IMG/VR virus record: IMGVR_UViG_3300042691_055965
Coordinates: 1 to 64,000 of that record
Direction: 5' to 3' (one strand)
Length of the DNA: 64,000 nucleotides
Part shown: positions 1 to 64,000 of the stretch, piece by piece
Position numbering within the stretch: position 1 is the first letter of the stretch
Layout: each line of letters opens with the position of its first letter
Position numbers and translations under genes: made by a program
Notes under the pieces: model-generated
The model's database searches: none
What the model was told of the DNA's origin: nothing
The model's input: the letters and a program-made list of their open reading frames with translations, nothing else

Positions 1-453
1 ATGAAAAAAAATTTGAGAAAAGAATTACAAGAAATGAAGTTCTTGTTTGGATATGAAAGAGGTAGAGTTATTTCTGAGCAAAAAAACTTTCCAAAAGAAA
101 ACGATATGGAAATGATGGTTTCAGATGTAGAATTTGCTGAACCTGATACTGAAACAGAAAAGGAAGTTAAACCTGATGTTGATAGGGAAACAAGACCTTC
201 ACGACCTACAAGAAGAGAAAGAACATTCGATCCAAGTAGATTCGATCCGGCTACACGTCCTGAACCACACCCACAAGGTAGAGAAGAAGATGAGGTAGAG
301 TTTGAATTGGAACTTGATGACAAATACTTTGATGGTGCTGATGAAAAAATGTTTGATGCAGAAATTGATGAACCATATACTATGGACGTTGGTGATACTG
401 ATGTTGATTCTATTGAAGCTTTAGTAAAAAAATATTTAAATTCAAAAGGATGA
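1..453 (+). CDS. Acidic hypothetical protein with class-B leader (possibly head-associated)
   Basis: 150 aa ORF; N-terminus MKKNLRKELQEMKFLFGYERGRVISEQ resembles leaders at 15142-16800 and 19872; start is at the window edge. Confidence 0.7.
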   Translation: MKKNLRKELQEMKFLFGYERGRVISEQKNFPKENDMEMMVSDVEFAEPDTETEKEVKPDVDRETRPSRPTRRERTFDPSRFDPATRPEPHPQGREEDEVEFELELDDKYFDGADEKMFDAEIDEPYTMDVGDTDVDSIEALVKKYLNSKG

Positions 454-1436
454 AAAAAATAAACTTGTACGAAGCACCAATTGCTGACTATTTACCTGAT
501 GAATTCAAACAATACGCAAGACAATCTGCAAAAGAAAGTGAAGAATCAGGAACACCGGCAAACACTATGGAGTTTCAACGACTTATGATGGGGTTACCAT
601 CAATAGAAAGGGAACATAAAAGTGATTTGGTTGAATTGGCTGTAAATTCTTTTTATGAAATGTATCCCGATATTAAAAGTTGGGTTGATAAGGGAAGAAT
701 TGTAGTAGATGCAAATTTAGGTGGAGGTACTGGTGGACGTGTGTTACCTCAAACACCCGCAATGTCGGATATAGAAAAAGCAAAAGAAAAAGATCCTGAC
801 TTTGAAGAGCGTGTAAAAATGAGACATTACCAAAATGCGTTCACACAAGGTAAGGCTTGGGTTAATGGGTTTAATTATATTTTTAAAATTGATAATGAAC
901 TTGAAAATATCGACCCGAAGTTATATGATATGTATCGTTCATTTAGTAAGGGTGCTTCAAAATTCTATTGGGAAAATACAGAAATGCTTGAAAGAATGGC
1001 ACAACAAGCAACAGGTAGAGTTGCTTACTGTGATGTCACATTTTTACCTGATGGTAAAGTGAAAATTGAAGCAAGAGCCCCTGTCTTTCCTTTATTGTTA
1101 CACGAATTGGTAAAAGGTGGTGAATATTATCGTTCATTATTTTCTTTACCTAAAGATAGAGATGTAAGTAAAGCGATTACAAGTACAACCGATGTTCATA
1201 AACATGAAATTAAAAACATGAACTACGGTAGGGCTTTAGTTAATACAATTAGAGAAATTTTAAATAGAAGGGTTAAAGGGTATAGTCCTGATATGGAACC
1301 ACATTTGATGTCAGAATTGGAAGAAACTCTAACACCAAAAGAATTTAATGAAATTATGGATGGGATAGTAAGAAAAGATGAAGATAAAATCTTACGTTTC
1401 ATTATTAAATGTGAAAATATAGTAAAAGAATTATGA
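450..1436 (+). CDS. Phage hypothetical protein
   Basis: 328 aa ORF, ATGA-coupled to both neighbours; LLHELVKG motif, no confident family. Confidence 0.75.
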   Translation: MKKINLYEAPIADYLPDEFKQYARQSAKESEESGTPANTMEFQRLMMGLPSIEREHKSDLVELAVNSFYEMYPDIKSWVDKGRIVVDANLGGGTGGRVLPQTPAMSDIEKAKEKDPDFEERVKMRHYQNAFTQGKAWVNGFNYIFKIDNELENIDPKLYDMYRSFSKGASKFYWENTEMLERMAQQATGRVAYCDVTFLPDGKVKIEARAPVFPLLLHELVKGGEYYRSLFSLPKDRDVSKAITSTTDVHKHEIKNMNYGRALVNTIREILNRRVKGYSPDMEPHLMSELEETLTPKEFNEIMDGIVRKDEDKILRFIIKCENIVKEL

Positions 1437-1717
1437 GAACAAGAATAACTGAATCAGAAATTAATAGAATTGTTAAAAAAATTGTTTTAGAAGACAATCA
1501 ATTCGTTACAGGACCGGCAGCATCAGACAGAACTGAATTAGTTGATGACGTAATTAATAGAATTAATGAATTTGGTGACGAATACATTGCAGCATTAAAT
1601 GAATTAAATGCAGAATATCCTGTAAAACGATACAAACGTATGGAAAGACCTCGTAGAAGTGATTTCGAATTACCAAAAGGGGTTAGAGTACAAAGTTCTT
1701 ATTTTTCAGAAGATTAA
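1433..1717 (+). CDS. Small hypothetical protein with class-A leader
   Basis: 94 aa; starts MRTRITESEINRIVKKIVLE. Confidence 0.7.
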   Translation: MRTRITESEINRIVKKIVLEDNQFVTGPAASDRTELVDDVINRINEFGDEYIAALNELNAEYPVKRYKRMERPRRSDFELPKGVRVQSSYFSED

Positions 1718-1731
1718 AATAATCTTTTATT

Positions 1732-2373
1732 ATGGATGATAATAAGGTATTAAAAATATTTTCAAAGTTCATTGGACAAAAATATGTTAACATTGAAGGT
1801 ATTTTTTTTGAACCTGTTGAAATACTACCTACAGGTAGGGACATAGTGTTCAAAATGTACAATCCAAACGACATTTCGTATTTTGATTTAGCTTTAATAG
1901 ATGAATTGGAATCAATTTTATATGATTTCAAACAATATACCGAAATTTATTTAAAACCAATAATATCCAATTCAAAAAAAATATATTTTAATAAAGAATT
2001 GAAAGAAAAAATTGAAGAATTTTTTTCGTCTGTAAATAAATTAGATGTTTCTGACAAATATTTGAAACAAAAAATTGTAATTTACGGTAAAAGTGTGGGG
2101 TTCTATACTGAAACAGAAGAAGATAGACTTATTTTTTGGAATAAATTTATACCAAGTCGAGGATTCATTGAAAAATTACAAGACAATACAATTTTGACTG
2201 ACAATTTAGTTGAAACTATAGAAAATTATTATGATTTTTTAGAGCAAGACAGTTCTTATTGGGAATCCGAAAACATTTATATAAAAATGGATGTAATTTT
2301 GAACGATTATCCATTAGTTTCGCCTTCATGGATGGCAACTTATTATCACACAGCCTTTTTAAACTACACCTAA
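1732..2373 (+). CDS. Hypothetical protein
   Basis: 213 aa ORF; converges on and overlaps the uvrC end by 15 bp. Confidence 0.65.
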   Translation: MDDNKVLKIFSKFIGQKYVNIEGIFFEPVEILPTGRDIVFKMYNPNDISYFDLALIDELESILYDFKQYTEIYLKPIISNSKKIYFNKELKEKIEEFFSSVNKLDVSDKYLKQKIVIYGKSVGFYTETEEDRLIFWNKFIPSRGFIEKLQDNTILTDNLVETIENYYDFLEQDSSYWESENIYIKMDVILNDYPLVSPSWMATYYHTAFLNYT

Positions 2374-3639
2374 CATAGATTTACTACGTTTTTTACGATG
2401 AAAAGTGATAACAAACCTGTGAACTTCGTCTTGAATTGTTGCAAGTAGATTAAAAAACTTGGAATTTTCAAATTTTGTCATATTTCCATCAGAAAACAGG
2501 ATTTTTTCCGATTTATGTGATGAATTTTTACATATAGATATCAAATCTACCCTATTATTTAGTGAAAGTTCATCAAAAACCTTCTTTGCTACACTTAATT
2601 GTCCTTTTCCACCGTCAATTATTACTAAATCAGGGAGTTTTTTCTTTTCGGATAGTAATCTTGTAAACCTTCTACGTAAAACCTCATCAAAAGAAGCGTA
2701 ATCATCAGCACTTTCTACTGTTTTTATGTTAAATTTGCGGTATTCTGACGTGTTTTTCTTACCATTTGTATATCTAACTAAGGCAGATACCTTGTTATCA
2801 CCTCCAGTGTGTGAATTATCATACATTTCTATGTCAATCGGGGTGTTTTTTAAACCATATTTAGTTTTAAACTCGTCAGCAATCACCAAATAACTACCAA
2901 TTCTTGTAGATTCTACACATTTTTCATACTTATCTAAGGCATCTAACCTAAATTTAACACTATTTGCATGTTCAAACTCTAAATTCTTACTAAAACTATT
3001 CATTTGTCGTGTTAATTTACCTTTAACTTGACTAAAATTGAACAAAATAACCTGTTTTAAGTCTGAAATAATAGATTTATAGGTAAATTTATTGATATTT
3101 GACACACAAGGAGCGTCACAACGACCCATATGGTACTCTAAACAAGTAGAAAACTTGTTTTTTTCTATATTTTCAGGCGTGATATCGTATGAACAGGAGC
3201 GTAAATTAAAGATATCGTGTAATAATTCGTATAATTGATAACAAATATTACTACTTGACACACAAATTAGTGGTTCTGACACTAAATTAGTGTCATTTTT
3301 AACTTCTAAACGGGGAAAAACCTCATCAGTAAGGGTTAAATACCATTTTTTGGACTTATCATCCTTTAATTTGATGTTAAATTTAGGTTTGTATGACTTT
3401 ATTAAGTCATTTTCAAGTATAAATGCTGAATTTTCGTCCAAAGTAGTCAAAAAATCCACATCAACTATGGATTCTACCAATAATTTAGTCTTTTTAGGGT
3501 GATTTTTAGTAGAAAAGTAAGATTTTACCCTATTTGGAAGGTGTTTTGCCTTACCAACATAGATAATTTGTCCTTTTTTATCTTTAAAAAGGTAACAACC
3601 ACTTGATTTTGGTATATTTTTGAGTTTTTCTTCTAACAT
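2359..3639 (-). CDS. uvrC: UvrC-like excinuclease, shortened (no C-terminal HhH)
   Basis: N-terminal GIY-YIG (GCYLFKD..IIYVGKAKHLPNRVKSY), CLEYHMGRCDAPC, UVR-like helix (LEFEHA), RNase H-like domain (YDNSH, PDLVIIDGGKGQ, QDEVHRF); ends at FHRKKRSKS. Confidence 0.9.
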   Translation of the reverse strand: MLEEKLKNIPKSSGCYLFKDKKGQIIYVGKAKHLPNRVKSYFSTKNHPKKTKLLVESIVDVDFLTTLDENSAFILENDLIKSYKPKFNIKLKDDKSKKWYLTLTDEVFPRLEVKNDTNLVSEPLICVSSSNICYQLYELLHDIFNLRSCSYDITPENIEKNKFSTCLEYHMGRCDAPCVSNINKFTYKSIISDLKQVILFNFSQVKGKLTRQMNSFSKNLEFEHANSVKFRLDALDKYEKCVESTRIGSYLVIADEFKTKYGLKNTPIDIEMYDNSHTGGDNKVSALVRYTNGKKNTSEYRKFNIKTVESADDYASFDEVLRRRFTRLLSEKKKLPDLVIIDGGKGQLSVAKKVFDELSLNNRVDLISICKNSSHKSEKILFSDGNMTKFENSKFFNLLATIQDEVHRFVITFHRKKRSKSMLGVV

Positions 3640-3696
3640 TTAAGCTAAAATAACGTTTTTTTGGGTAAAATACAACAAAATTAGGTATTTATTTGT

Positions 3697-4245
3697 ATGA
3701 AAATCATTATAACAGAGTCTCAATACCGTTTTTTAGTCGAAAATAGTCAAGAAATAGACAATATATTAGACAAAATGAACGAATTTGGGTATGAAAACCT
3801 TGAAAATGACGAAAAAATGATGTTAAAAGACTATTCTGAATGGTTAAATCAAGGAAAAAAGGGTGATTTTACCCCTAAAAAACACCAAAAAATGGGTGAT
3901 TTTGACGAAAAAATGGGTAAAAAATGGAAAAAACAACTAATGGATGGTAGTGATTTTACCTTTACATTTGACTATTTTGATGTTTTAGATAATGAATATC
4001 TATTCTATGGGTTAGTAAATTGGGATGGTGAAGACTGGTATGGGTTAATTGCTACAGATAATAAGGGTAATTTAACTGAAATTGATTTTATTTCTGAACA
4101 AACAACCTTTAGTACCTATAATTTAGACGACAATGATAGGAATATAAATCAGCAAAAAGAAAAAAGACTACAGGAATCACTAGGGAAACTAATTCATCAA
4201 GTAAAATTCTTTTTCGAAGAAGAAGTTATTCCTGAATTAATGTGA
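3697..4245 (+). CDS. Hypothetical protein, class-A-like leader
   Basis: 182 aa; MKIIITESQYRFLVE; TATTTAT at 3686-3692. Confidence 0.75.
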   Translation: MKIIITESQYRFLVENSQEIDNILDKMNEFGYENLENDEKMMLKDYSEWLNQGKKGDFTPKKHQKMGDFDEKMGKKWKKQLMDGSDFTFTFDYFDVLDNEYLFYGLVNWDGEDWYGLIATDNKGNLTEIDFISEQTTFSTYNLDDNDRNINQQKEKRLQESLGKLIHQVKFFFEEEVIPELM

Positions 4246-4282
4246 TTTTTAAAAAATAAAGATATTTATAAATAAAATTATT

Positions 4283-4687
4283 ATGAAAAAGAAAGTAATT
4301 AGACTTACAGAAAGTGAATTGACAAATTTAATTCAAATTATAGTTGAGGAAGTTCAAATAGAAGAAGGTATTTTTGGACCGAGTGGTATGGAATTAGAAC
4401 AAAGAAAGATTGATTTAATTCGTGCTATTGATGATTTACTTGAAGAATACAACTTAACTGATGATGACTTATATAATAGTGTTGATTCAGTGGTAAAACA
4501 AGCGGCTGAAGACGGTTACGATGGTGAAGTTAAATTGATGCAAGGAAGAAGTGGAAACGTTGTATTAAAATTCATTGCAAATCCTACAAAATTCCAAAAA
4601 AGTAAATTCTACCAAAATGTGGTAAAACCGATGGTTGGTGGAATGAGACAAGGACACGGTTTCGGTTCAGGTAGAGGAGATCTTTAA
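4283..4687 (+). CDS. Hypothetical protein, class-A leader
   Basis: 134 aa; MKKKVIRLTESELTNLIQIIVEE; TATTTAT at 4263-4269. Confidence 0.75.
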   Translation: MKKKVIRLTESELTNLIQIIVEEVQIEEGIFGPSGMELEQRKIDLIRAIDDLLEEYNLTDDDLYNSVDSVVKQAAEDGYDGEVKLMQGRSGNVVLKFIANPTKFQKSKFYQNVVKPMVGGMRQGHGFGSGRGDL

Positions 4688-4691
4688 ATTG

Positions 4692-4717
4692 AAAAAGGGA
4701 CTATGTCCCTTTTTTTT
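4692..4717. terminator. Bidirectional intrinsic terminator
   Basis: AAAAAGGGAC-TAT-GTCCCTTTTTTTT between convergent genes. Confidence 0.8.
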
Positions 4718-5009
4718 ATAAATCATTTATTTTTTCATGAATTATTAAAAGTGCTTTATATGTGGTATAATGAAACTTTTTATAATTGTGTGATCGAATA
4801 GTTTGTTGAATAAAAACCAAAATCAGAATACCTAATACAACAATAGGAATTAAACCCAAGAAAGGATTTATCATATATGCAAATAAAATAAAACCGAAGA
4901 ACATAAGGTTTACAAGTGAAAAGGTAAATTTTTCTTTCCATTTGTTAACAACATCAAGAGCGTCCTGTAATTGTTTTTCTTGTTTTTCTTTTGTCTTTAT
5001 TGTTTTCAT
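4716..5009 (-). CDS. Small two-TM membrane protein
   Basis: Likely start MKTIKTKE at 5009, just downstream of a -7 box; two hydrophobic segments. Confidence 0.7.
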   Translation of the reverse strand: MKTIKTKEKQEKQLQDALDVVNKWKEKFTFSLVNLMFFGFILFAYMINPFLGLIPIVVLGILILVFIQQTIRSHNYKKFHYTTYKALLIIHEKINDL

Positions 5010-5022
5010 ATTTTGTTTTTTA

Positions 5023-5030
5023 CAAATATA
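5023..5030 (-). promoter_or_regulatory. Bacteroidota sigma70-type -7 element TATATTTG
   Basis: Matches TAnnTTTG, 14 nt upstream of the ATG at 5009. Confidence 0.65.
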
Positions 5031-5039
5031 CAAAAAAAA

Positions 5040-5648
5040 TTAAATAACATCTTGATTTTTTAAAAAATTAAATAACTCTTTTGCTAATTTTTTCCCGAAA
5101 CTAATATCTGATGGATAATGTGCTTTTGCCATTTGTCTTGAATAAACAATATCTTTTGCAATTTTTTCAAAATCACTTTTAAACTCAGGATACATATAAC
5201 TTAATATGTGACATAAAAGATATGATTGTGTAGAGTGTCCCGATGGGTATGCAAAACCTGTCATTGATTTTAACAAGATATCGTTCATGTCATTATCCAA
5301 TCTGAATGGACGTGGACGTTTGTAGAACATTTTTAATTCACGAACAACTTTTGATACGTCATAATGAATTTTTTCTAATTTTTCTTTTGGGTATTTTATA
5401 TTCTTTTCTTTTAAAAGTTCCACAAAATTTCCATAAATATCATCTTTTTCTTGAACAAATCTTTTGTTTAAATCTATAGTTTTTAAAAATTTAAGTTCGT
5501 TTTTTGTTTTTTGACTATTATCTGCTGGTGGGGGAAATGACTTGAATTTATTTAAATCAAACTTTTTGAACACACCCAAGTCATGTTCTTGATTATTTTC
5601 CAATAACATAAGTTTTTGGATTCTGTTTATTTTTTCATTCAATATCAT
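5040..5648 (-). CDS. PAP2-family (acid phosphatase/haloperoxidase-like) phosphatase with class-B leader
   Basis: Motifs KxxxxRPRP, AYPSGHS, SRxxAKAHYPSD; N-terminus MILNEKINRIQKLMLLE. Confidence 0.85.
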   Translation of the reverse strand: MILNEKINRIQKLMLLENNQEHDLGVFKKFDLNKFKSFPPPADNSQKTKNELKFLKTIDLNKRFVQEKDDIYGNFVELLKEKNIKYPKEKLEKIHYDVSKVVRELKMFYKRPRPFRLDNDMNDILLKSMTGFAYPSGHSTQSYLLCHILSYMYPEFKSDFEKIAKDIVYSRQMAKAHYPSDISFGKKLAKELFNFLKNQDVI

Positions 5649-5660
5649 ATTTATAAATAT
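5647..5660. promoter_or_regulatory. Palindromic double TATTTAT motif (putative bidirectional late promoter)
   Basis: ATATTTATAAATAT between divergent genes starting at 5648(-) and 5675(+); the minus-strand copy ends 4 nt before its ATG. Confidence 0.5.
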
Positions 5661-5674
5661 AAAACCAATTCATT

Positions 5675-6109
5675 ATGATAACAAAAAAAGAATTACTTTC
5701 AAATGGAGTGAAAGGTGAAAAAATGATTTCAGAACAAAAAACTAAAAAAGAATTTTCCGAAATGGTGTCTTTGATATTACATTCAAGAACACAAACCCAT
5801 ACACTACATTTACAAACAGGTTCATACGCTGAACACAAAGCATTGAATGATTACTATGATTCTATTGGTGATATCTTTGATGGATTGGTTGAATCATACC
5901 AAGGTAAATATGGAATTATTGAAAGTTATAAATCTTATGACATCGCACCATATAAAAATACGGAAACTTCTATAAAATATTTACAAGACTTGTGCAAAAA
6001 AGTAGAAAATTTGAGGGATTGTTGTGAAGATTCATATATACAAAATCAAATTGATACGGTTTGTGAATTAATTAATTCAACACTTTATAAATTAAGATTT
6101 TTAAAATAA
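5675..6109 (+). CDS. DUF5856-like ferritin/Dps-like four-helix protein
   Basis: H..HLQT.SYAEHKALNDYYD..D.LVESYQGKYG pattern typical of this phage family. Confidence 0.7.
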   Translation: MITKKELLSNGVKGEKMISEQKTKKEFSEMVSLILHSRTQTHTLHLQTGSYAEHKALNDYYDSIGDIFDGLVESYQGKYGIIESYKSYDIAPYKNTETSIKYLQDLCKKVENLRDCCEDSYIQNQIDTVCELINSTLYKLRFLK

Positions 6110-6664
6110 TTATTTTATAAAATCAACATGGACGTGATCAGTATGTGCTGATTTTCCTCCTGAAGTGTCATAATCATGCCATCCTTTTGGACTATTCCAT
6201 ATTTTATAATTATAAATCACATTTTTAACTTTAAGCTCACTCGCGTTGTCAACCAAGTAGTCAGCAAGTTTTTGCATAGTCGGATCTAAATCACCTCCTT
6301 TTGCGACATAATCCAATGCATTTCCATATGAATGTTCGGACTTTATTTTTGATCCAGCAACGTATCTATCTGCATAACCCCAAATGTTACTCCACTTTCC
6401 TTTAAATTGTGGTTGTGATAGTACATTATTTAAACAATCAACTGCCGGATCAGTCAAAGATTCTAAAGGTGGAAGTGGTTCGTCTTCCATACTTCCACCC
6501 ACTTTTATTTTTACTGGTTGATTACCTGAACGATAATCTATTGCATAATCATTTTTGAAAGGATCTGAAAGTTCTTTTCCGGTTTTTGGATCAACCGCAA
6601 ATTCAAACCCTTCAACAAGTTGTTCGTTGATAATGTCTCCTAATATCTTGACAAATTTCTTCAT
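6110..6664 (-). CDS. Putative LAS/M15-like metallopeptidase (ARB-07466-like C-terminal domain); possible cell-wall hydrolase
   Basis: SEHSYGNALDY ... HTDHVHVDF zinc-ligand pattern. Confidence 0.65.
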   Translation of the reverse strand: MKKFVKILGDIINEQLVEGFEFAVDPKTGKELSDPFKNDYAIDYRSGNQPVKIKVGGSMEDEPLPPLESLTDPAVDCLNNVLSQPQFKGKWSNIWGYADRYVAGSKIKSEHSYGNALDYVAKGGDLDPTMQKLADYLVDNASELKVKNVIYNYKIWNSPKGWHDYDTSGGKSAHTDHVHVDFIK

Positions 6665-6774
6665 TTGTATTAATATAAATATTTGATTTCCAGTAAATGA
6701 TAAAATTTAATTCAGGTTTGGTAAAAAACAACCTATTTCAAAATCTAACGTTATAAAATAAACTATTTATTATT

Positions 6775-8985
6775 ATGAAGCTTTTAAACATAATTTTCTT
6801 TTTTTTAACCTTTGTTGGTTATTCACAGTTCTGTCCAAATTTAGGACCCGATCAATATCTTGCGTGTGGTGTTGGTTCGACTACACTAACTGCGGACTTT
6901 AGTCAATGTGCACCTGGCAGTAACCCAAATCAAACAACAAACTATGGTGTAACAAACATACCATACGTGGCACAAACAAATACAGGGACATCACTTATAA
7001 TGGCTGATGATTCACAACAAGGACCTTTTAATATAGGATTTACTTTTTGTTTTTTTGGACAAACCTATACACAATTTTATGTTGGTTCTAATGGGTGGGT
7101 TTCATTTTCACCAGCTCAACCAACAACATTCACATCAACAACAATCCCATCAGGATTAGGAACAGTCCCAAAGAACTGTATCATGGGTCCTTGGCAAGAT
7201 TGGCATCCTGGAGTTGGGGGACAGATTAGATACCAAGTTCAAGGAACCGCACCATGTAGAAAATTGGTTGTTAGTTGGATAAACGTACCAATGTTTTCTT
7301 GTACTAACTTGACAGGGACATTTCATATTGTAATTTATGAATCAACAAACATTATTGAAAATCATATTCAAAATAAACCTAATTGCTTAGCTTGGGCAGG
7401 AGGAACTGCCGTACAAGGATTACATAACAACAATGGAACATTCGCAGTAACTGTACCAGGTAGAAACTCAACCCAGTGGACTGCTAATAATGATGCAAGA
7501 AGATACACACCAAGTGGGCCTACAGTTATCCCAACACCAACATGGTATCAAGTAGGTAACCCAACACCTATTGGTGTTGGAACATCTATTACGGTAACAC
7601 CACCACAAGCTGGTGCAAATTATACTTGTCAGTTAGTTTATCCTGCTTGTAACGTAGGATGGAACACTTGTAATAATATACCAGGACAAACACCTGACAC
7701 TGTATTTGTACAACCAGGTCCACCAAACCTACAACCATTAAATGTTACTTTTACAAACCCAACTTGTTTTCAAAGTTGTGATGGAACAATCGATGTTACC
7801 CCATCTAACGGAGTTGCTCCTTTTACCTATGTGTGGAGTAATGGACAAGGTACACCAAACCTTATTGATTTATGTGAAGGAATATATGATGTAACAGTAA
7901 CTGACAATCAAGGATGTGATGTAACGGCATCTGTAACACTTACTGATCCTCCACAAGTTGTTATTAATCCGATTCAATCAATCGATACGATTTGTGATTA
8001 TTCATCAAGTGAATTATATTTTGTAAACGACAACGGAAATGGTTACACATATACTTGGACAACACTTGGAAGTATTATAAACGGTCAAGGTAATGATTCA
8101 ATTTACATAAATTGGGACGATAACCCAAGTGGATTTGTTCCCCAAGGTGTGAGTGTAATTGGAATAAATTCGGATGGATGTGAAAGTTTACCTCAAGATT
8201 TTGATTTATACATTTTGGATATAAATCCAACTATACAACAAATCGGACCTTTTTGTGATTATGATGATTGTGCTGATTTGATAGTAAATCCAATTGGTGG
8301 TAATCTATCAGGTTTAGGTGTCAATAATAATCAATTTTGCCCTGATGTGTCTTTGGTTGGTAATAATTCAATTACATATGAATATACTCAAACAAATTGT
8401 ACGTTTGATACTACAATAACTGTGGTTGTAAACCCACAACCAATTTTAGATGACATTAATCCTGATGATGAAATGGTGGAATTTTGTGAAGGTGATATTG
8501 TTAATAGAATATATAGTGTAGAATCCAATTTAAATGGTGGTACTTACTATTGGATTTTAAATGGTGATACAACAGAATCTTACAGTTTAGGACAAAGTTG
8601 GGTTACTAATGGTTACTATACAATACAAGTTTATCAGGTGGTAAATGGATGTGTTTCAGAAACCCAATCAACAACAGTTAATTTGACGACTTGTCCTGAA
8701 GAATTAATTTTTATACCGAATACTTTTACACCTGATGGTGACGAATATAACCAAACATGGTTACCAATATTTACCGAAGGGTTCGATCCGTATGATTATC
8801 AATTAACTATTTTAAATAGATGGGGTGAAGTTGTTTTCGAAAGCAATAACCATACAATTGGATGGTTGGGTGATTACAACGGAAAGGCTTGTACTGAAGG
8901 TGTTTATACTTGGAAAATTGAATTTGGAAATTTAATAAACGATGCTAGAAAAGTACTAGTTGGGCATTTAACACTTATACGATGA
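6775..8985 (+). CDS. Secreted adhesin-like protein with T9SS type-B (gliding motility-associated, CHU_C) C-terminal domain
   Basis: Signal peptide; nidogen-like segment (DDSQQGPFNIGFTFCFFG..YVGSNG); SprB-like repeat (CDGTIDV..GVAPFTYVWSNG); CTD FIPNTFTPDGDEYN..LTILNRWGEVVF..GVYTW..GHLTLIR. Confidence 0.9.
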   Translation: MKLLNIIFFFLTFVGYSQFCPNLGPDQYLACGVGSTTLTADFSQCAPGSNPNQTTNYGVTNIPYVAQTNTGTSLIMADDSQQGPFNIGFTFCFFGQTYTQFYVGSNGWVSFSPAQPTTFTSTTIPSGLGTVPKNCIMGPWQDWHPGVGGQIRYQVQGTAPCRKLVVSWINVPMFSCTNLTGTFHIVIYESTNIIENHIQNKPNCLAWAGGTAVQGLHNNNGTFAVTVPGRNSTQWTANNDARRYTPSGPTVIPTPTWYQVGNPTPIGVGTSITVTPPQAGANYTCQLVYPACNVGWNTCNNIPGQTPDTVFVQPGPPNLQPLNVTFTNPTCFQSCDGTIDVTPSNGVAPFTYVWSNGQGTPNLIDLCEGIYDVTVTDNQGCDVTASVTLTDPPQVVINPIQSIDTICDYSSSELYFVNDNGNGYTYTWTTLGSIINGQGNDSIYINWDDNPSGFVPQGVSVIGINSDGCESLPQDFDLYILDINPTIQQIGPFCDYDDCADLIVNPIGGNLSGLGVNNNQFCPDVSLVGNNSITYEYTQTNCTFDTTITVVVNPQPILDDINPDDEMVEFCEGDIVNRIYSVESNLNGGTYYWILNGDTTESYSLGQSWVTNGYYTIQVYQVVNGCVSETQSTTVNLTTCPEELIFIPNTFTPDGDEYNQTWLPIFTEGFDPYDYQLTILNRWGEVVFESNNHTIGWLGDYNGKACTEGVYTWKIEFGNLINDARKVLVGHLTLIR

Positions 8986-9071
8986 ATATAGATATGTATG
9001 CTTTAGTTGTTACTCCAATTATGATTTTAGTTTCTTTTGTTCTTGTAAGTTTATATAGGAACAGAAAGTAA
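8982..9071 (+). CDS. Unannotated 29-aa single-TM peptide
   Basis: Hand-translated MNIDMYALVVTPIMILVSFVLVSLYRNRK*; ATGA overlap with the T9SS gene stop. Confidence 0.5.
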   Translation: MNIDMYALVVTPIMILVSFVLVSLYRNRK

Positions 9072-9104
9072 ATAGTTTTAGAAAGATTTGTGATATTTAT
9101 ATGT

Positions 9105-10865
9105 ATGACAAATCTTTCAAAAATTTCGTTGGTAATATCAGCCTTTCTGATGTTATTGTTCCTGTGTTCACAATCATTACTTGTTTTTCATTTTATTGAA
9201 TATGTAGATATGATAGGGTATTTTGGTTACGCCATAATACTAGCATTTATCCCATTTTTTTCTGTGTTTGCATATGAATATGTTAAAAGAAACAAAATAG
9301 GTAAGGTAAAAGGTGAATATATAAAAAAACTTAATGAAACAATAATTTCACAATCCCATAATCCATTATTTTATGATGGTGATATTTCTGAAGGAGCAAA
9401 AATTCTAACAAAAGAAGTGTCCACTAATATGGATGTTGATAGATGTTCTGTGTGGCTATACAATGAGGATAGAAGTTCAATTGTATGTCAACAACTATAT
9501 GTTAAATCAGAAAATAGTTGGTATCAGAATATTGAACTACATAAAAAAGATTATTTGGATTACTTCCTTGCTCTTTTGTTAAATCCCGTGATTGTTGCAA
9601 ATGATGCTGAAACTCACCAAGCAACTTCTTGTTTTACTGAATCGTATTTGAAACCTTTGGGTATTAAATCAATGTTGGATGTTCCAATTGTTTATAAGGG
9701 TGACACTATCGGGGTTATTTGTATTGAAAGTTTAGAACCAAAAATGTGGGACAAATGTGAAATTGATTTTGCTCAGATGTTAGCATCACTTTATTCCTTT
9801 TCATACTCCGTAAAAGAAATCAATCGTATAAACAAAACAATAGATGATATTGAGCATTTCATTGATTATTCGGTATTAGTAAGTAAGGCAGACGCAAATG
9901 GTAAAATAACATATGTTAATAAAAGGTTTGAGGATGTATCAGGATGGAAACTAAAACAAGCAATGGGTAAAGACCACAGTATTGTAAATTCAGGTTTTCA
10001 CCCAAAGGAGTTTTGGAAGGATATGTATAAGACAACCGTAAAAGATAGAAAGATATGGAATAAGGTTGTGACAAACAAAAATAGAAATGGTGAAATATAT
10101 TGGGTTGATTCTTATATCATCGCTGAGTTTGATTCTGAAACAGACAAACTAAAAGGATTTATGTCTATTAGATACGATGTAACTGACTTGATGAAAAAAT
10201 CAGAAGAGATTGAAAAAAAGAATACCTATTTGGAACACGCAGCAAAGATATTACGTCACGATATGCACTCAGGTATCAACACCTATATCCCAAGAGGAAT
10301 TAGTTCACTAGAAAGAAGATTAAATGATGATGTAATCAAGGAATTAAAAATTGAATCCCCACTTAAAATGATTAAGGAAGGATTAAAACATTCACAAAAA
10401 GTTTATAAGGGTGTTTATGAATTTACCAATTTGGTTAAAAAAGATTCAAGAATGGGTAAAACTGAATGTAACCTCAAAACTATCTTGGATGAATACCTAC
10501 AATCAACGGCATATAAAAGTCAGGTGATTATTGAGGAATTACCAGTCACTGATGTAAACGAATCTTTATTTTGCACAGCAATTGACAACCTAATCAGAAA
10601 TGGTTTGAAATATAACGATAGTGATACCAAGTTTGTTAAAATATTTATGGAAGAAGACACACTAATTCTACAGGACAATGGTAGAGGGATGACACAAAAA
10701 GATTTTGAATACTTATCCCAACCTTACACAAGAAAACAAAACCAAAAGGAAGGTGGAACGGGACTTGGATTAAACATATGTATCGCAATCTTAAATGAAC
10801 ACGGGTTCAAAATTACCTGTGAGAAAAACGATATTGGAACTAAAATGAAGATTAAACTTAAATGA
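9105..10865 (+). CDS. Sensor histidine kinase 1 (2 TM-GAF-PAS-HisKA-HATPase)
   Basis: GAF (DRCSVWL..SMLDVPI..GVICIE), PAS (ITYVNKRF..SGW..GKDH..IYWVDSYI), H-box ILRHDMHSG, N box DNLIRNGLKYN, G1 DNGRG, G2 GTGLGL; likely ATG at 9105 after TATTTAT. Confidence 0.92.
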   Translation: MTNLSKISLVISAFLMLLFLCSQSLLVFHFIEYVDMIGYFGYAIILAFIPFFSVFAYEYVKRNKIGKVKGEYIKKLNETIISQSHNPLFYDGDISEGAKILTKEVSTNMDVDRCSVWLYNEDRSSIVCQQLYVKSENSWYQNIELHKKDYLDYFLALLLNPVIVANDAETHQATSCFTESYLKPLGIKSMLDVPIVYKGDTIGVICIESLEPKMWDKCEIDFAQMLASLYSFSYSVKEINRINKTIDDIEHFIDYSVLVSKADANGKITYVNKRFEDVSGWKLKQAMGKDHSIVNSGFHPKEFWKDMYKTTVKDRKIWNKVVTNKNRNGEIYWVDSYIIAEFDSETDKLKGFMSIRYDVTDLMKKSEEIEKKNTYLEHAAKILRHDMHSGINTYIPRGISSLERRLNDDVIKELKIESPLKMIKEGLKHSQKVYKGVYEFTNLVKKDSRMGKTECNLKTILDEYLQSTAYKSQVIIEELPVTDVNESLFCTAIDNLIRNGLKYNDSDTKFVKIFMEEDTLILQDNGRGMTQKDFEYLSQPYTRKQNQKEGGTGLGLNICIAILNEHGFKITCEKNDIGTKMKIKLK

Positions 10866-12277
10866 AAAAACTATTATTATTCTTAACAACTTTTATTTTT
10901 GTTGTGAATTCTTATTCACAATTAGAGGCGACTTGGGATCAAGGTGTTCCACTTTGTCCTGAAGACAAATACATTTCAGGTTTGATTGATAAGTTGGGGA
11001 ATAAAAATCTAACAGAACTTGATAGTTTAACTGATAACACAAACCTAAAACTTTTCAGAGAAATTGGTTTTGCGTTTTATGACAAAGGTATGTATGATGC
11101 TGCCGATTGGTATCTAAAAAGAGCAAAAAGATACAAAGAAAAAATTATTGTTGAAAAAACAAAAGACAAAGAAGAAACAAAACCAGAAATATCACAAGAA
11201 GATGCCAAACAAATGAAAAAAGATTTGGAGTTTTTAGGAGGTTTACCAAAATCATATGATAATTTATCAAAAGACGATATGTTGGAGTTGGCAAAAATGA
11301 TTAATAATAAAATTAATCAATTAACTAAAGAAAGGGATTCGATACTTAAAAGTGAAAAACCAAATGAAGAATTACTATCATCAAAAAATAACACAATCAA
11401 ATCATTAGAAAAAGAAAAAGAAGTAATTGATTTAACAATTGAAAGTGATGAATTAAAAGGCGAAACTAAAATATTAAACATAGAAAAGGCGACTTTGAAA
11501 AAGTATTTAACAGGATTAATAATTGGTGCATCAGTACTTATTTTATTCATCCTTGTACTTCTTCAAAGAAAAACAATTAGAGTTAAAGATACAGAAATAG
11601 ATAAACAACTAACCGATATCAATAAGAAAAACAAATACTTAGAATATTCAGCAAGAATCATAAGACACGATATGCACTCTGGTATCAATACTTACATTCC
11701 AAGAGGTATATCATCATTAGAAAAAAGAATCACCCAGGAAGATATTGAAAATCTTAAAATTGCTGCACCCATCAAAATGATTAAAGATGGTTTGAGTCAC
11801 ACACAAAAAGTTTACAAAAGAGTTTATGAATTCACAAACCTTGTAAAACAACAAGTGGTATTAGATAAAAAAGAAACGGACACAACAAAACTATTAACAG
11901 ATTACTTCCAATCCACTTCATATAAGAATCAAGTAGAGATTAGCGAATTAGTAATACTTGATATTAACGACACATTATTTTGTAACGCAATAGACAACTT
12001 AGTTAAAAACGGATTACAATATAACGATAGTGAAGACAAATTAGTTAAGATTTATATGGATAAAAATGACTTAATTGTGGAAGATAACGGTAGAGGGTTT
12101 ACACAAAAGGAATTAGAAACGATAACAGGGAAGTATTTAACTAAAAAGGGGGATTCTGAAATTGGTTTGGGATTAAGTATTAGTAAAACCATTTTAGAAG
12201 AACACGGATTTACAATGACTTGTGAAAAAATTAACAATGGAACTAAAATAAAAATTAAGACAAAAAAAGATGATTGA
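10862..12277 (+). CDS. Sensor histidine kinase 2 (signal peptide, TPR-like/coiled-coil periplasmic region, 1 TM)
   Basis: Kinase core paralogous to HK1: IIRHDMHSGINTYIPRG, DNLVKNGLQYN, DNGRG, GLGL. Confidence 0.9.
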   Translation: MKKLLLFLTTFIFVVNSYSQLEATWDQGVPLCPEDKYISGLIDKLGNKNLTELDSLTDNTNLKLFREIGFAFYDKGMYDAADWYLKRAKRYKEKIIVEKTKDKEETKPEISQEDAKQMKKDLEFLGGLPKSYDNLSKDDMLELAKMINNKINQLTKERDSILKSEKPNEELLSSKNNTIKSLEKEKEVIDLTIESDELKGETKILNIEKATLKKYLTGLIIGASVLILFILVLLQRKTIRVKDTEIDKQLTDINKKNKYLEYSARIIRHDMHSGINTYIPRGISSLEKRITQEDIENLKIAAPIKMIKDGLSHTQKVYKRVYEFTNLVKQQVVLDKKETDTTKLLTDYFQSTSYKNQVEISELVILDINDTLFCNAIDNLVKNGLQYNDSEDKLVKIYMDKNDLIVEDNGRGFTQKELETITGKYLTKKGDSEIGLGLSISKTILEEHGFTMTCEKINNGTKIKIKTKKDD

Positions 12278-12707
12278 TTCTATTTTATTGGTTGATGACG
12301 AAGATTTATTTCATTTAGTATTTGAGGACGCTTGTTCTCTACTTGATATAAGTTTATCTCTACAATCTATTAGTAGTGCAGACGAAGCAGCAAAGATGTT
12401 TAAACAATGGTTTGACGATAAGAATACCAAAGATAAACCTGAATGTGTATTTGTTGATTTAAATATAATTGGTAGTTCTTTTGATGGAATTGAGCTTGTA
12501 AGAAGAATTAACTTTGAATATGGTAATCATGTTGTTATTGGAATTATTTCTTCATCAAACGAACCAGATGAACAAGCAAAGGCACTTCAATCAGGTGCAC
12601 AATTTTGGATTATCAAATCAGATGAAATCGAACCAAGATTGGAAGAATTTAAAAAAGATTATGAGGGGTATAAAACAAGAACCGCTCCTTTTAAAATTTA
12701 CAGATGA
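12270..12707 (+). CDS. Stand-alone receiver-domain response regulator
   Basis: LLVDDED acidic pocket, VFVDLN phospho-acceptor Asp, IISSS, IIKS; no output domain. Confidence 0.92.
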   Translation: MIDSILLVDDEDLFHLVFEDACSLLDISLSLQSISSADEAAKMFKQWFDDKNTKDKPECVFVDLNIIGSSFDGIELVRRINFEYGNHVVIGIISSSNEPDEQAKALQSGAQFWIIKSDEIEPRLEEFKKDYEGYKTRTAPFKIYR

Positions 12708-13381
12708 TTAAAATAGATAAAAATACAAAGAAAACTTTATTAGAACTATACAAAAATAAAGGTATAGGACTTGAAGGTAATATCACAAAACTCATCGATG
12801 GTGAAGACGATGAAGACTTCAAAAAGTATTTAAAAGAATGTGAAACAAAAGATTCTGAAAAAAGACGAAAACGTCTTGAAATGACAAAAAAGATTCAAAA
12901 ACAAAATGAAGATTTAAAGTCATTGAACACTCAGAATCAACAAATACTTGAGGAACTTCAAACAACACTCAAAGAAGTTGAAGATTCCAAAATGACATTT
13001 GAGGTTCAAAACAGAGAACTTAACGAATGGAAACAAGATAACCTACGACTTACCGAAGAACTTAAAAACGAAATGGTAAAGTCAGAACAGGCAAGAATAG
13101 AAGCAGAAAAGGCAAAAGAAAGTGCAATTAACGATTTGGACATTATCCAAAAAAGAAATCAAACAGAACTTATATCAACAATTGTGAAAGTTGCTCTTTG
13201 GGTAATAATTGGTGTTGGTGTTGTTACAACTGGCGTCTATGTGTTTACTTTATTTATGGAAAAAGATACACAAGTTATAAGCGCTGCTTGGTCTAATATA
13301 TTTGGGATTTTGTTAACAAATGCTTTTTCAATAGTTGGAACAATAATGGGTATCAAATATGCCACAGAAAATAAACAATAA
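12704..13381 (+). CDS. Coiled-coil protein with two C-terminal TM helices (possible holin/antiholin or relay effector)
   Basis: Long K/E/Q heptad region, then VALWVIIGVGVVTTGVYVFTLF and IFGILLTNAFSIVGTIMGI. Confidence 0.8.
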   Translation: MIKIDKNTKKTLLELYKNKGIGLEGNITKLIDGEDDEDFKKYLKECETKDSEKRRKRLEMTKKIQKQNEDLKSLNTQNQQILEELQTTLKEVEDSKMTFEVQNRELNEWKQDNLRLTEELKNEMVKSEQARIEAEKAKESAINDLDIIQKRNQTELISTIVKVALWVIIGVGVVTTGVYVFTLFMEKDTQVISAAWSNIFGILLTNAFSIVGTIMGIKYATENKQ

Positions 13382-13394
13382 ATAAATAATTAAA

Positions 13395-14216
13395 ATGTTA
13401 CTAAAAGTAGGTTCAAAAGGGGACGATGTAAAAAAACTACAAACCAAACTCGGTTTAACTGCCGATGGTTCATTCGGTCCAAACACAGAAAAGAAAGTTA
13501 AAGAATGGCAACAAGCAAATGGATTAACTGCCGATGGTATTGTTGGTTCAGGTACTTGGACAAAAATGTTTGGTGGTGAAGTGATAAAAGAAGATGTGGT
13601 AATTGCACCTGTTCAGGGATTAAACATCGAAAAACTAAAAGGGACAATTCCTGATGGTGTTATTGCACAAATTGCAGAAACCGCAAAGAAATTTAATATT
13701 ACAAACAATTTAAGACTTGCACACTTTTTAGCTCAATGTGCACACGAATCAGGTAGTTTTAAAGCGGTATCAGAAAATCTAAATTATTCCGTTGATGGGT
13801 TAAAAAAAGTATTTGGAAAGTACTTTCCTGGAAATCTTGCAGAATCTTACGCTAAACAACCTGAAAAGATTGCTTCCCGTGTTTACGGTGGAAGAATGGG
13901 TAATGGTGATGAATCAACAAAAGAAGGATTTAAATTCAGAGGAAGGGGATATATTCAATTGACAGGTAAATCAAACTACGTTAAATTTACACAATTCATC
14001 GGTGAAGATTGTGTGGCAAATCCTGATTTAGTTGCTACAAAATATCCGTTAGCATCCGCGGCGTTTTTCTTTAATAACAATAGTTTGTGGAGTATCTGTG
14101 ATAAAGGAGCTGACGATGCAACAGTAACCGCAGTCACCAAAAGAGTTAATGGAGGAACACATGGTTTGGCTGACAGAATTTCTAAATTCAAAACATATTA
14201 TAATTTATTGAAATAA
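13395..14216 (+). CDS. Modular endolysin: PG-binding domain + GH19 glycoside hydrolase
   Basis: GSKGDDVKKLQ..DGSFGPNT..DGIVG PG-binding motif; HFLAQCAHES, FRGRGYIQLTGKSNY, TKRVNGG. Confidence 0.92.
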   Translation: MLLKVGSKGDDVKKLQTKLGLTADGSFGPNTEKKVKEWQQANGLTADGIVGSGTWTKMFGGEVIKEDVVIAPVQGLNIEKLKGTIPDGVIAQIAETAKKFNITNNLRLAHFLAQCAHESGSFKAVSENLNYSVDGLKKVFGKYFPGNLAESYAKQPEKIASRVYGGRMGNGDESTKEGFKFRGRGYIQLTGKSNYVKFTQFIGEDCVANPDLVATKYPLASAAFFFNNNSLWSICDKGADDATVTAVTKRVNGGTHGLADRISKFKTYYNLLK

Positions 14217-14218
14217 AA

Positions 14219-14395
14219 TTAACATACTTCAAACAATAAACCCAACTTTAAGAATTCATCTATTGTTGGGTTTTTTGTTACCTTAATGAAATATTCATTT
14301 TTTTCACTTCTAAAAAATGCAATCCCTGAAAACATTTTTCTTAAGTTTTCATATATTTCTTTATCTTTTACTTTGTATGTTTTTAATCCCACCAT
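14219..14395 (-). CDS. Unannotated 58-aa hypothetical protein
   Basis: Hand-translated MVGLKTYKVKDKEIYENLRKMFSGIAFF...LGLLFEVC*; overlaps the end of the upstream gene and fills the gap to the endolysin. Confidence 0.55.
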   Translation of the reverse strand: MVGLKTYKVKDKEIYENLRKMFSGIAFFRSEKNEYFIKVTKNPTIDEFLKLGLLFEVC

Positions 14396-14961
14396 CTTTC
14401 TATTCTTTCTTTCAAAATTTTAAACAATAAGTCTTTTGCCTTTTGTTGGTTATGTCTTGCAATATACATACAATATTCTCTTTTTGTCCCTTGGGGATGT
14501 TCCTTATAAACCTGTCTTAAAGAGGACTTATATTTTGAAAGATATTCACCGTATCTTTCGGATTTAACATTTATTTCTAATCTTTTGTGTTTTGGAAACC
14601 CCTCAACATCTTTCATAAGATACTCACTATCCTCATAATCATGGAACTCAATTGAATAGTAATCGTTTCTTACTCTGTCAATTAAGTTAAGAACAATAGT
14701 CATATCACGGTTGTCAATATCTATTCTTGTGTGTCTGTTGGATTTAACAAGATATTCCCTTTGAAACTCTATCTTTTTTTGTATTATATTAAAAATAAAG
14801 TCACTGTCCCAATCTCTTTGTTTCCAAATTGTAGGAAACCATTTGATTATATTGGATACACCTGTACAAAAGTTACGAATAGAAGAGGGAAATTTATACC
14901 ATAGGAATTTTCTTTCCCATGCGGAATCTTTAGGTATTGGTAGTTTTTTGTAATTTTTCAT
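14383..14961 (-). CDS. Phage hypothetical protein
   Basis: Likely start MKNYKKLP; WKQRDWD and ERWWD motifs. Confidence 0.7.
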   Translation of the reverse strand: MKNYKKLPIPKDSAWERKFLWYKFPSSIRNFCTGVSNIIKWFPTIWKQRDWDSDFIFNIIQKKIEFQREYLVKSNRHTRIDIDNRDMTIVLNLIDRVRNDYYSIEFHDYEDSEYLMKDVEGFPKHKRLEINVKSERYGEYLSKYKSSLRQVYKEHPQGTKREYCMYIARHNQQKAKDLLFKILKERIERWWD

Positions 14962-15142
14962 CTTCTTTGTCTTTCCACTCCAAATATACGGCAAAAATCA
15001 TTAAGAAGTTAATCATTACACACAAAAAAATTTCTAAAAGATAATGCCAATCAATTTGGGTTACACCAACATGAGTTCCTAACCACATAAAAGAACCATA
15101 TTTATTCATTATTTGAACTATAAGGTATTTGAAAAATTTCAT
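14930..15142 (-). CDS. Small membrane protein
   Basis: 70 aa with a hydrophobic helix; TAATG-coupled to the upstream gene. Confidence 0.55.
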   Translation of the reverse strand: MKFFKYLIVQIMNKYGSFMWLGTHVGVTQIDWHYLLEIFLCVMINFLMIFAVYLEWKDKEDEKLQKTTNT

Positions 15143-16800
15143 TACCTATAAGATCTTCCGTACGTTTTTCTGTTTTGTTTATATGCTGGTATCGTGCCTG
15201 TCCTTCTGGCATAATCTCTATCGTTTGATTTATTTCTACGTCTTTGTTTACTTGCACTCATCCAATCAGATGCACCTGAATGATCAACATATTGTGCTTT
15301 CATCCTTCCAGTAGTGTAAGAATACGAACTAAAACCAAAACCTCCCCCTTGTTTTCCAATGTATTCAAGAGAAATGACATTATTAGCAATTTTACCTGTT
15401 AGTTCACTTTCTGCCGAAATTTTAATATTACCAAGAATTGTTACCCTAACATAAAAAGTAAAATTAGCATACTGACCAGGATTCGGTAAAGTTTTGGTAG
15501 GATCATTATCAAGTTTACCTCCAGTATCAGTTACTTTATAATACATATCAACATTATCATATATGTTTTCAGATACTATTATATCTGTATTTTGTTTGAA
15601 TTTTGAAACTATACTTTGTACTAAAAGATCACCTCTTTTCTTTGCAAGTGCTGCATTTTTTAAATTATTACCTGTCTTTTCTATATTTTCAATTTTTTTA
15701 ACAAATTCATCATCATTTGTGTGTGTCACGTCCAAAACATCAGTCCCCGTCCAAGTATTACTTGCTGAAGATTCTGAATATACTTTATATATTTCTATTC
15801 TATATGATACGTCACATTCACCACTACGATTACATTCAATCATTTCTTTCAGTGTTTTACTATCTGAATCACCTTTTGGTTTTTCATAATCAATTTTTGT
15901 AGAATATAAAGTGTTATATATTGTTTCCATAGCACTTTCTAAAAACGGTTTTGGGTCTGATGCCCCCGGATCATAATTTGTTTCTATTTTTGGTATTTCT
16001 ATCATTTTGGATGCTTTAGTTTCTTTTACATTTGCATCTCTTAATTTTGCGGGTTTTACTTCTTCTTCTTCAGTAGTGATTATGAAAGATAATGGTTTTT
16101 TTGTTACAGGAACATAATTAAATGTGCCATCCTCATTATTTCCTGCATAAACTGATTGAGAATTAGATAATACCACATCTTCTTCACATTCATAATCAAA
16201 CTTATTTGTTAATGCTGTTTGTAGTGCTGTTTTCAATCCGGTTAATTCTTCAGGTTCGACTTCAGCAATCAAAGACAAATCTACAGACTTGTATTCTTCT
16301 GGAAGTACTTCATTGTTCATTACAAATTTCCATCTTTGTGCTTTCTTGAAGAATTTTTTTAATTTTCTAATTTCTTTTTTTTGTGATTTGTCAGTTTGTT
16401 TAGAAATGTATACTCTTGGGTCATCCAATATAGTATTAAGTGCGTTATAAAATGCCTCACCTAATTTTATTCTTTGTTCACCTGTCAATTTATTATACTC
16501 CGCAAAAGAAGAAAGTTCGGCATTCATTTTTTGGGTGACATTCGCAGGTTTTGTTAGTTCTTCATCGACTTCTTTGTCGTATGTAAATTCCCCGCCAATG
16601 TTAAGTGAACCACGGGTTATATCTCTTAATTGATTTCTACCTCCACCTAAATTCAAATTAAAACTTTTAGTTTTTGGTTCATTAATTTCTAAAATTAAAT
16701 TTTCAGAACTCAAATCAGATTGCTCATTCAAAGTTTTACCTACTTTGTAAGAATTTAAAAAATTAATTTTATTAATTTCTTCTAACAATTTTTTGTCCAT
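15142..16800 (-). CDS. Large hypothetical protein with class-B leader
   Basis: 552 aa; MDKKLLEEINKINFLNSYKVGKTLNEQ; minus-strand TATTTAT at 16814-16820. Confidence 0.8.
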   Translation of the reverse strand: MDKKLLEEINKINFLNSYKVGKTLNEQSDLSSENLILEINEPKTKSFNLNLGGGRNQLRDITRGSLNIGGEFTYDKEVDEELTKPANVTQKMNAELSSFAEYNKLTGEQRIKLGEAFYNALNTILDDPRVYISKQTDKSQKKEIRKLKKFFKKAQRWKFVMNNEVLPEEYKSVDLSLIAEVEPEELTGLKTALQTALTNKFDYECEEDVVLSNSQSVYAGNNEDGTFNYVPVTKKPLSFIITTEEEEVKPAKLRDANVKETKASKMIEIPKIETNYDPGASDPKPFLESAMETIYNTLYSTKIDYEKPKGDSDSKTLKEMIECNRSGECDVSYRIEIYKVYSESSASNTWTGTDVLDVTHTNDDEFVKKIENIEKTGNNLKNAALAKKRGDLLVQSIVSKFKQNTDIIVSENIYDNVDMYYKVTDTGGKLDNDPTKTLPNPGQYANFTFYVRVTILGNIKISAESELTGKIANNVISLEYIGKQGGGFGFSSYSYTTGRMKAQYVDHSGASDWMSASKQRRRNKSNDRDYARRTGTIPAYKQNRKTYGRSYR

Positions 16801-16871
16801 AAATATTTTATTTATAAATATAACTATAATTAAAAAAAAAAGTGTTATATTTACTGCTCAAATCTTTCAAC

Positions 16872-17507
16872 ATGAAAACAATAATCACAATTTTAGTTTT
16901 ATTTTTGACTGTGAGTTCATATGGACAAACTCACAATTTTGATGAGGATAGTATTCAATATTACTTTCTTAAGCACTTGGATACCATGAGGAATGAATTA
17001 CATAATGGTATTCCAAAAACAATTGTGAACGATAACGCAAGTAATGCTTGTCTTCACCACAATAAATTTCTTGCTGACATTCAACAAAATGATGGTTCAA
17101 TTATTATGACTCACGATGAATTCAAAATCAAAGACGGTGTTAAATACAAAGGTAACGATACTATAATTGGGTATTATATGGATAGAAATAATTATTACAA
17201 CACAAATAAAGATTTTGCGTCGTCGGCTGAAGTTGCTGCTTGTGTTGTTTTATGGACAACCGACGACAATCAAGGAAATATTACTAATTTTATTCATCAA
17301 TATATGACAAATGAGTGGATAGGAAAAAGATTACTATATTCACTTAAACAATCAGATAGCCATAATAGAGTTATTTCAAGTTTTGGATATAATGTAGTGG
17401 CTATTGACGTGTCAATTATCAATGGGATTGTTTATTTAACTATGGTTACTGGTTCAAAAATAGAATATGTAAACGGTAAAGAGATACATATTTCAAATCT
17501 CAAATAA
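16872..17507 (+). CDS. Secreted protein, possibly CAP/SCP-like
   Basis: Signal peptide MKTIITILVLFLTVSSYG; helix/His pattern and S.SH..VI segment reminiscent of CAP domains. Confidence 0.5.
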   Translation: MKTIITILVLFLTVSSYGQTHNFDEDSIQYYFLKHLDTMRNELHNGIPKTIVNDNASNACLHHNKFLADIQQNDGSIIMTHDEFKIKDGVKYKGNDTIIGYYMDRNNYYNTNKDFASSAEVAACVVLWTTDDNQGNITNFIHQYMTNEWIGKRLLYSLKQSDSHNRVISSFGYNVVAIDVSIINGIVYLTMVTGSKIEYVNGKEIHISNLK

Positions 17508-17543
17508 TATTTATGTTTTAGGTGTAACCTATATTTATTGAAT

Positions 17544-18206
17544 ATGAAAAATTTCAAACAGTTAAATCCCGAATTAAAACCTGGCGATCGTATCATGTTA
17601 TTACATTTGGATGGAGAAGACATACCATCGGGAACAAAAGGAAAAGTTTTGAAAATAATGGATGTACCCAAATTCACAAAAGACGATCTTGGGTTCATGT
17701 ATGATATGGAATGGTACGACGACGAAGGAAAAGTTATATCAAAGTTAAGTTTGGCTCCGGAAGTCGATGGGTGGGTTTACGATAAAATGTTTTATATGGA
17801 AAATCCAACTGACATTAATGAATCCAAAATGGACAATATGGATGATGTCATGAAGGCATTCAAGATAATATCCGCTTTACCAAAGTCAGAAATGAAAATA
17901 ATCCAAACATATTTGGAATTAATTAGAAAACTTGGTATTGTAAATATGTTTCAATCACCAGGTTTATTAGGGGCGTCCAAAGACTATTTGAAAGATTTTA
18001 TAAAAATGAAATCTTATGAACGTGATTTTGATGAAGATATTATAGATGAAATACTTGATATGTCCGACACTGTAAGAAATATTTTAATATCCAAAAGTGT
18101 ACAAAACATTGAAGAAAGAGGACAAGAAATAACAATTAATAATGTGCAACGTGAAATGAAACTATTGGCTCAAGCATGTGTTAAATACTTTATGAAAATA
18201 TTTTAA
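17544..18206 (+). CDS. Hypothetical protein
   Basis: Likely ATG 17544 after TATTTAT 17532-17538; PGDRI..GTKGKV SH3-like start; GIVNMF motif. Confidence 0.7.
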   Translation: MKNFKQLNPELKPGDRIMLLHLDGEDIPSGTKGKVLKIMDVPKFTKDDLGFMYDMEWYDDEGKVISKLSLAPEVDGWVYDKMFYMENPTDINESKMDNMDDVMKAFKIISALPKSEMKIIQTYLELIRKLGIVNMFQSPGLLGASKDYLKDFIKMKSYERDFDEDIIDEILDMSDTVRNILISKSVQNIEERGQEITINNVQREMKLLAQACVKYFMKIF

Positions 18207-18243
18207 TATTTATATCAAGATAAACTTTTTAGAAAATTATAAA

Positions 18244-18723
18244 ATGAGAGGATTTGCAGGATTAACAAAAAAAGAAACTGACGATATATTAAAACAACAC
18301 AGTAAAACATATGACGGGTATGCTGTTGGAAATGTGGGAACTAATATGTACCCGATAAGTGTTTACGACGATGCAAGAGATAGTAAAGGAATAACAGTAA
18401 CTAACAATAATGTTGTAAAGACATACACCAATCATAGAATCAATGAAATAACCGCAAAACCTTTGAATTACGACGAAATAATGCCGGCATATGATTTTGA
18501 TTCACCAGGACCTCAACAAAGTATGGTTCAACCAAACCCAGGAAAAAAACCATATGATTTTACTTCGAAAGGACCTGTAGATGTTTTTGAAGATGAATTT
18601 ATTAGTTTAGATGATGCTGAAGAATTTGTTAACAAGTTAGAACTTGAAGATGAAGATGACAATATAAATGAAAGTATCGAAAAAACACTTGACTTATTCA
18701 AAAGATTTAAAAATTTTAACTAA
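18244..18723 (+). CDS. Hypothetical protein
   Basis: 159 aa; C-terminus INESIEKTLDLFKRF. Confidence 0.7.
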   Translation: MRGFAGLTKKETDDILKQHSKTYDGYAVGNVGTNMYPISVYDDARDSKGITVTNNNVVKTYTNHRINEITAKPLNYDEIMPAYDFDSPGPQQSMVQPNPGKKPYDFTSKGPVDVFEDEFISLDDAEEFVNKLELEDEDDNINESIEKTLDLFKRFKNFN

Positions 18724-19028
18724 TGGAAGTTGTTGAAATTGTTACACATTATATCGACAAAACACAAAATTTGATAAATGTGGAATTTAGGTTGTTAGGT
18801 GACGAAGAAGACGAAATCAGAGAAGATTTGATTGAGTATTCTTTCTTTGAAGAATTTGGTTTTGACAATCATAAAAATTTTGACATATTCGAGTCACTTC
18901 TTGAAGAAGAAGATGAATGGGAAGAAGATGACTATGATTATATTAATAATGAAGACAATTTAATTTCGTTTCTTAATGAATACTATATTGTTTACCCAAA
19001 AAAATTACCAAAGGTAAATTATAAGTAA
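18723..19028 (+). CDS. Acidic hypothetical protein
   Basis: 101 aa; TAATG coupling. Confidence 0.7.
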   Translation: MEVVEIVTHYIDKTQNLINVEFRLLGDEEDEIREDLIEYSFFEEFGFDNHKNFDIFESLLEEEDEWEEDDYDYINNEDNLISFLNEYYIVYPKKLPKVNYK

Positions 19029-19080
19029 AAACACCAAAAATTAGTTTTAAGGTTTCATATAATTTATTATATTTATTAAT

Positions 19081-19455
19081 ATGATAAAGAAACCCATTCC
19101 ATATCATTTTTTTTTATGTGAAATAGTTCTTAGAAAAAAGAATTGCCTTGGTATGGTTACTTCTGAAATTGCTATTGTCATTTCTTTAGATTCCAAAATA
19201 ATAATATTGAAATCAATCTTAAATAAAGATTTAAAAAAGTTTCCTTTAAAAAAATCCGATGTTTTAGATTTCGAATTACTTAAAGAGTGGATTATCGATA
19301 ACCATTATAGTATGTCATTTTACACAAAATCAAAAAAGTTGAAACTTGAAGTTGCTTGTCACTTAGACGATTTAACAAGTCGGAAAAAGTTTAAAAAATC
19401 CTTTTTCAGTAAAATAAACATTTTTAATAGGGTTAAACTATTTATTAAAAAATGA
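19081..19455 (+). CDS. Hypothetical protein
   Basis: 124 aa; TATTTAT at 19070-19076. Confidence 0.55.
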   Translation: MIKKPIPYHFFLCEIVLRKKNCLGMVTSEIAIVISLDSKIIILKSILNKDLKKFPLKKSDVLDFELLKEWIIDNHYSMSFYTKSKKLKLEVACHLDDLTSRKKFKKSFFSKINIFNRVKLFIKK

Positions 19456-19862
19456 ATTTAATTATTGAAGATATAAGAAGAATCCGACAATTGATGGTTT
19501 TAGAGGATAAATTTACGACTGACGTTGATTTAATTGATAAGGGAGATAGTCAAGAACCAATTCAAAAAGGTCCATCGTCAGACGATGGTGATAATGATGC
19601 ACCTGATGGTATGGATGAATCTGAAATTACCGAAGATGAGGCAGGTGGTGAAGGTGCAACTTCAAGTGCAGCATATCCCACTTTAAATAAATGGGCAAGT
19701 GGTAGGGCTGATGGTCCTAGTAATTCAGGTTCACTAACAAAATGGGCTGAAGTTGTTGGTTCTAAATTAGTAAAAGGACCCGGTAACAAACCAAATAAGT
19801 CAGGTGAACGAGTTTGGGTATCGGGTAGAAAATTTGGACCTACCGGAAATAATTATAAATAA
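19452..19862 (+). CDS. Hypothetical protein with class-B leader and repeated KWA/W-SG motifs
   Basis: MNLIIEDIRRIRQLMVLE. Confidence 0.7.
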   Translation: MNLIIEDIRRIRQLMVLEDKFTTDVDLIDKGDSQEPIQKGPSSDDGDNDAPDGMDESEITEDEAGGEGATSSAAYPTLNKWASGRADGPSNSGSLTKWAEVVGSKLVKGPGNKPNKSGERVWVSGRKFGPTGNNYK

Positions 19863-19871
19863 TTAATCGTA

Positions 19872-22133
19872 ATGAAAAAAATAATTGAAGAAGAAATACT
19901 AAGACAGTTACAACTTATTAATTTTGATAAAGGTAAAACTATTAGTGAACAATATATGGCTGGTGGTGGACGTGAAATTGCGGCAGCAACATATGAAACG
20001 TCAAAATACATACAAGATGAGAATAAAAAAGAAGATGAAAGTTATCAATACCTTTATGATAAATGGGCACCATATGTTTGTGGAACAGGTGGTGGTGGAA
20101 TAAGTCCTGATAATTCCTTTGGTGCGGTAGCAGGGTATTGTGATTGGGTAAAAAATGGTTTAACACCTTTTGATATTTGTAATTCTCCAATAGTTGATGT
20201 AAAATATAATCATCCAACAAAAGATTTTTACCCATTGAATTATGCTCAAGAAGTTAATAAAAGAAGAAAAGAAGGAAAAAAATACGTCCAAACAGGTGGA
20301 GGTATTGTCGTAAAAAAAGAAAAAGGATATCTTTATAATACATATTGGTGCGAATGTAAAAAAGATGTGGAATTTTATGCACCTACTGAATATAATTCTA
20401 ACTTACCTACGGGTTCATTTTTCAAATTGGACGGTCCTTTGAATTTGAAGTATGTGACAAATGTCCCAACAGTAACAAGTGTTAATGATTGGTTTGACTT
20501 GAAAAAATGTACAGCAACAAATAAAGCTGAGGAGGTTGTTGATAAATATTTTCATACAGTTGCTCCATTCATATCATTAGTGTTGAATTTTTTCGGTCCC
20601 ATTGGTATGGCTTTAGGTGCAGTTATTGAATTTGCGGATGGTGTAAAATATCAAGAAGAAGGTAATACATATGCTGCGGGTTTGTCATATACTTTTGCCG
20701 CATTAGGTCCTTTAGATTTTGGTTTGAGCCCTTTTATTAAATCAAGTGGGAATTCTTTGATAAAAAAAACCTTGATAAAATCCTCAAAATATAGTGTAAA
20801 TGAAATTAAACTTTTGCAATTTCTAAAAAATACAAACCAAACTATGCGATTGGTAAGATTGGGAACTGCTTTTAAATTTGTAAGAGTTGCTATGACATAT
20901 ATAATGAAGTCAAAAATATTCGGATTATTTCTTCTAAAACTTATTAATCTTGGTGTTGCAACAACAGCTATTTTATCGAAATTAGGTTTAATCATTGGTG
21001 GGGGGTTTATTGGTTGGGATTACATTGCATACAAATATGAAATCCAAAATACCATGCCACTTGTTGAATTAAAAAAATCAAATTGGAAAATTTTGAAACT
21101 TCTTGGTGATTTAGGTCCTCATTTACAACCGTTTACTACAGGTGTCATGTCAACAAATCCTGAAGTTGAAAAAATATTTGAAGAATTTGACAAAGAAATT
21201 TCTATGAAAAACAGAATAATAAACGTTATACAAGATAATATCGAAAGTGGTGAAGAGTTTAGTGAAAAATTATCAAAAGTGTACAGCGTTGACTTAGTAT
21301 TCATTCAAATGGCGTTAGAAAGTTTAGGGTTTGCAAAAAATATATCATCTAGTTTTACAGTATATAAAAGTTCTACTTTGTGGGGTTTTAAAAATGCCGT
21401 CAACATTCAAAAAATTCAAATGTTTGCACGTAATACTTTAACAGGAATAGGGGTACTTTCGATGAAATCATTAGAAGCTGTAGAATCAAACTTGACAGAA
21501 AAAGATGGAACGTTAGTACAAGAATGGAACCCTTATAACGGTCGTCCTATTACTTATGTTTATTTGAAAAGGGATATTGGTAAAAAACATTTTTTAATAA
21601 TAACCGACAAATTTGGTAAGAAAAAATCAATAAATTTAAATAGTTCTTTTGAAGAAATGTCATTTGGAATGAAGACTGCGGATGTTGACACAAGTTTCCA
21701 CTGGGGATTTTTTGACAATTTTACAAAGGCATCAGTTATGGAATTTCAGAAAAAAAATGGTATATCACCGTCAGATGGTATTGCAGGAACAAAAACATTA
21801 ATAAAGTTACAAAATATATTAAAATCAAAAAGTGATGAAGTTAAAAATTATGCAAACATAAATTACACTGACGAAGAAATTGATGAACTTAGAGAAGAAC
21901 TCTTAGATAGTCTTGAAGATGTTAAAAAACGTACAGATAAAAAAATGTTAATTTCTGAAAAAGATATGCAAAATGCATACATAAAACAAAAAAATGGATT
22001 AATTAATGAAGCTGAAATATTTTTAAATAAAAATTATGAAGGTCTTAATGTTTCAGACACTACTGTTTATGAAGTAGAATTATTTTTAGAAAAGGCTAAA
22101 AATGGTAGTTTAACAGAAAACGATTTAAAATAA
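19872..22133 (+). CDS. Large putative virion/ejection protein with hydrophobic helices and PG-binding-like domain
   Basis: Class-B leader; FISLVLNFFGPIGMALGAVI segment; TKASVMEFQKKNGI..DGIAGTKT PG-binding motif. Confidence 0.7.
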   Translation: MKKIIEEEILRQLQLINFDKGKTISEQYMAGGGREIAAATYETSKYIQDENKKEDESYQYLYDKWAPYVCGTGGGGISPDNSFGAVAGYCDWVKNGLTPFDICNSPIVDVKYNHPTKDFYPLNYAQEVNKRRKEGKKYVQTGGGIVVKKEKGYLYNTYWCECKKDVEFYAPTEYNSNLPTGSFFKLDGPLNLKYVTNVPTVTSVNDWFDLKKCTATNKAEEVVDKYFHTVAPFISLVLNFFGPIGMALGAVIEFADGVKYQEEGNTYAAGLSYTFAALGPLDFGLSPFIKSSGNSLIKKTLIKSSKYSVNEIKLLQFLKNTNQTMRLVRLGTAFKFVRVAMTYIMKSKIFGLFLLKLINLGVATTAILSKLGLIIGGGFIGWDYIAYKYEIQNTMPLVELKKSNWKILKLLGDLGPHLQPFTTGVMSTNPEVEKIFEEFDKEISMKNRIINVIQDNIESGEEFSEKLSKVYSVDLVFIQMALESLGFAKNISSSFTVYKSSTLWGFKNAVNIQKIQMFARNTLTGIGVLSMKSLEAVESNLTEKDGTLVQEWNPYNGRPITYVYLKRDIGKKHFLIITDKFGKKKSINLNSSFEEMSFGMKTADVDTSFHWGFFDNFTKASVMEFQKKNGISPSDGIAGTKTLIKLQNILKSKSDEVKNYANINYTDEEIDELREELLDSLEDVKKRTDKKMLISEKDMQNAYIKQKNGLINEAEIFLNKNYEGLNVSDTTVYEVELFLEKAKNGSLTENDLK

Positions 22134-22138
22134 AAATT

Positions 22139-25135
22139 ATGGAAAAGGAAATTTTACAAGAAATAACAAGGTATCAAACATTGATGGGTATTGAACCAAA
22201 AAAACCTTTGATGAACGAAGGTGCGGAATTAATGGCAATAATACGAGCATCGTCTAGTGCGGCAGCTAAAAACCTTGACGACTTGGTAAAAATAGTAAGA
22301 AAGTCGGCGGTGGAAGGTGTTGAACTTCTTGATAGTGAAATTGATGATTTAGTTGAATATGCGAAAAGTACAGGAAAATATACTGAAGATGAAATTGAAA
22401 TCTTAAGAACTTTTTTTAAAAAACCAAAAGTTAAGACTAAAATTTCTTCAGGTAATGGTTTTAGAACATTAGATGATCTTGTAGATGATATAACAGAATC
22501 AGAAGCAAAAGTTTTAACTACTTTGTATAAATTAACCGATGATGAAATTTCTTCAATAGTTAGTGTACGAAGTGATAGTTTTTTCAAAAATAAACCAAAA
22601 ACTCAATGGGAAACTGATCTTGAAACTTCAATCGTTGATTCAATGGAAAAAGGAAAAAATGAAGGGAAGATTATGGAAACTGCAGAAGTACCTTATAATG
22701 AAATAGATAAGTTAATAGATAAAAAATATCCGGTTACTGATAATATGTCTCCTGTTGAACGAGCGGTTAATGAAGGGACTAGAAAAAATCTAAAACAAAG
22801 ATTTAGGGAATCAGTTCCAATTAAAGAAAAAATAAAAGAACTTGAACTAAATGGAAATATAAAAGAATCTTCAGTAAAAGTAGAACCTATTTCAGACGTT
22901 GCATCTTCTTCTAGTAAAACCGTTAAAAGACAGGTTCCAGATCCTCAAGGGATAGGTGCACCTAGAACTGAAGAATTAGATGAACTTCTTTCAGAATTTT
23001 ACTATGACATACTTGATAAAGTTAAGACTAAAGGTGAAGAAAGTTTGACACCTATTGAAAAAGAAATAGTTGAATCTGTTGAAAATTGGAAATCTGGTAA
23101 ATCCATCGATGCTGAAAAACTAACAACCAAGTACAGAAATCAACCATCTAAATTTATTTACGACTACGTTGATGAATTGAAAAATTCTACAGACGAATTA
23201 ACACCTAACGAACAAAAGTTAGTAGATGCATTAGAAGATTTTGAAAAAAATGGAACTGAATATAAATGGTATACATTAGCTGACGAAGCAATGGAACCTT
23301 TTGTTCTTACAGTTGATAATTTAGGTACAACGTTCAAACGAATTTCCAGTGAATGGAATTTGATGTATTTACTTAAAAAAGTGTTAGTTCCGTTTGATTA
23401 TTTCTACACAGTCATCTTTCGACCGACATTAAGATGGGCAAATGCAAGTTTTGATATATTCTTACAAAATTGGTCTATGCGTATCAAAAACGGAACTTTA
23501 AAATTAGATTTTGATGTTGCTGCGCGCGAATTCACAGAAACAATGGGTAAATCTTTTGATAATTATATTAAAAGCGGGGGTAATTTAGGTTTACGAGATA
23601 TTAGAAAAATGCAAGAAAGATTAATGTATTTGAAAACATATTCACCGTTGGCTGAAGGTTCTCAGATTGAAAAAATGTTACTTGAAGAAACTTGGGAGAT
23701 TTTTAAAACTAACGCAAGAACTAAAGTACCACCAGAAAATATTAAGGATTGGGACACTTTTATTAGATTGTTTGAATCAGAAGGGGAAGGATCGTTATCT
23801 ATATCAACCCGTGAAATTTTGGGAGACGCTCCTCCTTTGAAGACTGACCCTGATCAAACAACTGTGAAAACAACTTTCAGAGAAAAAATAAAAAAGGCGT
23901 GGGCTGATGGTGTTCAAAGTAATGGTAAAACCGTTTTGAATTCACTTTTCCAAAAATTTATAGATGGATTAGGTAATCTTGTGTCTTTAGTTTTTACTGG
24001 AACGGTACTTCGACCTAAAACAATTCAAAGACAATTTTTAAAATATGGTATGACGCAAAAGAATGCTATATGTACTGCAATGTCTATATATGCGGTGCAA
24101 AAAGTTTTATTACCTATTTTAGGTGCCGTTGTCTATGGTGCTCTTTTAGGTCTCGAAAGATCTGAAGGTATTAAAAACAAATATGTTGAAAAATATGGTA
24201 CTGGTTGGGGGTATTATTGGCATTTCTATTTTGTTGATCCGGTAATTGAATGGACTTTAGGAAATGGTCCTGTTGATGAAGTTGCGTCTGTCGCAACAGA
24301 TTTGTTACCTAAAAAATGGAAAGATTCTAAAGAAATGATAAACAAAGTTGCAAAGTTGGAAATCGAAACATCATGGGGTGATTTTTTAAATTGGGCTATT
24401 GAAGGTTGGGGTGATGATATAGTCACTGAAATTATTGAACTATCATTCGTGGCAGCGACTGAAGGAGGTGATACTGTTGAAGAAATTGCAGAAATGGTTG
24501 AAATTAATAGTGTAAATCAAACAACTATCGATGAATATGAAAACTTACAGAATGAACTTAAAAATGCCGAGGAAAGACTAAAAAATGCTAAAAATGAACA
24601 AAGTAAAAATAAAGCGAAATATGATATCGCAATTGCTAACGAAAAAATTAATGGAGTACAAATTGGTGCGTTTTTAAATGAAGCAAAATATGCAATAAAC
24701 GATATTTTTGGTAAAGGTACTGACGCTGCGGAAAATATGATATCTAGACTAGAATTTGTTCCATATTTACCAAACGATTACTTAGAAAGAGTTAAGAAAA
24801 ATTTAAAAGATAATAATTATAATGTAACTTTGAAAAATTTGGCAAATTTATCAAGTGATATAAAAAATAATACTGAACTATACACTAAAAAAATTCAAGA
24901 AGAAATAACAAAAAATAGAAAAGGGTCAGTACTTATAAAAGGGGATAAGGATAAGTACTTATTAGTGGTTAATTCACCAAATTTTGAACTTGATTTAACT
25001 CCTGATGAGTTTTCGACTATATTTGATGGTGAATCTGTTGCTTGGGTGTCCCCAAGTATGAAGAACATAAAACCAAACACAGAAAGAACCTATGGAACTT
25101 TAAAAGACTTCTATAAAAATATGAAAAATTTATAA
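22139..25135 (+). CDS. 998-aa helical protein with TM-like segments (putative ejection/virion protein)
   Basis: Leader MEKEILQEITRYQTLMGI; hydrophobic segments at about aa 610-665. Confidence 0.75.
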   Translation: MEKEILQEITRYQTLMGIEPKKPLMNEGAELMAIIRASSSAAAKNLDDLVKIVRKSAVEGVELLDSEIDDLVEYAKSTGKYTEDEIEILRTFFKKPKVKTKISSGNGFRTLDDLVDDITESEAKVLTTLYKLTDDEISSIVSVRSDSFFKNKPKTQWETDLETSIVDSMEKGKNEGKIMETAEVPYNEIDKLIDKKYPVTDNMSPVERAVNEGTRKNLKQRFRESVPIKEKIKELELNGNIKESSVKVEPISDVASSSSKTVKRQVPDPQGIGAPRTEELDELLSEFYYDILDKVKTKGEESLTPIEKEIVESVENWKSGKSIDAEKLTTKYRNQPSKFIYDYVDELKNSTDELTPNEQKLVDALEDFEKNGTEYKWYTLADEAMEPFVLTVDNLGTTFKRISSEWNLMYLLKKVLVPFDYFYTVIFRPTLRWANASFDIFLQNWSMRIKNGTLKLDFDVAAREFTETMGKSFDNYIKSGGNLGLRDIRKMQERLMYLKTYSPLAEGSQIEKMLLEETWEIFKTNARTKVPPENIKDWDTFIRLFESEGEGSLSISTREILGDAPPLKTDPDQTTVKTTFREKIKKAWADGVQSNGKTVLNSLFQKFIDGLGNLVSLVFTGTVLRPKTIQRQFLKYGMTQKNAICTAMSIYAVQKVLLPILGAVVYGALLGLERSEGIKNKYVEKYGTGWGYYWHFYFVDPVIEWTLGNGPVDEVASVATDLLPKKWKDSKEMINKVAKLEIETSWGDFLNWAIEGWGDDIVTEIIELSFVAATEGGDTVEEIAEMVEINSVNQTTIDEYENLQNELKNAEERLKNAKNEQSKNKAKYDIAIANEKINGVQIGAFLNEAKYAINDIFGKGTDAAENMISRLEFVPYLPNDYLERVKKNLKDNNYNVTLKNLANLSSDIKNNTELYTKKIQEEITKNRKGSVLIKGDKDKYLLVVNSPNFELDLTPDEFSTIFDGESVAWVSPSMKNIKPNTERTYGTLKDFYKNMKNL

Positions 25136-25138
25136 AAT

Positions 25139-25996
25139 ATGGGAACAAGATTTGATGAAGATAATTACAAACATTGGAAGGATACTTTTAAATTCCAATC
25201 TTATGATGAAGAAAAAGCAGAATATAAAACTGTGAAAATTAATATGGAAGATGTAATGGATAGAATTGATCATTACAGAAAAAAATATGATGAAGACGAT
25301 GCATTTGTTCGTGCGGTTATTGACACACACGATAAAGTAGTAAGAATCATGTTTACTAAAGATTTAGCACATTTGACTGAATCGGTTCATTTAAATGGAT
25401 TTGCGGCACTTTTGAAAGTTTTGAGAGAATCAAAAGGTGAAATGGAGATTTGGTCGGTTGCAAGACCTACCGATGGTAACTGGTTTTTGGTAAAAGGTTC
25501 CTTCACCAAAAGAGAACTTGCAAATATGGATTTACACAAAAAAGAACCAAGAGACAAAAAAGAAACAAAAAAAGAAAATCCTTATCAGGAGTTAAAAAAA
25601 AAAGAAGAAAAATCGGTAGAAAGACTGAAGAATAACGAAAAAGATGGTTTTGATAGTTTACCAATTAAGGTGAAAGAGAAATTAAAAGAAAAGTTATCAA
25701 AAGGTTGGACAACTGAAGAACCATTATCTTTCTTTAAAGATTTTTATACTGAAAGTGAAATAAATTCTGTTTTCAATGACAAGATAAAAATTTATAAATT
25801 GAAGGCTACAGAAGAATTTTTTAACAAATTAAAAGAATATTCTGCACACATTCCTATAAGTAGAGGTTTTTGTAAATCGATTGTCAAATCTAAAAACGAC
25901 GCTGATATCACATCTGACGTAGAAAAATATGTAAATCACTTTGTTAAAAAGTGTAACGAAAAATACGAAGGAAAATTTGGTTTACATTCTTTCTGA
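25139..25996 (+). CDS. Hypothetical protein
   Basis: 285 aa ORF within the operon. Confidence 0.75.
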   Translation: MGTRFDEDNYKHWKDTFKFQSYDEEKAEYKTVKINMEDVMDRIDHYRKKYDEDDAFVRAVIDTHDKVVRIMFTKDLAHLTESVHLNGFAALLKVLRESKGEMEIWSVARPTDGNWFLVKGSFTKRELANMDLHKKEPRDKKETKKENPYQELKKKEEKSVERLKNNEKDGFDSLPIKVKEKLKEKLSKGWTTEEPLSFFKDFYTESEINSVFNDKIKIYKLKATEEFFNKLKEYSAHIPISRGFCKSIVKSKNDADITSDVEKYVNHFVKKCNEKYEGKFGLHSF

Positions 25997-26017
25997 TAAA
26001 GACAATATTTATTATTA

Positions 26018-28435
26018 ATGAAAAGAATTTTCACTATATCTGAACAAGAAAAAAGTGCAATATTGGAAAAATATTACCTTTTGAAAGAAGTAGATACCCG
26101 TAATTGCTCTGAAGGTGATTGTGTTGATGGTGAAGGTACACTTGTAATCAATAGTAAGTTCGGTAATGTTGAAGTAGAAAAAACTTTCATTGGTACTTTT
26201 AAAAAAAGTATTCTAACTAACGGGGAAATCACAATCAATACCGGTGTTAATACAACATATCAGAGTGGAAATTTCAAGAATGGGGAACTTTTAACTGGAG
26301 AAGGTTTGTACATACAAGAAGTACCAAGTGAAAACTTTAGACAAGTCACAAAAGGTACGTTTGTTGATGGGTATTTAACTAAAGGTACGACTGAAGTCAC
26401 TATATCTTCAATGAGTTTTACTATTAAAAGTGACAATGTTGTTAAAAACACTTATAAGGATGCTGAAATTAAATTTAATGACGGATCAATATATTATGGA
26501 GACATTACGGACAACACATCAAATTTTGAATTCAAATCGAAAACAAAGGGTTTAGAAACTGATGATTTAGTTCAATTTCATATAAAAACAGAAGGAAGTC
26601 AATCAGATGTTGAACGGACAACTAGTACACCCACAGTAACTCCAAGTGTGTCTACAAATTCTACAAATACTGATACTAAAATAACAGATGAATTAAGGGC
26701 TAAATGGACAGGTTGTGAATATACGGCTGACGACTTGTTCCGATTCAACAAACCCGAAGATGATTATGTCACAGAAATACCAGAACTAGGTTATTTCAAA
26801 TTTGAAGGTGAAGTTGATGGTAAAAACATAAAAGTAAACGCTTGTTTTGACAACTTCAAATTAATTAAAACACAAGAAGGAAATGAGACAGGTGATAGGG
26901 GTGAATTTAATGGTGTATACTATAGTGAGGATGATGGATTACCTTTAAAATTTGAAGGAGATGAATCCAAAGCTAATAAGTTCAAAAGAGGAAGATTACT
27001 AAATTCACCTGACTACGATTTTCATGTCGAAAAGTTTGAATACATAGGAACATTTGACAATGGTATCATTCATAGTCCAAAAATTAGTGAAGGTTCTTCT
27101 GTTGAAAATATATTCGCAAAATCTGAAATACTTTTCGAAGATAATTCATATTATAATGGAAATTTTGAAAATGGTAAAATAAAAGGTTACGGCATTTTTA
27201 CAATCCCAAGTAAAGGAAAATTTGAAGGCGAATTTGAACAAGTAAAAAATGATAACGGCAATACCACATATAAAGTTACATTATCGAATGGTGCGGTTAT
27301 TGAAGATTTGATGGATTATGCCTCGAAAGTAAAATTTAGTACTGATAAAACCACTGATACATATTTGGGTGTTTTAAAAGGGGCTAAAGTAAATGGAACC
27401 GTTTTTTATCAATCAGTATATACTTTGAAAACTGATGATGGAAAAAAGACAGAAAACACTTATAAGGGTGGCTTGATGGGTGCCACCGTTGTTTTAAAAT
27501 CCAAATCATCTGAAATTGAAACGGAAGGTGAAATAATAAAAGGTAAAACATTTGAAACCACCACAGATGAAAATGGTAAATTTACATTTGATGGTGTTCC
27601 ATACGGAACTTATGATATAAAAATTAGATTTGGTGATAAATTGTCACCGTATTTTAAATACGATGCTGAAAATTTAAAAATCGATTCGAATAAAACGTAT
27701 GAGATTACAACAGTTAAAACAAAAAAACTTGAAAAAAGGGAACAAGATTATTTAGATCAAGAAAGTTTCAGTGCTGAAGATTTAGAAGACTTTACAGAAG
27801 AAAATTACAAAAATCTTATTTTAAAATCATTATTGAAATCCCATAAGGATGATTCTACTTATGTTGAGGATATTTTGGATGGTACTTTTAAACAAAAATA
27901 TGGAAAAAGAACCGCTTTAAAATTTTGTACCACTCAATTCAATAATTATGCCGATGAATTGAAACAAGTGTATTTGAAAAAAGTAAGTGATGCGTCTATA
28001 AAATCCGCAGAAGAAATAGAACCATCTAAAAAAGTTTTACAATATTGTTGGAATAATTACAAAGAGGAATTATCAAAAAAAATTAAAAAGGATGACTTGA
28101 GTTTAATCCAACAACCTGGTGGAAAACTATTAGTATATCAAGTTGATTTGAAAGAAAATTACAATAGACAATATATTTATACTAAAGAAAATGATATGAA
28201 AGAAACTATAAAAAATATCATTAAAGAACATGCAAGAATTAAGAAGATTCAATCATCTACTGAATCTAAAATTATTGAAAACCGTTTGAATTTCATTTTT
28301 GAAGACAGCACGGGTTATACAACAAGAAACAAAATCAGAAAAAATTTATTGAGTGAAAAAAACCAACTCCTTTATATGGGGTATACACCAAAACTTGTAA
28401 ATGAAATTTTTAATAGGTTTATGGTAAAAATATAG
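26018..28435 (+). CDS. MORN-like repeat protein with carboxypeptidase-regulatory-like beta domain
   Basis: CSEGDCVDGEG, YYNGNFENGKIKGYG, TTTDENGKFTFDGVPYGTYDI; leader MKRIFTISEQEKSAILE. Confidence 0.7.
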   Translation: MKRIFTISEQEKSAILEKYYLLKEVDTRNCSEGDCVDGEGTLVINSKFGNVEVEKTFIGTFKKSILTNGEITINTGVNTTYQSGNFKNGELLTGEGLYIQEVPSENFRQVTKGTFVDGYLTKGTTEVTISSMSFTIKSDNVVKNTYKDAEIKFNDGSIYYGDITDNTSNFEFKSKTKGLETDDLVQFHIKTEGSQSDVERTTSTPTVTPSVSTNSTNTDTKITDELRAKWTGCEYTADDLFRFNKPEDDYVTEIPELGYFKFEGEVDGKNIKVNACFDNFKLIKTQEGNETGDRGEFNGVYYSEDDGLPLKFEGDESKANKFKRGRLLNSPDYDFHVEKFEYIGTFDNGIIHSPKISEGSSVENIFAKSEILFEDNSYYNGNFENGKIKGYGIFTIPSKGKFEGEFEQVKNDNGNTTYKVTLSNGAVIEDLMDYASKVKFSTDKTTDTYLGVLKGAKVNGTVFYQSVYTLKTDDGKKTENTYKGGLMGATVVLKSKSSEIETEGEIIKGKTFETTTDENGKFTFDGVPYGTYDIKIRFGDKLSPYFKYDAENLKIDSNKTYEITTVKTKKLEKREQDYLDQESFSAEDLEDFTEENYKNLILKSLLKSHKDDSTYVEDILDGTFKQKYGKRTALKFCTTQFNNYADELKQVYLKKVSDASIKSAEEIEPSKKVLQYCWNNYKEELSKKIKKDDLSLIQQPGGKLLVYQVDLKENYNRQYIYTKENDMKETIKNIIKEHARIKKIQSSTESKIIENRLNFIFEDSTGYTTRNKIRKNLLSEKNQLLYMGYTPKLVNEIFNRFMVKI

Positions 28436-28478
28436 AACAGTAACAATTATGAATAGAAAAACAAAACAAAATCCGTAA

Positions 28479-28600
28479 TGTCGTTAGCGGGGGAACAAGT
28501 AACGACAATTCGAAACAAGAAGTAGTTTTCGAGTTTCATAAACTGTTAAAAGAAGGAGGTGTTCATTAATCTAAGAAAGGTGTCCTGACGGACACCTTTT
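28479..28600 (+). ncRNA. Candidate structured intergenic RNA with extended SD-like element
   Basis: 8-bp stem 28479-28486/28500-28507; 6-bp stem 28510-28515/28527-28532; AAGGAGGTGTTC at 28553-28564; terminal hairpin plus U-run. Confidence 0.35.
28576..28600 (+). terminator. Intrinsic terminator (GGTGTCC/GGACACC family)
   Basis: AAAGGTGTCC-TGAC-GGACACCTTTT. Confidence 0.75.
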
Positions 28601-28623
28601 CTTGTTATCATGTATTTATCTGT

Positions 28624-29406
28624 ATGGAGTTTTTTATAAGAAAAAATAGTACACTACCACTCTTGGAAATTAATTTAATTAAAGACGGAAGAACGGATTT
28701 CAGGTACGATAAAACATCTTTGACAGCATCTACGATATATTTCAATATGAAAAATATATCTGATAATGTTTATAAAATAGCAAAAGGTGTTTGCACATAC
28801 TCCATTGATACTGATACTGTATATTATCAGTTCACCAAAAAAAATACAAATCTTGTTGGAAGATTTGAAACTGAATTTGATATTTATACAAGTCAAGGAC
28901 TTATAAAATTCCCTTTAAGGGACAAACTTTTTGTGAATGTTTTGGATTCAATAAGTAATTCTGATTTTTGTTGCGGACCTAATAAGAATATTGCACCAAT
29001 TCAAACACCAATACCAACAAGTCCACCACCAACACCGACTCCAACTCCTACACCATCACCAACGATTGGTCCGAGCAAGAGTGGTATTTACTATGGTAAA
29101 GTTACTAGTCCAACATTTACATTATCAAATTTACCATCAGTTACTTTTGTTGAAACAAATACCGCAGTTAACACTTATGTTGAATTTGCTGCAGTACCTG
29201 GTTATGGTTACACATTGATACCTGTTGGGTTTACCCAACCTAGTAAATTTGTTAATAGTACTAATGGATGTGATGGATTAAACGTTCCAACCAATAATAT
29301 TGGAACAATAGTTATTAATGACATAAACGGATTCCCTGTGACATACAATATTTATAGAACCTATTATAGTATTGTTGGTTCTTTTTATAGTTGGATGTGT
29401 AGTTAA
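28624..29406 (+). CDS. BppU-like N-terminal domain protein with Pro/Thr linker (baseplate/fibre adaptor)
   Basis: FFIRKNSTLPLLEINL..VYYQFTKKNT..GRFETEF; PTSPPPTPTPTPTPSP linker. Confidence 0.55.
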   Translation: MEFFIRKNSTLPLLEINLIKDGRTDFRYDKTSLTASTIYFNMKNISDNVYKIAKGVCTYSIDTDTVYYQFTKKNTNLVGRFETEFDIYTSQGLIKFPLRDKLFVNVLDSISNSDFCCGPNKNIAPIQTPIPTSPPPTPTPTPTPSPTIGPSKSGIYYGKVTSPTFTLSNLPSVTFVETNTAVNTYVEFAAVPGYGYTLIPVGFTQPSKFVNSTNGCDGLNVPTNNIGTIVINDINGFPVTYNIYRTYYSIVGSFYSWMCS

Positions 29407-29415
29407 AAATAAAGA

Positions 29416-31221
29416 ATGGGTACATTTAGTTTTTCAGGTGGTGTTGAAGTTACTGGATTTATATCTCCAACAGATCCGTTGGATACATATCCCGTAATCG
29501 ATCCGTTATATGGTGTAGATGGTTTAAGAAACGTTAACCTGTTAAGTGATTTAAATAATATTCCTGAACTTCGAAGAAGAGCAGGGATGGTTGTTGGTGT
29601 AAGTGGAGGGACTACGTACTATAAATTAAATAATAGTCCATGGAATTATACAATATCTGATTGGAGTATTTTTAGTAGTGGGGGTGGTGGTTTATCAGGT
29701 GATTATTTACCTTTAAGTGGTGGAACAGTAACAGGAGCAACTGTATTTAATTCAGGTTTGACTGCAAACACAATATTTGCAACAACATATTTGAATTTAC
29801 CAATAGATTTAACAATCACAGGTATTTCATATTCAAACAATACTTTAACCATTTCAAATAATAGCGGAAACACGTTATCAACACAAATTAATTCATTTAC
29901 TGGTTTAACAATCAACGGTATTCTTTCAGCGACGACAATTAGTGGTGGTACTTTATTTGGTGATGGTAGTAATTTGACGGGTATCATTACTTCGGGTGAA
30001 TTTTTACCTTTAAGTGGTGGTACAGTGACTGGTGATACTACATTTACTTTAGGTTTGAGTGCTGATACGTTCAGTGGAACAAGTATTATTGTTGATAGTT
30101 TAAATTCGACAAATAACACATTATTGAACAGTTCTACAAATGTTACTTTAGATTGGGAAAATGGGTTACTTACAAATAGTACCGGTATTGATTCTTTGGA
30201 TTGGGAAAATTTGTTATTATATGATATAAATTCTTTAGTTTCTATTGATTGGAATAGTCGAATACTTTTTGATTCTAACGGGAATGTTATTTTAGATTGG
30301 GAAAATCATGTTCTTTCAGGTATGACTAACATTTATGGTGATACTTTAAGTGCCACAACATATTTGAATTTACCTTTAGATGTTAAAATAACAGGTTTTA
30401 CGTACAATAATGCAAATACATTTACAATATCCGATAACTCAGGTTCAACGTATTCTGCAACATTCAATACTGTTACGGGATTAACTGCAACAACTATATC
30501 TGCAACCACATATCAAAACTTACCTGTAACTGCAGATACATTTACAACTGGATTTTCTTATAGCAATAACACATTTACAATAAATAGAAATCAATCACAA
30601 CCAAATCTTACGGCAACAATAAATACGATGACGGGGTTAACCGTCAATGGTAATTTTGTTGTAACAGGTACAAGTAGGGTAAATAGTATTACGGGTACAA
30701 GTGCGTTATTTTCGGGAACGGCACAAAATGTTTTAACCGTTATTGGTTCAGGTTCTACTCAACCTATTGTATCAGTACAAGGTTCATTTGGTGAATTATT
30801 TACAATTTATGACACTTTAACGGGTTCACTTTTTTCTGTTAACGATATATCAGGATTACCAATACTCGAAGTATTTTCTGATAATACAATTTTGATGGGT
30901 AGTTATGTTACCCCATCACTTAATACTACAACAAGTGTATTAGCAACAACAGGAACAACTAACGTCTATTCTATCCCTACAAGTGCGTATACAGGTGCAT
31001 TTTTCGATTATACCGTAAGTGACGGAAGTAATTTAAGAGCGGGTAACATAATTTCTACATGGAGTGGAAGTTCTGTAAATTATGCGGAAACATCAACAAC
31101 CGATTTTGGTAATACTTCGGGACTTACTTTTAATATGGTGGTAAGTGGTGGAAACGCAATATTACGTACATCGGGAGTTACAGGAAATTGGACAGTTAAA
31201 ACAATAGTAAGAAGTATTTGA
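29416..31221 (+). CDS. Tail-fibre/adhesin-like structural protein
   Basis: 601 aa, T/G/S-rich; GDYLPLSGGTVTG, SATTYxNLP and LDWEN repeats. Confidence 0.75.
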   Translation: MGTFSFSGGVEVTGFISPTDPLDTYPVIDPLYGVDGLRNVNLLSDLNNIPELRRRAGMVVGVSGGTTYYKLNNSPWNYTISDWSIFSSGGGGLSGDYLPLSGGTVTGATVFNSGLTANTIFATTYLNLPIDLTITGISYSNNTLTISNNSGNTLSTQINSFTGLTINGILSATTISGGTLFGDGSNLTGIITSGEFLPLSGGTVTGDTTFTLGLSADTFSGTSIIVDSLNSTNNTLLNSSTNVTLDWENGLLTNSTGIDSLDWENLLLYDINSLVSIDWNSRILFDSNGNVILDWENHVLSGMTNIYGDTLSATTYLNLPLDVKITGFTYNNANTFTISDNSGSTYSATFNTVTGLTATTISATTYQNLPVTADTFTTGFSYSNNTFTINRNQSQPNLTATINTMTGLTVNGNFVVTGTSRVNSITGTSALFSGTAQNVLTVIGSGSTQPIVSVQGSFGELFTIYDTLTGSLFSVNDISGLPILEVFSDNTILMGSYVTPSLNTTTSVLATTGTTNVYSIPTSAYTGAFFDYTVSDGSNLRAGNIISTWSGSSVNYAETSTTDFGNTSGLTFNMVVSGGNAILRTSGVTGNWTVKTIVRSI

Positions 31222-31222
31222 T

Positions 31223-31933
31223 ATGAGTTTTCATTATTCACCAAAAATTATAACCGATGGGTTAGTTCTTTATATGGATGCTGCAAATCCTAAATCATAT
31301 TCAAGTGGTAGTACAACTTGGAATGATTTGAGTCGTAGTTCAAATAATGGGACACTAACCAACGGTGTTAGTTTTGATACTTTAAATTACGGATCATTAA
31401 GTTTTGATGGGGTTGATGATAGGGTATCGAAAGTTGGTGCAATAAATACGGGACAAAATTTTACAGTCAACGCATGGATATACCCCACATTATTGGGTAC
31501 TACTAGAAGAGCAATTGTAGGGAACGGTTATCCTTATAGTACTAGACAAGGTTGGTTATTTTGTACTGCTGGTGCTAGTGTTAATAATACTTTTTTTATG
31601 TCTATCGGGGGTGATTTAGCGTATAGAGTCGCTGCCGCAAATACATTATCACCTAATATTTGGCAATATGTTACTGCTGTTGTTACTGATGGGGGGTTGA
31701 CTATTAGTTTATATAAAAATGGACAGACAACCAATACTTCATTTGTTTTATTATCTACCGGTACTATAACTTACAATAACACACAATTCAATATTGGTTT
31801 CAGAAATACTATATTAGACCCTGATCCTTACACGGGTAAAATTTCAATTGTAACAATATATAATAGAGCTTTAACTCAACAAGAAATTATACAAAACTAC
31901 AATGCAAATAAAACAAGATTTGGATTAACATAA
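31223..31933 (+). CDS. LamG/concanavalin A-like domain protein 1
   Basis: DGLVLYMDAANPKSY..FDGVDD..W.YVT..IYNRALT.QEI.QNYN. Confidence 0.85.
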   Translation: MSFHYSPKIITDGLVLYMDAANPKSYSSGSTTWNDLSRSSNNGTLTNGVSFDTLNYGSLSFDGVDDRVSKVGAINTGQNFTVNAWIYPTLLGTTRRAIVGNGYPYSTRQGWLFCTAGASVNNTFFMSIGGDLAYRVAAANTLSPNIWQYVTAVVTDGGLTISLYKNGQTTNTSFVLLSTGTITYNNTQFNIGFRNTILDPDPYTGKISIVTIYNRALTQQEIIQNYNANKTRFGLT

Positions 31934-31934
31934 T

Positions 31935-32633
31935 ATGTCGGGTAACGTAGCACCAAATACAGTCAAAGATGGGTTAGTTCTATATTTAGATGCTGCAAAT
32001 ATTAAATCCTACACATCAGGGTCAACTATTTGGTATGATTTAAGTAAAAGAAATAACAATTCAACCTTGGTTAATAACCCAACATTTGATTCAAGTAATA
32101 AGGGTAGTATTGTTTTCGACGGTATTGATGATGTAGGGACATTTCCTGTTTTACCCGATTTTTATTTTTTGGGAAGATCACCTTACACCTTGAGTATTTT
32201 TGCAAATATTGTATCGGCGAGTAGTACATTCCATGGATTACTTAATCGTGAATATGGTGCACCAAGAAATGGGTATAATATGTGGTTTTATAGGGACAGT
32301 CCAAATTTATTAGCCGTTGCCACAGAAAGATTTGGTGGAACAGGACAAAAAGTCGCCTTTGTTTTACTTGATAATGATAGTTGTATTAATAAATGGAATC
32401 ACTATTGTGCAACTTATGATGGAAATAATTTAAATTTTTATTTTAACGGACAGTTATCCAATGGAGTATTTGCTGACGGAAATATTACAAACACAAGTGG
32501 TACGTTACAAATAGCAAGAAGACAAACAACAAATGGTAATGTAAAAGTTTCAAATACACAAATTTATAACAGGGCATTATCTGCTTCAGAAGTTTTACAA
32601 AACTATAATGCATTAAAAGGTAGATATATATAA
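31935..32633 (+). CDS. LamG/concanavalin A-like domain protein 2
   Basis: DGLVLYLDAAN..FDGIDD..WNHYCATYDG..IYNRALSASEV. Confidence 0.85.
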   Translation: MSGNVAPNTVKDGLVLYLDAANIKSYTSGSTIWYDLSKRNNNSTLVNNPTFDSSNKGSIVFDGIDDVGTFPVLPDFYFLGRSPYTLSIFANIVSASSTFHGLLNREYGAPRNGYNMWFYRDSPNLLAVATERFGGTGQKVAFVLLDNDSCINKWNHYCATYDGNNLNFYFNGQLSNGVFADGNITNTSGTLQIARRQTTNGNVKVSNTQIYNRALSASEVLQNYNALKGRYI

Positions 32634-32635
32634 AA

Positions 32636-33361
32636 ATGCAAACTTTAAAACAAGGTCCAGGTATTATTACTGATTCATTAATTTATTATTTGGATGCGTC
32701 TAATCCAAATTCATACGTTAGTGGTTCAACATCTTGGAATAACATAAGCAACCAAACCAAAGGTAGTGGTACGTTGTTAAGTGGTGTCACTTTTTCGCAA
32801 TCAAACAAAGGTTGTCTTGCTTTGGACGGTGTTGATGATTATATTATATTACCTCAAATAACAACAAATCAAACTTTTGGTAATTATTCATTAAGTATTT
32901 GGTTTAGTCCGGCAACGACAATTACTTCGGTAATTAGTCCTAATTATATGTTGATGGAAGCCCAAAATTATGTTTTGAACGGTGTTGACAATTACATCTA
33001 TATTTTAAGTAGTACTTCAGGTAGAATCGGGTTTCAAACTTTTAATCCATTGGCGGTAACATATTCCACCACCAATTATTGGGAAGCTAACAAATGGTAT
33101 AATGTAACAGGAACATACGATATCACAACAAGTCGACTTTCATTATACGTTAATGGGATAAGAGAATCATTCACAACTATTGCGAATTGTTACTTTAATA
33201 CTAACACATTTTATGGTTTAGGTGCGTATACTGCAAACCCACCCAGAACGTGGTTTTTTTCAGGAAGATTTGCTTCACATGCCGTTTATACAAAAACACT
33301 TTCAGATGATGAGGTTTTACAAAACTATATCACATTCAAACAAAAATTTGAATTGTCATAG
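32636..33361 (+). CDS. LamG/concanavalin A-like domain protein 3
   Basis: YYLDASNP..LDGVDD..WYNVTGTYD..VYTKTLSDDEV. Confidence 0.85.
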   Translation: MQTLKQGPGIITDSLIYYLDASNPNSYVSGSTSWNNISNQTKGSGTLLSGVTFSQSNKGCLALDGVDDYIILPQITTNQTFGNYSLSIWFSPATTITSVISPNYMLMEAQNYVLNGVDNYIYILSSTSGRIGFQTFNPLAVTYSTTNYWEANKWYNVTGTYDITTSRLSLYVNGIRESFTTIANCYFNTNTFYGLGAYTANPPRTWFFSGRFASHAVYTKTLSDDEVLQNYITFKQKFELS

Positions 33362-33406
33362 ATATTTATAACAGAACATAATCTTGGATAGGGAAAAGAT
33401 TAAATT

Positions 33407-34810
33407 ATGCCGAACGAATTTGTAATAAAAAACGGGTTTATATCCCAAAATAATTCTAATGTTAGTGGATTGTTGACAACAACAACATTTAGACTAACTT
33501 CAGGCGCAACAAATGGTTATGTTCTAACTTCCGACGGTAGTGGTAATGCCACTTGGAGTCCTTTAAGTGCGACAACAGGTTACTTTGATGTATTTGTCAC
33601 AGGTGGTACGTATTCTAGTGGTACTGCGACATTTACAAATAATACTGGAGGAACATTCACGGTTACTGGGTTTTCAGTGGGTGGTGGGGGTGGTGATACT
33701 ATCACTGGTGGAACTATTGATTACTCTACCGGTACTTTATCGCTGAATTCCACAGGTAGTACTGTTTTAATCACAGGATTCACCGATACTTTTGTTACAG
33801 GGGGGACTTATTCTAATGGTACTGCAACATTTACAAATAACACGGGAGGAACATTTAATGTTAATGGTTTTTATACGGGACAAACAAGTTATGTAAATTC
33901 TGTCACTACAGGAAGTGGGTTATCAGGAGACTCAACAACAGGTAATATTACATTAGTAAACACGGCACCTGATCAAGTAGTTACATTAAACGAAGGTAAC
34001 AATATTGGTGTCCAAGGCACCTATCCTAATTTTACAATTGATGTAACAGGTTTAACAGATAACAATAGATTTGTTACAGGATTTACTTATGATGATGCGA
34101 ACACGTTTACAATATCTGACAATTCGGGGTCAACATATTCTGCAACATTTAATTATGTTACAGGTTTAACTGCAAATACGATTTCAGCAACAACGTACCA
34201 AAATCTACCAACTGACGTATTTGTTAGTGGTGGTACTTATTCTGCAGGTACTGCAACATTTACAAATACAACAGGAAGTACCTTCATGGTGACAGGATTT
34301 TCTGATTTTCAATACTTTATTTCAGGTTCATCACCAAGTGGTATTACATTAAATATCGGTGACAGGTGGTATAACTTAAATAATGGTGCTGAATACGTTT
34401 GGAATGACGACGGTAATACCACACAATGGGTACAACCTGCAGGAATACCTGGACCTCAAGGTATTCAAGGTATTCAAGGACCACAAGGTATACAAGGACC
34501 ACAAGGTGACCCAGGGTTTAGTGGTTTATTTGTTACTACGGGTATTACAGCATCCACACAAACATTAACAACAGGTTTTACATATTATGGAATCATTCAT
34601 ACAGGTAACGTAGATTTGACACTTCCATCACCAGTAGGAAACGATGGATTTAATTTGAACATCAAAGATGAAAGTGGTAATTCGGGTATTTATAGAATAA
34701 GAATAACAACACCTTCAGGAAGTATTGATGGAAATAGTTATGTTGATATGAATATAAATTATATGTCACTTCATTTTGTGGCAAGAAACAACAATTGGTG
34801 GTTGATATGA
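33407..34810 (+). CDS. Fibre protein with short collagen-like segment
   Basis: GGTYS.GTATFTNNTGGTF repeats; G-X-Y repeat at 34442-34516. Confidence 0.75.
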   Translation: MPNEFVIKNGFISQNNSNVSGLLTTTTFRLTSGATNGYVLTSDGSGNATWSPLSATTGYFDVFVTGGTYSSGTATFTNNTGGTFTVTGFSVGGGGGDTITGGTIDYSTGTLSLNSTGSTVLITGFTDTFVTGGTYSNGTATFTNNTGGTFNVNGFYTGQTSYVNSVTTGSGLSGDSTTGNITLVNTAPDQVVTLNEGNNIGVQGTYPNFTIDVTGLTDNNRFVTGFTYDDANTFTISDNSGSTYSATFNYVTGLTANTISATTYQNLPTDVFVSGGTYSAGTATFTNTTGSTFMVTGFSDFQYFISGSSPSGITLNIGDRWYNLNNGAEYVWNDDGNTTQWVQPAGIPGPQGIQGIQGPQGIQGPQGDPGFSGLFVTTGITASTQTLTTGFTYYGIIHTGNVDLTLPSPVGNDGFNLNIKDESGNSGIYRIRITTPSGSIDGNSYVDMNINYMSLHFVARNNNWWLI

Positions 34811-36027
34811 GTTTTATTTTTAATAATAAAGTTGCCTATAGTGATGGTCCGGCGATTGACGCATTTGGTAGATTAAGAACTGCAGCAGTTCAAAATTTGT
34901 TGGACATCAAACACGTCTATGATAAAAATCCACTACAGATTAATGAAGTTACTGCGGGAACTGCCACATCAATTTTCAATCCACAATTTGCAAGAGTAAG
35001 AATGTCAACTTTTGCAAATAATGATTTTGTCATAAGACAAACAAAAACACACCCAATTTACCAACCAGGTAAAAGTCAATTATATGAGGCAAGTATGTCA
35101 AATTTCCAATTGGAAACAAATGTAATCAAAAGAATAGGTGGATTTGATTCGGTACAAATATCACCATACAACTCAGGATTTGATGGATTCTTCTTGGAAA
35201 GTAATGGAGTGACAAATGAAATAAGTTTTCAGATACATAGGTCGGGAACAACAGTGTTTTCAGCATCTACAACAACTTGGGATAATAGTGGATTTAATGT
35301 AGGAGATATTGATTGGAGTAATACAAACCTAATTACAGTTGATTATCAATGGTTAGGTGTTGGTAGAATGAGATTTGGATTAAACTTATCAGGACAAACA
35401 ATTTATTTTACTGAACATAATTGCGCAAATAACGAACCTGATGTTTATATGTCTTCACCAAACCAACCAATGAGGTATGAAATAAGACAACTTGGTGCTG
35501 GTTCAGGGTATTTAGATATGTTGTGTAGTCAAACATCTACGGAAGGTGCGTTGAATGGGTTATACTCTACAGTAGGGATACAACACCCAACAACGACAAC
35601 ATTACAAAATGATGGCACAAAATATCCATACATTGGTTATAGATTAAAACAATCATATCACGCAGTAACATCACAATATAGTAGTTTGAGTGTGTTAAAC
35701 ACATCAAATGATAACTATTTAATTACCATTGAATTCAATCCTACAATATCAACAACACCTACTTGGGAATCTATTCCGAACTCACCGTTTGAATATGCGT
35801 TATTTACAGGAACAACAACTGCAACAATAACATCACCAGGACACGTAATGACATCACTTATAGGTGCATCTGGTAGTGCTGCTTTGACAACAACAAAAGT
35901 TGATGACAATCAGATTAGGGTTGGTGTAAATGTAGATGGAAGTTTAGATGAAATGTGGGTATGTATAACTCCATTAGGTGCAAATGCTGCTTTTTTGGGG
36001 ACTGCTGAAATATTATATTATTTATAA
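34807..36027 (+). CDS. Putative structural protein (DAFGRLR family)
   Basis: Likely ATG 34807 (ATGA overlap); beta-rich, lies within the fibre cluster. Confidence 0.65.
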   Translation: MSFIFNNKVAYSDGPAIDAFGRLRTAAVQNLLDIKHVYDKNPLQINEVTAGTATSIFNPQFARVRMSTFANNDFVIRQTKTHPIYQPGKSQLYEASMSNFQLETNVIKRIGGFDSVQISPYNSGFDGFFLESNGVTNEISFQIHRSGTTVFSASTTTWDNSGFNVGDIDWSNTNLITVDYQWLGVGRMRFGLNLSGQTIYFTEHNCANNEPDVYMSSPNQPMRYEIRQLGAGSGYLDMLCSQTSTEGALNGLYSTVGIQHPTTTTLQNDGTKYPYIGYRLKQSYHAVTSQYSSLSVLNTSNDNYLITIEFNPTISTTPTWESIPNSPFEYALFTGTTTATITSPGHVMTSLIGASGSAALTTTKVDDNQIRVGVNVDGSLDEMWVCITPLGANAAFLGTAEILYYL

Positions 36028-36030
36028 GAT

Positions 36031-39000
36031 ATGCCAATAAATTTTCCAATACCATCATTTGTAGGTGAACTTTACACCTTTGGACAAACCACTTGGGAGT
36101 GGTCGGGTGAATACTGGGGTGTTTACTCAGCACAAACAGGTTATGTTTATTCAGTAACAACAAGTACCGGATTATCAGGTGATACTACACAAGGTAATAT
36201 TACATTATTGAATACCGCTCCCGACCAAATAGTTACCATATCAGGTGGAACGGGAATATTGACAGGTGGAACTTACCCAAATTTTACGATAACAAATACC
36301 GCGCCCGACCAACTTGTTACACTTTCAAATGGACAATATATTACAATATCAGGAACTTATCCTAATTTTACAATAGCAACTACAGGTATAACAGATAACG
36401 ATAAATTTACAACAGGTTTTACCTACAACAACAATACTTTTACTCTTATTGATAATTCAGGTAATACCTTATCTGCAACAATCAATGATGTCACAGGTTT
36501 AACAATTAATGGTGATTTAACTGTGACGGGTAGTTCTTTTCTTAATACAATCACCGCAAATACAATAACAAACGTTGATTATATTGATTTTGATATAACA
36601 CAAACAGGAACAACCTCATCACCTGGTAGATTATTTTGGGATGTTAATAATAGAACTTTGAGTGTTGGTATGTTGAGTGGTGTAACTCAACAAATAGGTG
36701 AAGAACAATATTACTTAGTTGAAAATCAAACAACAGGAACATTATTAGATGGATATGTTGTAAGAGCAGTGGGAACAACAGGTTCAAGTGGTAAGATTCT
36801 AATTGATTATACAATTGCAAATGGAACTATACCCGCATTTACTACTTTAGGAGTTCTAACTCAAACATTATTAAGTGGGGAAACAGGTTATGTAACATCA
36901 TTTGGTTTAGTTAGAAATATAGATACGACAGGTGCTCCATATGGTGAAACTTGGAGTCAGGGTGACATTCTTTATGTTTCACCAACAATACTTGGTGGAT
37001 TTACAAATGTGAAACCAATTGTTCCAAACCAAGATATTATTATCGCTATTGTAATGGAATTGGGTGTTAACGGTTCAATATTTGTTCGTCCCGATGTTTA
37101 TCGTCCATTCAAAGACCCACAACTTCTTACGGTTGCAAAACAAAATGCGGACTTTACATCAATCAAAGATGCGGTTGATAGTATTGTAGGTTCATCAATA
37201 TCAAATAGATATGTAATAACGGTTGGGCCTGGTATCTTTGTAGAAGATGAAATTGATTTAACTACTACTCCTTATGTAAGTATTGTAGGAAGTAACATAC
37301 AAACAACACTCGTTGTTCCTAGTGGTTCAACACAACACGTATTCAAAATAGGAATAAATAACGAAATTTCATTTTTAAGTATAAGTGGGGCATCAACAGG
37401 ATATGCGGGAATATATTGTTATGATGTTGGTGATTTTGCACAGGCTCACAAAATATCAATGTATGATTGTGATACAAACGTTTGGGTAGAATCGGACACA
37501 CAAGATACGAAGTTTTATGGTGAGTATATGGACTTCAATGGAACATATACATACGGAACAAGAGTAGTAGGAAACAATGGGTTTTTAGCATTAGCCAATA
37601 TGGAAAACTACTTCAACTTTCCAACGGGGAGTAATATAACATATTGTAATCATGCGACAGGTAGTGGTGCGACAATAAACGCATTTGTTTGTGATAACGT
37701 TAGTAATGGTGTATCAGGAACTACTGCGTTTTTAATACAAGATGGTTCACAACTTAATACATCCACAGTCACTTGCGATGGTAATACCTATGGTGTAAGA
37801 AACCCTAATATTGGTTCACCTGTCAGATTTGATATTGATAACGCAAGTTTTGTTGATGGTGAATGGGATTTATATGTTGAAAGTATTGGGACATTTGGAA
37901 CATTGGGAGGTAGTTCAAACCATCAAAAGATATTCACAGCATCTGAAAACGTATATTGGGCATTTTTGGATATTGACGATGGTGAATTTGATATTACAAG
38001 AAAAGCATCCGTTACATTCACGGATGGTTCACATACAGATTTTACTACTTTAATTTTTGAAGGTGGTACTATGGGTCTTATATCTGGTGGTAGTATCACA
38101 ACTATAAGTGGGTTTACGGTTCAAGCAGATGCTGGTTTTGGTTATTTAGAAAAATCTGATGATAGTGGTATTGTTAGAAGAATTGATTGGGTAAACAATC
38201 AAATAACATTATCTGCAAATACTGACAATTATATATACATTAATGAAAATAGTAACCTTGTAAGTTCGGGAACCAAACCCATTACTTCATATAACATTCT
38301 TTTAGGTAGAGTTATTACAGATTCAACAGGTGTCGAGTTTATTGACTTGTCACCTATGAAAGCTCAACACACATCAAATAGTTTCGATAGTTTATTTACG
38401 GAAGCGTTAGGTCCAATTTATTCAGAGGGGTCTATTGTTACAGAAGGGGTGACTCCATTTACGATAGATGTTACGCAAGGAGATTATCATTTCTCAACAA
38501 ATGAATTTTTACCATCAGGAGGAACTAACATTAATTTTATACAATATTATAGAAATGGCACTGGTTCAACTTGGGTGACTTCAGCAACCACGTTAGTTAA
38601 TAACACCCAATATGATAATAATGGAACGTTAACAGGTTTAACTGCTGGTTATTTTACAAAACATACTCTTTATACTGTAGGACAAGGTTCGTATGAAAAT
38701 TACTTTTTAGTAATTGGACAAAACGAGTATACAACATTGGTTGAGGCGGAAGACGCATTATTACCAACACCGCCAACTTATTTTAGTGATGGTGTGGTAC
38801 AAATAGCAAACATTTATATCGAACAAGGTTCTTCAGGTATAACACAAGTAGAAGATGTTCGTCCAACAATTGGTTTTAGAGCGGGTGGTGTAAACGCATC
38901 GTCAGTTCACGGAAATCTTCTTGGTTTGGCGGCAGATGACCACATACAATATCTTTTGGTTAGTGGTGCTCGTGCTATGAGTGGTAACCTTGATATGGGT

Positions 39001-41463
39001 ACAAACGACATCACAAATGTCGGAACGGTTGATGGTGTAACAGTATCTGCTCACGCAACAAGACATCAATTTGGTGGGTTAGACCCTGTTGGTTCTGTAA
39101 CACCATCAGCAAACGCAATACCATATGCCGATGTTAATGGGACACTCAATGATTGGGTGTCAACAGCATCAACAACCACTTTTGGTAAAGTAAAAACATC
39201 AAGTTCAAGCACTACTGTAGTTAGTGATAACGATTCAAGATTTTTGAATTCATTTACGGGTGGTTCATATTCTAATGGTACAATATCGTTCACGAATAAT
39301 TCAGGCGGAACCTACAATGTCACAGGTTTTTTCACAGGGGGAACTGATGTATTTGTTACAGGAGGAACGTATTCAAATGGAAGTGCAACATTTACAAATA
39401 ATACTGGTGGTACATTTAATGTAACAGGGTTTTATACAGGACAAACAAGTTATGTTAATTCATTGACAACGGGAACAGGTTTATCTGCGAATACAACAAC
39501 AGGTAATATTACAATTGTTAATACTAGTCCTGATCAAACAGTAGTTCTGAATAATGGAACAGGCATTTCAACAAGTGGAACTTATCCTAACTTTACTATC
39601 ACAAATACCGCACCCGATCAAACGGTAACAATATCAGGTGGAACAGGAATATTAACGGGGGGGACTTATCCTAATTTTACAATTACTAATACTGCGCCCG
39701 ATCAAACCGTTGTATTAAATAATGGTACAGGAATAAGTGTTACAGGCACATATCCAAGTTTTACAATATCATCAACAGGAAGTACTGGTGAAACATTTAC
39801 AGGTGGTACAGTTACAGGGAACACCGTGTTTACTCAAGGATTAACTGCAACAACTATATCTGCAACTACATATCAAAATCTTCCTACAGATATTAGAGTT
39901 ACTGGAGGGACATACAATAATTCAACAGGAACTGCGACATTTACAAATAATACGGGAGGTACATTTAATGTGTCAGGATTTATTACTGGAGGGACAAGTG
40001 GTGTTAGTGGTGATTACTTACCATTAAGTGGTGGAACGGTAACAGGGAACACCGTATTTACACAAGGACTGACAGGTAATACTATTAGTGGAACAAGTAT
40101 ATTTGTAGATACTATAGATTCGTTCAATAGAATACTTAGAGAATCAAATGGTGAAACAAGAGTTGTGTGGGGTGATGGTCAACTATATAACTCATCAATA
40201 CTAAAATTAGATTGGAACAATGGATATTTAAATGATTCTTCCGGAGTTTTATCTGTTGATTGGGAAAACATGCAACTTTTTGACACAGTCACACCTATTA
40301 TTTCTGTTGATTGGAGAACTAGAAATTTAATTGATGCTGGTGGTAATATAAAATTAGATTGGCAAACAGGTGTTCTTTCGGGAATGACGAATGTACAATC
40401 AACCACCATAAGTGCAACTACATATCAAAATTTACCTACGGATATTAGAGTAACAGGAGGAACATACGACAATTTAACAGGATCGGCAACATTTACAAAT
40501 AATACAGGTGGTACATTTAATGTTACAGGATTTAGTACAGGTGGTGGAGGAACTTTTACAGGTGGTACGGTAACAGGATCAACTGATTTTACAAATGGGT
40601 TAACCGCAAATACAATAAGTGCAACCACATACCTTAACATTCCATATATTACAGGAAATACTATTAGTGTTCAAGCAAGAAGAACAACACTTTATACTTT
40701 AACAAACACATTCACAAATATAACATTCAATGTTACAGATATTGAAAATGATTCTTCAGTTATTTCCCATGACAATGTAAATACCGGTAGAATTTATATG
40801 TATGAAAGTGGTTTGTATGAAATACATTATCATGGTGATGTTGGGCACGGTACTACCGCAAACGACTTTGAAACAAGATTGTATTTGAATGATTTATCAG
40901 TGATTAATGGTGGTAGTTTAAGTGGAAAAAGTTCAAGTACAGATAGGATTACTTTCGCATCAAATACTGTCTTTTCAGCGTCATCAGGTGATTACATAAC
41001 ATTACAAGCAAGATTTCCCGCCTTAACTAGTGGTTCTATAGGGAATCTTGTATTATCTGTTAAACAACTTAAAGGGTTAAAAGGTGACATAGGTGCAATA
41101 GGTCCACAAGGACCTCAAGGTACCGGATTATTTACGGGAGGAACAATATCAAGTCCTACCGAATTTACAAATGGGTTAACCGCAAATACAATAAGTGCAA
41201 CAACATATCAGAATTTACCTATACTTTCAATGAAATCTGATACTGTAGCTGCTGGAAGTTTTACAGGTAACCCAAAAAAATATACCGTAACGTTCACAAC
41301 CGCCTATCCGAATACAAATTACACCATAAGTATTACAGGTTCAGATAACAGAACATTTACATACGAATCAAAAGCAACTACAGGATTTGTTATAAACACA
41401 AATGCGAACACCGTTTTAACAGGAAATGTTGATTGGCAAACAATTGCAATTGGTGAATCTTAA
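36031..41463 (+). CDS. 1810-aa mosaic tail fibre/tailspike with putative pectin-lyase-like beta-helix
   Basis: VAKQNADFTSIKDAVDSI..YVITVGPGIFVE motif typical of beta-helix starts; many repeats shared with neighbouring fibres. Confidence 0.75.
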   Translation: MPINFPIPSFVGELYTFGQTTWEWSGEYWGVYSAQTGYVYSVTTSTGLSGDTTQGNITLLNTAPDQIVTISGGTGILTGGTYPNFTITNTAPDQLVTLSNGQYITISGTYPNFTIATTGITDNDKFTTGFTYNNNTFTLIDNSGNTLSATINDVTGLTINGDLTVTGSSFLNTITANTITNVDYIDFDITQTGTTSSPGRLFWDVNNRTLSVGMLSGVTQQIGEEQYYLVENQTTGTLLDGYVVRAVGTTGSSGKILIDYTIANGTIPAFTTLGVLTQTLLSGETGYVTSFGLVRNIDTTGAPYGETWSQGDILYVSPTILGGFTNVKPIVPNQDIIIAIVMELGVNGSIFVRPDVYRPFKDPQLLTVAKQNADFTSIKDAVDSIVGSSISNRYVITVGPGIFVEDEIDLTTTPYVSIVGSNIQTTLVVPSGSTQHVFKIGINNEISFLSISGASTGYAGIYCYDVGDFAQAHKISMYDCDTNVWVESDTQDTKFYGEYMDFNGTYTYGTRVVGNNGFLALANMENYFNFPTGSNITYCNHATGSGATINAFVCDNVSNGVSGTTAFLIQDGSQLNTSTVTCDGNTYGVRNPNIGSPVRFDIDNASFVDGEWDLYVESIGTFGTLGGSSNHQKIFTASENVYWAFLDIDDGEFDITRKASVTFTDGSHTDFTTLIFEGGTMGLISGGSITTISGFTVQADAGFGYLEKSDDSGIVRRIDWVNNQITLSANTDNYIYINENSNLVSSGTKPITSYNILLGRVITDSTGVEFIDLSPMKAQHTSNSFDSLFTEALGPIYSEGSIVTEGVTPFTIDVTQGDYHFSTNEFLPSGGTNINFIQYYRNGTGSTWVTSATTLVNNTQYDNNGTLTGLTAGYFTKHTLYTVGQGSYENYFLVIGQNEYTTLVEAEDALLPTPPTYFSDGVVQIANIYIEQGSSGITQVEDVRPTIGFRAGGVNASSVHGNLLGLAADDHIQYLLVSGARAMSGNLDMGTNDITNVGTVDGVTVSAHATRHQFGGLDPVGSVTPSANAIPYADVNGTLNDWVSTASTTTFGKVKTSSSSTTVVSDNDSRFLNSFTGGSYSNGTISFTNNSGGTYNVTGFFTGGTDVFVTGGTYSNGSATFTNNTGGTFNVTGFYTGQTSYVNSLTTGTGLSANTTTGNITIVNTSPDQTVVLNNGTGISTSGTYPNFTITNTAPDQTVTISGGTGILTGGTYPNFTITNTAPDQTVVLNNGTGISVTGTYPSFTISSTGSTGETFTGGTVTGNTVFTQGLTATTISATTYQNLPTDIRVTGGTYNNSTGTATFTNNTGGTFNVSGFITGGTSGVSGDYLPLSGGTVTGNTVFTQGLTGNTISGTSIFVDTIDSFNRILRESNGETRVVWGDGQLYNSSILKLDWNNGYLNDSSGVLSVDWENMQLFDTVTPIISVDWRTRNLIDAGGNIKLDWQTGVLSGMTNVQSTTISATTYQNLPTDIRVTGGTYDNLTGSATFTNNTGGTFNVTGFSTGGGGTFTGGTVTGSTDFTNGLTANTISATTYLNIPYITGNTISVQARRTTLYTLTNTFTNITFNVTDIENDSSVISHDNVNTGRIYMYESGLYEIHYHGDVGHGTTANDFETRLYLNDLSVINGGSLSGKSSSTDRITFASNTVFSASSGDYITLQARFPALTSGSIGNLVLSVKQLKGLKGDIGAIGPQGPQGTGLFTGGTISSPTEFTNGLTANTISATTYQNLPILSMKSDTVAAGSFTGNPKKYTVTFTTAYPNTNYTISITGSDNRTFTYESKATTGFVINTNANTVLTGNVDWQTIAIGES

Positions 41464-41465
41464 TT

Positions 41466-42176
41466 ATGGGGCATTTTATTTCAGATAGTATTATTTCAGA
41501 AGGGGGGTTAACAGCAACCACCGCAAATATAACAACAATTAGTGCAACCACAATTTCAGGTACAACCTTTTATGGTGATGGTTCTAATTTAACAAATGTA
41601 CCCATTAATGTTACATTAACATCAAGTCAAGATGCAATTGTTTTTAATAGTGGAAACACTTTTAGTGGTCACACAAGTTTGGAATATAGTGGAGGTAGTT
41701 TGTTAATAACAGGAACAACGAGAACAAATGGACAATTTTTTTACGGAAATAGTTCAGCGGGATTAAGGTTACAATGGTTTGGAACACAAACCGCAGGAAC
41801 TGCACCTGGTATTATATGGACAAATATGCCTGCGTTACCTACAACTTGGTTACATCAAACATCAGGAACATTAACAGGAGATGCAACATATATTGTAGAT
41901 TTAACTGAATACACACAGTTCAGGTTCACATTTCAAAGACAAGTCGCAGGGGCTGCGGCAAGTAACTTAGTAATACAATACTCATTAGATAATTCAACTT
42001 GGGAAGTCACTCCATTAGTAACTTTGGCTGTGGGTACTGGTACAGGAGCAAGGGATTCGGGGTGGACAACAATTCCTGTTGGTGCAAGAACTTTTATTTA
42101 TATCAGATTGGCTGGTGCGGGAGGTAATGGTACTGCCGACCCTCGTTTTTCACCACCAACAATTATATTCAGATAA
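41466..42176 (+). CDS. Fibre-associated protein, paralog A
   Basis: FISDSIISEGGLTA..; PGIIWTNMPA; PRFSPP C-terminus. Confidence 0.7.
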   Translation: MGHFISDSIISEGGLTATTANITTISATTISGTTFYGDGSNLTNVPINVTLTSSQDAIVFNSGNTFSGHTSLEYSGGSLLITGTTRTNGQFFYGNSSAGLRLQWFGTQTAGTAPGIIWTNMPALPTTWLHQTSGTLTGDATYIVDLTEYTQFRFTFQRQVAGAAASNLVIQYSLDNSTWEVTPLVTLAVGTGTGARDSGWTTIPVGARTFIYIRLAGAGGNGTADPRFSPPTIIFR

Positions 42177-42188
42177 TATTTATATAAT

Positions 42189-42902
42189 ATGGCAGAATTT
42201 ATTTCAGATAGTATCATTTCAGAGGGAGGATTAACAGCATCTACGTCAAGTATCACAACGTTAAGTGCAACAACTATTTCAGGATCAACTCTTTTTGGTG
42301 ATGGTTCGAATATTATAAACGTTAATGGTACAGCAACACCAGGAGGGGTTAATGGTTCGATACAATTTAATAATGGAGGACTTTTATCGGGTAGTACATC
42401 ATTATTATTTACGGGAAGTGAATTACAATTTACAGGTACGACAAGACTTAATGGGCAACTTTTTAGGACAAATAGTCCAAGTGTAAAGTTAGCCCACCAA
42501 TGGGGTGGTAGTATTGCCGCTGGTACAACTCCTGGAATTATTTGGACAAATATGCCTGCAGGTATTACAACTTGGTTACATACGACTACAGCAACACTAA
42601 CTCAAGATGCAACATATGTTACAGATTTGACTGAATACACACAATGTAGATTATTTACCTCAATGCAAGTTGCAGGTGCTGCGGCAAACACATTAATTGC
42701 TGTTCAATACGCAACAACTATAGGTGGTGTATATTCCACATTAGTGTCATTAACCATTGCAAATACAACAGGTGCGAAAGATACTGATTGGCAAACAATA
42801 CCTGTTGGTGCCAATGGGTTAGTATTTATTCGTCTTATTGGGCAAAATGGTGTATCAGGGACAAACCCAAGATTTTCACCTCCAATACTATTAATTAGAT
42901 AA
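42189..42902 (+). CDS. Fibre-associated protein, paralog B
   Basis: Colinear with 41466..42176 and shares the same motifs. Confidence 0.7.
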   Translation: MAEFISDSIISEGGLTASTSSITTLSATTISGSTLFGDGSNIINVNGTATPGGVNGSIQFNNGGLLSGSTSLLFTGSELQFTGTTRLNGQLFRTNSPSVKLAHQWGGSIAAGTTPGIIWTNMPAGITTWLHTTTATLTQDATYVTDLTEYTQCRLFTSMQVAGAAANTLIAVQYATTIGGVYSTLVSLTIANTTGAKDTDWQTIPVGANGLVFIRLIGQNGVSGTNPRFSPPILLIR

Positions 42903-42927
42903 TTTAGTTTGAAGTATTTATCTTAAT

Positions 42928-44064
42928 ATGGCAAATAAAAAAATATCAGAATTACCATACATACCAGAATCACAAATTTCAGGGAATACTTTAGTACCTT
43001 TGGTTACTTATTATTCTGCCACGACAGGTGATACTGTTCATACGTATGTTTCAGATTTACAAGATTATTTATTAAGTGGGCAAACAATCACTGGCGGAAC
43101 TTATTCTGCAGGTACTGCCACTTTTACAAATAGTAGTGGTGGTACATTTGATGTTACTGGTTTTACAAGTGGTACTAATTTTGCAAATACTGATTTAACC
43201 TTTACAGGAAATAGAACACATAACACAAATAACAATTATTTGTGGTTACAAACAAATGGAACAACAAGTGGTTCTTCAATCTATATGGATTCCACAAATT
43301 GGATAGACGTAGGATTTAGTAATTCGATTTCTGTTGGTAATTTTACAAGATGGGAACCATCAATAGTAACTCACTACTACCAAACAATCGATAGATTAAA
43401 TTTAAAAAGCACGGAAACCGTTATCAATGAAACGGGTATCGATGTTGATTTTAGAGTTGAAAGTGACACAAATCCAAATATGTTATTTGTAGATGCAAGT
43501 ACAAACAGAGTGGGAATAGGTAAAAGTAACCCAACTGTGGAATTAGATATAAGTGGAGATACTACAAATTCAGGATTATTAAAATCAACTTCAATTTCAG
43601 CAACAACAGTTTCTGCAACCACAATAGTTTTAAGTGGTAGTGATATAACCTCATCTTGGACATCATATGTACCAACATGGTCATCAAATGGTATAACACA
43701 ACCAACCATAGGTGACGGTTCGATTACGGGAGCATACAAAGTTATTGGTAAAACGTGTTTTTATAGAGGTAAGTTACTTTTTGGAACAACAACATCAGGA
43801 GGGTCGGGAGCATGGGAAATTTCTTTACCTTTTACCGCCGCATCAGCAGACGGAGTTCAATTACCTGTTTCAATTTTGGATCAGGGTATTGATTGGTATC
43901 AAGGGTTAATGAATGGTTCTTACGGAGGTTTTACAACTAAAAGTTCAATACTCGCCCCATCAACATTATCCATAGGTAAAAGCTCAGGTTTGGATGCAAC
44001 TTTACCATTCACTTGGGGTAATAATGATTATTTTGTTTGGAATGGTTCTTACGAAATTGCGTAA
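42928..44064 (+). CDS. Tail fibre protein with receptor-binding-type tip
   Basis: MANKKISELP start; DFRVESD..LFVDASTNRVGIG; C-terminal WTSYVPTW..GAYKVIGKTCF..ISLPF. Confidence 0.7.
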   Translation: MANKKISELPYIPESQISGNTLVPLVTYYSATTGDTVHTYVSDLQDYLLSGQTITGGTYSAGTATFTNSSGGTFDVTGFTSGTNFANTDLTFTGNRTHNTNNNYLWLQTNGTTSGSSIYMDSTNWIDVGFSNSISVGNFTRWEPSIVTHYYQTIDRLNLKSTETVINETGIDVDFRVESDTNPNMLFVDASTNRVGIGKSNPTVELDISGDTTNSGLLKSTSISATTVSATTIVLSGSDITSSWTSYVPTWSSNGITQPTIGDGSITGAYKVIGKTCFYRGKLLFGTTTSGGSGAWEISLPFTAASADGVQLPVSILDQGIDWYQGLMNGSYGGFTTKSSILAPSTLSIGKSSGLDATLPFTWGNNDYFVWNGSYEIA

Positions 44065-44528
44065 ATCCTTTCTTTACTGCCAACAATTTGTTTGTACCAT
44101 TTACCCTTTTCATCTAACCACACATACGGATTTTCGGGATTTTCTATCCACCCATGTTTAGAATAATAATCCAAATCTTTTCGTAATAAATTTGCTCTAT
44201 GGGATGAATGAAATTCTTCATTTTCTAACCAATCGGGTAAAACAAATTCACCTTCAATTCTTTCATATTCCATAGTGTTTTTGAAACCACGCTCAACCCA
44301 CACATCGATGCAATCGTTATAGTATTGTTTTAGTGCATTTACATAAGGACGCCACATTACAGAACAAGGATGATTTAACCATCCCTTGTATGGTTTTCCA
44401 TCTTTTCGAAGTCTTCCTGTGATAGCGGATATAATTTGATATGCTTCGACACGTTGTTTACCCAAACGTTTGTTGTCTAAAGATTCTAAAGATTTTCTGA
44501 AATCGGAATATGGAAGGAATGTTTGCAT
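44049..44528 (-). CDS. MSMEG_6728-like / pyrimidine dimer DNA glycosylase (endonuclease V-like) family protein
   Basis: MQTFLP..LDNKRLGKQRVEAYQI, W.NHP..MW, SHRANLLRKD. Confidence 0.8.
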   Translation of the reverse strand: MQTFLPYSDFRKSLESLDNKRLGKQRVEAYQIISAITGRLRKDGKPYKGWLNHPCSVMWRPYVNALKQYYNDCIDVWVERGFKNTMEYERIEGEFVLPDWLENEEFHSSHRANLLRKDLDYYSKHGWIENPENPYVWLDEKGKWYKQIVGSKERIYAIS

Positions 44529-44532
44529 GATA

Positions 44533-44540
44533 CAAAGATA
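44533..44540 (-). promoter_or_regulatory. Bacteroidota -7 element TATCTTTG
   Basis: TAnnTTTG ending 4 nt before the ATG at 44528. Confidence 0.6.
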
Positions 44541-44566
44541 ATAAAATTTTTCTATAATTTTTAATA

Positions 44567-45232
44567 TTATTTTTTATTTTTCTTACTCATATATTTACCT
44601 AATTTCCATCCATTACTTAAATAAAAATTAATTTCATTAGGGTTTACCATTTTATTGTCCGTACCTTTAGTCATACACTTTTTACCATATACTGAATTTT
44701 TTTCCCCAACACCCGTACCTTTTTTCATTTCACTTAATTTTTTCTTTGTTTCATCGGTGTGTTTTTTTCCTTTCCAATCATAAAAATATTTTTTATCTCT
44801 TCTACCATCAAGATATTGTTGTTTATTCGCTTTACTTAATTTTTCTGAAAATTGTTTTCTATATTCGTCATCTTTCATTTTTTCTAAAAAGACTTCATTA
44901 CCCCGTTTACAGGTTTTTACCATATGGTTTTTATCAATGAATCCACCGCCCCCACCTAATTGTAGGTTCATACAAAGTTTTTCAGAAATCAACTGTTGAT
45001 TGACAATTTCTTTTTCTCTTTTTTTTAGAATTTCTCTGTTTTCACAAAACTCAATAATTTCTTTGATGTGATTTTCTTTTCCATGATAGTTTAATGAACG
45101 CCATAATCTTTTACCACTACCAAGATAACCATCGTTCAGTGTGTTGGTACTGTGCATACCAATATAATATTTGTTATTCAACAAACAAGTTGTTTTATAA
45201 ATGTAGTGATATTTTTTTTGTAGTCTCGCCAT
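44567..45232 (-). mobile_element. Free-standing GIY-YIG (Seg-like) homing endonuclease with NUMOD3-type tail
   Basis: YIYKTTC..KYYIGMH..YLGSG; GKKHTDETKKKLSE..GEKNSVYGK; minus-strand TATTTAT at 45248-45254. Confidence 0.8.
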
Positions 45233-45280
45233 ATCTATATTTTATATATAAATATGGCGATAAGTACAAAACTTCCGGCG

Positions 45281-45697
45281 TGGAGGTGCGGAGAGTCGAA
45301 CTCCGGTCCATAACATCCTGTCAGATAAGGACTACACGTTTAGGTTAAGGTTTTTCATACCTTCCAAAATATTTGGTTCCTATTTTGACATTGTTACCAA
45401 CAACTGTGTCGAGTTCACTTTTGTTACGGTAGCACTCTGAACGAGACCGTTTGTTTCTTTTCGGGTAGAAACCACACCTTTGTAAAGACTTCTGTTGCTA
45501 GGTTATATGTCCACCGACCCCCCGTTTCCGTGCTTAACTTAAGCTACAGTAACTTCTTCAGTTGAAATTAAACCAACCACTGAAAGGTTTTCTAAAACGT
45601 CGCCATTTGCAACTTGAATCAGTTTTTAAGGAGATTAATTCAGTCCCCACGTGCCCTTATTCTTCAGCCAATGCCTGTCAAATCCAAAACCACCCCC
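45281..45697 (-). ncRNA. ssrA: tmRNA (417 nt), tag ANGDVLENLSVVGLISTEEVTVA*
   Basis: 5' GGGGGTG..TTGGATTTGAC pairs with 3' CACCTCC-A including the G3:U70 Ala determinant; T-arm CCGGAGTTCGACTCTCCG; tag ORF 45610..45539. Confidence 0.92.
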
Positions 45698-45722
45698 ATA
45701 TTTTCAAAGAACTTTCTTAATA

Positions 45723-45730
45723 CAAATATA
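45723..45730 (-). promoter_or_regulatory. Bacteroidota -7 element upstream of the tmRNA
   Basis: TATATTTG about 25 nt upstream of the mature 5' end. Confidence 0.6.
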
Positions 45731-45773
45731 TGTATAATATTAAATATATCCAAATTTAAGTATATTTATTTAT

Positions 45774-46952
45774 ATGAAAAAAAGAAGAAAATTATTTGAA
45801 GACGAATCAGAAGAACTATCTGACTTCAAAAAAATTCTTGCAATAAATAAAAAAAGGATTTCTTATAGGGATGTTGACTTTTATAACTCAGAAGGTAAAG
45901 ATTTTTCAGATATTATTGAAATAACCCAAGACGGATTATTATTCACTTTCGATGGTGGACTTGTTGAATACTTACAGTTTTTCTTTCCTGACGAATTTGA
46001 AGAAGGTTCTGATAGTTACTATGATGCTCAAATGTATGATTATATGTATGCCGGAAATTATGATTGGTATTCTGAATTTTCTGACAGATATTATGATGAT
46101 TGGGGTGAAGGATACATATTGGATGCCTTGAATGACAATCAAGTAGATAAATTGAAAGAAATTGTATCCATAGTTTCACCCACAATGGTTAATTATTTTT
46201 ATACTTCAGATCAGGGAAGAAAAAAAATAGGTAGAGATAGTAATGAAGTACAAAAAATTATTGATTTATTGACTACATTAGGTTTTGAAAGTTCTTTTCT
46301 AGATGCATACATTGAAGGAAGTGTTTCTGCGGTTAGAAACAGTGCTGCTGAATATATAAAAGACATATATTGTAATTGTTTAAAAGAAGCTATTGGGCTT
46401 GAAAACTACAGCCAAAGATACTGTTTTTGGAAATACGAATTATCTTGGGGTGATATAGTTTTGTTATATGCTAGATTTGGTTCACCAGAAGATAATCTTT
46501 ATGATTTACTTTTTGAAGCAATAAAAAAATCAAGCATAAAACATGCACCTGAACATTATGAAATTCAACATTATGTTTGGGACAATCAAAGATTTAGTGA
46601 AACTTTCAATCCAGAAATGGATAACATTTTAGATAATAAGTATGATGAAATTTTGGATGACGAAGAGTATTCAAAAGATTATATTGACGTATTAAATAAA
46701 GTTTCATTAATTGGTGGTACTGATAGTTGGATTAAATCGAAAAATGGTAAGTATCAAATTCGTATATTAAAGATAGACCCAAAAACTTTAAAAATAGATT
46801 ATTCTGTTTCTGACAAAAGTAACAATTGGAGTTCTAAAAAAGGAAGAACAACTATTGATGAGTTAATTAATTTGTTAAACTATGAAAGTTTGTTCCATCC
46901 TTCAGAATTTCGGGAACAGTTATTAAGGAAGTTTAGAAATTCTATCCTTTAA
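45774..46952 (+). CDS. Acidic hypothetical protein
   Basis: 392 aa; overlapping TATTTAT copies at 45763-45773. Confidence 0.75.
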   Translation: MKKRRKLFEDESEELSDFKKILAINKKRISYRDVDFYNSEGKDFSDIIEITQDGLLFTFDGGLVEYLQFFFPDEFEEGSDSYYDAQMYDYMYAGNYDWYSEFSDRYYDDWGEGYILDALNDNQVDKLKEIVSIVSPTMVNYFYTSDQGRKKIGRDSNEVQKIIDLLTTLGFESSFLDAYIEGSVSAVRNSAAEYIKDIYCNCLKEAIGLENYSQRYCFWKYELSWGDIVLLYARFGSPEDNLYDLLFEAIKKSSIKHAPEHYEIQHYVWDNQRFSETFNPEMDNILDNKYDEILDDEEYSKDYIDVLNKVSLIGGTDSWIKSKNGKYQIRILKIDPKTLKIDYSVSDKSNNWSSKKGRTTIDELINLLNYESLFHPSEFREQLLRKFRNSIL

Positions 46953-47975
46953 CATTTCATAAAGAGATATACAATCTTCATTTGAAATGAAAATTGATGT
47001 ATCCACATCCATTAAAATAATACCATCTTCATATTCAGACACATCAATTTCTTCGAACTGATGGTGGGTATTTTCATTTAATTCAATTAAAGAATTCATC
47101 ACGGTTTGATTGGTATATACTATTGGTTTATATTCATATTCATATTTTTTCAAACCAAGAACATCAACCATATTTAACCCTGCGGTTAATGCTTTTTGAA
47201 CATCTTCTAATGAAATAAATTCTTGTGATGAATGCATGTTATAATATCCACAGGACATATTGATGCAAGATACATTAATTTTCTTTTTTAATTGTGAAAT
47301 GTCCGTATAAGGGTGTGATTGAACAAGCATTTCATTTCCAAATGATTTTTCAATTGTTGAAATAACTTTTTCATAAAATTCACTATTTCTATCAAATAAT
47401 CGAACTCCCGAGCATATCTCGGTAATTAAATGATTTCCTGGTGCATCATATTGTGTGATATAACCAACATCTTGTAAAAAATCTTCATCACATTTTTGTG
47501 AACCGTGGCAACCTGTTTCTTCTGAAACAAAAAGTCCAACTTTTACTTTGTCCAATCTTTTTAAAAGTTCCAAACAAATAAAAATTCCACATTTGTCGTC
47601 ACCACCAATACCTGTTGGGTTTCCATGTACATCATATGCTTTCAAACAATCAACCTTTTCACTTGTAAAAACTTTTCCAAACGTTGCGGGTCTTGTAAGT
47701 TTTTCTTTTTTTACAATTATTTTATCAATTTTGTGGTGAACGGTGTCTGTGTGAGCAACAAACATTGGGTAGAACTCTCCGTCAGAAAGTTCACCCTTTG
47801 TTGCATATATATTCATCATATTGTCCCGATAATATTTGACACCGGGAATCGTATCAAGTTCATTACAAAGATATTCAACCATATCTTCTTCTTGATACGT
47901 TTTTGATGGAACTGAAAGAAGTTCTTTAAATTTTTCTAAATTGTACACAGATATATATTTTTTATAAAAATACAA
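46923..47975 (-). CDS. M28/M20-family metallo-aminopeptidase-like protein
   Basis: VAHTDTVH, IGGDDKCG, SEETGCHGS, YTD, GYYNMHS; true start may be GTG at 47948. Confidence 0.85.
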   Translation of the reverse strand: MYFYKKYISVYNLEKFKELLSVPSKTYQEEDMVEYLCNELDTIPGVKYYRDNMMNIYATKGELSDGEFYPMFVAHTDTVHHKIDKIIVKKEKLTRPATFGKVFTSEKVDCLKAYDVHGNPTGIGGDDKCGIFICLELLKRLDKVKVGLFVSEETGCHGSQKCDEDFLQDVGYITQYDAPGNHLITEICSGVRLFDRNSEFYEKVISTIEKSFGNEMLVQSHPYTDISQLKKKINVSCINMSCGYYNMHSSQEFISLEDVQKALTAGLNMVDVLGLKKYEYEYKPIVYTNQTVMNSLIELNENTHHQFEEIDVSEYEDGIILMDVDTSIFISNEDCISLYEMLKDRISKLP

Positions 47976-47996
47976 AAAATTTTATTAATAACAAAA

Positions 47997-50045
47997 TTAT
48001 TGTGTTTTTATTTTTCTTTTTGTTGGTTTTTTTATTTTAATATCTGTTTTATCTTCTTTTTGATTGTATGATAAAATAAACTTGGAATTTTTTTCTGGGT
48101 TATCAGAAAGGATTTTATCTGTTATATAATCGTCAACCCATTTCTGAACCGTTCTTTTTAAAATCCTTGCTCCAAACCTTGTATCAGTTCCAATTGAAAT
48201 AATATGTTTTTTCAAGGTATCGTCAACCTCAACATCAAATTCAATTTTTCTAACTCTTTCATATACTTTTTCCAATTCCAAATCAATAATTTCCATCAAG
48301 TTATCTTCATCCAAATCTTTGAAATAAACAATATCATCAAATCTATTTATAAATTCTGGAACAAATCTTTTGAAAAGTTCTTTTTCCAACACTGATTTTA
48401 TTTCTTCTTCTTTTTGTTCAATTTTTGTTGCCGTCGAAAATCCTACACCTGTTCCAAATTGTTGAACGGCTCTTGTTCCAACATTTGATGTCATCAATAT
48501 AATACAATTTTTGAAATTGATTTTTCTTCCATGTCCATCGGTTAAAAATCCTTCATCGAGCATTTGCAAAAACACATTGAAGATTTCAGGGTGGGCTTTT
48601 TCAATTTCATCAAGTAAAATAACAGAATATGGTTTGTTTTTAATTTTATTCAAAAAAGGAGAACCATCATCATATCCAACATAACCTGGCGATGTTCCTG
48701 TTAATTTTGATGTTGATATTTTATCTGAAAATTCGCTCATGTCAAGTCTGATAAGAGCATCTTCTGAATTGAACATATGTTTTGCAAGTTGTTTTGCAAG
48801 TTCCGTTTTTCCAACACCGGAATTACCAATTAAAAGTCCACTGAATATCGGTCTTTTTGGATCGTTCAAACCAACTTTATTTCTTTGGATAGCTCTTGCA
48901 ATTTTTGCAATTGCATCATCTTGTCCAATAACCTTTTTATTAAGTGTGTCCTTTAATGTTTTAAGTTGTTCTGATTCATCAGTTGTGATTTTATTGATTG
49001 GAATTTTTGTCATAAGTGACACAACATCATAAACAATATCTTCTGTTACTTCTCTTTTGAAAAGGTTTCTATTTTTTTCAAATTCATCTTTTTCCTTTTC
49101 AAGCTCAAGAAGTATTTTTCTTTCTTTATCTCTTAAATTTGCTGCTTCTTCGTACTTTTGACTATTAATAACTCGAATTTTTTCCTTTTTAATGTCTTCT
49201 GCCTTTTTTTTCAAATCTTCGATAATTTCAGGTAATTTGATTTCAACTTGCGACCTGGCACCAACCTCATCGATTATATCAAACGCCTTGTCAGGAAATT
49301 CTCTATCTGTGATGTAACGATCAGCCAATTCAACACAAAGTTTTAATATGTCATCACTGTACTTTACCTTATGATAATCTTCATACCTTTCTTTTGTATT
49401 ATACAAGATTTCAAGTGTTTCTTCTTTTGTTGACGGATCTACCATTACCTTTTGAAACCTCCTTTCAAGTGCTCCGTCCTTTTCAATGTTTTTTCTATAT
49501 TCTTCAAGTGTTGTTGCTCCAATACATTGTAATTCACCACGGGACAGGGCTGGTTTGAAAATATTTGATGCATCCATTGTACCTGATGCGTTTCCTGCAC
49601 CAATCATTGTATGAATTTCATCGATGAAAATAATAATGTCAGGATTTGCATAAAGTTCTTCCATTATAACTTTCATTCTTTCTTCAAATTGTCCTCTGTA
49701 TTTTGTTCCTGCAACAACAGATGTCATGTCTAATGAAACAATTCTTTTATTTGCCAAATTTTGGGGACAATCACCTTCGAATATTTTCTTTGCAAGTCCT
49801 TCAATAATTGCTGTTTTTCCACAACCAGGTTCACCAAGAACGATTGGGTTGTTCTTTTTTCTTCTTGATAAAATCTGTGCAATTCTATTGATTTCGTTTT
49901 CTCTCCCAACAATCGGGTCTAGTTTTCCTTCTTCTGCTAGTAATATTAAATCTCTTGAAAAATTATCCAAAACGGGGGTTTTTGACGAACCTGTTGATTG
50001 TGATTTGTTTTTGGATTTTTCGTTGCTATCTGCTGAATCAATCAT
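47997..50045 (-). CDS. clpC: ClpC-like double AAA+ ATPase lacking the N-terminal Clp repeat domain
   Basis: Walker A GEPGCGKT and GNSGVGKT; Walker B IFIDEIH and ILLDEIEKAHP; UVR motif YEEAANLRD; GVGF ClpP-docking loop. Confidence 0.9.
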   Translation of the reverse strand: MIDSADSNEKSKNKSQSTGSSKTPVLDNFSRDLILLAEEGKLDPIVGRENEINRIAQILSRRKKNNPIVLGEPGCGKTAIIEGLAKKIFEGDCPQNLANKRIVSLDMTSVVAGTKYRGQFEERMKVIMEELYANPDIIIFIDEIHTMIGAGNASGTMDASNIFKPALSRGELQCIGATTLEEYRKNIEKDGALERRFQKVMVDPSTKEETLEILYNTKERYEDYHKVKYSDDILKLCVELADRYITDREFPDKAFDIIDEVGARSQVEIKLPEIIEDLKKKAEDIKKEKIRVINSQKYEEAANLRDKERKILLELEKEKDEFEKNRNLFKREVTEDIVYDVVSLMTKIPINKITTDESEQLKTLKDTLNKKVIGQDDAIAKIARAIQRNKVGLNDPKRPIFSGLLIGNSGVGKTELAKQLAKHMFNSEDALIRLDMSEFSDKISTSKLTGTSPGYVGYDDGSPFLNKIKNKPYSVILLDEIEKAHPEIFNVFLQMLDEGFLTDGHGRKINFKNCIILMTSNVGTRAVQQFGTGVGFSTATKIEQKEEEIKSVLEKELFKRFVPEFINRFDDIVYFKDLDEDNLMEIIDLELEKVYERVRKIEFDVEVDDTLKKHIISIGTDTRFGARILKRTVQKWVDDYITDKILSDNPEKNSKFILSYNQKEDKTDIKIKKPTKRKIKTQ

Positions 50046-50163
50046 ATTTTTTGTTTTTTTAAAATGTAATTAATTTTTATTCTTTTATCAATTCTTATTT
50101 TTTTGAATATCGGAAATGTTTTTTTCTTTATTGTGCATATTTATTTGGTATAAATAAAAATTT

Positions 50164-50706
50164 ATGAAAAGAATTATAAGACTTACAGAATCAGATTTAG
50201 CTCGTATTGTTAGACGAGTAATTAATGAAGATACTGAAACTACTACTATGACACCAGAAACCGTAACAGATATTACTATGAAAGATGATGTTAAACTTCA
50301 AGAGTATGCTAGTGATGCTCGTGAAGGTATTACCGCACCAAATTCACTAACTATTACGGGTAAGGCTGGTTTAAAAAATGGTGTTGGTACTGTTAATTTT
50401 AACATTACTGGTTCAGGACTCCAAGGAATTAGTAAACGACAGTGTAAAAGAACGAGTGAAGGGTTCAGTATGATAGAAAGTGCTTCTGTAACATTTTCAC
50501 AAAAAAGTGACATAAAATATTATGCCTTCAGTAGATTTTTTACTTACGATGAAACTACTAAATCTTATGTAAGTGATAGAGGTGCCAGTTTAAGAAGCAA
50601 TATTACCGACGGTGGGACAACATTTAAAAATGATAAAAAATTAGCCGAACTGACTTTAAAATACTGTAAAGCGGTGTGTGGTGATGATAAAAATAATTGT
50701 AAATAA
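50164..50706 (+). CDS. Hypothetical protein with class-A leader
   Basis: MKRIIRLTESDLARIVRRVINEDTETTTMTP. Confidence 0.75.
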   Translation: MKRIIRLTESDLARIVRRVINEDTETTTMTPETVTDITMKDDVKLQEYASDAREGITAPNSLTITGKAGLKNGVGTVNFNITGSGLQGISKRQCKRTSEGFSMIESASVTFSQKSDIKYYAFSRFFTYDETTKSYVSDRGASLRSNITDGGTTFKNDKKLAELTLKYCKAVCGDDKNNCK

Positions 50707-50712
50707 AAAGTT

Positions 50713-51213
50713 ATGAAAAGAATAATTAGATTAACAGAATCAGATTTGGCTCGTATTGTTAGACGAGTAATTAGTGAAGGAACTGAAACCACTACTATGA
50801 CTCCGGTAAGTTACACTGAATTAGATTACAATGGGAACATATATAGAGCTATGACTTCTGCAGGTTCACAATTGAAATTCAATGTTGCCCCACGTTATAA
50901 AAAAGTTACTGACAATAAAGGAAACACAACAGAAGATACCAACGTAATAGAATTAACAGTATCTGTTGAGGGTGTTTCAGAAACTTCAGGTAGATTAACA
51001 CTTGATTGTAATAGTAAAACCGCAAAAGGTACATGGAGTTCGGGAATTGTATCTAAAGATGAGAACTTTTGTATAAATGCTGGAAATAGAGGAACTAAAT
51101 GTGGAGCAGAAGCGTCTAGTACGCTTCGATCGTCATTCATACCAGCTGCAAAAGCATGGAAAAATCAAGGTATGGTAGCTGAAATGTTAACTAAATATTG
51201 TAAAAAACCATAA
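50713..51213 (+). CDS. Hypothetical protein with near-identical class-A leader
   Basis: MKRIIRLTESDLARIVRRVISEGTETTTMTP; body diverges from the upstream gene. Confidence 0.75.
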   Translation: MKRIIRLTESDLARIVRRVISEGTETTTMTPVSYTELDYNGNIYRAMTSAGSQLKFNVAPRYKKVTDNKGNTTEDTNVIELTVSVEGVSETSGRLTLDCNSKTAKGTWSSGIVSKDENFCINAGNRGTKCGAEASSTLRSSFIPAAKAWKNQGMVAEMLTKYCKKP

Positions 51214-51227
51214 AACTAAATAAAATG

Positions 51228-51257
51228 AAAAAGGACACCAACGGTGTCCTTTTTTTT
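51228..51257. terminator. Bidirectional intrinsic terminator
   Basis: AAAAAGGACACC-AAC-GGTGTCCTTTTTTTT. Confidence 0.85.
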
Positions 51258-51699
51258 AATTATAAACAATTGTACCGTTGGTGGTATTTGTTACAGTACT
51301 GATAAAGTACATTAAATAGTAAGGTTTAGTTTTATCATTCTTGTTTGTGTTCAAGTGAACAGTACTAACAACTGTTTTTCCTGTTGAAGTTTCTTTGTCA
51401 TTCATTGTAAGAACTACCGTACTCCCTTTTTTGGTGAAAGTAAGTATATCTACACTTTCGGCAAGTGTTCCAAAGTGGTATCTTTTTGCAGTTTTATTAT
51501 CCAAGTCAAAAATATATTTGTTTTTACCTACTAAATTTTTATTGACTGCAACATAATTTGTTGAATCAATTACATTGTCATAACCCCTTAACATACCCGT
51601 ATTAAAAAGCGTAAACTCATCAAATTCAATTTCAATTACTTGTGAAAAAGAAATCATGCTGACTACTGACATTACTAAAGACAAAATCAAATTTTTCAT
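51256..51699 (-). CDS. Secreted beta-rich hypothetical protein
   Basis: Signal peptide MKNLILSLVMSVVSMISFSQ. Confidence 0.7.
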   Translation of the reverse strand: MKNLILSLVMSVVSMISFSQVIEIEFDEFTLFNTGMLRGYDNVIDSTNYVAVNKNLVGKNKYIFDLDNKTAKRYHFGTLAESVDILTFTKKGSTVVLTMNDKETSTGKTVVSTVHLNTNKNDKTKPYYLMYFISTVTNTTNGTIVYN

Positions 51700-51732
51700 A
51701 ACTGTTTTTTTTAAGGGTTTATTTATATACTA

Positions 51733-51740
51733 CAAATATA
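51733..51740 (-). promoter_or_regulatory. Bacteroidota -7 element TATATTTG
   Basis: TAnnTTTG upstream of the ATG at 51699. Confidence 0.55.
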
Positions 51741-51814
51741 TATGATTTATTTTGAATGGCAAAATTTTGCATCAAGTATTTTCGAAAAAAATTAAAATTA
51801 AATATACATAAGAC

Positions 51815-52063
51815 ATGGCAGTAAAAAAAACAACCATTGAAGGAGGTAAAATAATTTGTGAAATTGATTCTTCTAATTTAAAAACCACAGAATATGACAC
51901 AGATACAAAAACACTAGTTGTCGAATTCAACAACGGTTCAAAATATGAATATGAAGAATTTCCTCATGATGTTTATGCGAGGTTTAGATTATCTGAATCA
52001 CAAGGAAAATTTTTTAATTCAGAAATATCCAAAAAATACAAATACAAAAAATTAGAACTTTAA
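51815..52063 (+). CDS. KTSC domain protein
   Basis: DSSNL..EYD..TLVVEF.NGS.YEY..P..Y..F..S.S.GKFFN. Confidence 0.85.
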   Translation: MAVKKTTIEGGKIICEIDSSNLKTTEYDTDTKTLVVEFNNGSKYEYEEFPHDVYARFRLSESQGKFFNSEISKKYKYKKLEL

Positions 52064-52085
52064 TTCTAATGAACTATTTATATTT

Positions 52086-52853
52086 ATGGCAAGTACAAAA
52101 AAAATTATAAATAGTTTTTATCTACAAGACGAACTCAATCCTGAAGTTTGGTACAATCCAAAAAAAGATAAAACAGGAAATGTTGAAGATTTGATGCTTA
52201 AACCTGAAATAAGGGAAAGGTTATTAAAAATTGCTGAATTATTTATTGATTACATTGATATTGATATTTTTGTTCACGACATAATATTGGTTGGTTCATT
52301 AGTTGGATACAATTGGAGTGAATTTTCGGATTTTGATTTACACATACTTTATGACTTTAATGATGCTGGTGATAAAAAAGAACTTTATGAAGATTTATTT
52401 AGATTAAAGAAGACGGTTTTTAATGCTGCTCACGACATTTATATAAAAGGTTATGAAGTTGAAGTTTATGTTCAGGATTTGAATGAAAAAAATGAAAGTT
52501 TGGGGGTATACTCAATAATGAATAATGAATGGGTACAAATTCCAAAGAAAGAAGAATTTACTTTAGATAAAAACAAAGTAAAACAAAAAGCAGAACAATG
52601 GATGGATATCATCGATGGTGTTTTAGAAAACGCTGAAGATGAAGAATTGGAAGATGCTGTCAAGTTAGTAAAAAAATATAGAGAAAAATTACGTAAATAT
52701 AGAACTTGTGGATTAAAGAAAGAAGGCGAATTTTCTTATGAAAACCTTGTATTCAAATTTTTAAGAAGAAACGGTTATATTGAAAAACTTGAAAACTTTA
52801 AAAACAAGATTGTTGACAAAAGATTGTCATTAGAACAAGAAAATTTCGAATAA
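52086..52853 (+). CDS. Pol-beta-superfamily nucleotidyltransferase
   Basis: LVGSLVGYNWSEFSDFDLH (GS..DxD) and third acid in VEVYVQD. Confidence 0.8.
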   Translation: MASTKKIINSFYLQDELNPEVWYNPKKDKTGNVEDLMLKPEIRERLLKIAELFIDYIDIDIFVHDIILVGSLVGYNWSEFSDFDLHILYDFNDAGDKKELYEDLFRLKKTVFNAAHDIYIKGYEVEVYVQDLNEKNESLGVYSIMNNEWVQIPKKEEFTLDKNKVKQKAEQWMDIIDGVLENAEDEELEDAVKLVKKYREKLRKYRTCGLKKEGEFSYENLVFKFLRRNGYIEKLENFKNKIVDKRLSLEQENFE

Positions 52854-52928
52854 AAAGTAAATTACCAAACAACAATATATTTATATAAAAAGTTTTTTAA
52901 AATAATTAAACATTAAAAACATTTAACA

Positions 52929-54260
52929 ATGGCGGATTTAAAACCACTAGGTAGTGAAAAATTACAAGGTATGAATAAAATTCAACGTATCCTTGAAATT
53001 GCTCGATATAATGAAACACCTAAACAGGAAGTAAATGAACTTTCTACAACTAACTATACTATCAGACTTGCTGACGGAAACACCTATGGTATTGTGAAAG
53101 AAAGATTAGGATATATAATCAAAAAGGGACTTAACGAAAGTACTTTGGACTATTCTGAACACATGAAACATAGAAAATACTATAGATCATATTCTGAAGC
53201 TATGAAAAAGTTAAATCTTATGGCGGGTGAATTGAACCGTGTTCATGAAAATGATGAAGAAATTCCTTTAATCGGAGAACAAAAATTTGTTCTTAAGACT
53301 AAAAAAAAAAGTAAACCCGTAACTGAACCTACCCCTGAACCGGCAGCACCACCTGCACCCGCCGCTCCTGCACCCGCTCCGCCAGCAGATGCAATGTCAG
53401 CACCCGCAGATATGGATACAGGTGAACCTCCTATGGGTGACCAAAACATGGATACAGGCGAACCACCTATGGGGTCTGAAGATATGGATATGGGTGCACC
53501 ACCTATGGGATCTGAAGACACGGGATCAGAACAACCACCAATGGGTGATGAAGATATGGGTTCTGAAGAACCACCAATTGGTGACGAGGATATGGGAGCA
53601 CCTCAAATGGGTGGTGAAGAAAGTGGTGAACCATCAGCATTAAAATCTATACAAAGACTTACAGGTAAACTCGGACAAAAAATCAGAGCTTACGATAAAG
53701 AAAAAGGTATGGATTCGCAAGATATTAAGTATGTTGTTAATTCTATTTTATCAGCAATTGATTTAGAAAATCTAGATGAAGACGATAAAGATGATATTTT
53801 ATCAAAATTTGAAGAAGAAGATGAATATGGTGTTGAAGGACCAGGTGAACTTGATTTAGGTGGTGAAGATGAATTTGATATGGGTGGTGAGCCTGATATG
53901 GGTTCAGAGGAACCAACATTAGCAGAACCAAAAGAAATGTATGGTAATGTAATGGATTCAATTTATACAGAATCAAGAGTAGAAAAAGTCCTATCAAAAT
54001 ATTTTGACATCAAACCAACCGAAAAAACACTTCTTGAAGAAAAAAGAAAGAAACAATTTTTAAATGAAAAATTAAATAAGTTGGAAACCAAAAAAGAAAT
54101 TGTAAGATTAAGTGAAACAAGACAACAAAAAGTTGCAGCAGAAAGACTTATTGAAGATTTTTCAGAAGCAAAATTTATTGGAATTACGAACAAGAAAAAT
54201 TTAATCTTTTCAATTGATGGGACACAAGTTAAAATTTCACCAAACGGAACACTTATATGA
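52929..54260 (+). CDS. Putative head-morphogenesis protein with Pro/Met/acidic low-complexity linker
   Basis: 443 aa; sits in the late block upstream of terminase. Confidence 0.75.
   Translation: MADLKPLGSEKLQGMNKIQRILEIARYNETPKQEVNELSTTNYTIRLADGNTYGIVKERLGYIIKKGLNESTLDYSEHMKHRKYYRSYSEAMKKLNLMAGELNRVHENDEEIPLIGEQKFVLKTKKKSKPVTEPTPEPAAPPAPAAPAPAPPADAMSAPADMDTGEPPMGDQNMDTGEPPMGSEDMDMGAPPMGSEDTGSEQPPMGDEDMGSEEPPIGDEDMGAPQMGGEESGEPSALKSIQRLTGKLGQKIRAYDKEKGMDSQDIKYVVNSILSAIDLENLDEDDKDDILSKFEEEDEYGVEGPGELDLGGEDEFDMGGEPDMGSEEPTLAEPKEMYGNVMDSIYTESRVEKVLSKYFDIKPTEKTLLEEKRKKQFLNEKLNKLETKKEIVRLSETRQQKVAAERLIEDFSEAKFIGITNKKNLIFSIDGTQVKISPNGTLI
53412..53625 (+). repeat. Degenerate ~12-aa coding repeat (MDTGEPPMG[DS]ED-like), about 6 copies
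   Basis: Seen directly in the translation. Confidence 0.75.
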
Positions 54261-54676
54261 AGTTGATTTATATTAATGAATTAGGTCCGAACTATAAAGG
54301 TGATAATATATATGAATTCATCTTTTCTGACTTGGACGATGTGTGGGGTGAAGATTGGGATTCGGAACCAGCATCAGGAAAACCACAACCACCTGAAATT
54401 CAGTTTATTAAAAGAGTTGGAACTTTGAAAAATTCGTTGATTGAATTAAATCTTATACAAAATTCCGATTTCTTTGGTGTGTATGATTCAGTTGATGGTG
54501 TAATTGCTCTTGGATGGGAAAGGTCTGATAGTGACGAAATATTAATAAAAAAGAAAAAAAGATTGGTTTTCAATTTTGGTGAAACAGAAAAGGAAATCGA
54601 AAACAAATTATATGAACGAGATATCGTATTAAAATGGGAAAAAACTTTAGTGCAAGATGAAACATATGAATCCTAA
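54257..54676 (+). CDS. Hypothetical protein
   Basis: 139 aa; overlaps both neighbours. Confidence 0.75.
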   Translation: MKLIYINELGPNYKGDNIYEFIFSDLDDVWGEDWDSEPASGKPQPPEIQFIKRVGTLKNSLIELNLIQNSDFFGVYDSVDGVIALGWERSDSDEILIKKKKRLVFNFGETEKEIENKLYERDIVLKWEKTLVQDETYES

Positions 54677-55187
54677 ATTGGCTAAACTTCTTTATGAAGG
54701 ATTTTCAATTAGTACCTTGGAAAAATTGGATGGGAAACAATTAAATGCTTTGTATAAAAAAATTGTTGAACAATCAACAGGTGTTCTGAATATATCTAAA
54801 TCAGATACTGCGGCGATTGCCAATGCTAAATCAAAAAAAACACCATTTGTTACATACGAAGAAGAAATGGAAGAAGGTGAAATGACAGAAAAGGCGGTTT
54901 CTAAACAACAACAAAAAATAATGGGTTTAGCTTTATCAGTCAAAAGAGGGGATACACCTAAATCTAAAGTTTCAAAAAAAGTTAAAGACATGGCAAAAAA
55001 AATGTCTGAAAAAGATTTAGAAGATTTCGCATCAACAAAACATAAAGGACTTCCAAAAACTAAAGAAACAGAATCAAAAGAAGAAGTTAAAAAGTTGGAA
55101 GAAAGTATTCTTAACATTTTGGAAAAACATTTACCACCACATACAACAAAGGGTGAATTAATCAATATGATTAAAAGAAAAATCTAA
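54657..55187 (+). CDS. Protein containing a DUF3008-like domain
   Basis: AVSKQQQKIMGLALSVKRG..MSEKDLEDFASTKHKGLP. Confidence 0.7.
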   Translation: MKHMNPKLAKLLYEGFSISTLEKLDGKQLNALYKKIVEQSTGVLNISKSDTAAIANAKSKKTPFVTYEEEMEEGEMTEKAVSKQQQKIMGLALSVKRGDTPKSKVSKKVKDMAKKMSEKDLEDFASTKHKGLPKTKETESKEEVKKLEESILNILEKHLPPHTTKGELINMIKRKI

Positions 55188-55191
55188 ATGA

Positions 55192-56967
55192 ATGGCGTTA
55201 TCAAAAGAACAAGCACTATTAGAATATGCAAAATGTGTAAAGGACACACCCTACGCACTTAAAACATATTTGCAAACTTACGATAACACACAATCAAAAT
55301 ATGTTCCGTTAGAACTGTTTAATGATCAAGTAACACTTGTAAAAGATTACGATGAATGTGAAGAAAACATCGCACTTAAATATCGACAAGCAGGTGTATC
55401 AACAGTAACATCTGCATGGGCTTCCAAAAGACTTGTTTTTGCAAGAAAGGAAAAACCTGAAAAAATTCTTATAATCGCTAACAAATTGGACACGGCAGTC
55501 GAAATGGCAAACAAAGTTCGTGCGTTTGTTGATCAGTGGCCGAAATGGATGGGTGTAACATTTTCAAATGAAAAAAATTCACAAAGACACTTTAAATTAA
55601 CTAATGGGTGTGAAGTGAAGGCGGTTGCAACATCAAAAGATGCACTTCGTGGTTATACACCAACGATACTAATATTTGACGAAGCGGCGTACATTGATGC
55701 CGATGAAGATTTTTGGTCTGCGTGTATGGCGTCTTTATCAACAGGGGGTAAAGTTATTGTAATTTCAACACCAAACGGATTCGACCCAATTTACTACTCT
55801 ATATACAGTCAAGCAATCAAAGGAATGAATGACTTTAGAATAACAGAAATGTATTGGTATCGTGATCCACGATATTCAAAAGATTTAAAACTTATAAAAT
55901 GTGATGACATTGTTCACTATATGCTGAATAGAAGTGATTATAATGATAATGAAATCACATTAGACTATAGTCAAATAAAAGTTAGTGACAGAAATTTTCC
56001 TGAAATAAAAGAAAAAATTGAAAATGGTTATAAGGCATATAGTTCTTGGTTCGAGGCTATGGCTAAAAAACTTAAATTCGATAAGAGAAAAATTTCACAG
56101 GAATTAGAATGTAACTTTTTAGGTTCAGGGGATAATGTAATCCCACCTGAAACTATGAAAAAAATAAAAGAAAACCATATCAAAGAACCTGAAAATAAAT
56201 TTATGGGTGGTGCTCTTTGGCAATGGAAAGAACCAATTGCAGGACACCGATATATTATGGGTGTTGATGTATCAAGAGGTGATAGTGAAGATTTTAGTAC
56301 AATATCAGTGATTGATTTTGACAATAGGGAACAAGTATTAGAATACATGGGAAAAATTCCACCTGATGTACTTGCAGAAATCGCATATAAATGGGGAACT
56401 ATGTATAACGCCTTTATTGTTACCGATATAACGGGGGGTATGGGTGTTTCTACATCAAGAAAACTACAAGAACTAGGATATAGAAATTTATATGTTGATG
56501 GAGTAAATCCAGCAGATAAATGGAAGTGGAACCCTAAGGCACAAGATAAAATACCGGGAATTAATTTTAATGCAAAAAGAGTTTTAATTATACAAGCGTT
56601 TGAAGAAGCGTTAAGATATGACTTTTCTTTAAAATCACAAAGATTATTTAATGAACTAAATACGTTTGTATATGTGAATGGTAGACCTGATCACCAAAAA
56701 GGACAACATGATGACTTAATTATGTCTTTTGCAATGGCGATATATGTTGCTGAAACTTCTTTTGCACAATTGGAAAAAGCAACAGAACAAACTAAGGCAA
56801 TGATTGAATCTTGGCAAGTTGAATCAAAGGTTCATGCCGATCCAACAAGAAGTTTTAATCCAGGTATACCTGTTGATGTTTATGGTATGAACAATTTCCC
56901 AAAAAGTGGACCGACTAAAAGTGACTATGAAAACTATTTATGGTTATTCGGTAAAGGAAGGGTTTAG
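55192..56967 (+). CDS. terL: Terminase large subunit (T4 gp17-like)
   Basis: KYRQAGVST Walker A, ILIFDEAA Walker B, VISTPNG, nuclease GVDVSRG and HDDLIM. Confidence 0.95.
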   Translation: MALSKEQALLEYAKCVKDTPYALKTYLQTYDNTQSKYVPLELFNDQVTLVKDYDECEENIALKYRQAGVSTVTSAWASKRLVFARKEKPEKILIIANKLDTAVEMANKVRAFVDQWPKWMGVTFSNEKNSQRHFKLTNGCEVKAVATSKDALRGYTPTILIFDEAAYIDADEDFWSACMASLSTGGKVIVISTPNGFDPIYYSIYSQAIKGMNDFRITEMYWYRDPRYSKDLKLIKCDDIVHYMLNRSDYNDNEITLDYSQIKVSDRNFPEIKEKIENGYKAYSSWFEAMAKKLKFDKRKISQELECNFLGSGDNVIPPETMKKIKENHIKEPENKFMGGALWQWKEPIAGHRYIMGVDVSRGDSEDFSTISVIDFDNREQVLEYMGKIPPDVLAEIAYKWGTMYNAFIVTDITGGMGVSTSRKLQELGYRNLYVDGVNPADKWKWNPKAQDKIPGINFNAKRVLIIQAFEEALRYDFSLKSQRLFNELNTFVYVNGRPDHQKGQHDDLIMSFAMAIYVAETSFAQLEKATEQTKAMIESWQVESKVHADPTRSFNPGIPVDVYGMNNFPKSGPTKSDYENYLWLFGKGRV

Positions 56968-57007
56968 TTTATAGGTAAACCTATTTAATTTTTTAAAAAA
57001 GAAAATA

Positions 57008-58807
57008 ATGGCACAAGACAAATATACAATATGGCAAAGGTTGAGTAAGACATTCGGTCCAAGTGCTACACTCGATCAACAATCACCCGTATTCAAGTTC
57101 GATAAAAAAGAACTATTAAAAACAACAGATAAACAAGAATATGAAGTTGAAAAACTTCAAGCACAACAAACTGTTTATTTGGGTAAACAATGGCAAAAGG
57201 TTGAATCTAACCTTTACCAACAAGCAGTATATTATGAACCAACAAGAATGGCTTCATATTATGACTATGAATCAATGGAATATACACCTGAAATATCGGC
57301 AGCTCTTGATGTTTATGCTGAAGAATCTACAACACCCGATAAAGATGGTGATATATTAAAAGTTTATTCTGAATCAAAAAGAATTAAATCTGTTTTGACT
57401 GATTTATTTGTCACCAGAATGGATATTAATACAAATCTCCCAATGTGGACAAGAAACACTTGTAAATTTGGTGACAACTTTATTTATTTGAAATTGGATC
57501 CAGAAAAAGGTGTTGTAGGATGTCAACAATTACCGAATATCCAAATTGAAAGATTGGAAAAAGGGATGCGTTTTCAACCTGACAAGTATTCACAAGAAAT
57601 GGAAAACGATGCATTGAAGTTTGTATGGAAAGAAAAAAACATGGAATTCAATCTTTGGGAAGTAGGACATTTCAGAATATTAGGTGATGACAGAAAACTT
57701 CCTTACGGAACATCTATGTTAGAAAAAGCAAGAAGAATTTGGAAACAATTATTACTTTCTGAAGATGCTATGTTAATATACAGGGTGTCAAGAGCACCTG
57801 AAAGAAGAGTGTTTAAGGTATTTGTTGGAAACATGGATGATAAAGATGTTGACCCATATGTACAAAGAGTTGCAAACAAATTCAAACGAGATCAGATTGC
57901 TGATCCCAAAACAGGTAACGTTGATATGAGGTACAATCAGTTGGCAGTCGATCAAGACTTCTTTATTCCTGTTAGAGATCCGGCACAAACAAACCCAATA
58001 GAGACATTACCTGGTGGTACAAACTTGGCGGAAATCGCAGATATTGAATATATCCAAAAGAAATTGGTTACCGCACTTCGTGTACCAAAGGCTTATTTAG
58101 GTTTTGAAGAAGCGGTGGGTGATGGTAAAAACTTATCATTACTTGATATTAGATTTGCAAGAACAATCAATAGAATCCAAAAATCAATGTTGGCGGAATT
58201 GAATAAAATTGCGATTATACATTTATTTTTGTTAGGGTTTGAAGATGAATTAACAAATTTCAGTCTTGGACTTCACAACCCATCCAAACAAGCAGATTTA
58301 CTTGGTGTGGAAGTATGGAAAGAAAAAATTACGTTATACAAAGACGCTGTTGCACCGATTCAAGATTCAGTTGCTCCTGTTTCAGCGTCATGGGCTAAGA
58401 AACACATACTTGGATTTAGTGATGAAGAAATTAGACTTGACTTACAACAACAGAGGGTTGAAAGAGCGGTTGCTGCTGAACTTGGTAAAACTGCAGAAGT
58501 TATTACTAAAACAGGATTATTTGATAATATCGATAATTTATATGGTAAAAAGGATTCTGAACCTGCAGGGGCACCTGCTGAAGGTGGAGGAATGCCTCCT
58601 GAACCAGGAGGTGGGGCACCTCCACCACCGAGTGAACCACCAGCAGGTGGTGAAGCCGCAGTAACACCTGAAAGATTTGTTAAAGATGGGTTAGATTTGA
58701 TACTAGAAGAAACGTTATTTTATGGAAATGATACACTAGATTTGTCCAAAGGAAAAAATTCTCTTGTAGAAATAAATGAAAAACTTAACGATTTAATCAA
58801 CAAGTAA
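57008..58807 (+). CDS. Portal protein (T4 gp20-like)
   Basis: YGTSMLEKARRIWKQL.L.EDAMLIYRVSRAPERRVF, ETLPGG.NL.EIADIEY..KKL..AL.VP. Confidence 0.95.
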   Translation: MAQDKYTIWQRLSKTFGPSATLDQQSPVFKFDKKELLKTTDKQEYEVEKLQAQQTVYLGKQWQKVESNLYQQAVYYEPTRMASYYDYESMEYTPEISAALDVYAEESTTPDKDGDILKVYSESKRIKSVLTDLFVTRMDINTNLPMWTRNTCKFGDNFIYLKLDPEKGVVGCQQLPNIQIERLEKGMRFQPDKYSQEMENDALKFVWKEKNMEFNLWEVGHFRILGDDRKLPYGTSMLEKARRIWKQLLLSEDAMLIYRVSRAPERRVFKVFVGNMDDKDVDPYVQRVANKFKRDQIADPKTGNVDMRYNQLAVDQDFFIPVRDPAQTNPIETLPGGTNLAEIADIEYIQKKLVTALRVPKAYLGFEEAVGDGKNLSLLDIRFARTINRIQKSMLAELNKIAIIHLFLLGFEDELTNFSLGLHNPSKQADLLGVEVWKEKITLYKDAVAPIQDSVAPVSASWAKKHILGFSDEEIRLDLQQQRVERAVAAELGKTAEVITKTGLFDNIDNLYGKKDSEPAGAPAEGGGMPPEPGGGAPPPPSEPPAGGEAAVTPERFVKDGLDLILEETLFYGNDTLDLSKGKNSLVEINEKLNDLINK

Positions 58808-58827
58808 ATATTTATTGTAAAAACAAT

Positions 58828-59556
58828 ATGAATACTTTTGGAAATATTAAATCAAAAATAGAAAAAGCATCAATTGAATTGTATGGGAAACCTCAATTCA
58901 AAATGTTTATGAATCAATTTAAATCTGTGGTTTTAGAAAACAAAGATTTATCTGAATTGTATTTCATTTATGATGATTTGTCCACAAATAAAAACTTACC
59001 GAACGACATTGCTGATGATTATATCAATGAATCAATAGAATATGCTCAAATATTGATTGAAAACAATGACGAAGAACTTGGTATGGTAAACTATTGGATT
59101 AGTAATATCGTAAAAAAAGATTCAAACAACTATAATGATATTGATACTATCATTTACAACAATAGTATCAAAAATTTAGAAACAGTTTTAGAATCTAAAA
59201 AAAATATCAAAAAAATTATTACTGAAAGTAAAAAAGAAAAAGAAATCGAAAAAATAAATGTTCCAATTAGTTCAATGGTTAAAATTGCAAATTCAACTTT
59301 AACTAATCGTTTTTCTAATTTAAGTGAACAAGAAAGAAAAGAATTAAATTCAATCGTAAAATTATCGACAAAAGAAATAAAAAAAGAAATGGACAACTTG
59401 AAAGAACAAGCAATTTCAAAATTAAAAATGAGTTTGAATGAGTCCAAAGATACTGAACTTACAAAGGCAGTTAATGATACAATACAAAAAATAAAAGAGT
59501 CGAAATACGATTATTATAATTTATATAAACTAAGAAATTTAAATGCGGGATTATGA
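58828..59556 (+). CDS. Head-cluster helical hypothetical protein
   Basis: 242 aa between portal and protease; TATTTAT at 58809-58815. Confidence 0.75.
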   Translation: MNTFGNIKSKIEKASIELYGKPQFKMFMNQFKSVVLENKDLSELYFIYDDLSTNKNLPNDIADDYINESIEYAQILIENNDEELGMVNYWISNIVKKDSNNYNDIDTIIYNNSIKNLETVLESKKNIKKIITESKKEKEIEKINVPISSMVKIANSTLTNRFSNLSEQERKELNSIVKLSTKEIKKEMDNLKEQAISKLKMSLNESKDTELTKAVNDTIQKIKESKYDYYNLYKLRNLNAGL

Positions 59557-59795
59557 AAAATTTTATAGTAAAACTATTGAGTGATGAATCAGGTAGTATT
59601 TCATCAAAAAGATTATCAGGATTGATTTGTGTATTATTTTTAAATGTTACACTTCTTGCTAATTCATTTTCACATGGTGAAATTGCACCATCAGATATGC
59701 TAGTTGAAACTGTTGGGTTACTAGCGTTTGGTACATTAGGTTTAACTTCTACTGAAAGAATTTTTGGGAAAAGGGATTCAAAAAAGAGCGAATAA
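59553..59795 (+). CDS. Small two-TM protein, holin-like
   Basis: SISSKRL followed by two hydrophobic helices and a charged tail. Confidence 0.55.
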   Translation: MKNFIVKLLSDESGSISSKRLSGLICVLFLNVTLLANSFSHGEIAPSDMLVETVGLLAFGTLGLTSTERIFGKRDSKKSE

Positions 59796-59978
59796 TTAGT
59801 TCTTGTTTTTTTGAATATGAATAGCCTTATTTTTCTGTGAGCGTTTTTTCACTGAAGGTTTTACATATTCTTGCCTATTTTTCAAAATTTCATTTTGCTT
59901 TGTTCTATAAACTTTAAATTTATAGGTTTTCAAAGCGCTTTCAATAGAATTCGCATTCTTTACTTCTACTATAATCAT
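59796..59978 (-). CDS. rpsU: Ribosomal protein bS21
   Basis: SIESALKTYK..EILKNRQEYVKPSVKKR matches the S21 pattern; minus-strand TATTTAT at 59998-60004. Confidence 0.85.
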   Translation of the reverse strand: MIIVEVKNANSIESALKTYKFKVYRTKQNEILKNRQEYVKPSVKKRSQKNKAIHIQKNKN

Positions 59979-60085
59979 ATTTTTTGTCGTTATTGATATA
60001 AATATAAGGGATTTTTTTAAATTTTGACATATCCTTAATAATTTTTTATATTTAACTAAAACAATAAACGATTAAGTTATGAAAA

Positions 60086-60535
60086 ATGAAAAAAGGAAAA
60101 ACGTCAAAATTAAACATTTTTGATGATGCAAAGTGTTATTACGGCACAGTCGATTCCAAAGAGTTCAAATCTTTATACATTGTTATACAGACTTGGATTG
60201 AACCAAATGACGATTACACAAATTGGACAAAAATTACAGGACAAATTAAAAGACAAATATTACACAACCTGTTAGAAGTAGTCGAAACAAACACCTTCGA
60301 AAGAAAACAAATAGTAGATTTAGATTTAAGAACAAGTGGAATACAAAAGAACAAAAAAAGTTTTCTAAATTTAGAAATCACCCTTTTTATCCATAACAAA
60401 GATTATGATTTCAAATCCCTTATTTTAAGAAACAAAATTAAAAAAATTGCACAATCGGTATACTTTGACGAACTGAAAAATTCTAAATACTTTACCTTAA
60501 GCAAGACAAAAATCAAAGAATTCAGTATGATATAA
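60086..60535 (+). CDS. Hypothetical protein
   Basis: 149 aa ORF. Confidence 0.7.
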   Translation: MKKGKTSKLNIFDDAKCYYGTVDSKEFKSLYIVIQTWIEPNDDYTNWTKITGQIKRQILHNLLEVVETNTFERKQIVDLDLRTSGIQKNKKSFLNLEITLFIHNKDYDFKSLILRNKIKKIAQSVYFDELKNSKYFTLSKTKIKEFSMI

Positions 60536-60556
60536 TATTTATACTTAAAAAGTATT

Positions 60557-61264
60557 ATGAAAATATTAGGACCTAGTGATATTGGTAAAGGGATTTTAAT
60601 TGAACACGACGCAGGATTAATCAGTTTAAATGATGTAAGAAATAATAAAACAATAAATGAATCCTACGGACAATTAGATTATTCTAAACCATTTGTATTT
60701 TATGCGACACTACAAAAATACGGTGTACCAAACAGAAACGGAAGGGTATACCCTGAAAAAATATTGAAAAGAGAAGCCGAAAAGTACAAAGAAATGATTA
60801 ATAAAGGGATGTCAATTTCGGAATTAAATCACCCTGAATCATCTTTAATTGATTTGGACAGAGTTTCACATTTAATAACAGATGTATGGTGGGAAGGTAA
60901 CGTACTTATGGGTAAAATTAAATTACTTACAACACCAGGATTCCATGAAAGAGGTATTGTATCGTCTAAAGGCGATATTGCAGCAAACATGATGAGACAA
61001 GGGGTTACTATGGGTGTGTCTTCGCGTGGGGTTGGTTCATTGGTTAAGAAAGGTGAACAAAATGAAGTGCAAGAAGATTTTGAACTAATATGTTTCGACT
61101 TGGTATCTTCACCTTCTACACCTGGAGCATATCTATACTTAAATAAAGAAGATAGACCTAAATATGAAGAAAAACTTACAGAGCATGAAAATGTAAATTC
61201 TTTTGGCGGTTTAGAAAAATCAGTTGACTTAATGAAAAGATTATCCGATTATTTGGGTAAATAA
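60557..61264 (+). CDS. Prohead core protease (T4 gp21-like)
   Basis: NRNGRVYP, ELNHP, VSH, GVSSRGVGS, FDLVSSPSTPGA. Confidence 0.95.
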   Translation: MKILGPSDIGKGILIEHDAGLISLNDVRNNKTINESYGQLDYSKPFVFYATLQKYGVPNRNGRVYPEKILKREAEKYKEMINKGMSISELNHPESSLIDLDRVSHLITDVWWEGNVLMGKIKLLTTPGFHERGIVSSKGDIAANMMRQGVTMGVSSRGVGSLVKKGEQNEVQEDFELICFDLVSSPSTPGAYLYLNKEDRPKYEEKLTEHENVNSFGGLEKSVDLMKRLSDYLGK

Positions 61265-61270
61265 AAATTT

Positions 61271-61486
61271 ATGGAACAAGGAGAAAAATATTTTGTAGCA
61301 AAAATTACTTCTGATTTATTGGATACTGAATCAGGTAAAGTAAAAAAGATGAAAGAAGAAAAATTGGTTTTGGGTTATTCACCGACTGACGTTGAAGCAA
61401 AAGTTACCAAAGTTTATGAAAACTATACAATGGATTGGAGAATAACTTCAATTACAGAAAGTAAAATTGATGAGGTAATTGAATAA
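61271..61486 (+). CDS. DUF4494-like small protein
   Basis: YF.AKI..GKVKK.KE..LV...S.TDVEAKV..W.I.SI.ESKI pattern. Confidence 0.55.
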   Translation: MEQGEKYFVAKITSDLLDTESGKVKKMKEEKLVLGYSPTDVEAKVTKVYENYTMDWRITSITESKIDEVIE

Positions 61487-61509
61487 TCAATTAAATTTTT
61501 AAGGTTTAG

Positions 61510-61530
61510 AAGGACACATTACGTGTCCTT
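61510..61530. terminator. Hairpin terminator, left copy of a 21-bp inverted pair
   Basis: AAGGACAC-ATTAC-GTGTCCTT plus T-run. Confidence 0.8.
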
Positions 61531-61582
61531 TTTTTTTTTAACTTATATTTATTATTAAAATAAAAAAATTAAAAATAAAATT

Positions 61583-61879
61583 ATGAAAAAAATTAACCGT
61601 CTGACTGAAAGAGATTTAACACGAATTGTTAAACGTGTAATCAAAGAAGAAGAAGATGATAATAAAAAGGAAAGTAAAGGAATGTCTATAACAATAAAGG
61701 ATGTGTTTGATGAAGTTGTTAACGCACTTAAGGAGTTAGGGGATTACGATGACTCGATGAAAGGAAAAGCAATGAAATTGGCTAAAAAAATTATGTCTAA
61801 TTTCAAAGATGATTTGGCTTATATTTCTGATAACCACGAGGACGAATTATACGATATTCTTGGTGAAGAAAATTATTGA
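61583..61879 (+). CDS. Small protein with class-A leader
   Basis: MKKINRLTERDLTRIVKRVIKEE; TATTTAT at 61546-61552. Confidence 0.75.
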   Translation: MKKINRLTERDLTRIVKRVIKEEEDDNKKESKGMSITIKDVFDEVVNALKELGDYDDSMKGKAMKLAKKIMSNFKDDLAYISDNHEDELYDILGEENY

Positions 61880-61902
61880 TAAACTATTCTTTTAAGGATT
61901 GA

Positions 61903-61923
61903 AAGGACACGTAATGTGTCCTT
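61903..61923. terminator. Hairpin terminator, right copy (exact reverse complement of 61510-61530)
   Basis: AAGGACAC-GTAAT-GTGTCCTT plus T-run. Confidence 0.8.
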
Positions 61924-61990
61924 TTTTTGTTTTATTGAACTTTTTTTTGTCTGACATTATCCAAAAATAAACTTTTTTTAACTTGCTACA

Positions 61991-61997
61991 TATTTAT
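61991..61997 (+). promoter_or_regulatory. TATTTAT putative phage late promoter (representative of >20 copies)
   Basis: Recurs 4-45 nt upstream of start codons of structural/late genes on both strands. Confidence 0.6.
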
Positions 61998-62032
61998 TTG
62001 GTAAATAAACGCATAATGTATTGCATTTAAAA

Positions 62033-63580
62033 ATGGGAATAAATGAAAATAAATCGGTAGTTGAAGAGGCTTTATTACAAATAAAGAACCTTGAAGACGC
62101 TATCAATGAAAACGCAAAAGGAATACTTGCTTCAACTATGAAGGAAGAAATCAGTGAATTAGTAAAAGAATCATTAGGTGGTTACAAAAAAAATCTACGG
62201 GAACAAGACGCTCCTGAAGAACCAGAAGGTGAAGAAGAAGTTGATGTTGACTTAGAAGACGAAACGGAAGTTGAACCTGAAGGTGAGGAAATTGACTTTT
62301 CTGCGGTAGAAAAATTTAATGAACCGCAAGGTGATGAAGAAGTAGGCGATTTTTCCGACCTAGAAGAACCTATGATGGGTGATAATGAAACGGGTAATGA
62401 AATGCCACCACTTGATATGACATCAGCTTCCCCTGAAGAAATTTTGAAAGTATTCAAAGCGATGGGTGATGAAGATGGAATCATTGTTAAAAAAGACGAT
62501 GATTATATCCATTTGTCAGATAATCAAAAGGATGTTGAATATCTTATAAGTGTTGGTGATGAACCCGAAGAAACAGAAGAAACTCAAATGGCAGAAAATG
62601 TGATATATGAGTTAGAAGTTGAAGAATCAGAAAACATGGACTTTAATTTGTTTATGGACGAAGAAGAAGAATTTGAAGGTATGTACATGGACGAAGAAGA
62701 AGAATTTGAAGGTATGTACATGGACGAAGAAGAAGAATTTGAAGGTATGTACATGGACGAAGAAGAAGAACAAGAAGAAACAGTTTATGAAATCGATGAA
62801 GAAGATTTGGAATCCGTAATGGAGGCATTCAAAGCTGTTGGACTTGGTTTTGGAAAACCGATGAAAACTTTTTCTAAAATGGAAGTAAACGACAAAGGAT
62901 TCAAGGATGATAAAAAACAAGGTGAAAATCTGAAAAGAAAAGGTCCGAAGTTTAAATATCCAAAAATCAAACATGGTGTTACTGAAATGGAAGATAAAGA
63001 AATGGATGAAGAATGGAATGAAGAAGAATACAACGAAGGAATGGATTACCATGAAGAAGAAGCAGAAACAAAAGAAGCTGCTAGAACATATGGTAAAGGT
63101 TCTAAACGTGGTAGAGGCTTAAGAAAAGGGGTCACTCCAAACAGAAACTTAGTTTACGGTGAAAACGGTGTTCATTCTGAATCAGTACAAAATGAAATCA
63201 ATGTTTTAAGAGAAAAAAATGAAGAGTACAAAAAGGCTCTTGACTTCTTTAGAAACAAATTGAATGAAGTTGCTGTATTTAATTCCAATTTGGCGTATTC
63301 AACAAGATTGTTCACTGAACATTCAACTACTAAACAAGAAAAGATTAACATTCTTAGAAGATTTGACGAAGTCGATACTTTGAAAGAATCAAAATCTTTG
63401 TACAAAACAATTAAAACAGAATTAGATGGAAAAGGTTCATCTAATACAATAAAAGAATCTATCGAAAGACGAGTTGTTAAAACACCATCTAATGGTTCAT
63501 CAACAAATCTAATCGAAAGTAAAACGTATGAAAATCCACAATTCTTAAGAATGAAGGATTTGATGACAAAAATAAAATAA
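62033..63580 (+). CDS. Prohead scaffold/core protein (T4 gp22-like)
   Basis: Highly acidic with coiled-coil C-half; located between protease and MCP; likely ATG at 62033. Confidence 0.8.
   Translation: MGINENKSVVEEALLQIKNLEDAINENAKGILASTMKEEISELVKESLGGYKKNLREQDAPEEPEGEEEVDVDLEDETEVEPEGEEIDFSAVEKFNEPQGDEEVGDFSDLEEPMMGDNETGNEMPPLDMTSASPEEILKVFKAMGDEDGIIVKKDDDYIHLSDNQKDVEYLISVGDEPEETEETQMAENVIYELEVEESENMDFNLFMDEEEEFEGMYMDEEEEFEGMYMDEEEEFEGMYMDEEEEQEETVYEIDEEDLESVMEAFKAVGLGFGKPMKTFSKMEVNDKGFKDDKKQGENLKRKGPKFKYPKIKHGVTEMEDKEMDEEWNEEEYNEGMDYHEEEAETKEAARTYGKGSKRGRGLRKGVTPNRNLVYGENGVHSESVQNEINVLREKNEEYKKALDFFRNKLNEVAVFNSNLAYSTRLFTEHSTTKQEKINILRRFDEVDTLKESKSLYKTIKTELDGKGSSNTIKESIERRVVKTPSNGSSTNLIESKTYENPQFLRMKDLMTKIK
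62654..62770 (+). repeat. Perfect 33-bp tandem repeat x3.5 (MDEEEEFEGMY)
   Basis: ATGGACGAAGAAGAAGAATTTGAAGGTATGTAC repeated in frame. Confidence 0.95.
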
Positions 63581-63613
63581 ACAAATAAATAAACTCAAAT
63601 TAAAAAAATAAAA

Positions 63614-64000
63614 ATGGGAGCATTATTAGAATCAGGTCTTGTTGGTAACATCGGTCTTAAGCACCTTAAAGTTATCAAAGAAGATACAATTAACAAATGG
63701 GATAAATTAGGATTCCTAGACGGTCTTAAAGGACACATCAAAGAGAACATGGCACAATTATATGAAAACCAAGCGTCTCACCTAATTAACGAAGCCGCGT
63801 CAACTGATAGTTCAGGTTCTTTCGAAACTGTAGTTTTCCCTATCGTTCGTCGTGTATTCTCTAAATTGTTGGCTAACGACATCGTTTCTGTACAAGCAAT
63901 GAACTTACCTATTGGTAAATTGTTCTACTTCGTACCTAAAATCCAAGGTTACACAACTGCAAATCCTACCACAAGTGCAATTCACAACCAACCAATTGGT
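63614..64000 (+). CDS. Major capsid protein (T4 gp23-like), 5' partial
   Basis: Hand-translated MGALLESG..KWDKLGFL..QLYENQ..LINEAAS..VFPIVRRVFSKLLANDIVSVQAMNLPIGKLFYF; runs off the window. Confidence 0.95.
   Translation, partial: MGALLESGLVGNIGLKHLKVIKEDTINKWDKLGFLDGLKGHIKENMAQLYENQASHLINEAASTDSSGSFETVVFPIVRRVFSKLLANDIVSVQAMNLPIGKLFYFVPKIQGYTTANPTTSAIHNQPIG

What the first reader, a model, noticed from the sequence alone, without database searches (positions are those of the whole stretch)
1..63580. Class-B N-terminal leader resembling the scaffold C-terminus: a possible capsid-loading tag
Seen: unrelated proteins start with a similar amphipathic helix: LRKELQEMKFLFGYERGRVISEQ (1), LNEKINRIQKLMLLE (PAP2, 5648-), LLEEINKINFLNSYKVGKTLNEQ (16800-), IIEDIRRIRQLMVLE (19452), IEEEILRQLQLINFDKGKTISEQ (19872), ILQEITRYQTLMGI (22139). 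Three extend to an aromatic-x-x-G-[KR]-x-[IL]-[SN]-E-Q end. The scaffold ends with a similar helix (ENPQFLRMKDLMTKIK). Established: T4 internal proteins carry a short capsid-targeting leader, and gp21 cleaves after Glu in [LI]-x-E contexts; here the MCP has LINE/A at residue 60. Inference: a leader that docks cargo in the prohead and is then clipped off, packaging many proteins for injection.
Basis: partly seen in the sequence, partly recalled or inferred. Interest (0 to 1): 0.8.

Follow-up and report, generated by a model that had tools for sequence, protein, structure and literature searches.

The report
Scaffold-tail-like leader on phage cargo proteins
Many unrelated proteins of this uncultured T4-like jumbo phage begin with the same short helix-plus-cleavage-site peptide, which in related phages is a near copy of the scaffold protein's tail, so it is most likely an address label that loads cargo into the capsid and is then cut off.

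Summary
Six ORFs in the window start with the class-B leader. There are two forms: helix + x-Y-x-x-G-K-x-[IL]-[SN]-E-Q, and a shorter helix ending in L-M-x-[LI]-E.

A profile of the long form finds 712 protein clusters among 1.84 billion representatives. The match is almost always at residues 1-30, on at least 35 unrelated cargo types. No Pfam model, PDB entry or searchable paper covers it.

The phage has a T4-type head module: gp20 portal, gp21 protease with His and Ser kept, a scaffold, and a gp23 MCP with an invariant LINE|A site.

The key new result concerns the scaffold tail. In the sibling clade, R-M-[QK]-K-L-A-G-I occurs only in two places. One is the extreme C-terminus of the scaffold (103/121 matches, 95 with an MCP gene in the same locus). 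The other is the extreme N-terminus of diverse proteins (17/121), always followed by [LIVM]-x-E. The cultured Flavobacterium phage immuto shows the same pairing.

Inside the window the leader/tail resemblance is only motif-level, and for the long form it is not significant.

Best reading (about 0.6): a capsid-targeting propeptide that copies the scaffold's docking helix and is removed by the gp21-like protease. Packaging and cleavage are untested. This is a new variant of the T4 capsid-targeting-sequence idea.

The parts
1..78 (+). Long-form class-B leader (residues 1-26, MKKNLRKELQEMKFLFGYERGRVISE, then Q) of the 150-aa ORF 1-453
   Evidence: best window match to the 130-sequence leader profile (48 bits); AF2 gives a helix at residues 2-16
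5598..5648 (-). Short-form leader (residues 1-17, MILNEKINRIQKLMLLE) of the soluble PAP2-domain protein, ORF 5040-5648
   Evidence: ranks 6-10 of about 40,000 positions against the sibling-clade leader consensus
16723..16800 (-). Long-form leader (residues 1-26, ...FLNSYKVGKTLNE, then Q) of the 552-aa ORF 15142-16800
   Evidence: kept on the ortholog in L082
19452..19505 (+). Short-form leader (residues 1-18, MNLIIEDIRRIRQLMVLE) of the 136-aa ORF 19452-19862. This is the first gene of a run of three leader genes that precedes the tail-fibre genes
   Evidence: TATTTAT motif 13 nt upstream
19872..19949 (+). Long-form leader (residues 1-26, ...LINFDKGKTISE, then Q) of the 753-aa protein with a PG_binding_1 domain, ORF 19872-22133
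   Evidence: the L082 ortholog keeps a leader
22139..22219 (+). Leader of the 998-aa ORF 22139-25135: helix EILQEITRYQTLMGIE, then PKKPLMNE|G. There are two candidate [LIM]-x-E sites, at residues 19 and 27
   Evidence: rank 1 of about 40,000 window positions against the sibling-clade leader consensus
60557..61264 (+). Prohead protease, a homolog of T4 gp21; the presumed enzyme that removes the leaders
   Evidence: phrog_207 at 2.8e-45; PDB 5jbl at 9.5e-16. The window protein has His and Ser at the two positions where native T4 gp21 (read) has His and Ser and the 5jbl crystal chain has Ala
62021..63580 (+). Putative scaffold (gp22-like by position): acidic, with internal repeats, lying between the protease and the MCP
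   Evidence: gene order portal-protease-scaffold-MCP as in T4; weak homology to the gene at the same position in phage immuto
63518..63577 (+). Scaffold C-terminal tail SKTYENPQFLRMKDLMTKIK, preceded by a conserved NLIE| site
   Evidence: almost invariant in about 30 relatives whose scaffold bodies are only 42-80% identical; carries the R-M-K-x-L-M motif shared with the short leaders
63614..63793 (+). MCP (gp23-like) N-terminal propeptide, residues 1-60, ending in LINE|A
   Evidence: Pfam Gp23; nearly unchanged in 22 distinct relatives, with LINE|A invariant; ends 9 residues before the segment that aligns with residues 26-62 of mature T4 gp23*
26018..26044 (+). Possible minimal leader MKRIFTISE|Q on the 805-aa ORF 26018-28435 (candidate only)
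61583..61648 (+). Class-A leader MKKINRLTERDLTRIVKRVIKE| on a 98-aa protein that lies inside the head module, between the protease and the scaffold. Class-A leaders also occur at 1433, 3697, 4283, 50164 and 50713
   Evidence: class A and class B co-occur in related contigs

Best explanation
The class-B leader is a capsid (prohead-core) targeting propeptide. It consists of an amphipathic helix of about 12-16 residues that copies the docking helix at the C-terminus of the phage's own scaffold protein. A short linker follows, ending in a [LIV]-x-E site.

Proposed mechanism:
1. During prohead assembly the helix occupies the same binding site as the scaffold tail. That site is most likely on the inner face or the N-terminal propeptide of the gp23-like MCP, or on the scaffold core.
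2. Whatever protein is attached is thereby co-assembled inside the shell.
3. When the gp21-like protease is activated it cuts after the Glu. This frees the cargo inside the head, just as it clips the MCP at LINE|A and the scaffold at NLIE|S.
4. The cargo would then leave with the DNA at infection.

What is shown: the leader is real, N-terminal, modular and under protein-level selection. The phage has a T4-type protease, scaffold and MCP. In sister lineages the leader and the scaffold tail are the same peptide. A [LIVM]-x-E site always follows the helix.

What is inferred: binding, packaging, cleavage and ejection.
For: 1. Modularity. The leader profile A3 finds 712 clusters at E<=1e-3 (95 at <=1e-10) among 1.84e9 representative proteins. 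The match is at residues 1-30 in nearly all of the 150 listed. Their cargos fall into at least 35 unrelated blastp groups.

2. Protein-level selection. Conserved residues use several synonymous codons.

3. T4-type maturation machinery. The protease is a gp21 homolog with His and Ser kept. The MCP LINE|A site is invariant and positioned as T4's LTE|A. gp21 cleaves after L/I-x-E (PMC9026906).

4. Scaffold-tail identity.
- In IMG/VR, R-M-[QK]-K-L-A-G-I lies 0-2 residues from the C-terminus of 260-610-aa proteins in 103 of 121 matches, and 95 of those loci also hold a gp23-like MCP gene. It lies at the extreme N-terminus of diverse 62-355-aa proteins in 17 of 121.
- In the cultured phage immuto, the scaffold tail SEQVSRWQKLAGIIK is the top non-leader match to the leaders SEQF[RK]RMQ[KF]LAGII in 135,620 six-frame residues (score 48 against 26 for background).

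5. The two lineages differ in step. The window lineage has L-M in both the tail and the short leaders. The sibling clade has L-A-G in both.

6. Cleavage site. 18 of 18 sibling-clade leaders have [LIVM]-x-E within 10 residues after the helix, against a background of 0.45. Scaffold tails have such a site at a fixed distance upstream (47 of 70).

7. An external probe, the sibling-clade consensus, ranks the window's three short leaders 1st, 6-10th and 39-47th of about 40,000 positions.

8. AF2 gives a helix at residues 2-16 followed by a non-helical stretch that holds the cleavage site. The helix is amphipathic.

9. Co-regulation hint. A TATTTAT motif lies upstream of 27 of 66 genes. These include the scaffold, the protease, tail-fibre genes and all 10 testable leader-bearing transcription units, but not UvrC, ClpB, DenV or the kinases.

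10. Some leader genes sit inside or next to head modules (L102, L197).

11. Precedent. The T4 internal proteins are diverse cargos that share only a 10-residue capsid-targeting sequence removed by gp21 (PMC3012670, PMC9026906).
Against: - There is no virion proteome or N-terminal data for this phage or any relative, so packaging and cleavage are untested.
- Within the window, the leader/tail similarity is a six-residue motif written after seeing the data. The long-form helix does not match the tail significantly. Its link to the short form rests on intermediate sequences (L104, P0076).
- The residue after the Glu is Gln, Asp, Asn or Pro in the leaders but Ala in the MCP. The GIE|P site of ORF 22139 is an unlikely serine-protease site, although LMNE|G follows eight residues later.
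- Some cargos are large (753 and 998 aa) and have hydrophobic segments. They lie next to tail-fibre genes, so a tail location cannot be excluded.
- PG-binding domains are the only recognisable cargo theme. They are also typical of tail-associated lysins.
- T4's own scaffold has no such tail, so the partner of the tail cannot be taken over from T4 data.
Confidence: 0.6

Rival explanations
1. The leader is a docking tag that copies the scaffold tail, but it serves another assembly purpose. It might attach proteins to the scaffold core, portal or protease only transiently. Or it might deliver proteins to the tail or baseplate, without the proteins being stored in the head and injected.
For: Leader genes 19452-25135 and 26018 run directly into the tail-fibre and baseplate genes. 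The 753-aa cargo has hydrophobic segments and a PG-binding domain, as tape-measure and tail-lysin proteins do. PG-binding domains are the only recurring cargo domain. The partner of the tail is unknown.
Against: The copied peptide is the tail of the head scaffold, which acts only inside the prohead. Small acidic cargos of 100-200 aa resemble T4 internal proteins more than tail parts. Some leader genes lie inside head modules (L197).
Confidence: 0.2
2. The leader is a removable pro-sequence without a targeting role. It might keep an enzyme inactive until the protease acts. Or it might recruit a chaperone, as the T4 gp23 N-terminus recruits GroEL.
For: All forms end in a protease-type site. T4 propeptides are credited with chaperonin recruitment as well as targeting (PMC10052503, discussion). 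Phage immuto encodes GroES and GroEL.
Against: A mere inhibitory peptide would not be the same on at least 35 unrelated cargos. It also would not be identical to the scaffold tail. The prohead protease is active only inside the prohead, so a substrate has to get there first.
Confidence: 0.08
3. The shared 5' segment is mainly a nucleic-acid element: a recombination cassette for shuffling genes, or a translation or regulatory signal. On this view the peptide is a by-product.
For: Some codon choices recur, for example CTT for the Leu at leader position 11 in 15 of 20 cases. This fits spread by duplication or recombination. Leader genes occur in tandem (L105, L096).
Against: There is plenty of synonymous variation at conserved residues. 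The same peptide occurs at the 3' end of the scaffold gene, where no 5' signal is needed. The amino-acid profile recovers 712 clusters.
Confidence: 0.05
4. The motifs are chance products of an AT-rich genome whose proteins are rich in Lys, Glu, Ile and Leu.
For: [LI]-x-E is common in this proteome; the scaffold alone has 25 [LIVM]-x-E sites.
Against: Shuffle tests give 0 of 1000 for each motif. 712 clusters carry the leader at a fixed N-terminal position. The tail motif is absent from 813,407 other six-frame residues.
Confidence: 0.01

Closest known systems
T4 capsid targeting sequence (CTS) of internal proteins IPI, IPII, IPIII and Alt, removed by gp21
   Same: A short N-terminal peptide shared by otherwise unrelated proteins. 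It ends in an L/I-x-E| site. The phage has gp21-, gp22- and gp23-type head genes. In T4 the cargos are diverse proteins delivered into the host (PMC3012670, PMC9026906, PMC9958956).
   Different: There is no sequence similarity to MKTYQEFIAE. The leader is longer (17-27 aa against 10) and has a defined helix. It comes in several classes per genome. It is demonstrably a copy of the scaffold's C-terminal tail, which T4 gp22 lacks. No functional data exist.
Scaffold C-terminal coat-binding helices and their mimics (P22 scaffold; 80alpha gp46 and SaPI1 CpmB; herpesvirus and lambda-type protease/scaffold nested genes that share a C-terminus).
   Same: A short basic amphipathic terminal helix is the piece that docks on the HK97-fold shell. 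Other proteins gain access to the procapsid by carrying the same helix.
   Different: Here the copy sits at the N-terminus of the passenger, not the C-terminus. It is followed by a protease site. It has spread to hundreds of unrelated protein families rather than to one protease or one size-redirecting protein.
Encapsulin cargo-loading peptides (from my own knowledge)
   Same: A short terminal peptide on diverse cargo proteins directs them to the interior of an HK97-fold shell.
   Different: Encapsulins have no scaffold, no protease and no DNA. Their peptide is not removed. There is no sequence relation.
Propeptides of giant-phage head and ejection proteins (phiKZ, 201phi2-1, SPN3US)
   Same: Many head proteins have N-terminal propeptides that are cut after Glu by a gp21-related protease (PMC10052503, PMC9026906).
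   Different: According to the papers read here, those propeptides are mostly long (111-254 aa) and are not described as one shared portable motif. Their cleavage motif is A/S-x-E rather than [LIV]-x-E.
P1 DarB N-terminal packaging signal
   Same: The N-terminal 30 residues are sufficient to send a reporter protein into the capsid (PMC9024508).
   Different: P1 is a different phage lineage. No relation to a scaffold tail has been reported, and no family-wide motif.

Membership tests
T4-type capsid targeting sequence / gp21-processed propeptide | A short N-terminal peptide shared by otherwise unrelated proteins of one phage | tested here: met
   Six ORFs share only the N-terminus; 712 clusters and at least 35 cargo groups
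T4-type capsid targeting sequence / gp21-processed propeptide | The peptide ends in the protease recognition context L/I-x-E | tested here: met
   VISE, TLNE, TISE, LLE, VLE, GIE/MNE; 18 of 18 in the sibling clade. This is sequence evidence only
T4-type capsid targeting sequence / gp21-processed propeptide | The genome encodes a gp21-family protease, a scaffold and a gp23-family MCP with a processed N-terminus | tested here: met
T4-type capsid targeting sequence / gp21-processed propeptide | Sequence homology to the T4 CTS (MKTYQEFIAE) | tested here: not met
   Inspection shows no resemblance; the T4 head genes were read. The window leader therefore works like a CTS but is not a member by descent
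T4-type capsid targeting sequence / gp21-processed propeptide | The cargo is present in virions with the leader removed, and the leader is sufficient to package a reporter | not testable with these tools
   Needs virion mass spectrometry and fusion experiments
Scaffold-tail mimic (same peptide as the scaffold C-terminus) | The leader helix and the tail of the scaffold in the same genome are significantly alike | tested here: inconclusive
   Met in phage immuto and across the sibling clade. In the window it holds only at motif level for the short form. It is not significant for the long form
Sec/Tat/lipoprotein signal peptide | A hydrophobic core of 10-20 residues after a basic N-region | tested here: not met
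   The leaders are charged and amphipathic with no hydrophobic stretch
Encapsulin cargo-loading peptide | An encapsulin shell gene next to the cargo, and a peptide that is retained rather than cleaved | tested here: not met
   The shell is a phage gp23-type MCP with portal, terminase and protease
Any curated protein family that covers the leader | A match of the leader region to a Pfam, PHROG or PDB entry | tested here: not met
   No model covers residues 1-30; no paper holds the motif strings

The most novel reading that the evidence does not exclude
Cargo loading in a large, mostly uncultured clade of T4-like phages works by copying the scaffold's docking helix onto the N-terminus of any protein, followed by a protease site. 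If that is so, the packaged and injected proteome of these phages can be read from sequence alone. It would comprise hundreds of protein families, plausibly including anti-defence and cell-wall-active proteins. The long-unexplained way in which T4's capsid-targeting sequences find the core would then become a testable scaffold-mimicry model. As a hint in that direction, T4 gp22 begins MLKEQLIAE|A, which is close to the internal-protein leader MKTYQEFIAE.
Probability: 0.4. Interest if true: 0.85.

Novelty: new variant of a known kind. Interest (0 to 1): 0.74.

Why it matters
Reviews of T4 head assembly still describe as unresolved how certain proteins are localised to the scaffolding core (PMC9958956). 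Here the same peptide is found in two places: at the end of the scaffold, and at the start of many unrelated proteins, always next to a protease site. This gives a concrete mechanism that can be proved wrong: passengers compete for, or share, the scaffold's docking site.

It also gives a sequence rule for listing proteins that are probably packaged and injected in uncultured jumbo phages. In T4 and P1 such proteins are counter-defence factors.

It points as well to a natural, compact tag of about 20 residues for loading foreign proteins into T4-like capsids.

Flavobacterium phage immuto is cultured and carries the motif on two genes and on its scaffold, so the idea can be tested directly at the bench.

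Tried and rejected
- tblastn of the window leader against 50,697 phage records found nothing. The same search with the immuto leader found only immuto, and with the Mel-JY01 scaffold tail only itself plus noise.
- The word-indexed protein search restricted to residues 1-40 gave only 3 near-identical hits. The exhaustive profile search was needed.
- A back-translated search with the three short leaders (A2) returned only the window's own contig.
- HMMs built from exact RM[QK]KLAGI instances are too narrow. They did not score the window's leaders or tail significantly. The long-form helix profile did not pick out the scaffold tail either. I therefore do not claim significance for the resemblance inside the window.
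- ESM Atlas searches on the 753-aa and 998-aa cargos gave no usable lead.
- The leader profile found nothing in the PDB.
- Megablast of the head module against cultured phages found no match. The nearest cultured portals are 37-39% identical.
- The worry that the PAP2 cargo is a membrane protein, and so unpackageable, was rejected: it has no transmembrane-like segment.
- A purely nucleic-acid explanation was rejected because of synonymous variation and because the peptide also occurs at the 3' end of the scaffold gene.
- blastp found no similarity between the window's 753/998/805-aa proteins and immuto's annotated tape-measure region. A tape-measure identity could be neither shown nor excluded.

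Full report
**What the window is**

The window is the first 64 kb of a 229,188-bp IMG/VR contig. GC content is 30%. No close cultured relative exists; the nearest cultured portals are 37-39% identical, in Microcystis phage Mel-JY01 and Flavobacterium phage immuto.

It carries a T4-type head module:
- large terminase at 55192-56967 and gp20-type portal at 57008-58807;
- gp21-type prohead protease at 60557-61264 (phrog_207 at 2.8e-45; PDB 5jbl at 9.5e-16). The window protein has His and Ser at the two positions where native T4 gp21 (read) has His and Ser and the crystal chain has Ala;
- an acidic, repeat-containing ORF at 62021-63580 in the scaffold position;
- the first 129 residues of a gp23-type MCP from 63614.

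A CHU_C/SprB protein that would be sorted by the type IX secretion system points to a Bacteroidota host.

**The observation**

- Three have the long form: a helix, then aromatic-x-x-G-[KR]-x-[IL]-[SN]-E-Q, starting at residue 18 in every case.
- Three have a short form: I-x-R-[IY]-[QR]-x-L-M-x-[LI]-E.

Beyond the first 25-45 residues, the six proteins share nothing detectable.

Shuffle tests:
- the long-form end: 3 observed, 0.00 expected;
- [IL][SN]EQ: 8 observed against 0.82 expected, with 6 in the first 45 residues against 0.12 expected;
- R[IYM][QRK].LM: 4 observed against 0.02 expected. These are the three short leaders and residue 510 of the 519-residue scaffold.

**How widespread the leader is**

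A back-translated search with the three long leaders found 23 viral contigs. The same peptide starts proteins of 109-648 aa, which diverge immediately after ...ISEQ.

A 24-sequence profile (A3) was run against 1.84 billion representative proteins. It gave 712 clusters at E<=1e-3 and 95 at <=1e-10. Nearly all of the 150 listed matches lie at residues 1-30. The few at residues 11-50 are upstream start-codon calls. Four proteins carry a second, internal copy preceded by ...VTE|S.

The cargos of the listed hits form at least 35 unrelated blastp groups. Of 70 scanned against Pfam, only peptidoglycan-binding domains recur: PG_binding_1 in 6, and PG_binding_3 and OmpA in one each. No model covers the leader. 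There is no PDB relative, and no paper in the library contains the motif strings.

Conserved residues use several synonymous codons, so selection acts on the peptide.

In 185,579 species genomes the long leader gave a single hit, on a 2.9-kb MAG contig.

**The maturation context**

The MCP N-terminus is nearly unchanged in 22 distinct relatives, with the LINE|A site invariant. The segment starting 9 residues further on (FETVVFPIVRR...) aligns with residues 26-62 of mature T4 gp23*. T4's own propeptide ends FLTE|A. In the cultured relatives the equivalent sites are QIVSE|A (immuto) and QLISE|A (Mel-JY01). These are very close to the leader's VISE|Q. T4 gp21 cleaves after L/I-x-E (PMC9026906).

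**The scaffold tail: the main new result**

Within the window's lineage, the last 24 residues of the scaffold (...NLIE-S-KTYENPQF[LM]RMKDLMxKIK) are almost invariant. The rest of the protein is only 42-80% identical.

In phage immuto the scaffold ends ...IISEVSEQVSRWQKLAGIIK. Two otherwise unrelated proteins, gp083 and gp230, begin MKKQILSEQF[RK]RMQ[KF]LAGIITES. In 135,620 six-frame residues, the scaffold tail is the best non-leader match to the leader 14-mer (score 48; the next best is 26). Mel-JY01's scaffold ends ...ILNESNNVVERMKKLAGIVK.

I then scanned IMG/VR for DNA encoding R-M-[QK]-K-L-A-G-I. Of 121 matches:
- 103 lie 0-2 residues from the C-terminus of 260-610-aa proteins. In 95 of those loci a gp23-like MCP gene lies in the same locus, so these are scaffolds.
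- 17 lie at the extreme N-terminus of diverse 62-355-aa proteins (MKKQILSEEFxRMQKLAGIITE...). Five of those loci also hold a portal, protease or MCP of the same clade.
- One is unclassifiable.

All 18 distinct N-terminal copies are followed within 10 residues by [LIVM]-x-E, against a background of 0.45 per window. 70 of 98 scaffold tails have such a site upstream, and in 47 of those it sits exactly 6 residues before the Arg.

So in this clade one peptide has two uses. It is the end of the scaffold, and it is an N-terminal tag on passengers. In both cases a protease-type site separates it from the rest of the protein.

**How far this carries over to the window**

The evidence here is weaker, and I keep it separate.
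- The window's short leaders and its scaffold tail share R-hydrophobic-[KRQ]-x-L-M. That pattern occurs nowhere else in the window. It also occurs nowhere else in 813,407 six-frame residues of related loci. However, I wrote the pattern after seeing the data.
- Neither ungapped BLOSUM scoring of the tail nor the HMMs link the tail to the leaders significantly.
- An independent probe does better. Against about 40,000 window positions, the sibling-clade consensus leader ranks the 22139 leader 1st, the 5040 leader 6-10th, the 19452 leader 39-47th, and the tail 37th.
- The two lineages differ in step: L-M in both tail and short leaders here, L-A-G in both there.
- The long form is tied to the short form only through intermediates (L104 ...EELNRVRLLMNYDTKKTLSE; P0076 ...DIDKIKTLMSIKPSKLISE). 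Its helix consensus (E-E-L-N-x-M-K-Y-L-F) shares only M-K-x-L-[FM] with the tail.

**Shape and expression**

AF2 on the leader alignment gives a helix at residues 2-16 and a non-helical remainder that holds the cleavage site (pLDDT 77). The helices are mostly amphipathic, at the 83rd-97th percentile of hydrophobic moment; one is at the 55th.

A TATTTAT motif occurs 59 times in the window. It lies in the sense orientation within 50 nt upstream of 27 of 66 genes, where about 1.3 would be expected. Those genes include the scaffold, the protease, tail-fibre genes and all 10 testable leader-bearing transcription units. The motif is absent before UvrC, ClpB, DenV, the kinases and the response regulator. 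This suggests, but does not prove, that leader genes are co-expressed with structural genes.

**Interpretation**

The best-supported reading is a capsid-targeting propeptide that borrows the scaffold's docking helix and is removed by the gp21-like protease. In function it parallels the T4 internal-protein capsid-targeting sequence (PMC3012670, PMC9026906, PMC9958956). In sequence it is unrelated, so it works like a CTS without being a member of that family by descent.

Rival readings:
- a docking tag for another assembly step, or for tail proteins. The tail-gene neighbourhood, the hydrophobic segments and the PG-binding domain of the 753-aa cargo favour this;
- a pro-sequence with no targeting role;
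- a nucleic-acid cassette;
- chance.

The last two are essentially excluded.

Nothing here shows packaging, cleavage or injection. The tail's partner is inferred by analogy with other phage scaffolds, from my own knowledge. T4 gp22 has no such tail.

**Novelty**

The leader is a new variant of a known kind. Capsid-targeting leaders and protease-removed propeptides are established. What I could not find in Pfam, the PDB or the searchable literature is the following combination:
- a family-wide portable leader on hundreds of protein families;
- its identity with the scaffold tail;
- several leader classes within one genome.

Noticed in passing
window 1433-1492, 3697-3750, 4283-4351, 50164-50229, 50713-50778, 61583-61648 (all +): A second leader class ('class A': MK..[IR]LTESDLxRIVxRVIxE|) on six further ORFs. 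One of them lies inside the head module, between the protease and the scaffold. It shares 52% identity over 19 residues with a short class-B leader (1433 against 5040). It co-occurs with class B in related contigs.
   Followed up: partly
L120 (ORFs from 733, 1038, 1798, 4090) and L210 (ORFs from 3052, 4212, 5002, 6090): A third N-terminal leader class in sibling-clade contigs: many adjacent genes begin MIKL[TSAV][DN]IL[KN]E... That is about 10 residues ending in L-x-E, the length and form of the T4 capsid-targeting sequence.
   Followed up: no
window-wide, e.g. 4263, 5648, 16809, 28174, 52878, 60536: A promoter-like motif TATTTAT(A) lies 11-44 nt upstream of 27 of 66 genes (about 1.3 expected). 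It marks head, tail-fibre and leader genes but not repair, chaperone or kinase genes. In several cases it overlaps the T4 late-promoter word TATAAATA.
   Followed up: partly
window 52929-54260 (+): A 443-aa acidic protein with DMDTGEPPMG-type repeats, weakly similar to the scaffold (E 3.6e-5). Its N-terminus is leader-like (…NKIQRILEIARYNE). It also has internal MKKLNLMAG and LKSIQRLTG segments that score high against the RMQKLAGI consensus. It may be a second core or scaffold protein.
   Followed up: no
P0004, P0005, P0006, P0076: Proteins with two leaders: one N-terminal and one internal, the latter preceded by ...VTE|S and followed by a PG-binding domain. They look like fusions of two leader-cargo units, that is, a small polyprotein.
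   Followed up: no
L113:2618-3427 (T4 gene 22): T4 gp22 begins MLKEQLIAE|A, close to the T4 internal-protein leader MKTYQEFIAE. In T4 the targeting sequence may therefore resemble the N-terminus of the scaffold. I did not test this for significance.
   Followed up: no
window 6775-8985, 9090-10865, 10862-12277, 12270-12707 (+): The phage carries a SprB-repeat protein with a CHU_C type IX secretion sorting domain. It also carries two paralogous proteins with a histidine-kinase ATPase domain, and a response-regulator receiver protein. This is an unusual signalling and surface-protein set for a phage, and it marks the host as Bacteroidota.
   Followed up: partly
window 2359-3639 (-), 44049-44528 (-), 47997-50045 (-), 46923-47975 (-): A UvrC-like nuclease (GIY-YIG plus the UvrC RNase H domain), a pyrimidine-dimer glycosylase, a ClpB-like double-AAA ATPase and a weak match to an M42 peptidase. 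Together these are repair and chaperone genes.
   Followed up: no
window about 62650-62770 (+): Within the scaffold there are three or four tandem copies of an 11-residue acidic unit (MYMDEEEEFEG).
   Followed up: no
window 29416-44064 (+): A large tail-fibre region with internal paralogy: three 232-241-aa paralogs (31223-33361), two 236-237-aa paralogs at 55% identity (41466-42902), and an 1810-aa fibre protein that shares repeats with ORFs 29416 and 33407.
   Followed up: no
window 5675-6109 (+): A Dps/ferritin-like protein (DUF5856, phrog_858) has a 20-residue N-terminal extension ending MISE|Q. If this is a real leader, a cage-forming protein would be a capsid passenger.
   Followed up: no

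What the first reader, a model, noticed from the sequence alone, without database searches (positions are those of the whole stretch)
6775..8985. Phage gene for a host-T9SS cargo adhesin
Seen: signal peptide, nidogen-like and SprB-like segments, and a complete type-B T9SS CTD, with the phage TATTTAT motif 4 nt before the ATG. Established: type-B CTD proteins are exported by the Bacteroidota T9SS and displayed on the surface with help from PorP/SprF-like partners. Inference: the phage uses host secretion to remodel the infected-cell surface (superinfection exclusion, aggregation, altered gliding or grazing). It lies just upstream of the kinase operon and may be functionally linked to it.
Basis: partly seen in the sequence, partly recalled or inferred. 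Interest (0 to 1): 0.7.

Follow-up and report, generated by a model that had tools for sequence, protein, structure and literature searches.

The report
Jumbo-phage gene for T9SS surface adhesin
A giant freshwater phage of Bacteroidota carries a well-kept, host-derived gene for a surface adhesin that has every signal needed for export by the host's type IX secretion system, so the phage probably puts its own protein on the surface of the infected cell.

Summary
ORF 6775-8985 (+) encodes a 736-aa protein with these parts:
- a Bacteroidota-style signal peptide;
- a very conserved 300-aa head that is only weakly NIDO-like;
- one SprB repeat and Ig/PKD-like domains;
- a type-B T9SS C-terminal domain (CTD) that passes both curated cut-offs.

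TATTTAT ends 4 nt before the ATG, and this placement is strongly enriched in the genome.

The contig is not chimeric here. The window is the start of a 229-kb T4-like jumbo-phage record. At least 141 viral contigs carry a single-copy homolog in phage contexts.

In a tree of the head domain, all viral copies form one clade. Its nearest cellular neighbours are Crocinitomicaceae/Flavobacteriales genes. One chromosomal copy lies inside the viral clade.

The gene is accessory: it sits in at least eight different genomic contexts and is missing from two complete relatives. No phage examined encodes a PorP/SprF shuttle. The cellular homologs are "orphan" type-B cargo too.

A complex model docks the phage CTD on an orphan Crocinitomicaceae PorP/SprF protein (score 0.65, best control 0.00) through the invariant CTD motifs.

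Export and surface display by the host are therefore well supported in silico. Expression, timing and biological role are untested. Adjacency to the kinase operon is seen in only 13 of 87 loci. Phage-encoded T9SS cargo (type A) was reported once before, so this is a new variant of a known kind.

The parts
6764..6770 (+). TATTTAT motif, ending 4 nt before the start codon. It is a recurrent signal of this phage; whether it is a promoter or a translation-initiation signal is not decided.
   Evidence: Sequence read. The motif ends 4-6 nt before the ATG of 26 of 209 ORFs, against 0.26 to 4 expected. It is found 2-8 nt upstream of 8 of 62 distinct viral homologs and 0 of 49 cellular ones.
6775..8985 (+). 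Whole ORF: a 736-aa secreted adhesin-like protein. The stop codon is at 8983-8985.
   Evidence: More than 1,500 homologs were found, the closest at 92% identity.
6775..6828 (+). Sec signal peptide, aa 1-18, with the predicted cleavage after YSQ.
   Evidence: The N-terminus was read. Its physicochemical design is conserved while its sequence drifts.
6829..7734 (+). Head domain, aa 19-320. It is a cysteine-rich beta-sandwich with an Ig-like subdomain, distantly NIDO-like, and is the most conserved part of the protein.
   Evidence: AF2 model with pLDDT 91.4 and pTM 0.85. Mean identity is 77% among phage copies and 50-66% to cellular copies. No solved fold relative was found. NIDO hits appear in 12 of 41 homologs.
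7735..8709 (+). Stalk of about four Ig-like domains, aa 321-645. It includes one SprB repeat (aa 324-359, nt 7744-7851) and a PKD_6-like domain (aa 397-466).
   Evidence: Pfam matches. All-beta model with pLDDT 77-92. The best PDB matches are the Ig-like repeats of the Aureispira grappling-hook protein GhpA.
8710..8982 (+). Type-B T9SS C-terminal sorting domain, aa 646-736.
   Evidence: CHU_C and TIGR04131 are both over their cut-offs. TIGR04131 is matched by 32 of 32 phage homologs. The invariant motifs around 648-653, 681-684, 697-699, 709-711 and 730 largely coincide with the predicted interface with a PorP/SprF shuttle.

Best explanation
This is an accessory, moron-like gene of a T4-like jumbo phage of Flavobacteriales, probably Crocinitomicaceae.

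Origin (inferred from a midpoint-rooted tree): it was captured once from a host family of 'orphan' type-B T9SS adhesins and has since been inherited and moved around within the phage lineage.

Proposed mechanism:
1. In the infected cell the protein is made from the phage genome.
2. Its signal peptide takes it through Sec into the periplasm.
3. Its type-B C-terminal domain hands it to the host T9SS translocon.
4. A host PorP/SprF-like outer-membrane shuttle collects it. The phage encodes no shuttle of its own.
5. It stays on the cell surface, holding the conserved NIDO-like head on a short stalk of four Ig-like domains.

What is shown by computation: the gene's phage origin, its signals, their conservation, its descent, the lack of a phage shuttle, and a model of CTD-shuttle docking.

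What is inferred from family knowledge: actual export, surface anchoring, expression timing, and the benefit to the phage. Possible benefits are keeping or changing the infected cell's adhesion, or masking or displacing a receptor.
For: Phage origin and distribution:
- Phage identity of the window and record.
- The same gene lies mid-contig in 195-301-kb phage contigs. The left flank is syntenic (UvrC-like, PAP2, DUF5856), and in other contigs so is the right flank (kinase operon, lysin).
- 141 IMG/VR contigs carry a relative. It is single-copy in six large records.

Secretion signals:
- CTD over both curated cut-offs, and in 32 of 32 phage homologs.
- Signal peptide design kept in all 62 viral and 49 cellular copies checked.

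Descent:
- Head-domain tree: 67 viral rows plus one cellular row form one clade (SH-aLRT 99). Its nearest cellular neighbours are Crocinitomicaceae/Flavobacteriales rows.
- GC3 of 0.186 is typical of the phage (0.203 +/- 0.028), so this is not a recent capture.

Accessory nature:
- At least eight different genomic contexts.
- Absent from two complete relatives that share 77-80% capsid identity.

Shuttle:
- No PorP/SprF in this record or in five relatives that are 93-100% complete. The same search found 10-22 copies per Bacteroidota genome.
- The cellular homologs are orphans as well.
- Published work: type-B cargo needs a specific PorP/SprF shuttle, orphan cargo shares an orphan shuttle, and type-B cargo are predicted adhesins (PMC12618676).
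- Complex model of phage aa 557-736 with an orphan PorP/SprF of a Crocinitomicaceae MAG: score 0.65, best of 3 controls 0.00. That mark was reached by 51 of 78 solved complexes and 2 of 108 mismatched pairs. Runs agree in at least 96% of contacts, and partner pLDDT is 74-75. The interface falls on the invariant CTD motifs.

Wider pattern:
- The same phage encodes two type-A CTD proteins, one of them an S8 peptidase.
- All five near-complete relatives carry at least one type-B CTD gene.
Against: - There is no expression evidence of any kind. The single RNA-labelled run is probably DNA and holds only fragments.
- The host is inferred, not known, and the shuttle used in the model was picked from several orphan candidates. 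By the tool's own notes, a pass shows likeness to the family and does not tell which member binds.
- In F. johnsoniae, over-produced type-B cargo is not secreted unless its shuttle is co-produced (PMC12618676). A strongly expressed phage gene without a shuttle might therefore be exported only in small amounts.
- In about 33 of 87 related loci the gene sits between the tail-tube and baseplate-hub genes, on the same strand. That placement would also fit a virion protein.
- The direction of transfer depends on a midpoint root.
Confidence: 0.68

Rival explanations
1. Virion component. The protein would be a tail or baseplate-associated fibre or decoration built from Ig-like modules, and the signal peptide and CTD would be relics or serve another purpose.
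For: - The order tail tube, this gene, baseplate hub, all on one strand with a spacer of about 77 nt, is seen in about 33 of 87 related loci.
- SprB-repeat proteins without signal peptides exist in the same genome and look like virion fibres.
- The TATTTAT motif also precedes large genes of the 19-44 kb structural block.
Against: - A cleavable Sec signal is kept by selection on its properties in every copy. It would remove the protein from the cytoplasm, where virions assemble.
- All type-B CTD motifs are invariant and form a predicted shuttle interface.
- The gene is missing from two complete close relatives and moves between at least eight contexts, unlike core tail genes.
- A copy nested in the phage clade sits next to enolase, rpoA and secY in a bacterial chromosome.
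- The gene matches no PHROG family.
Confidence: 0.1
2. Shuttle competition or receptor masking. The main effect would not be adhesion. The phage cargo would occupy the scarce, non-recycled host orphan PorP/SprF shuttle and surface sites, so the host's own orphan type-B adhesins (possible phage receptors) are displaced. That would exclude superinfecting phages or stop progeny from adsorbing to debris. This is a special case of the best explanation.
For: - Type-B shuttles are scarce, appear to be used stoichiometrically rather than recycled, and can be shared between cargo with similar CTDs (PMC12618676).
- The phage CTD is 45-61% identical to those of the nearest cellular homologs.
- T9SS-secreted adhesins such as SprB and RemA are thought to be flavobacterial phage receptors, and phage resistance maps to T9SS and gliding genes (PMC9804748).
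- The predicted docking on an orphan shuttle passed.
Against: - The head domain, not the CTD, is the most constrained part (77% against 56% identity). That points to a ligand-binding role of the passenger itself.
- The receptor of this phage is unknown, and there is no timing information.
Confidence: 0.15
3. Host DNA or assembly chimera. The gene would belong to the bacterial flank of a 'provirus' record, or would have been joined to the phage by mis-assembly.
For: - IMG/VR labels the record 'provirus', and the gene lies 6.8 kb from its left end.
- The gene family is abundant in Bacteroidota chromosomes.
- The gene's GC content (0.355) is above the genome mean.
Against: - Both flanks are syntenic with the interior of independent 120-301-kb phage contigs from other samples.
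- Contigs of two other DNA runs match exactly across the gene's start, and one of them also across its end into the kinase gene.
- The protein falls inside the viral clade.
- GC3 is typical of the phage.
- No integrase is present in the record.
Confidence: 0.02

Closest known systems
Orphan type-B CTD adhesins of Bacteroidota. [quoted passage not shown]
   Same: - Sec signal peptide, Ig-like or SprB-repeat passenger, and a TIGR04131 CTD with conserved motifs.
- No porP/sprF gene next to the cargo gene, in the phage copies and in the cellular homologs checked.
- Predicted docking on an orphan PorP/SprF protein.
   Different: - It is encoded by a lytic-looking jumbo phage.
- The stalk is shorter: about 735 aa against about 1,040-1,090 aa in the nearest cellular clades.
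- The head domain is a separate, uncharacterised NIDO-like module.
Phage-encoded T9SS type-A cargo in 'Cryophage' (Bellas et al. 2020, Nat Commun, PMC7468147).
   Same: A phage of Bacteroidota carries genes with T9SS sorting domains and is presumed to use the host system. The present phage also has two type-A CTD genes.
   Different: - The cargo there is type A only (PorV-dependent): glycoside hydrolases and a PA14 protein, highly variable between variants, and described as a unique occurrence.
- Here the CTD is type B and needs a specific shuttle. The passenger is an adhesin-like head conserved at about 77% identity across a large jumbo-phage family.
Lambda Lom and Bor, and the T5 Llp lipoprotein: phage morons for host-envelope proteins (from my own knowledge, not tested here).
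   Same: An accessory phage gene, sometimes lodged within the tail gene cluster, whose product goes to the host envelope by a host export route and changes surface properties or blocks receptors.
   Different: No sequence or fold relation. Those proteins use the Sec/Bam or Lol routes in Proteobacteria, not T9SS.
SprB gliding adhesin with its shuttle SprF.
   Same: One Pfam SprB repeat and a type-B CTD.
   Different: SprB is a giant protein (several thousand residues) encoded directly upstream of sprF. This protein has 736 aa, one SprB repeat, a different head and no adjacent shuttle gene. It is not an SprB orthologue.
Aureispira grappling-hook protein GhpA (PDB 9flp and related entries).
   Same: These are the best Foldseek matches of the full model, through tandem Ig-like repeats.
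   Different: TM-scores are low (0.22-0.55), and the match covers the repeats only. The head has no counterpart there.

Membership tests
T9SS type-B sorting-domain proteins (TIGR04131 / Pfam CHU_C) | C-terminal domain matches the family model above the curated cut-off and lies at the very C-terminus. | tested here: met
   TIGR04131 scores 43.8 bits against a cut-off of 35, over aa 647-736 of 736. CHU_C scores 53.5 bits against 27. All 32 phage homologs tested match TIGR04131.
T9SS type-B sorting-domain proteins (TIGR04131 / Pfam CHU_C) | N-terminal Sec signal peptide for delivery to the periplasm. | tested here: met
   The N-terminus has a basic n-region, a hydrophobic core and an SQ-type boundary, kept in all copies. 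This was judged by inspection and a hydropathy heuristic; no dedicated predictor was available.
T9SS type-B sorting-domain proteins (TIGR04131 / Pfam CHU_C) | Conserved motif blocks within the last 100 residues, reported as required for secretion (PMC12618676). | tested here: inconclusive
   Five blocks of invariant residues are present (648-653, 681-684, 697-699, 709-711, 730), and most lie in the predicted shuttle interface. The paper's motif sequences appear only in a figure, so a one-to-one mapping could not be made.
T9SS type-B sorting-domain proteins (TIGR04131 / Pfam CHU_C) | Secretion depends on the T9SS and on a PorP/SprF-like shuttle. | not testable with these tools
   Only a model is available: ipSAE 0.65 against 0.00 for the best control, with an orphan PorP/SprF of a Crocinitomicaceae MAG. 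No phage-encoded shuttle was found.
NIDO (nidogen-like) domain, PF06119 | Match to the Pfam model at or above the gathering score. | tested here: not met
   The window protein gives no hit at E up to 10. Twelve of 41 homologous heads hit at E up to 1, the best at 1.1e-4. It is at most a distant relative, so 'NIDO-like' is a resemblance and not membership.
SprB gliding adhesin orthologues | Very large protein made of many SprB repeats, with sprF immediately downstream. | tested here: not met
   The protein has one SprB repeat in 736 aa. The downstream gene is a GAF-PAS histidine kinase, and the genome has no PorP/SprF.
Phage morons / accessory host-interaction genes | Present or absent among close relatives, at variable positions, and of host origin. 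| tested here: met
   The gene is absent from two complete relatives and present in a third. It occupies at least eight contexts. The viral clade lies among cellular lineages on a midpoint-rooted tree.
Phage morons / accessory host-interaction genes | Own transcription signals and expression independent of neighbouring genes. | tested here: inconclusive
   The gene has its own upstream TATTTAT motif. A different conserved spacer element precedes the copies in the tail module. No terminator-like site lies downstream, and no RNA data exist.

The most novel reading that the evidence does not exclude
A whole clade of freshwater jumbo phages may run a 'borrowed secretome': type-A and type-B T9SS cargo without any shuttle of their own.

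This adhesin would then work by capturing the host's scarce, non-recycled orphan PorP/SprF shuttle. The host's own orphan adhesins, which are candidate phage receptors, would be replaced on the surface of the infected cell by a phage-made look-alike head on a shorter stalk. That would be superinfection exclusion, or protection of progeny, through competition for a secretion shuttle.
Probability: 0.15. Interest if true: 0.8.

Novelty: new variant of a known kind. Interest (0 to 1): 0.62.

Why it matters
T9SS cargo encoded by phages has been noted once, for type-A signals in a single cryoconite phage.

Here a type-B signal, which needs a specific and scarce outer-membrane shuttle, is conserved across a large, globally sampled family of jumbo phages that encode no shuttle. 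The same phages also carry type-A cargo, including a subtilisin-like peptidase.

If the protein is exported as predicted:
- These phages change the surface and exoproteome of infected Flavobacteriales in lakes. That bears on particle attachment, aggregation, grazing and phage receptor availability.
- They offer natural experiments on how type-B CTDs are matched to PorP/SprF shuttles, which is an open question in the T9SS field.
- The chromosomal copy nested in the phage clade shows gene flow in both directions and points to Crocinitomicaceae as hosts for an uncultured jumbo-phage group.

Tried and rejected
- **Expression.** Two run searches found only one RNA-labelled run. On laying, it was flagged as probably DNA, with a few 151-nt fragments mostly 90-95% alike. 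Nothing can be said about expression.
- **Fold of the head.** Foldseek against PDB gave no match at E < 0.001. VIA-align gave a best Z of 7.1, covering only an 80-residue Ig-like part, which is within the noise range the tool itself states. PDB sequence and profile searches were empty.
- **Full-length fold search.** The results were dominated by generic Ig-repeat proteins and say nothing about function.
- **Sigma-70 promoter and terminator scan.** The counts were no better than in shuffled sequence, as expected for Bacteroidota.
- **Kinase link through PorY.** The NCBIfam PorY model matches only the ATPase domain (about 45 bits against a cut-off of 350). Weak kinase hits near two cellular homologs are 99-aa generic matches 4.5 kb away on the other strand. 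I rejected these as evidence of a conserved adhesin-kinase module.
- **porP/sprF next to cellular homologs.** A tblastn search with 16 reference shuttles found one in only 3 of 80 loci, none directly downstream. The sensitivity of that blast is limited, but the HMM-based positions in five genomes agree.
- **Temperate lifestyle.** No tyrosine integrase was found in the 229 kb. The record is estimated 76% complete, so absence is not proven.
- **Cultured relatives.** No cultured phage in the GenBank phage set has the gene.
Full report
**1. What is at the coordinates**

ORF 6775-8985 (+) encodes 736 aa. Its C-terminus matches Pfam CHU_C (53.5 bits, cut-off 27) and NCBIfam TIGR04131, the type-B T9SS sorting domain (43.8 bits, cut-off 35). 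The TIGR04131 match covers model positions 3-85 of 85 and runs to the last residue. One SprB repeat (aa 324-359, 44.4 bits, cut-off 28) and a sub-threshold PKD_6 domain follow a 300-aa head that has no Pfam hit of its own.

The first 18 residues form a typical Bacteroidota signal peptide that ends in YSQ. TATTTAT occupies 6764-6770, 4 nt before the ATG. In the 229-kb genome the motif ends 4-6 nt before the ATG of 26 of 209 ORFs. Only 0.26 are expected from the genome-wide rate, and 4 from the rate in upstream regions. Only 'nidogen-like' is soft. The window protein itself does not hit NIDO, but 12 of 41 homologous heads do at E up to 1 (best 1.1e-4), and an Atlas feature search gives NIDO clusters at 0.87.

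**2. Is it phage?**

The window is bases 1-64000 of an IMG/VR record of 229,188 bp, labelled 'provirus' and estimated 76% complete. The window holds a large terminase, a portal, a tail-fibre-like gene and a Lon-like protease. The Gp23-type major capsid gene starts at 63614. Tail sheath, tube and baseplate hub lie at 126-132 kb. No tyrosine integrase was found.

Homologs of the adhesin at 62-64% identity lie in the middle of 195-kb and 301-kb contigs, among Gp23, Mom, PAP2, DUF5856, peptidoglycan hydrolase and UvrC-like genes. Tblastn of all proteins of this phage against the fetched loci shows both flanks of the window gene to be syntenic with independent viral contigs. The left flank (UvrC-like, ORF 3697, PAP2, DUF5856) recurs in L007, L042, L059, L085 and L086. 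The junction with the kinase operon and the lysin recurs in L053, L069 and L070.

Contigs of two other DNA runs match exactly across the gene's start, and one of them also across its end into the kinase gene. The gene's GC3 (0.186) is typical of the phage (0.203 +/- 0.028). Its higher overall GC comes from the composition of the head. The chimera or host-flank reading is rejected.

**3. How widespread, and core or accessory?**

The protein search returned more than 1,500 relatives. The best 120 listed are mostly about 735 aa or about 812-821 aa long and up to 92% identical. In IMG/VR, 141 contigs encode a relative. The gene is single-copy in six large records, two of them 99-100% complete. ESM Atlas clusters with the same head fold are labelled 98-100% Uroviricota.

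The position varies. The contexts seen are:
- between tail tube and baseplate hub, on the same strand (about 33 of 87 loci);
- after DUF5856;
- before the kinase operon (13 of 87 loci, in two arrangements);
- next to the Lon-like protease;
- several others.

Among complete relatives with 77-80% identical capsid protein, two lack the head domain (296 kb; 321 kb with terminal repeats) and one has it. It is thus an accessory, mobile gene and not a core structural one.

All five near-complete relatives examined nevertheless carry at least one CHU_C gene, four carry type-A CTD genes, and none carries PorP/SprF. The window's own phage has two type-A cargo genes just after the capsid gene. One is an S8 peptidase with SprB repeats, the other a small SprB-repeat protein. 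They sit in a run of five signal-peptide genes at 65.6-72.5 kb.

**4. Descent**

A maximum-likelihood tree of the head domain (146 distinct rows, quick search, LG+C20+F+G4, SH-aLRT support only) puts all 67 viral rows and one MAG row in one clade (support 99). Its nearest neighbours are Crocinitomicaceae/Flavobacteriales rows, and it lies inside a wider set of Bacteroidota rows. The root is at the midpoint, so the direction host-to-phage is the parsimonious reading and is not proven.

The one cellular row inside the viral clade (L093) lies in a Crocinitomicaceae chromosome. It sits between a 2,251-aa type-A cargo gene and enolase, carA, L17, rpoA, S4 and secY. That suggests a transfer back from phage to host and points to that family as host.

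The nearest cultured capsid relatives are a Microcystis phage (43%) and the Flavobacterium phages 'immuto' (41.5%). No cultured phage has the adhesin.

**5. Anatomy and constraint**

With 41 head sequences, AlphaFold2 gives a confident model (pLDDT 91.4, pTM 0.85). It is a beta-sandwich of about 190 residues with an Ig-like subdomain formed by the N- and C-terminal strands. No solved structure matches it. AlphaFold DB and Atlas matches are uncharacterised surface proteins of Bacteroidota and of phages, many with T9SS CTDs.

The full model shows four Ig-like domains and the CTD. Its best PDB matches are the Ig-like repeats of the Aureispira grappling-hook protein.

Mean identity to the window protein among the phage copies, by region:

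| Region | Identity |
|---|---|
| Head | 77% |
| CTD | 56% |
| Stalk domains | 40-51% |
| Signal peptide | 43% |

The signal peptide keeps its physicochemical design despite its low identity. Cellular relatives have the same head (50-66% identical) on longer stalks, about 1,040-1,090 aa in the nearest clades. The head is therefore the working part, and both export signals are under selection.

**6. The shuttle question**

Published work on F. johnsoniae (PMC12618676) shows the following:
- Type-B cargo needs a specific PorP/SprF-like shuttle, usually encoded directly downstream.
- The shuttles are scarce, and over-produced cargo is not secreted unless its shuttle is co-produced. The authors infer that shuttles are used stoichiometrically rather than recycled.
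- Three 'orphan' cargo proteins share one orphan shuttle.
- Cross-talk between cargo and non-cognate shuttles occurs when CTDs are similar.

The phage has no shuttle gene. The cellular homologs are orphans too. In five genomes the HMM-located PorP/SprF genes are all several kb or more from the homolog, and none lies directly downstream. Blast found a shuttle within 8 kb in only 3 of 80 loci. The Crocinitomicaceae MAG that holds L093 has 48 CHU_C genes but 21 PorP/SprF genes.

I modelled phage residues 557-736 with one orphan PorP/SprF of that MAG. The score was 0.65 and the best of 3 controls 0.00. That mark was reached by 51 of 78 solved complexes and 2 of 108 mismatched pairs. The three runs share at least 96% of contacts, and partner pLDDT is 74-75. 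The contacts fall on 644-652, 678-686, 702-714 and 727-736, which largely coincide with the invariant blocks of the phage family. By the tool's own caveats this shows likeness to the cargo-shuttle family. It does not show which shuttle binds, or that binding occurs in a cell.

**7. Most likely mechanism**

The phage expresses a host-derived orphan type-B adhesin. Sec and the host T9SS export it, a host orphan shuttle collects and anchors it, and the conserved head is displayed on the infected cell.

The phage origin, the signals, their conservation, the descent, the lack of a phage shuttle and the docking model are shown by computation. Export, anchoring, timing and benefit are inferred.

Two roles are compatible with the data. 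One is keeping or changing the infected cell's adhesion during a long jumbo-phage infection. The other is competing with host adhesins for shuttle and surface, which could mask receptors. T9SS adhesins are thought to be flavobacterial phage receptors (PMC9804748). The stronger constraint on the head than on the CTD favours a role for the passenger's own binding activity.

**8. Rivals**

A virion role is suggested by the tail-module position in a third of the loci and by SprB-repeat proteins without signal peptides elsewhere in the genome. It is hard to reconcile with the conserved Sec signal, the intact CTD, the accessory distribution and the chromosomal copy.

Adjacency is seen in 13 of 87 loci. 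One relative (L042) has the window's arrangement minus the kinase operon. No terminator-like site separates the two genes in the window, but the kinase gene has its own TATTTAT motif. The kinases are not PorY-like beyond the ATPase domain.

**9. Comparison and novelty**

The closest functional analogues are the orphan type-B adhesins of Bacteroidota. [quoted passage not shown]

Full-text searches combining T9SS with jumbo or huge phages, or the type-B domain name with phage, found no report of type-B cargo in phages. A 2026 survey of freshwater jumbophages mentions neither secretion nor Bacteroidota. I rate the finding a new variant of a known kind: the same idea (a phage borrows T9SS), but with the shuttle-dependent signal class, a conserved adhesin passenger, and clade-wide distribution.

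**10. Limits**

- The host is not identified directly.
- No RNA or protein data exist.
- The tree is a quick search with a midpoint root.
- The signal peptide was judged without a dedicated predictor.
- The shuttle in the complex model was one of about six orphan candidates.
- Whether the TATTTAT motif is a promoter or a translation signal is not decided. It recurs upstream of only some homologs (8 of 62 at 2-8 nt).

Noticed in passing
window 45278-45697 (-): A phage-encoded tmRNA. ARAGORN calls it with the tag peptide EKKQTVSFRVLP, and Rfam RF00023 matches the full model at 97.3 bits (gathering score 47).
   Followed up: partly
window 9090/9105-13381 (+): A phage-encoded two-component module directly downstream of the adhesin. 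It comprises a membrane GAF-PAS histidine kinase, a second kinase with a signal-peptide-like N-terminus and a transmembrane segment, a stand-alone receiver protein (12270-12707) and a 225-aa ORF with no Pfam hit. The module recurs next to the adhesin in 13 of 87 related loci and is absent from others (L042 has the same arrangement without it).
   Followed up: partly
G000:C1:65628-72545 (just beyond the window; L185): Five consecutive genes with Bacteroidota-type signal peptides lie right after the major capsid gene. They are an S8 subtilase with SprB repeats and a type-A T9SS CTD, a 275-aa SprB-repeat protein with a type-A CTD, a 198-aa SprB-repeat protein, and two proteins of unknown function (318 and 663 aa) whose C-termini look CTD-like. 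Together they look like a phage 'secretome'.
   Followed up: partly
L093 (Crocinitomicaceae MAG contig JBILRE010000002.1, 241 kb), locus 7902-10451: A chromosomal homolog whose head domain is nested inside the viral clade (SH-aLRT 97 with L018/L019). It lies beside enolase, carA, L17, rpoA, S4 and secY. This is a probable phage-to-host transfer and a pointer to the host family.
   Followed up: partly
L015, L039, L044, L047, L058 and about 28 more viral loci: Where the homolog sits between the tail tube and the baseplate hub, a different conserved spacer element of about 30 nt precedes its ATG (consensus roughly gcttttactttcttt-aatatattg-gctt) instead of TATTTAT. It could be a promoter of that subclade.
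   Followed up: no
G000:C1:171760-174456 and 181696-183345 (L186): Two large SprB-repeat proteins without signal peptides (898 and 549 aa). They are candidates for virion fibres built from the same repeat type that the secreted proteins use.
   Followed up: no
window 5040-6664: Host-like accessory genes lie upstream. They are a PAP2 phosphatase (-), a DUF5856 protein that PHROGs annotates as a starvation-inducible regulator (+), and a 184-aa ORF (-) with an H..D...HxH-type C-terminus that looks like a small peptidoglycan peptidase. In L007 a Peptidase_M23 gene occupies that last place.
   Followed up: no
window 47997-50045 (-): A Lon-like ATP-dependent protease (phrog_4871, E 3.5e-222), conserved in several relatives next to the adhesin (L024-L027).
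   Followed up: no
G000 whole record: IMG/VR labels the record 'provirus', yet no tyrosine integrase is found and both ends look like phage. The label may come from the many host-like genes (T9SS cargo, kinases) near the left end.
   Followed up: partly
LR745206.1 (634,780 bp) 25807-27963, and LR756502.1 (642,428 bp): Two uncultured megaphage records of more than 600 kb also carry relatives. The first has 54.6% protein identity over 99% of the query. The second matches only the stalk and CTD, at 29%.
   Followed up: no

Follow-up and report, generated by a model that had tools for sequence, protein, structure and literature searches.

A phage-borne kinase-receiver module of uncultured Bacteroidota jumbo phages is followed by a coiled-coil membrane protein and usually lies among lysis genes

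We found that an uncultured jumbo phage of Bacteroidota carries a two-component signalling module in which a sensor kinase and a stand-alone receiver are followed by a conserved coiled-coil protein with a predicted membrane anchor. In relatives this trio usually sits among cell-wall hydrolase and holin genes, which suggests that these phages sense a signal to decide when to burst the cell. The window analyzed here is a 64,000-nt stretch (positions 1 to 64,000 of IMG/VR record IMGVR_UViG_3300042691_055965) that carries terminase and portal genes and is phage DNA. A preliminary description made from the sequence alone had proposed that five genes at 9105-14216 form a phage-owned two-kinase phosphorelay, cotranscribed with the endolysin, that integrates cytoplasmic and periplasmic cues to time lysis. 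The arrangement that it described is confirmed by our analysis. Its interpretation, on the other hand, is only partly supported.

The five genes are codirectional on the plus strand. The first histidine kinase (HK1) runs from 9105 (or 9090) to 10865, the second (HK2) from 10862 to 12277, the receiver (REC) from 12270 to 12707, the coiled-coil protein ending in a two-helix membrane hairpin (CC2TM) from 12704 to 13381, and the endolysin from 13395 to 14216. The first four genes overlap by 4, 8 and 4 nt, and a 13-nt gap precedes the endolysin. No terminator-like site was found inside 9105-14216. A TATTTAT motif at 9094-9100 (+), a candidate promoter or start-site element heading the block, lies 11 nt before the ATG at 9105, and because of this spacing we preferred that start over the GTG at 9090. 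The same motif is found 11-13 nt before the ATG of at least 13 of the 58 genes of the window. The preliminary description had named a promoter private to the endolysin as an observation that would count against it; the motif is absent before HK2, REC, CC2TM and the endolysin.

HK1 is a membrane-anchored kinase with two N-terminal TM helices. Pfam searches identified GAF (residues 101-234, E 6e-16), PAS (263-366) and HATPase_c (E 2e-13) domains, and the sensor part varies among relatives. HK2 has a signal or anchor helix, an exported helical sensor, one TM helix and a HATPase_c domain (E 4e-13). The two kinase cores are 57% identical over 221 aa (E 4e-83) and share the H-box RHDMHSGINTYIPRG, a divergent H-box (RHDMHSGINTY in HK1) that is invariant in 156 non-identical cores. 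The N, G1, F and G2 boxes of a GHKL ATPase are present, and the DNLIRNGLKYN, DNGRG and GLGL motifs are conserved in the 156 cores. Whether the DHp helix carries a phospho-acceptor His was not settled by these data, as Pfam returned no HisKA hit, although the invariant RHDMHSG lines up by eye with the HisKA pattern H-E-L-R-T-P-L and lies in the long helix entering the catalytic domain in the AF2 model. In the AF2 model of HK2, a long helix (169-289) crosses the membrane into the DHp. The HK2 sensor had been called TPR-like, yet no TPR family, nor any other Pfam family, matched it even at E<=10, and the AF2 model shows a mostly helical exported region with at most one TPR-like helix pair (residues 59-89).

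REC is a stand-alone receiver of 145 aa (Response_reg, 37.4 bits against a cut-off of 30.2) with a complete active site. D9, D10, D63 and S94-96 are invariant in 128 unique sequences, and the lysine of the IIKS motif is conserved in at least 95% of them. Asp63 is the predicted phospho-acceptor. The catalytic residues of the kinase and receiver are intact, as initially proposed, and under strong purifying selection. In contrast, "phosphorelay" is the wrong word for two kinases converging on one receiver, as the block encodes no Hpt or Spo0B-like second His carrier and no terminal second receiver. REC also lacks any output domain, including the LytTR DNA-binding output of LytSR-type regulators.

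CC2TM (225 aa) has a conserved N-terminal module of about 70 aa, a variable-length cytoplasmic coiled coil and a C-terminal two-helix membrane hairpin with a near-invariant TM2. The AF2 model (pLDDT 85) shows one helix (37-184) running into TM1 and TM2 at 190-222. TM2 is invariant at the amino acid level despite saturated synonymous sites. CC2TM matched no Pfam family and no Pfam or PHROG lysis family; we obtained only a weak match to phrog_1544, of unknown function, and the best holin-family match was Phage_holin_9 at E 0.35 for the TM hairpin. The endolysin combines an N-terminal PG_binding_1 domain (E 3e-14) with a C-terminal Glyco_hydro_19 domain (E 2e-9), as in modular GH19 endolysins. 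Its N terminus is hydrophilic, with no signal peptide or TM helix, and the enzyme therefore needs a membrane lesion to reach the wall. The gene is 67-72% identical at the DNA level to endolysin or chitinase genes of Flavobacterium phage immuto and of two uncultured huge phages, and relatives are annotated as endolysin in Flavobacterium and Caulobacter phages.

To examine whether the five-gene order recurs in related phages, a comparison that the preliminary description had itself put forward as a test, we gathered 121 non-identical relatives from IMG/VR and MAGs. The order kinase core, then REC, then CC2TM is invariant in these loci, while the flanks are mosaic, and CC2TM accompanies the receiver in every sufficiently complete phage locus. 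The REC stop overlaps the CC2TM start, by 4 or 1 nt, in 109 of 119 junctions. REC is the most conserved gene of the trio, with a median identity of 81%. Conversely, the second kinase is present in only 10 of 72 well-flanked loci, and HK2-type cores are monophyletic (support 0.94), indicating a lineage-specific extra. Cotranscription with the endolysin is not conserved either, as the endolysin gene is found downstream, upstream and divergent (GH19 in 13 of 72 loci) or upstream and codirectional, and is absent or replaced by GH24, M15 or an unnamed hydrolase in other loci. All loci come from related phages and the counts are not fully independent, although the many rearrangements argue against simple inheritance.

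It had also been anticipated that a block residing mostly in host chromosomes, as a recently captured unit, would contradict a phage role. Homologous kinase-receiver pairs do exist on bacterial DNA: one locus (L159) lies on a 967-kb Bacteroidetes MAG contig with ordinary chromosomal neighbours, and four others (L243-L246) are similar. However, besides the terminase and portal genes of the window, relatives sit on IMG/VR contigs of up to 322 kb, and more than 500 IMG/VR stretches and 6267 protein clusters at 90% identity carry CC2TM relatives. Phage cores are diverse, and the few cellular cores nest inside them in a midpoint-rooted tree. Furthermore, the cellular cassettes lack the TM-hairpin version of the third gene. 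Therefore, a recently captured host operon, or a bacterial or chimeric contig, with no phage-specific role is very unlikely and already largely refuted.

The cellular cassettes of Bacteroidota (L243-L246 and L157, uncharacterized) are nevertheless the closest relatives of the phage module. They encode a kinase with the same RHDMH H-box (core 60% identical), a stand-alone REC 72% identical whose stop overlaps the next start, a third gene, and then an AraC-type gene, with ordinary chromosomal neighbours and no lysis genes. The first ~110 aa of the third gene product are homologous to the N-terminal module plus proximal coiled coil of CC2TM (37-39% identity, E 1e-17 to 1e-19), but are fused to HisKA and HATPase_c domains instead of a TM hairpin. 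A profile of the N-terminal module found it only at N termini, in proteins of these two length classes apart from truncated fragments. Hence, the module is a portable input that follows this receiver. These observations bear on the possibility that CC2TM is only a membrane scaffold or feedback partner and that the receiver acts on host proteins, for example as a phosphate sink or by cross-talk with host two-component systems. Single-domain receivers are known to act as sinks or connectors, and REC, the most conserved component, is 61-72% identical to cellular Bacteroidota receivers and could plausibly engage host partners. However, the constant association of CC2TM with REC, the recurrence of its N-terminal module behind the same receiver with a different output, which is the signature of an input module and not of a scaffold, and the very strong selection on TM2 make this explanation unlikely.

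We next assessed the linkage of the trio to lysis genes, since a block usually found away from them had likewise been named as grounds for rejection. Peptidoglycan-hydrolase genes lie within 1.5 kb in 45 of 72 loci, with a density of 0.29 per kb compared to 0.004 per kb at 1.5-10 kb, an enrichment of about 70-fold. Four enzyme types (GH19, GH24, Peptidase_M15_3 and the unnamed "CL1", which is fused to PG_binding_1 in one lineage) occur in at least 10 arrangements. Where GH19 lies just downstream, it starts 10-14 nt after CC2TM in 29 of 34 measured junctions. Pfam holins sit in the same clusters, Phage_holin_10 in 14 of 72 loci and Phage_holin_4_1 in 8 of 72. The module is thus strongly linked to lysis genes. 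In contrast, 22 of 72 loci have no recognized lysis gene within 1.5 kb, and T9SS-sorted SprB-repeat proteins and other envelope genes also recur near the trio. Adjacency could reflect shared timing or a shared envelope theme, and the trio could serve another membrane or envelope process, such as superinfection exclusion, control of host envelope physiology or gliding/T9SS functions, or a developmental checkpoint. The lack of a holin-family match is compatible with this view, and the extreme conservation of TM2 would fit binding to a conserved host membrane target. Given the hydrolase enrichment with non-orthologous replacement, the clustered holins and the tight CC2TM-GH19 junctions, we consider this alternative unlikely, though not negligible.

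The explanation that we favor, at about even confidence, is that this two-component module has a membrane protein of the lysis cassette as its output. In this model, a membrane-anchored kinase autophosphorylates on the His of RH*DMH. Its sensor is cytoplasmic and interchangeable (GAF-PAS here), and in a minority of phages, including this one, a second paralogous kinase with an exported helical sensor is also present. The phosphoryl group would pass to Asp63 of REC. The two kinases have nearly identical DHp helices, so both probably serve the same receiver, in a many-to-one input. Phosphorylated REC would dock on the N-terminal module of CC2TM, and the long coiled coil, continuous with TM1, would transmit the change to the GxxxG-containing hairpin and alter its assembly in the inner membrane. 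This would permit or delay membrane permeabilization, and so the access of the endolysin to the wall, either directly or by triggering whichever canonical holin the phage carries. Gene content, intact motifs, conservation, gene order and coupling, linkage to lysis genes and the cellular domain-swap relative were established by our analysis, while phosphotransfer, contact between REC and CC2TM, the effect on the membrane, the sign of regulation and the signals sensed are inferences. No experimental evidence bears on the model, phosphotransfer and membrane lesions were not assayed, and no multimer prediction or contact evidence exists for REC with CC2TM. The cues initially suggested (redox, light, superinfection) have no evidence.

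In its broadest form, which we regard as possible but somewhat less likely than not, an abundant group of uncultured jumbo phages gates host lysis non-transcriptionally with its own sensory two-component system, the phosphorylated receiver switching a coiled-coil-coupled membrane hairpin that triggers or blocks permeabilization. Interchangeable sensor domains (GAF, PAS or an exported helical domain) would let different phages tune burst time to different cues. Phage lysis timing is classically set by holin clocks and, in a few cases, by antiholins. We found no match to the module in 50,697 deposited phage genomes, no cultured phage that carries it, and no phage-owned sensor-kinase pathway feeding into lysis in full-text literature searches. 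If the model is right, lysis timing in a widespread freshwater and marine phage group would become signal-dependent and directly testable, a new output type would be defined for single-domain response regulators, namely an N-terminal module plus coiled coil that can drive either a kinase or a membrane hairpin, and synthetic biology would gain a compact signal-to-lysis switch. Even if lysis is not the target, a complete and highly conserved two-component system carried by phages is unusual.

T4 lysis inhibition, in which antiholin RI acts on holin T, shares only the concept of a phage-encoded sensor that adjusts the time of lysis in response to a signal; sequences were not compared. RI/T works by direct periplasmic protein binding, without kinases. 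In our model, the route would be His-Asp phosphotransfer to a cytoplasmic receiver. The LytSR system of Firmicutes is a two-component system linked to the holin-like membrane proteins LrgAB/CidAB (PMC3507848). That system is cellular and its regulator acts on transcription, whereas here the link is by adjacency and coupling to a membrane protein.

CC2TM resembles class II holins and, as a lead only, the XhlA-type lysis proteins of PBSX, which have a cytoplasmic coiled coil plus a C-terminal TM helix, by its predicted N-in/C-in two-helix hairpin, its GxxxG motif and its position 13 nt upstream of the endolysin. However, it has a cytoplasmic domain of about 150 aa, is larger and far more conserved than typical holins, and recognized holins co-occur in at least 22 of 72 relatives. 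On gene position and topology, the evidence leaves it undecided whether CC2TM is a holin; it need not be one and may not form holes. Finally, REC resembles single-domain response regulators that control partner proteins by contact (CheY, DivK, Rcp-type), from which it differs in that its gene is phage-borne and its inferred partner is a new N-terminal module on a coiled-coil membrane protein. Its closest solved structures are 3ilh, a two-component response regulator of 146 aa, and 4zyl (RphyB).

The window is phage DNA, as it encodes a large terminase (55192-56967), a portal (57008-58807), tail-fibre-like proteins and a tmRNA (45278-45697, minus strand; Rfam RF00023, 97 bits) for which ARAGORN predicts the tag peptide EKKQTVSFRVLP. 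It has about 30% G+C and is identical over the tested part to a 229-kb IMG/VR contig (L146). The gene located immediately upstream of the kinase block (6775-8985, plus strand) carries an SprB repeat, a PKD-like domain and a type IX secretion (CHU_C/type B) sorting domain, and the nearest cultured relatives of the endolysin belong to Flavobacterium phages. Both observations point to a Bacteroidota host. A phage-encoded T9SS cargo is unusual, and homologues of this gene recur near the kinase-receiver-CC2TM trio in several related loci (L006, L011 and L062).

The observation reported in the preliminary description proved correct. At 9105-14216, we found five co-directional ORFs with exactly the junctions that it gave (overlaps of 4, 8 and 4 nt, followed by a 13-nt gap). 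HK1 has two N-terminal TM helices followed by GAF, PAS and HATPase_c domains, whereas HK2 has an N-terminal hydrophobic helix, about 190 exported residues, one TM helix and HATPase_c. These are followed by a 145-aa stand-alone receiver (REC), a 225-aa protein with no family (CC2TM), and a PG_binding_1 + GH19 endolysin without an export signal. The kinase cores are 57% identical and share the H-box RHDMHSGINTYIPRG. This motif escapes the HisKA model, although by inspection it fits the HisKA pattern (His followed by an acidic residue) and lies in the helix that enters the catalytic domain in the AF2 model. A Pfam search of the HK2 sensor at E<=10 gave nothing significant. LOV or bilin chemistry for the PAS and GAF domains was not pursued, and the sequence, judged by inspection only, shows no NCRFL-type or Cys-His signature.

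No terminator-like site lies inside the block. A scan for sigma-70 promoters was uninformative, with 49 sites found against 55 expected. The TATTTAT heptamer at 9094 is not a chance curiosity, as it sits 11-13 nt before the ATG of at least 13 of 58 genes (for example at 3686, 6764, 9094, 19070, 26006, 28613, 36019, 42177, 45763 and 52075), typically the first gene after an intergenic gap, and is absent before the four downstream genes of the block. This favours the ATG at 9105 as the start of HK1 and fits a single transcript in this phage. The heptamer may be a phage promoter giving very short leaders, or a start-site element.

We then carried out the synteny comparison that had been suggested as a test of the five-gene arrangement. 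IMG/VR was searched with the kinase core, with CC2TM and with a divergent CC2TM alignment, and GTDB genomes were searched with the core. This yielded 121 non-identical copies of the unit, 72 of them with at least 3 kb on both sides. In every copy, the order is kinase core, then receiver, then CC2TM on one strand, and the REC stop overlaps the CC2TM start by 4 or 1 nt in 109 of 119 measured junctions, while the surrounding genes are otherwise a mosaic. The receiver is the most conserved part (median 81% identity to the window), followed by the kinase core (67%) and CC2TM (59%). In the receiver, D9, D10, D63 and S94-96 are invariant in 128 sequences and the IIKS lysine is conserved in at least 95%, and the H-box and ATP-binding motifs are conserved in 156 kinase cores. 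Conversely, the sensor part is interchangeable: 25 loci have GAF+PAS as in the window, 32 match only the PAS, and 12 match neither.

The interpretation of the block as a two-kinase phosphorelay in one operon with the endolysin was only partly supported. A second kinase occurs in only 10 of the 72 well-flanked loci, and HK2-type cores form one clade (support 0.94) inside the phage kinase tree, which indicates a single duplication. Furthermore, the DHp helices of HK1 and HK2 are almost identical. By the established rule that these residues set partner specificity, both kinases should serve the same receiver. There is no Hpt and no second receiver, so 'phosphorelay' is a misnomer.

The alignment and the AF2 model (pLDDT 85) of CC2TM show a conserved N-terminal module of about 70 residues, one uninterrupted helix from residue 37 to 184, a short outside loop and TM2. 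The helix forms a coiled-coil stalk that runs directly into TM1. In the CC2TM gene (12704-13381) and its relatives, the length of this stalk varies by a 35-residue (five-heptad) block, whereas the N-module and TM2 stay fixed. TM2 (WSN-FGILLTNAFSIVGTIMG-KY) is almost invariant across 135 different nucleotide sequences, although synonymous sites are saturated, and its invariant residues include T205, N206, G212 and G216. The distribution of charged residues suggests an N-in/C-in topology. No significant relative was found in Pfam (searched with pieces of CC2TM at E<=10) or among PHROG lysis families, and a fold search of the CC2TM model against BFVD and PDB gave only an uncharacterised homologue and no significant solved structure.

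The GH19 gene is not fixed in place. In the 72 well-flanked loci, it lies just downstream and co-directional in 20 (most often 10-14 nt after CC2TM), upstream and divergent in 13, and upstream and co-directional in 3. Where GH19 is missing, other wall hydrolases take its place next to the trio, namely GH24 lysozyme, Peptidase_M15_3, and an unnamed family of about 200 aa that we refer to as CL1 (in the related loci L004, 8273-8878, minus strand, and L021, 7893-8687, plus strand). CL1 has no Pfam match, but it hits an endolysin PHROG (E 3.5e-10), is fused to PG_binding_1 in one lineage, and lies divergently upstream of the trio in 14 loci. It is probably an undescribed peptidoglycan hydrolase. 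Overall, 45 of 72 loci have a wall-hydrolase gene within 1.5 kb, and the density of such genes is 0.29 per kb there against 0.004 per kb at 1.5-10 kb, about 70-fold higher. Adding the Phage_holin_4_1 gene raises this to 50 of 72 loci.

Recognised holins also lie in these clusters. Phage_holin_10 (E 1e-15) follows GH19 in 14 loci, and Phage_holin_4_1 lies within 1.5 kb of the trio in 8 loci, directly before the kinase in most of them. The latter is 55-63% identical to the annotated holin that follows the GH19 endolysin of Flavobacterium phage immuto. In the window itself, no homologue of those holins was found, and small membrane ORFs near the endolysin (14930-15142, minus strand) match no holin family. 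The window thus shows neither a holin nor spanins near the trio. Therefore, the trio is a component of lysis cassettes, but CC2TM is an additional membrane component rather than necessarily the holin. A signalling module for another envelope process that merely neighbours lysis genes remains possible, though we consider it unlikely.

A few Bacteroidota contigs with ordinary chromosomal neighbours (L159 and L243-L246) carry a kinase with the same H-box (60% identical) and a receiver 61-72% identical. In L243-L246 and in a further locus, L157, the next gene again overlaps the receiver's stop. It begins with a module homologous to CC2TM residues 1-115 (37-39% identity, E 1e-17 to 1e-19) and then continues into HisKA + HATPase_c instead of a membrane hairpin. 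This uncharacterised cellular cassette (L243, 179-3855; L157, 6177-9090) consists of a kinase with the RHDMH H-box, a stand-alone receiver, an N-module-coiled-coil-HisKA-HATPase kinase and, in L243-L246, a membrane AraC-type gene, and looks like a receiver-controlled second kinase. An exhaustive profile search with the N-module found 199 cluster representatives, in which the match is always at the N-terminus. Apart from truncated fragments, these proteins fall into two length classes, about 190-240 aa (hairpin type) and about 318-349 aa (kinase type). This domain swap is the best evidence that the N-module plus coiled coil is the element that receives the signal from this receiver and passes it along the helix to whatever output is attached.

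In the mechanism that we propose, the sensor kinase (or kinases) would phosphorylate REC Asp63, and the phosphorylated receiver would bind the CC2TM N-module, a contact for which no multimer was modelled here. The coiled coil would then change register or packing, the assembly state of the invariant hairpin in the membrane would change, and lysis would be advanced or delayed as a result. The hairpin of CC2TM is invariant while the accompanying holin family varies or is absent. We therefore favour an autonomous effect on the membrane, for example a small depolarising lesion that would trigger any holin, over specific antiholin-holin pairing. This last step, the sign of regulation and the signals sensed are all inferred rather than observed. 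A receiver that targets host proteins, with CC2TM as a scaffold, appears to be a doubtful alternative. A recently captured host operon or a non-phage contig was rejected as very improbable, as it is contradicted by the terminase and portal genes, by the wealth of CC2TM relatives in IMG/VR and other metagenomes, and by the kinase tree.

tblastn searches of the INPHARED collection with CC2TM and the kinase core returned no real match in 50,697 deposited phage genomes, yet CC2TM relatives form 6267 clusters at 90% identity in metagenomes. A comparative review of jumbo phages mentions only a divergent receiver that is never linked to kinases (PMC7824862), and other literature searches for phage-encoded kinases or two-component control of lysis found no description. 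The parts are of known kinds, namely a two-component system, an endolysin and a membrane hairpin. What is new is their combination, the phage ownership, the new receiver-to-coiled-coil output, and the embedding in lysis cassettes.

Elsewhere in the window, an ATP-dependent protease homologue (phrog_4871, E 3e-222) is encoded at 47997-50045 (minus strand), and the C-terminal part of a 753-aa protein (19872-22133, plus strand) matches endolysin PHROGs weakly, suggesting that it may be a virion-associated lysin. Furthermore, related loci carry, close to the trio, a calcineurin-like phosphoesterase next to a cREC-type receiver domain, and a full-length Hsp70 (DnaK) homologue (L006, 15233-16404; L009, 12130-14001).
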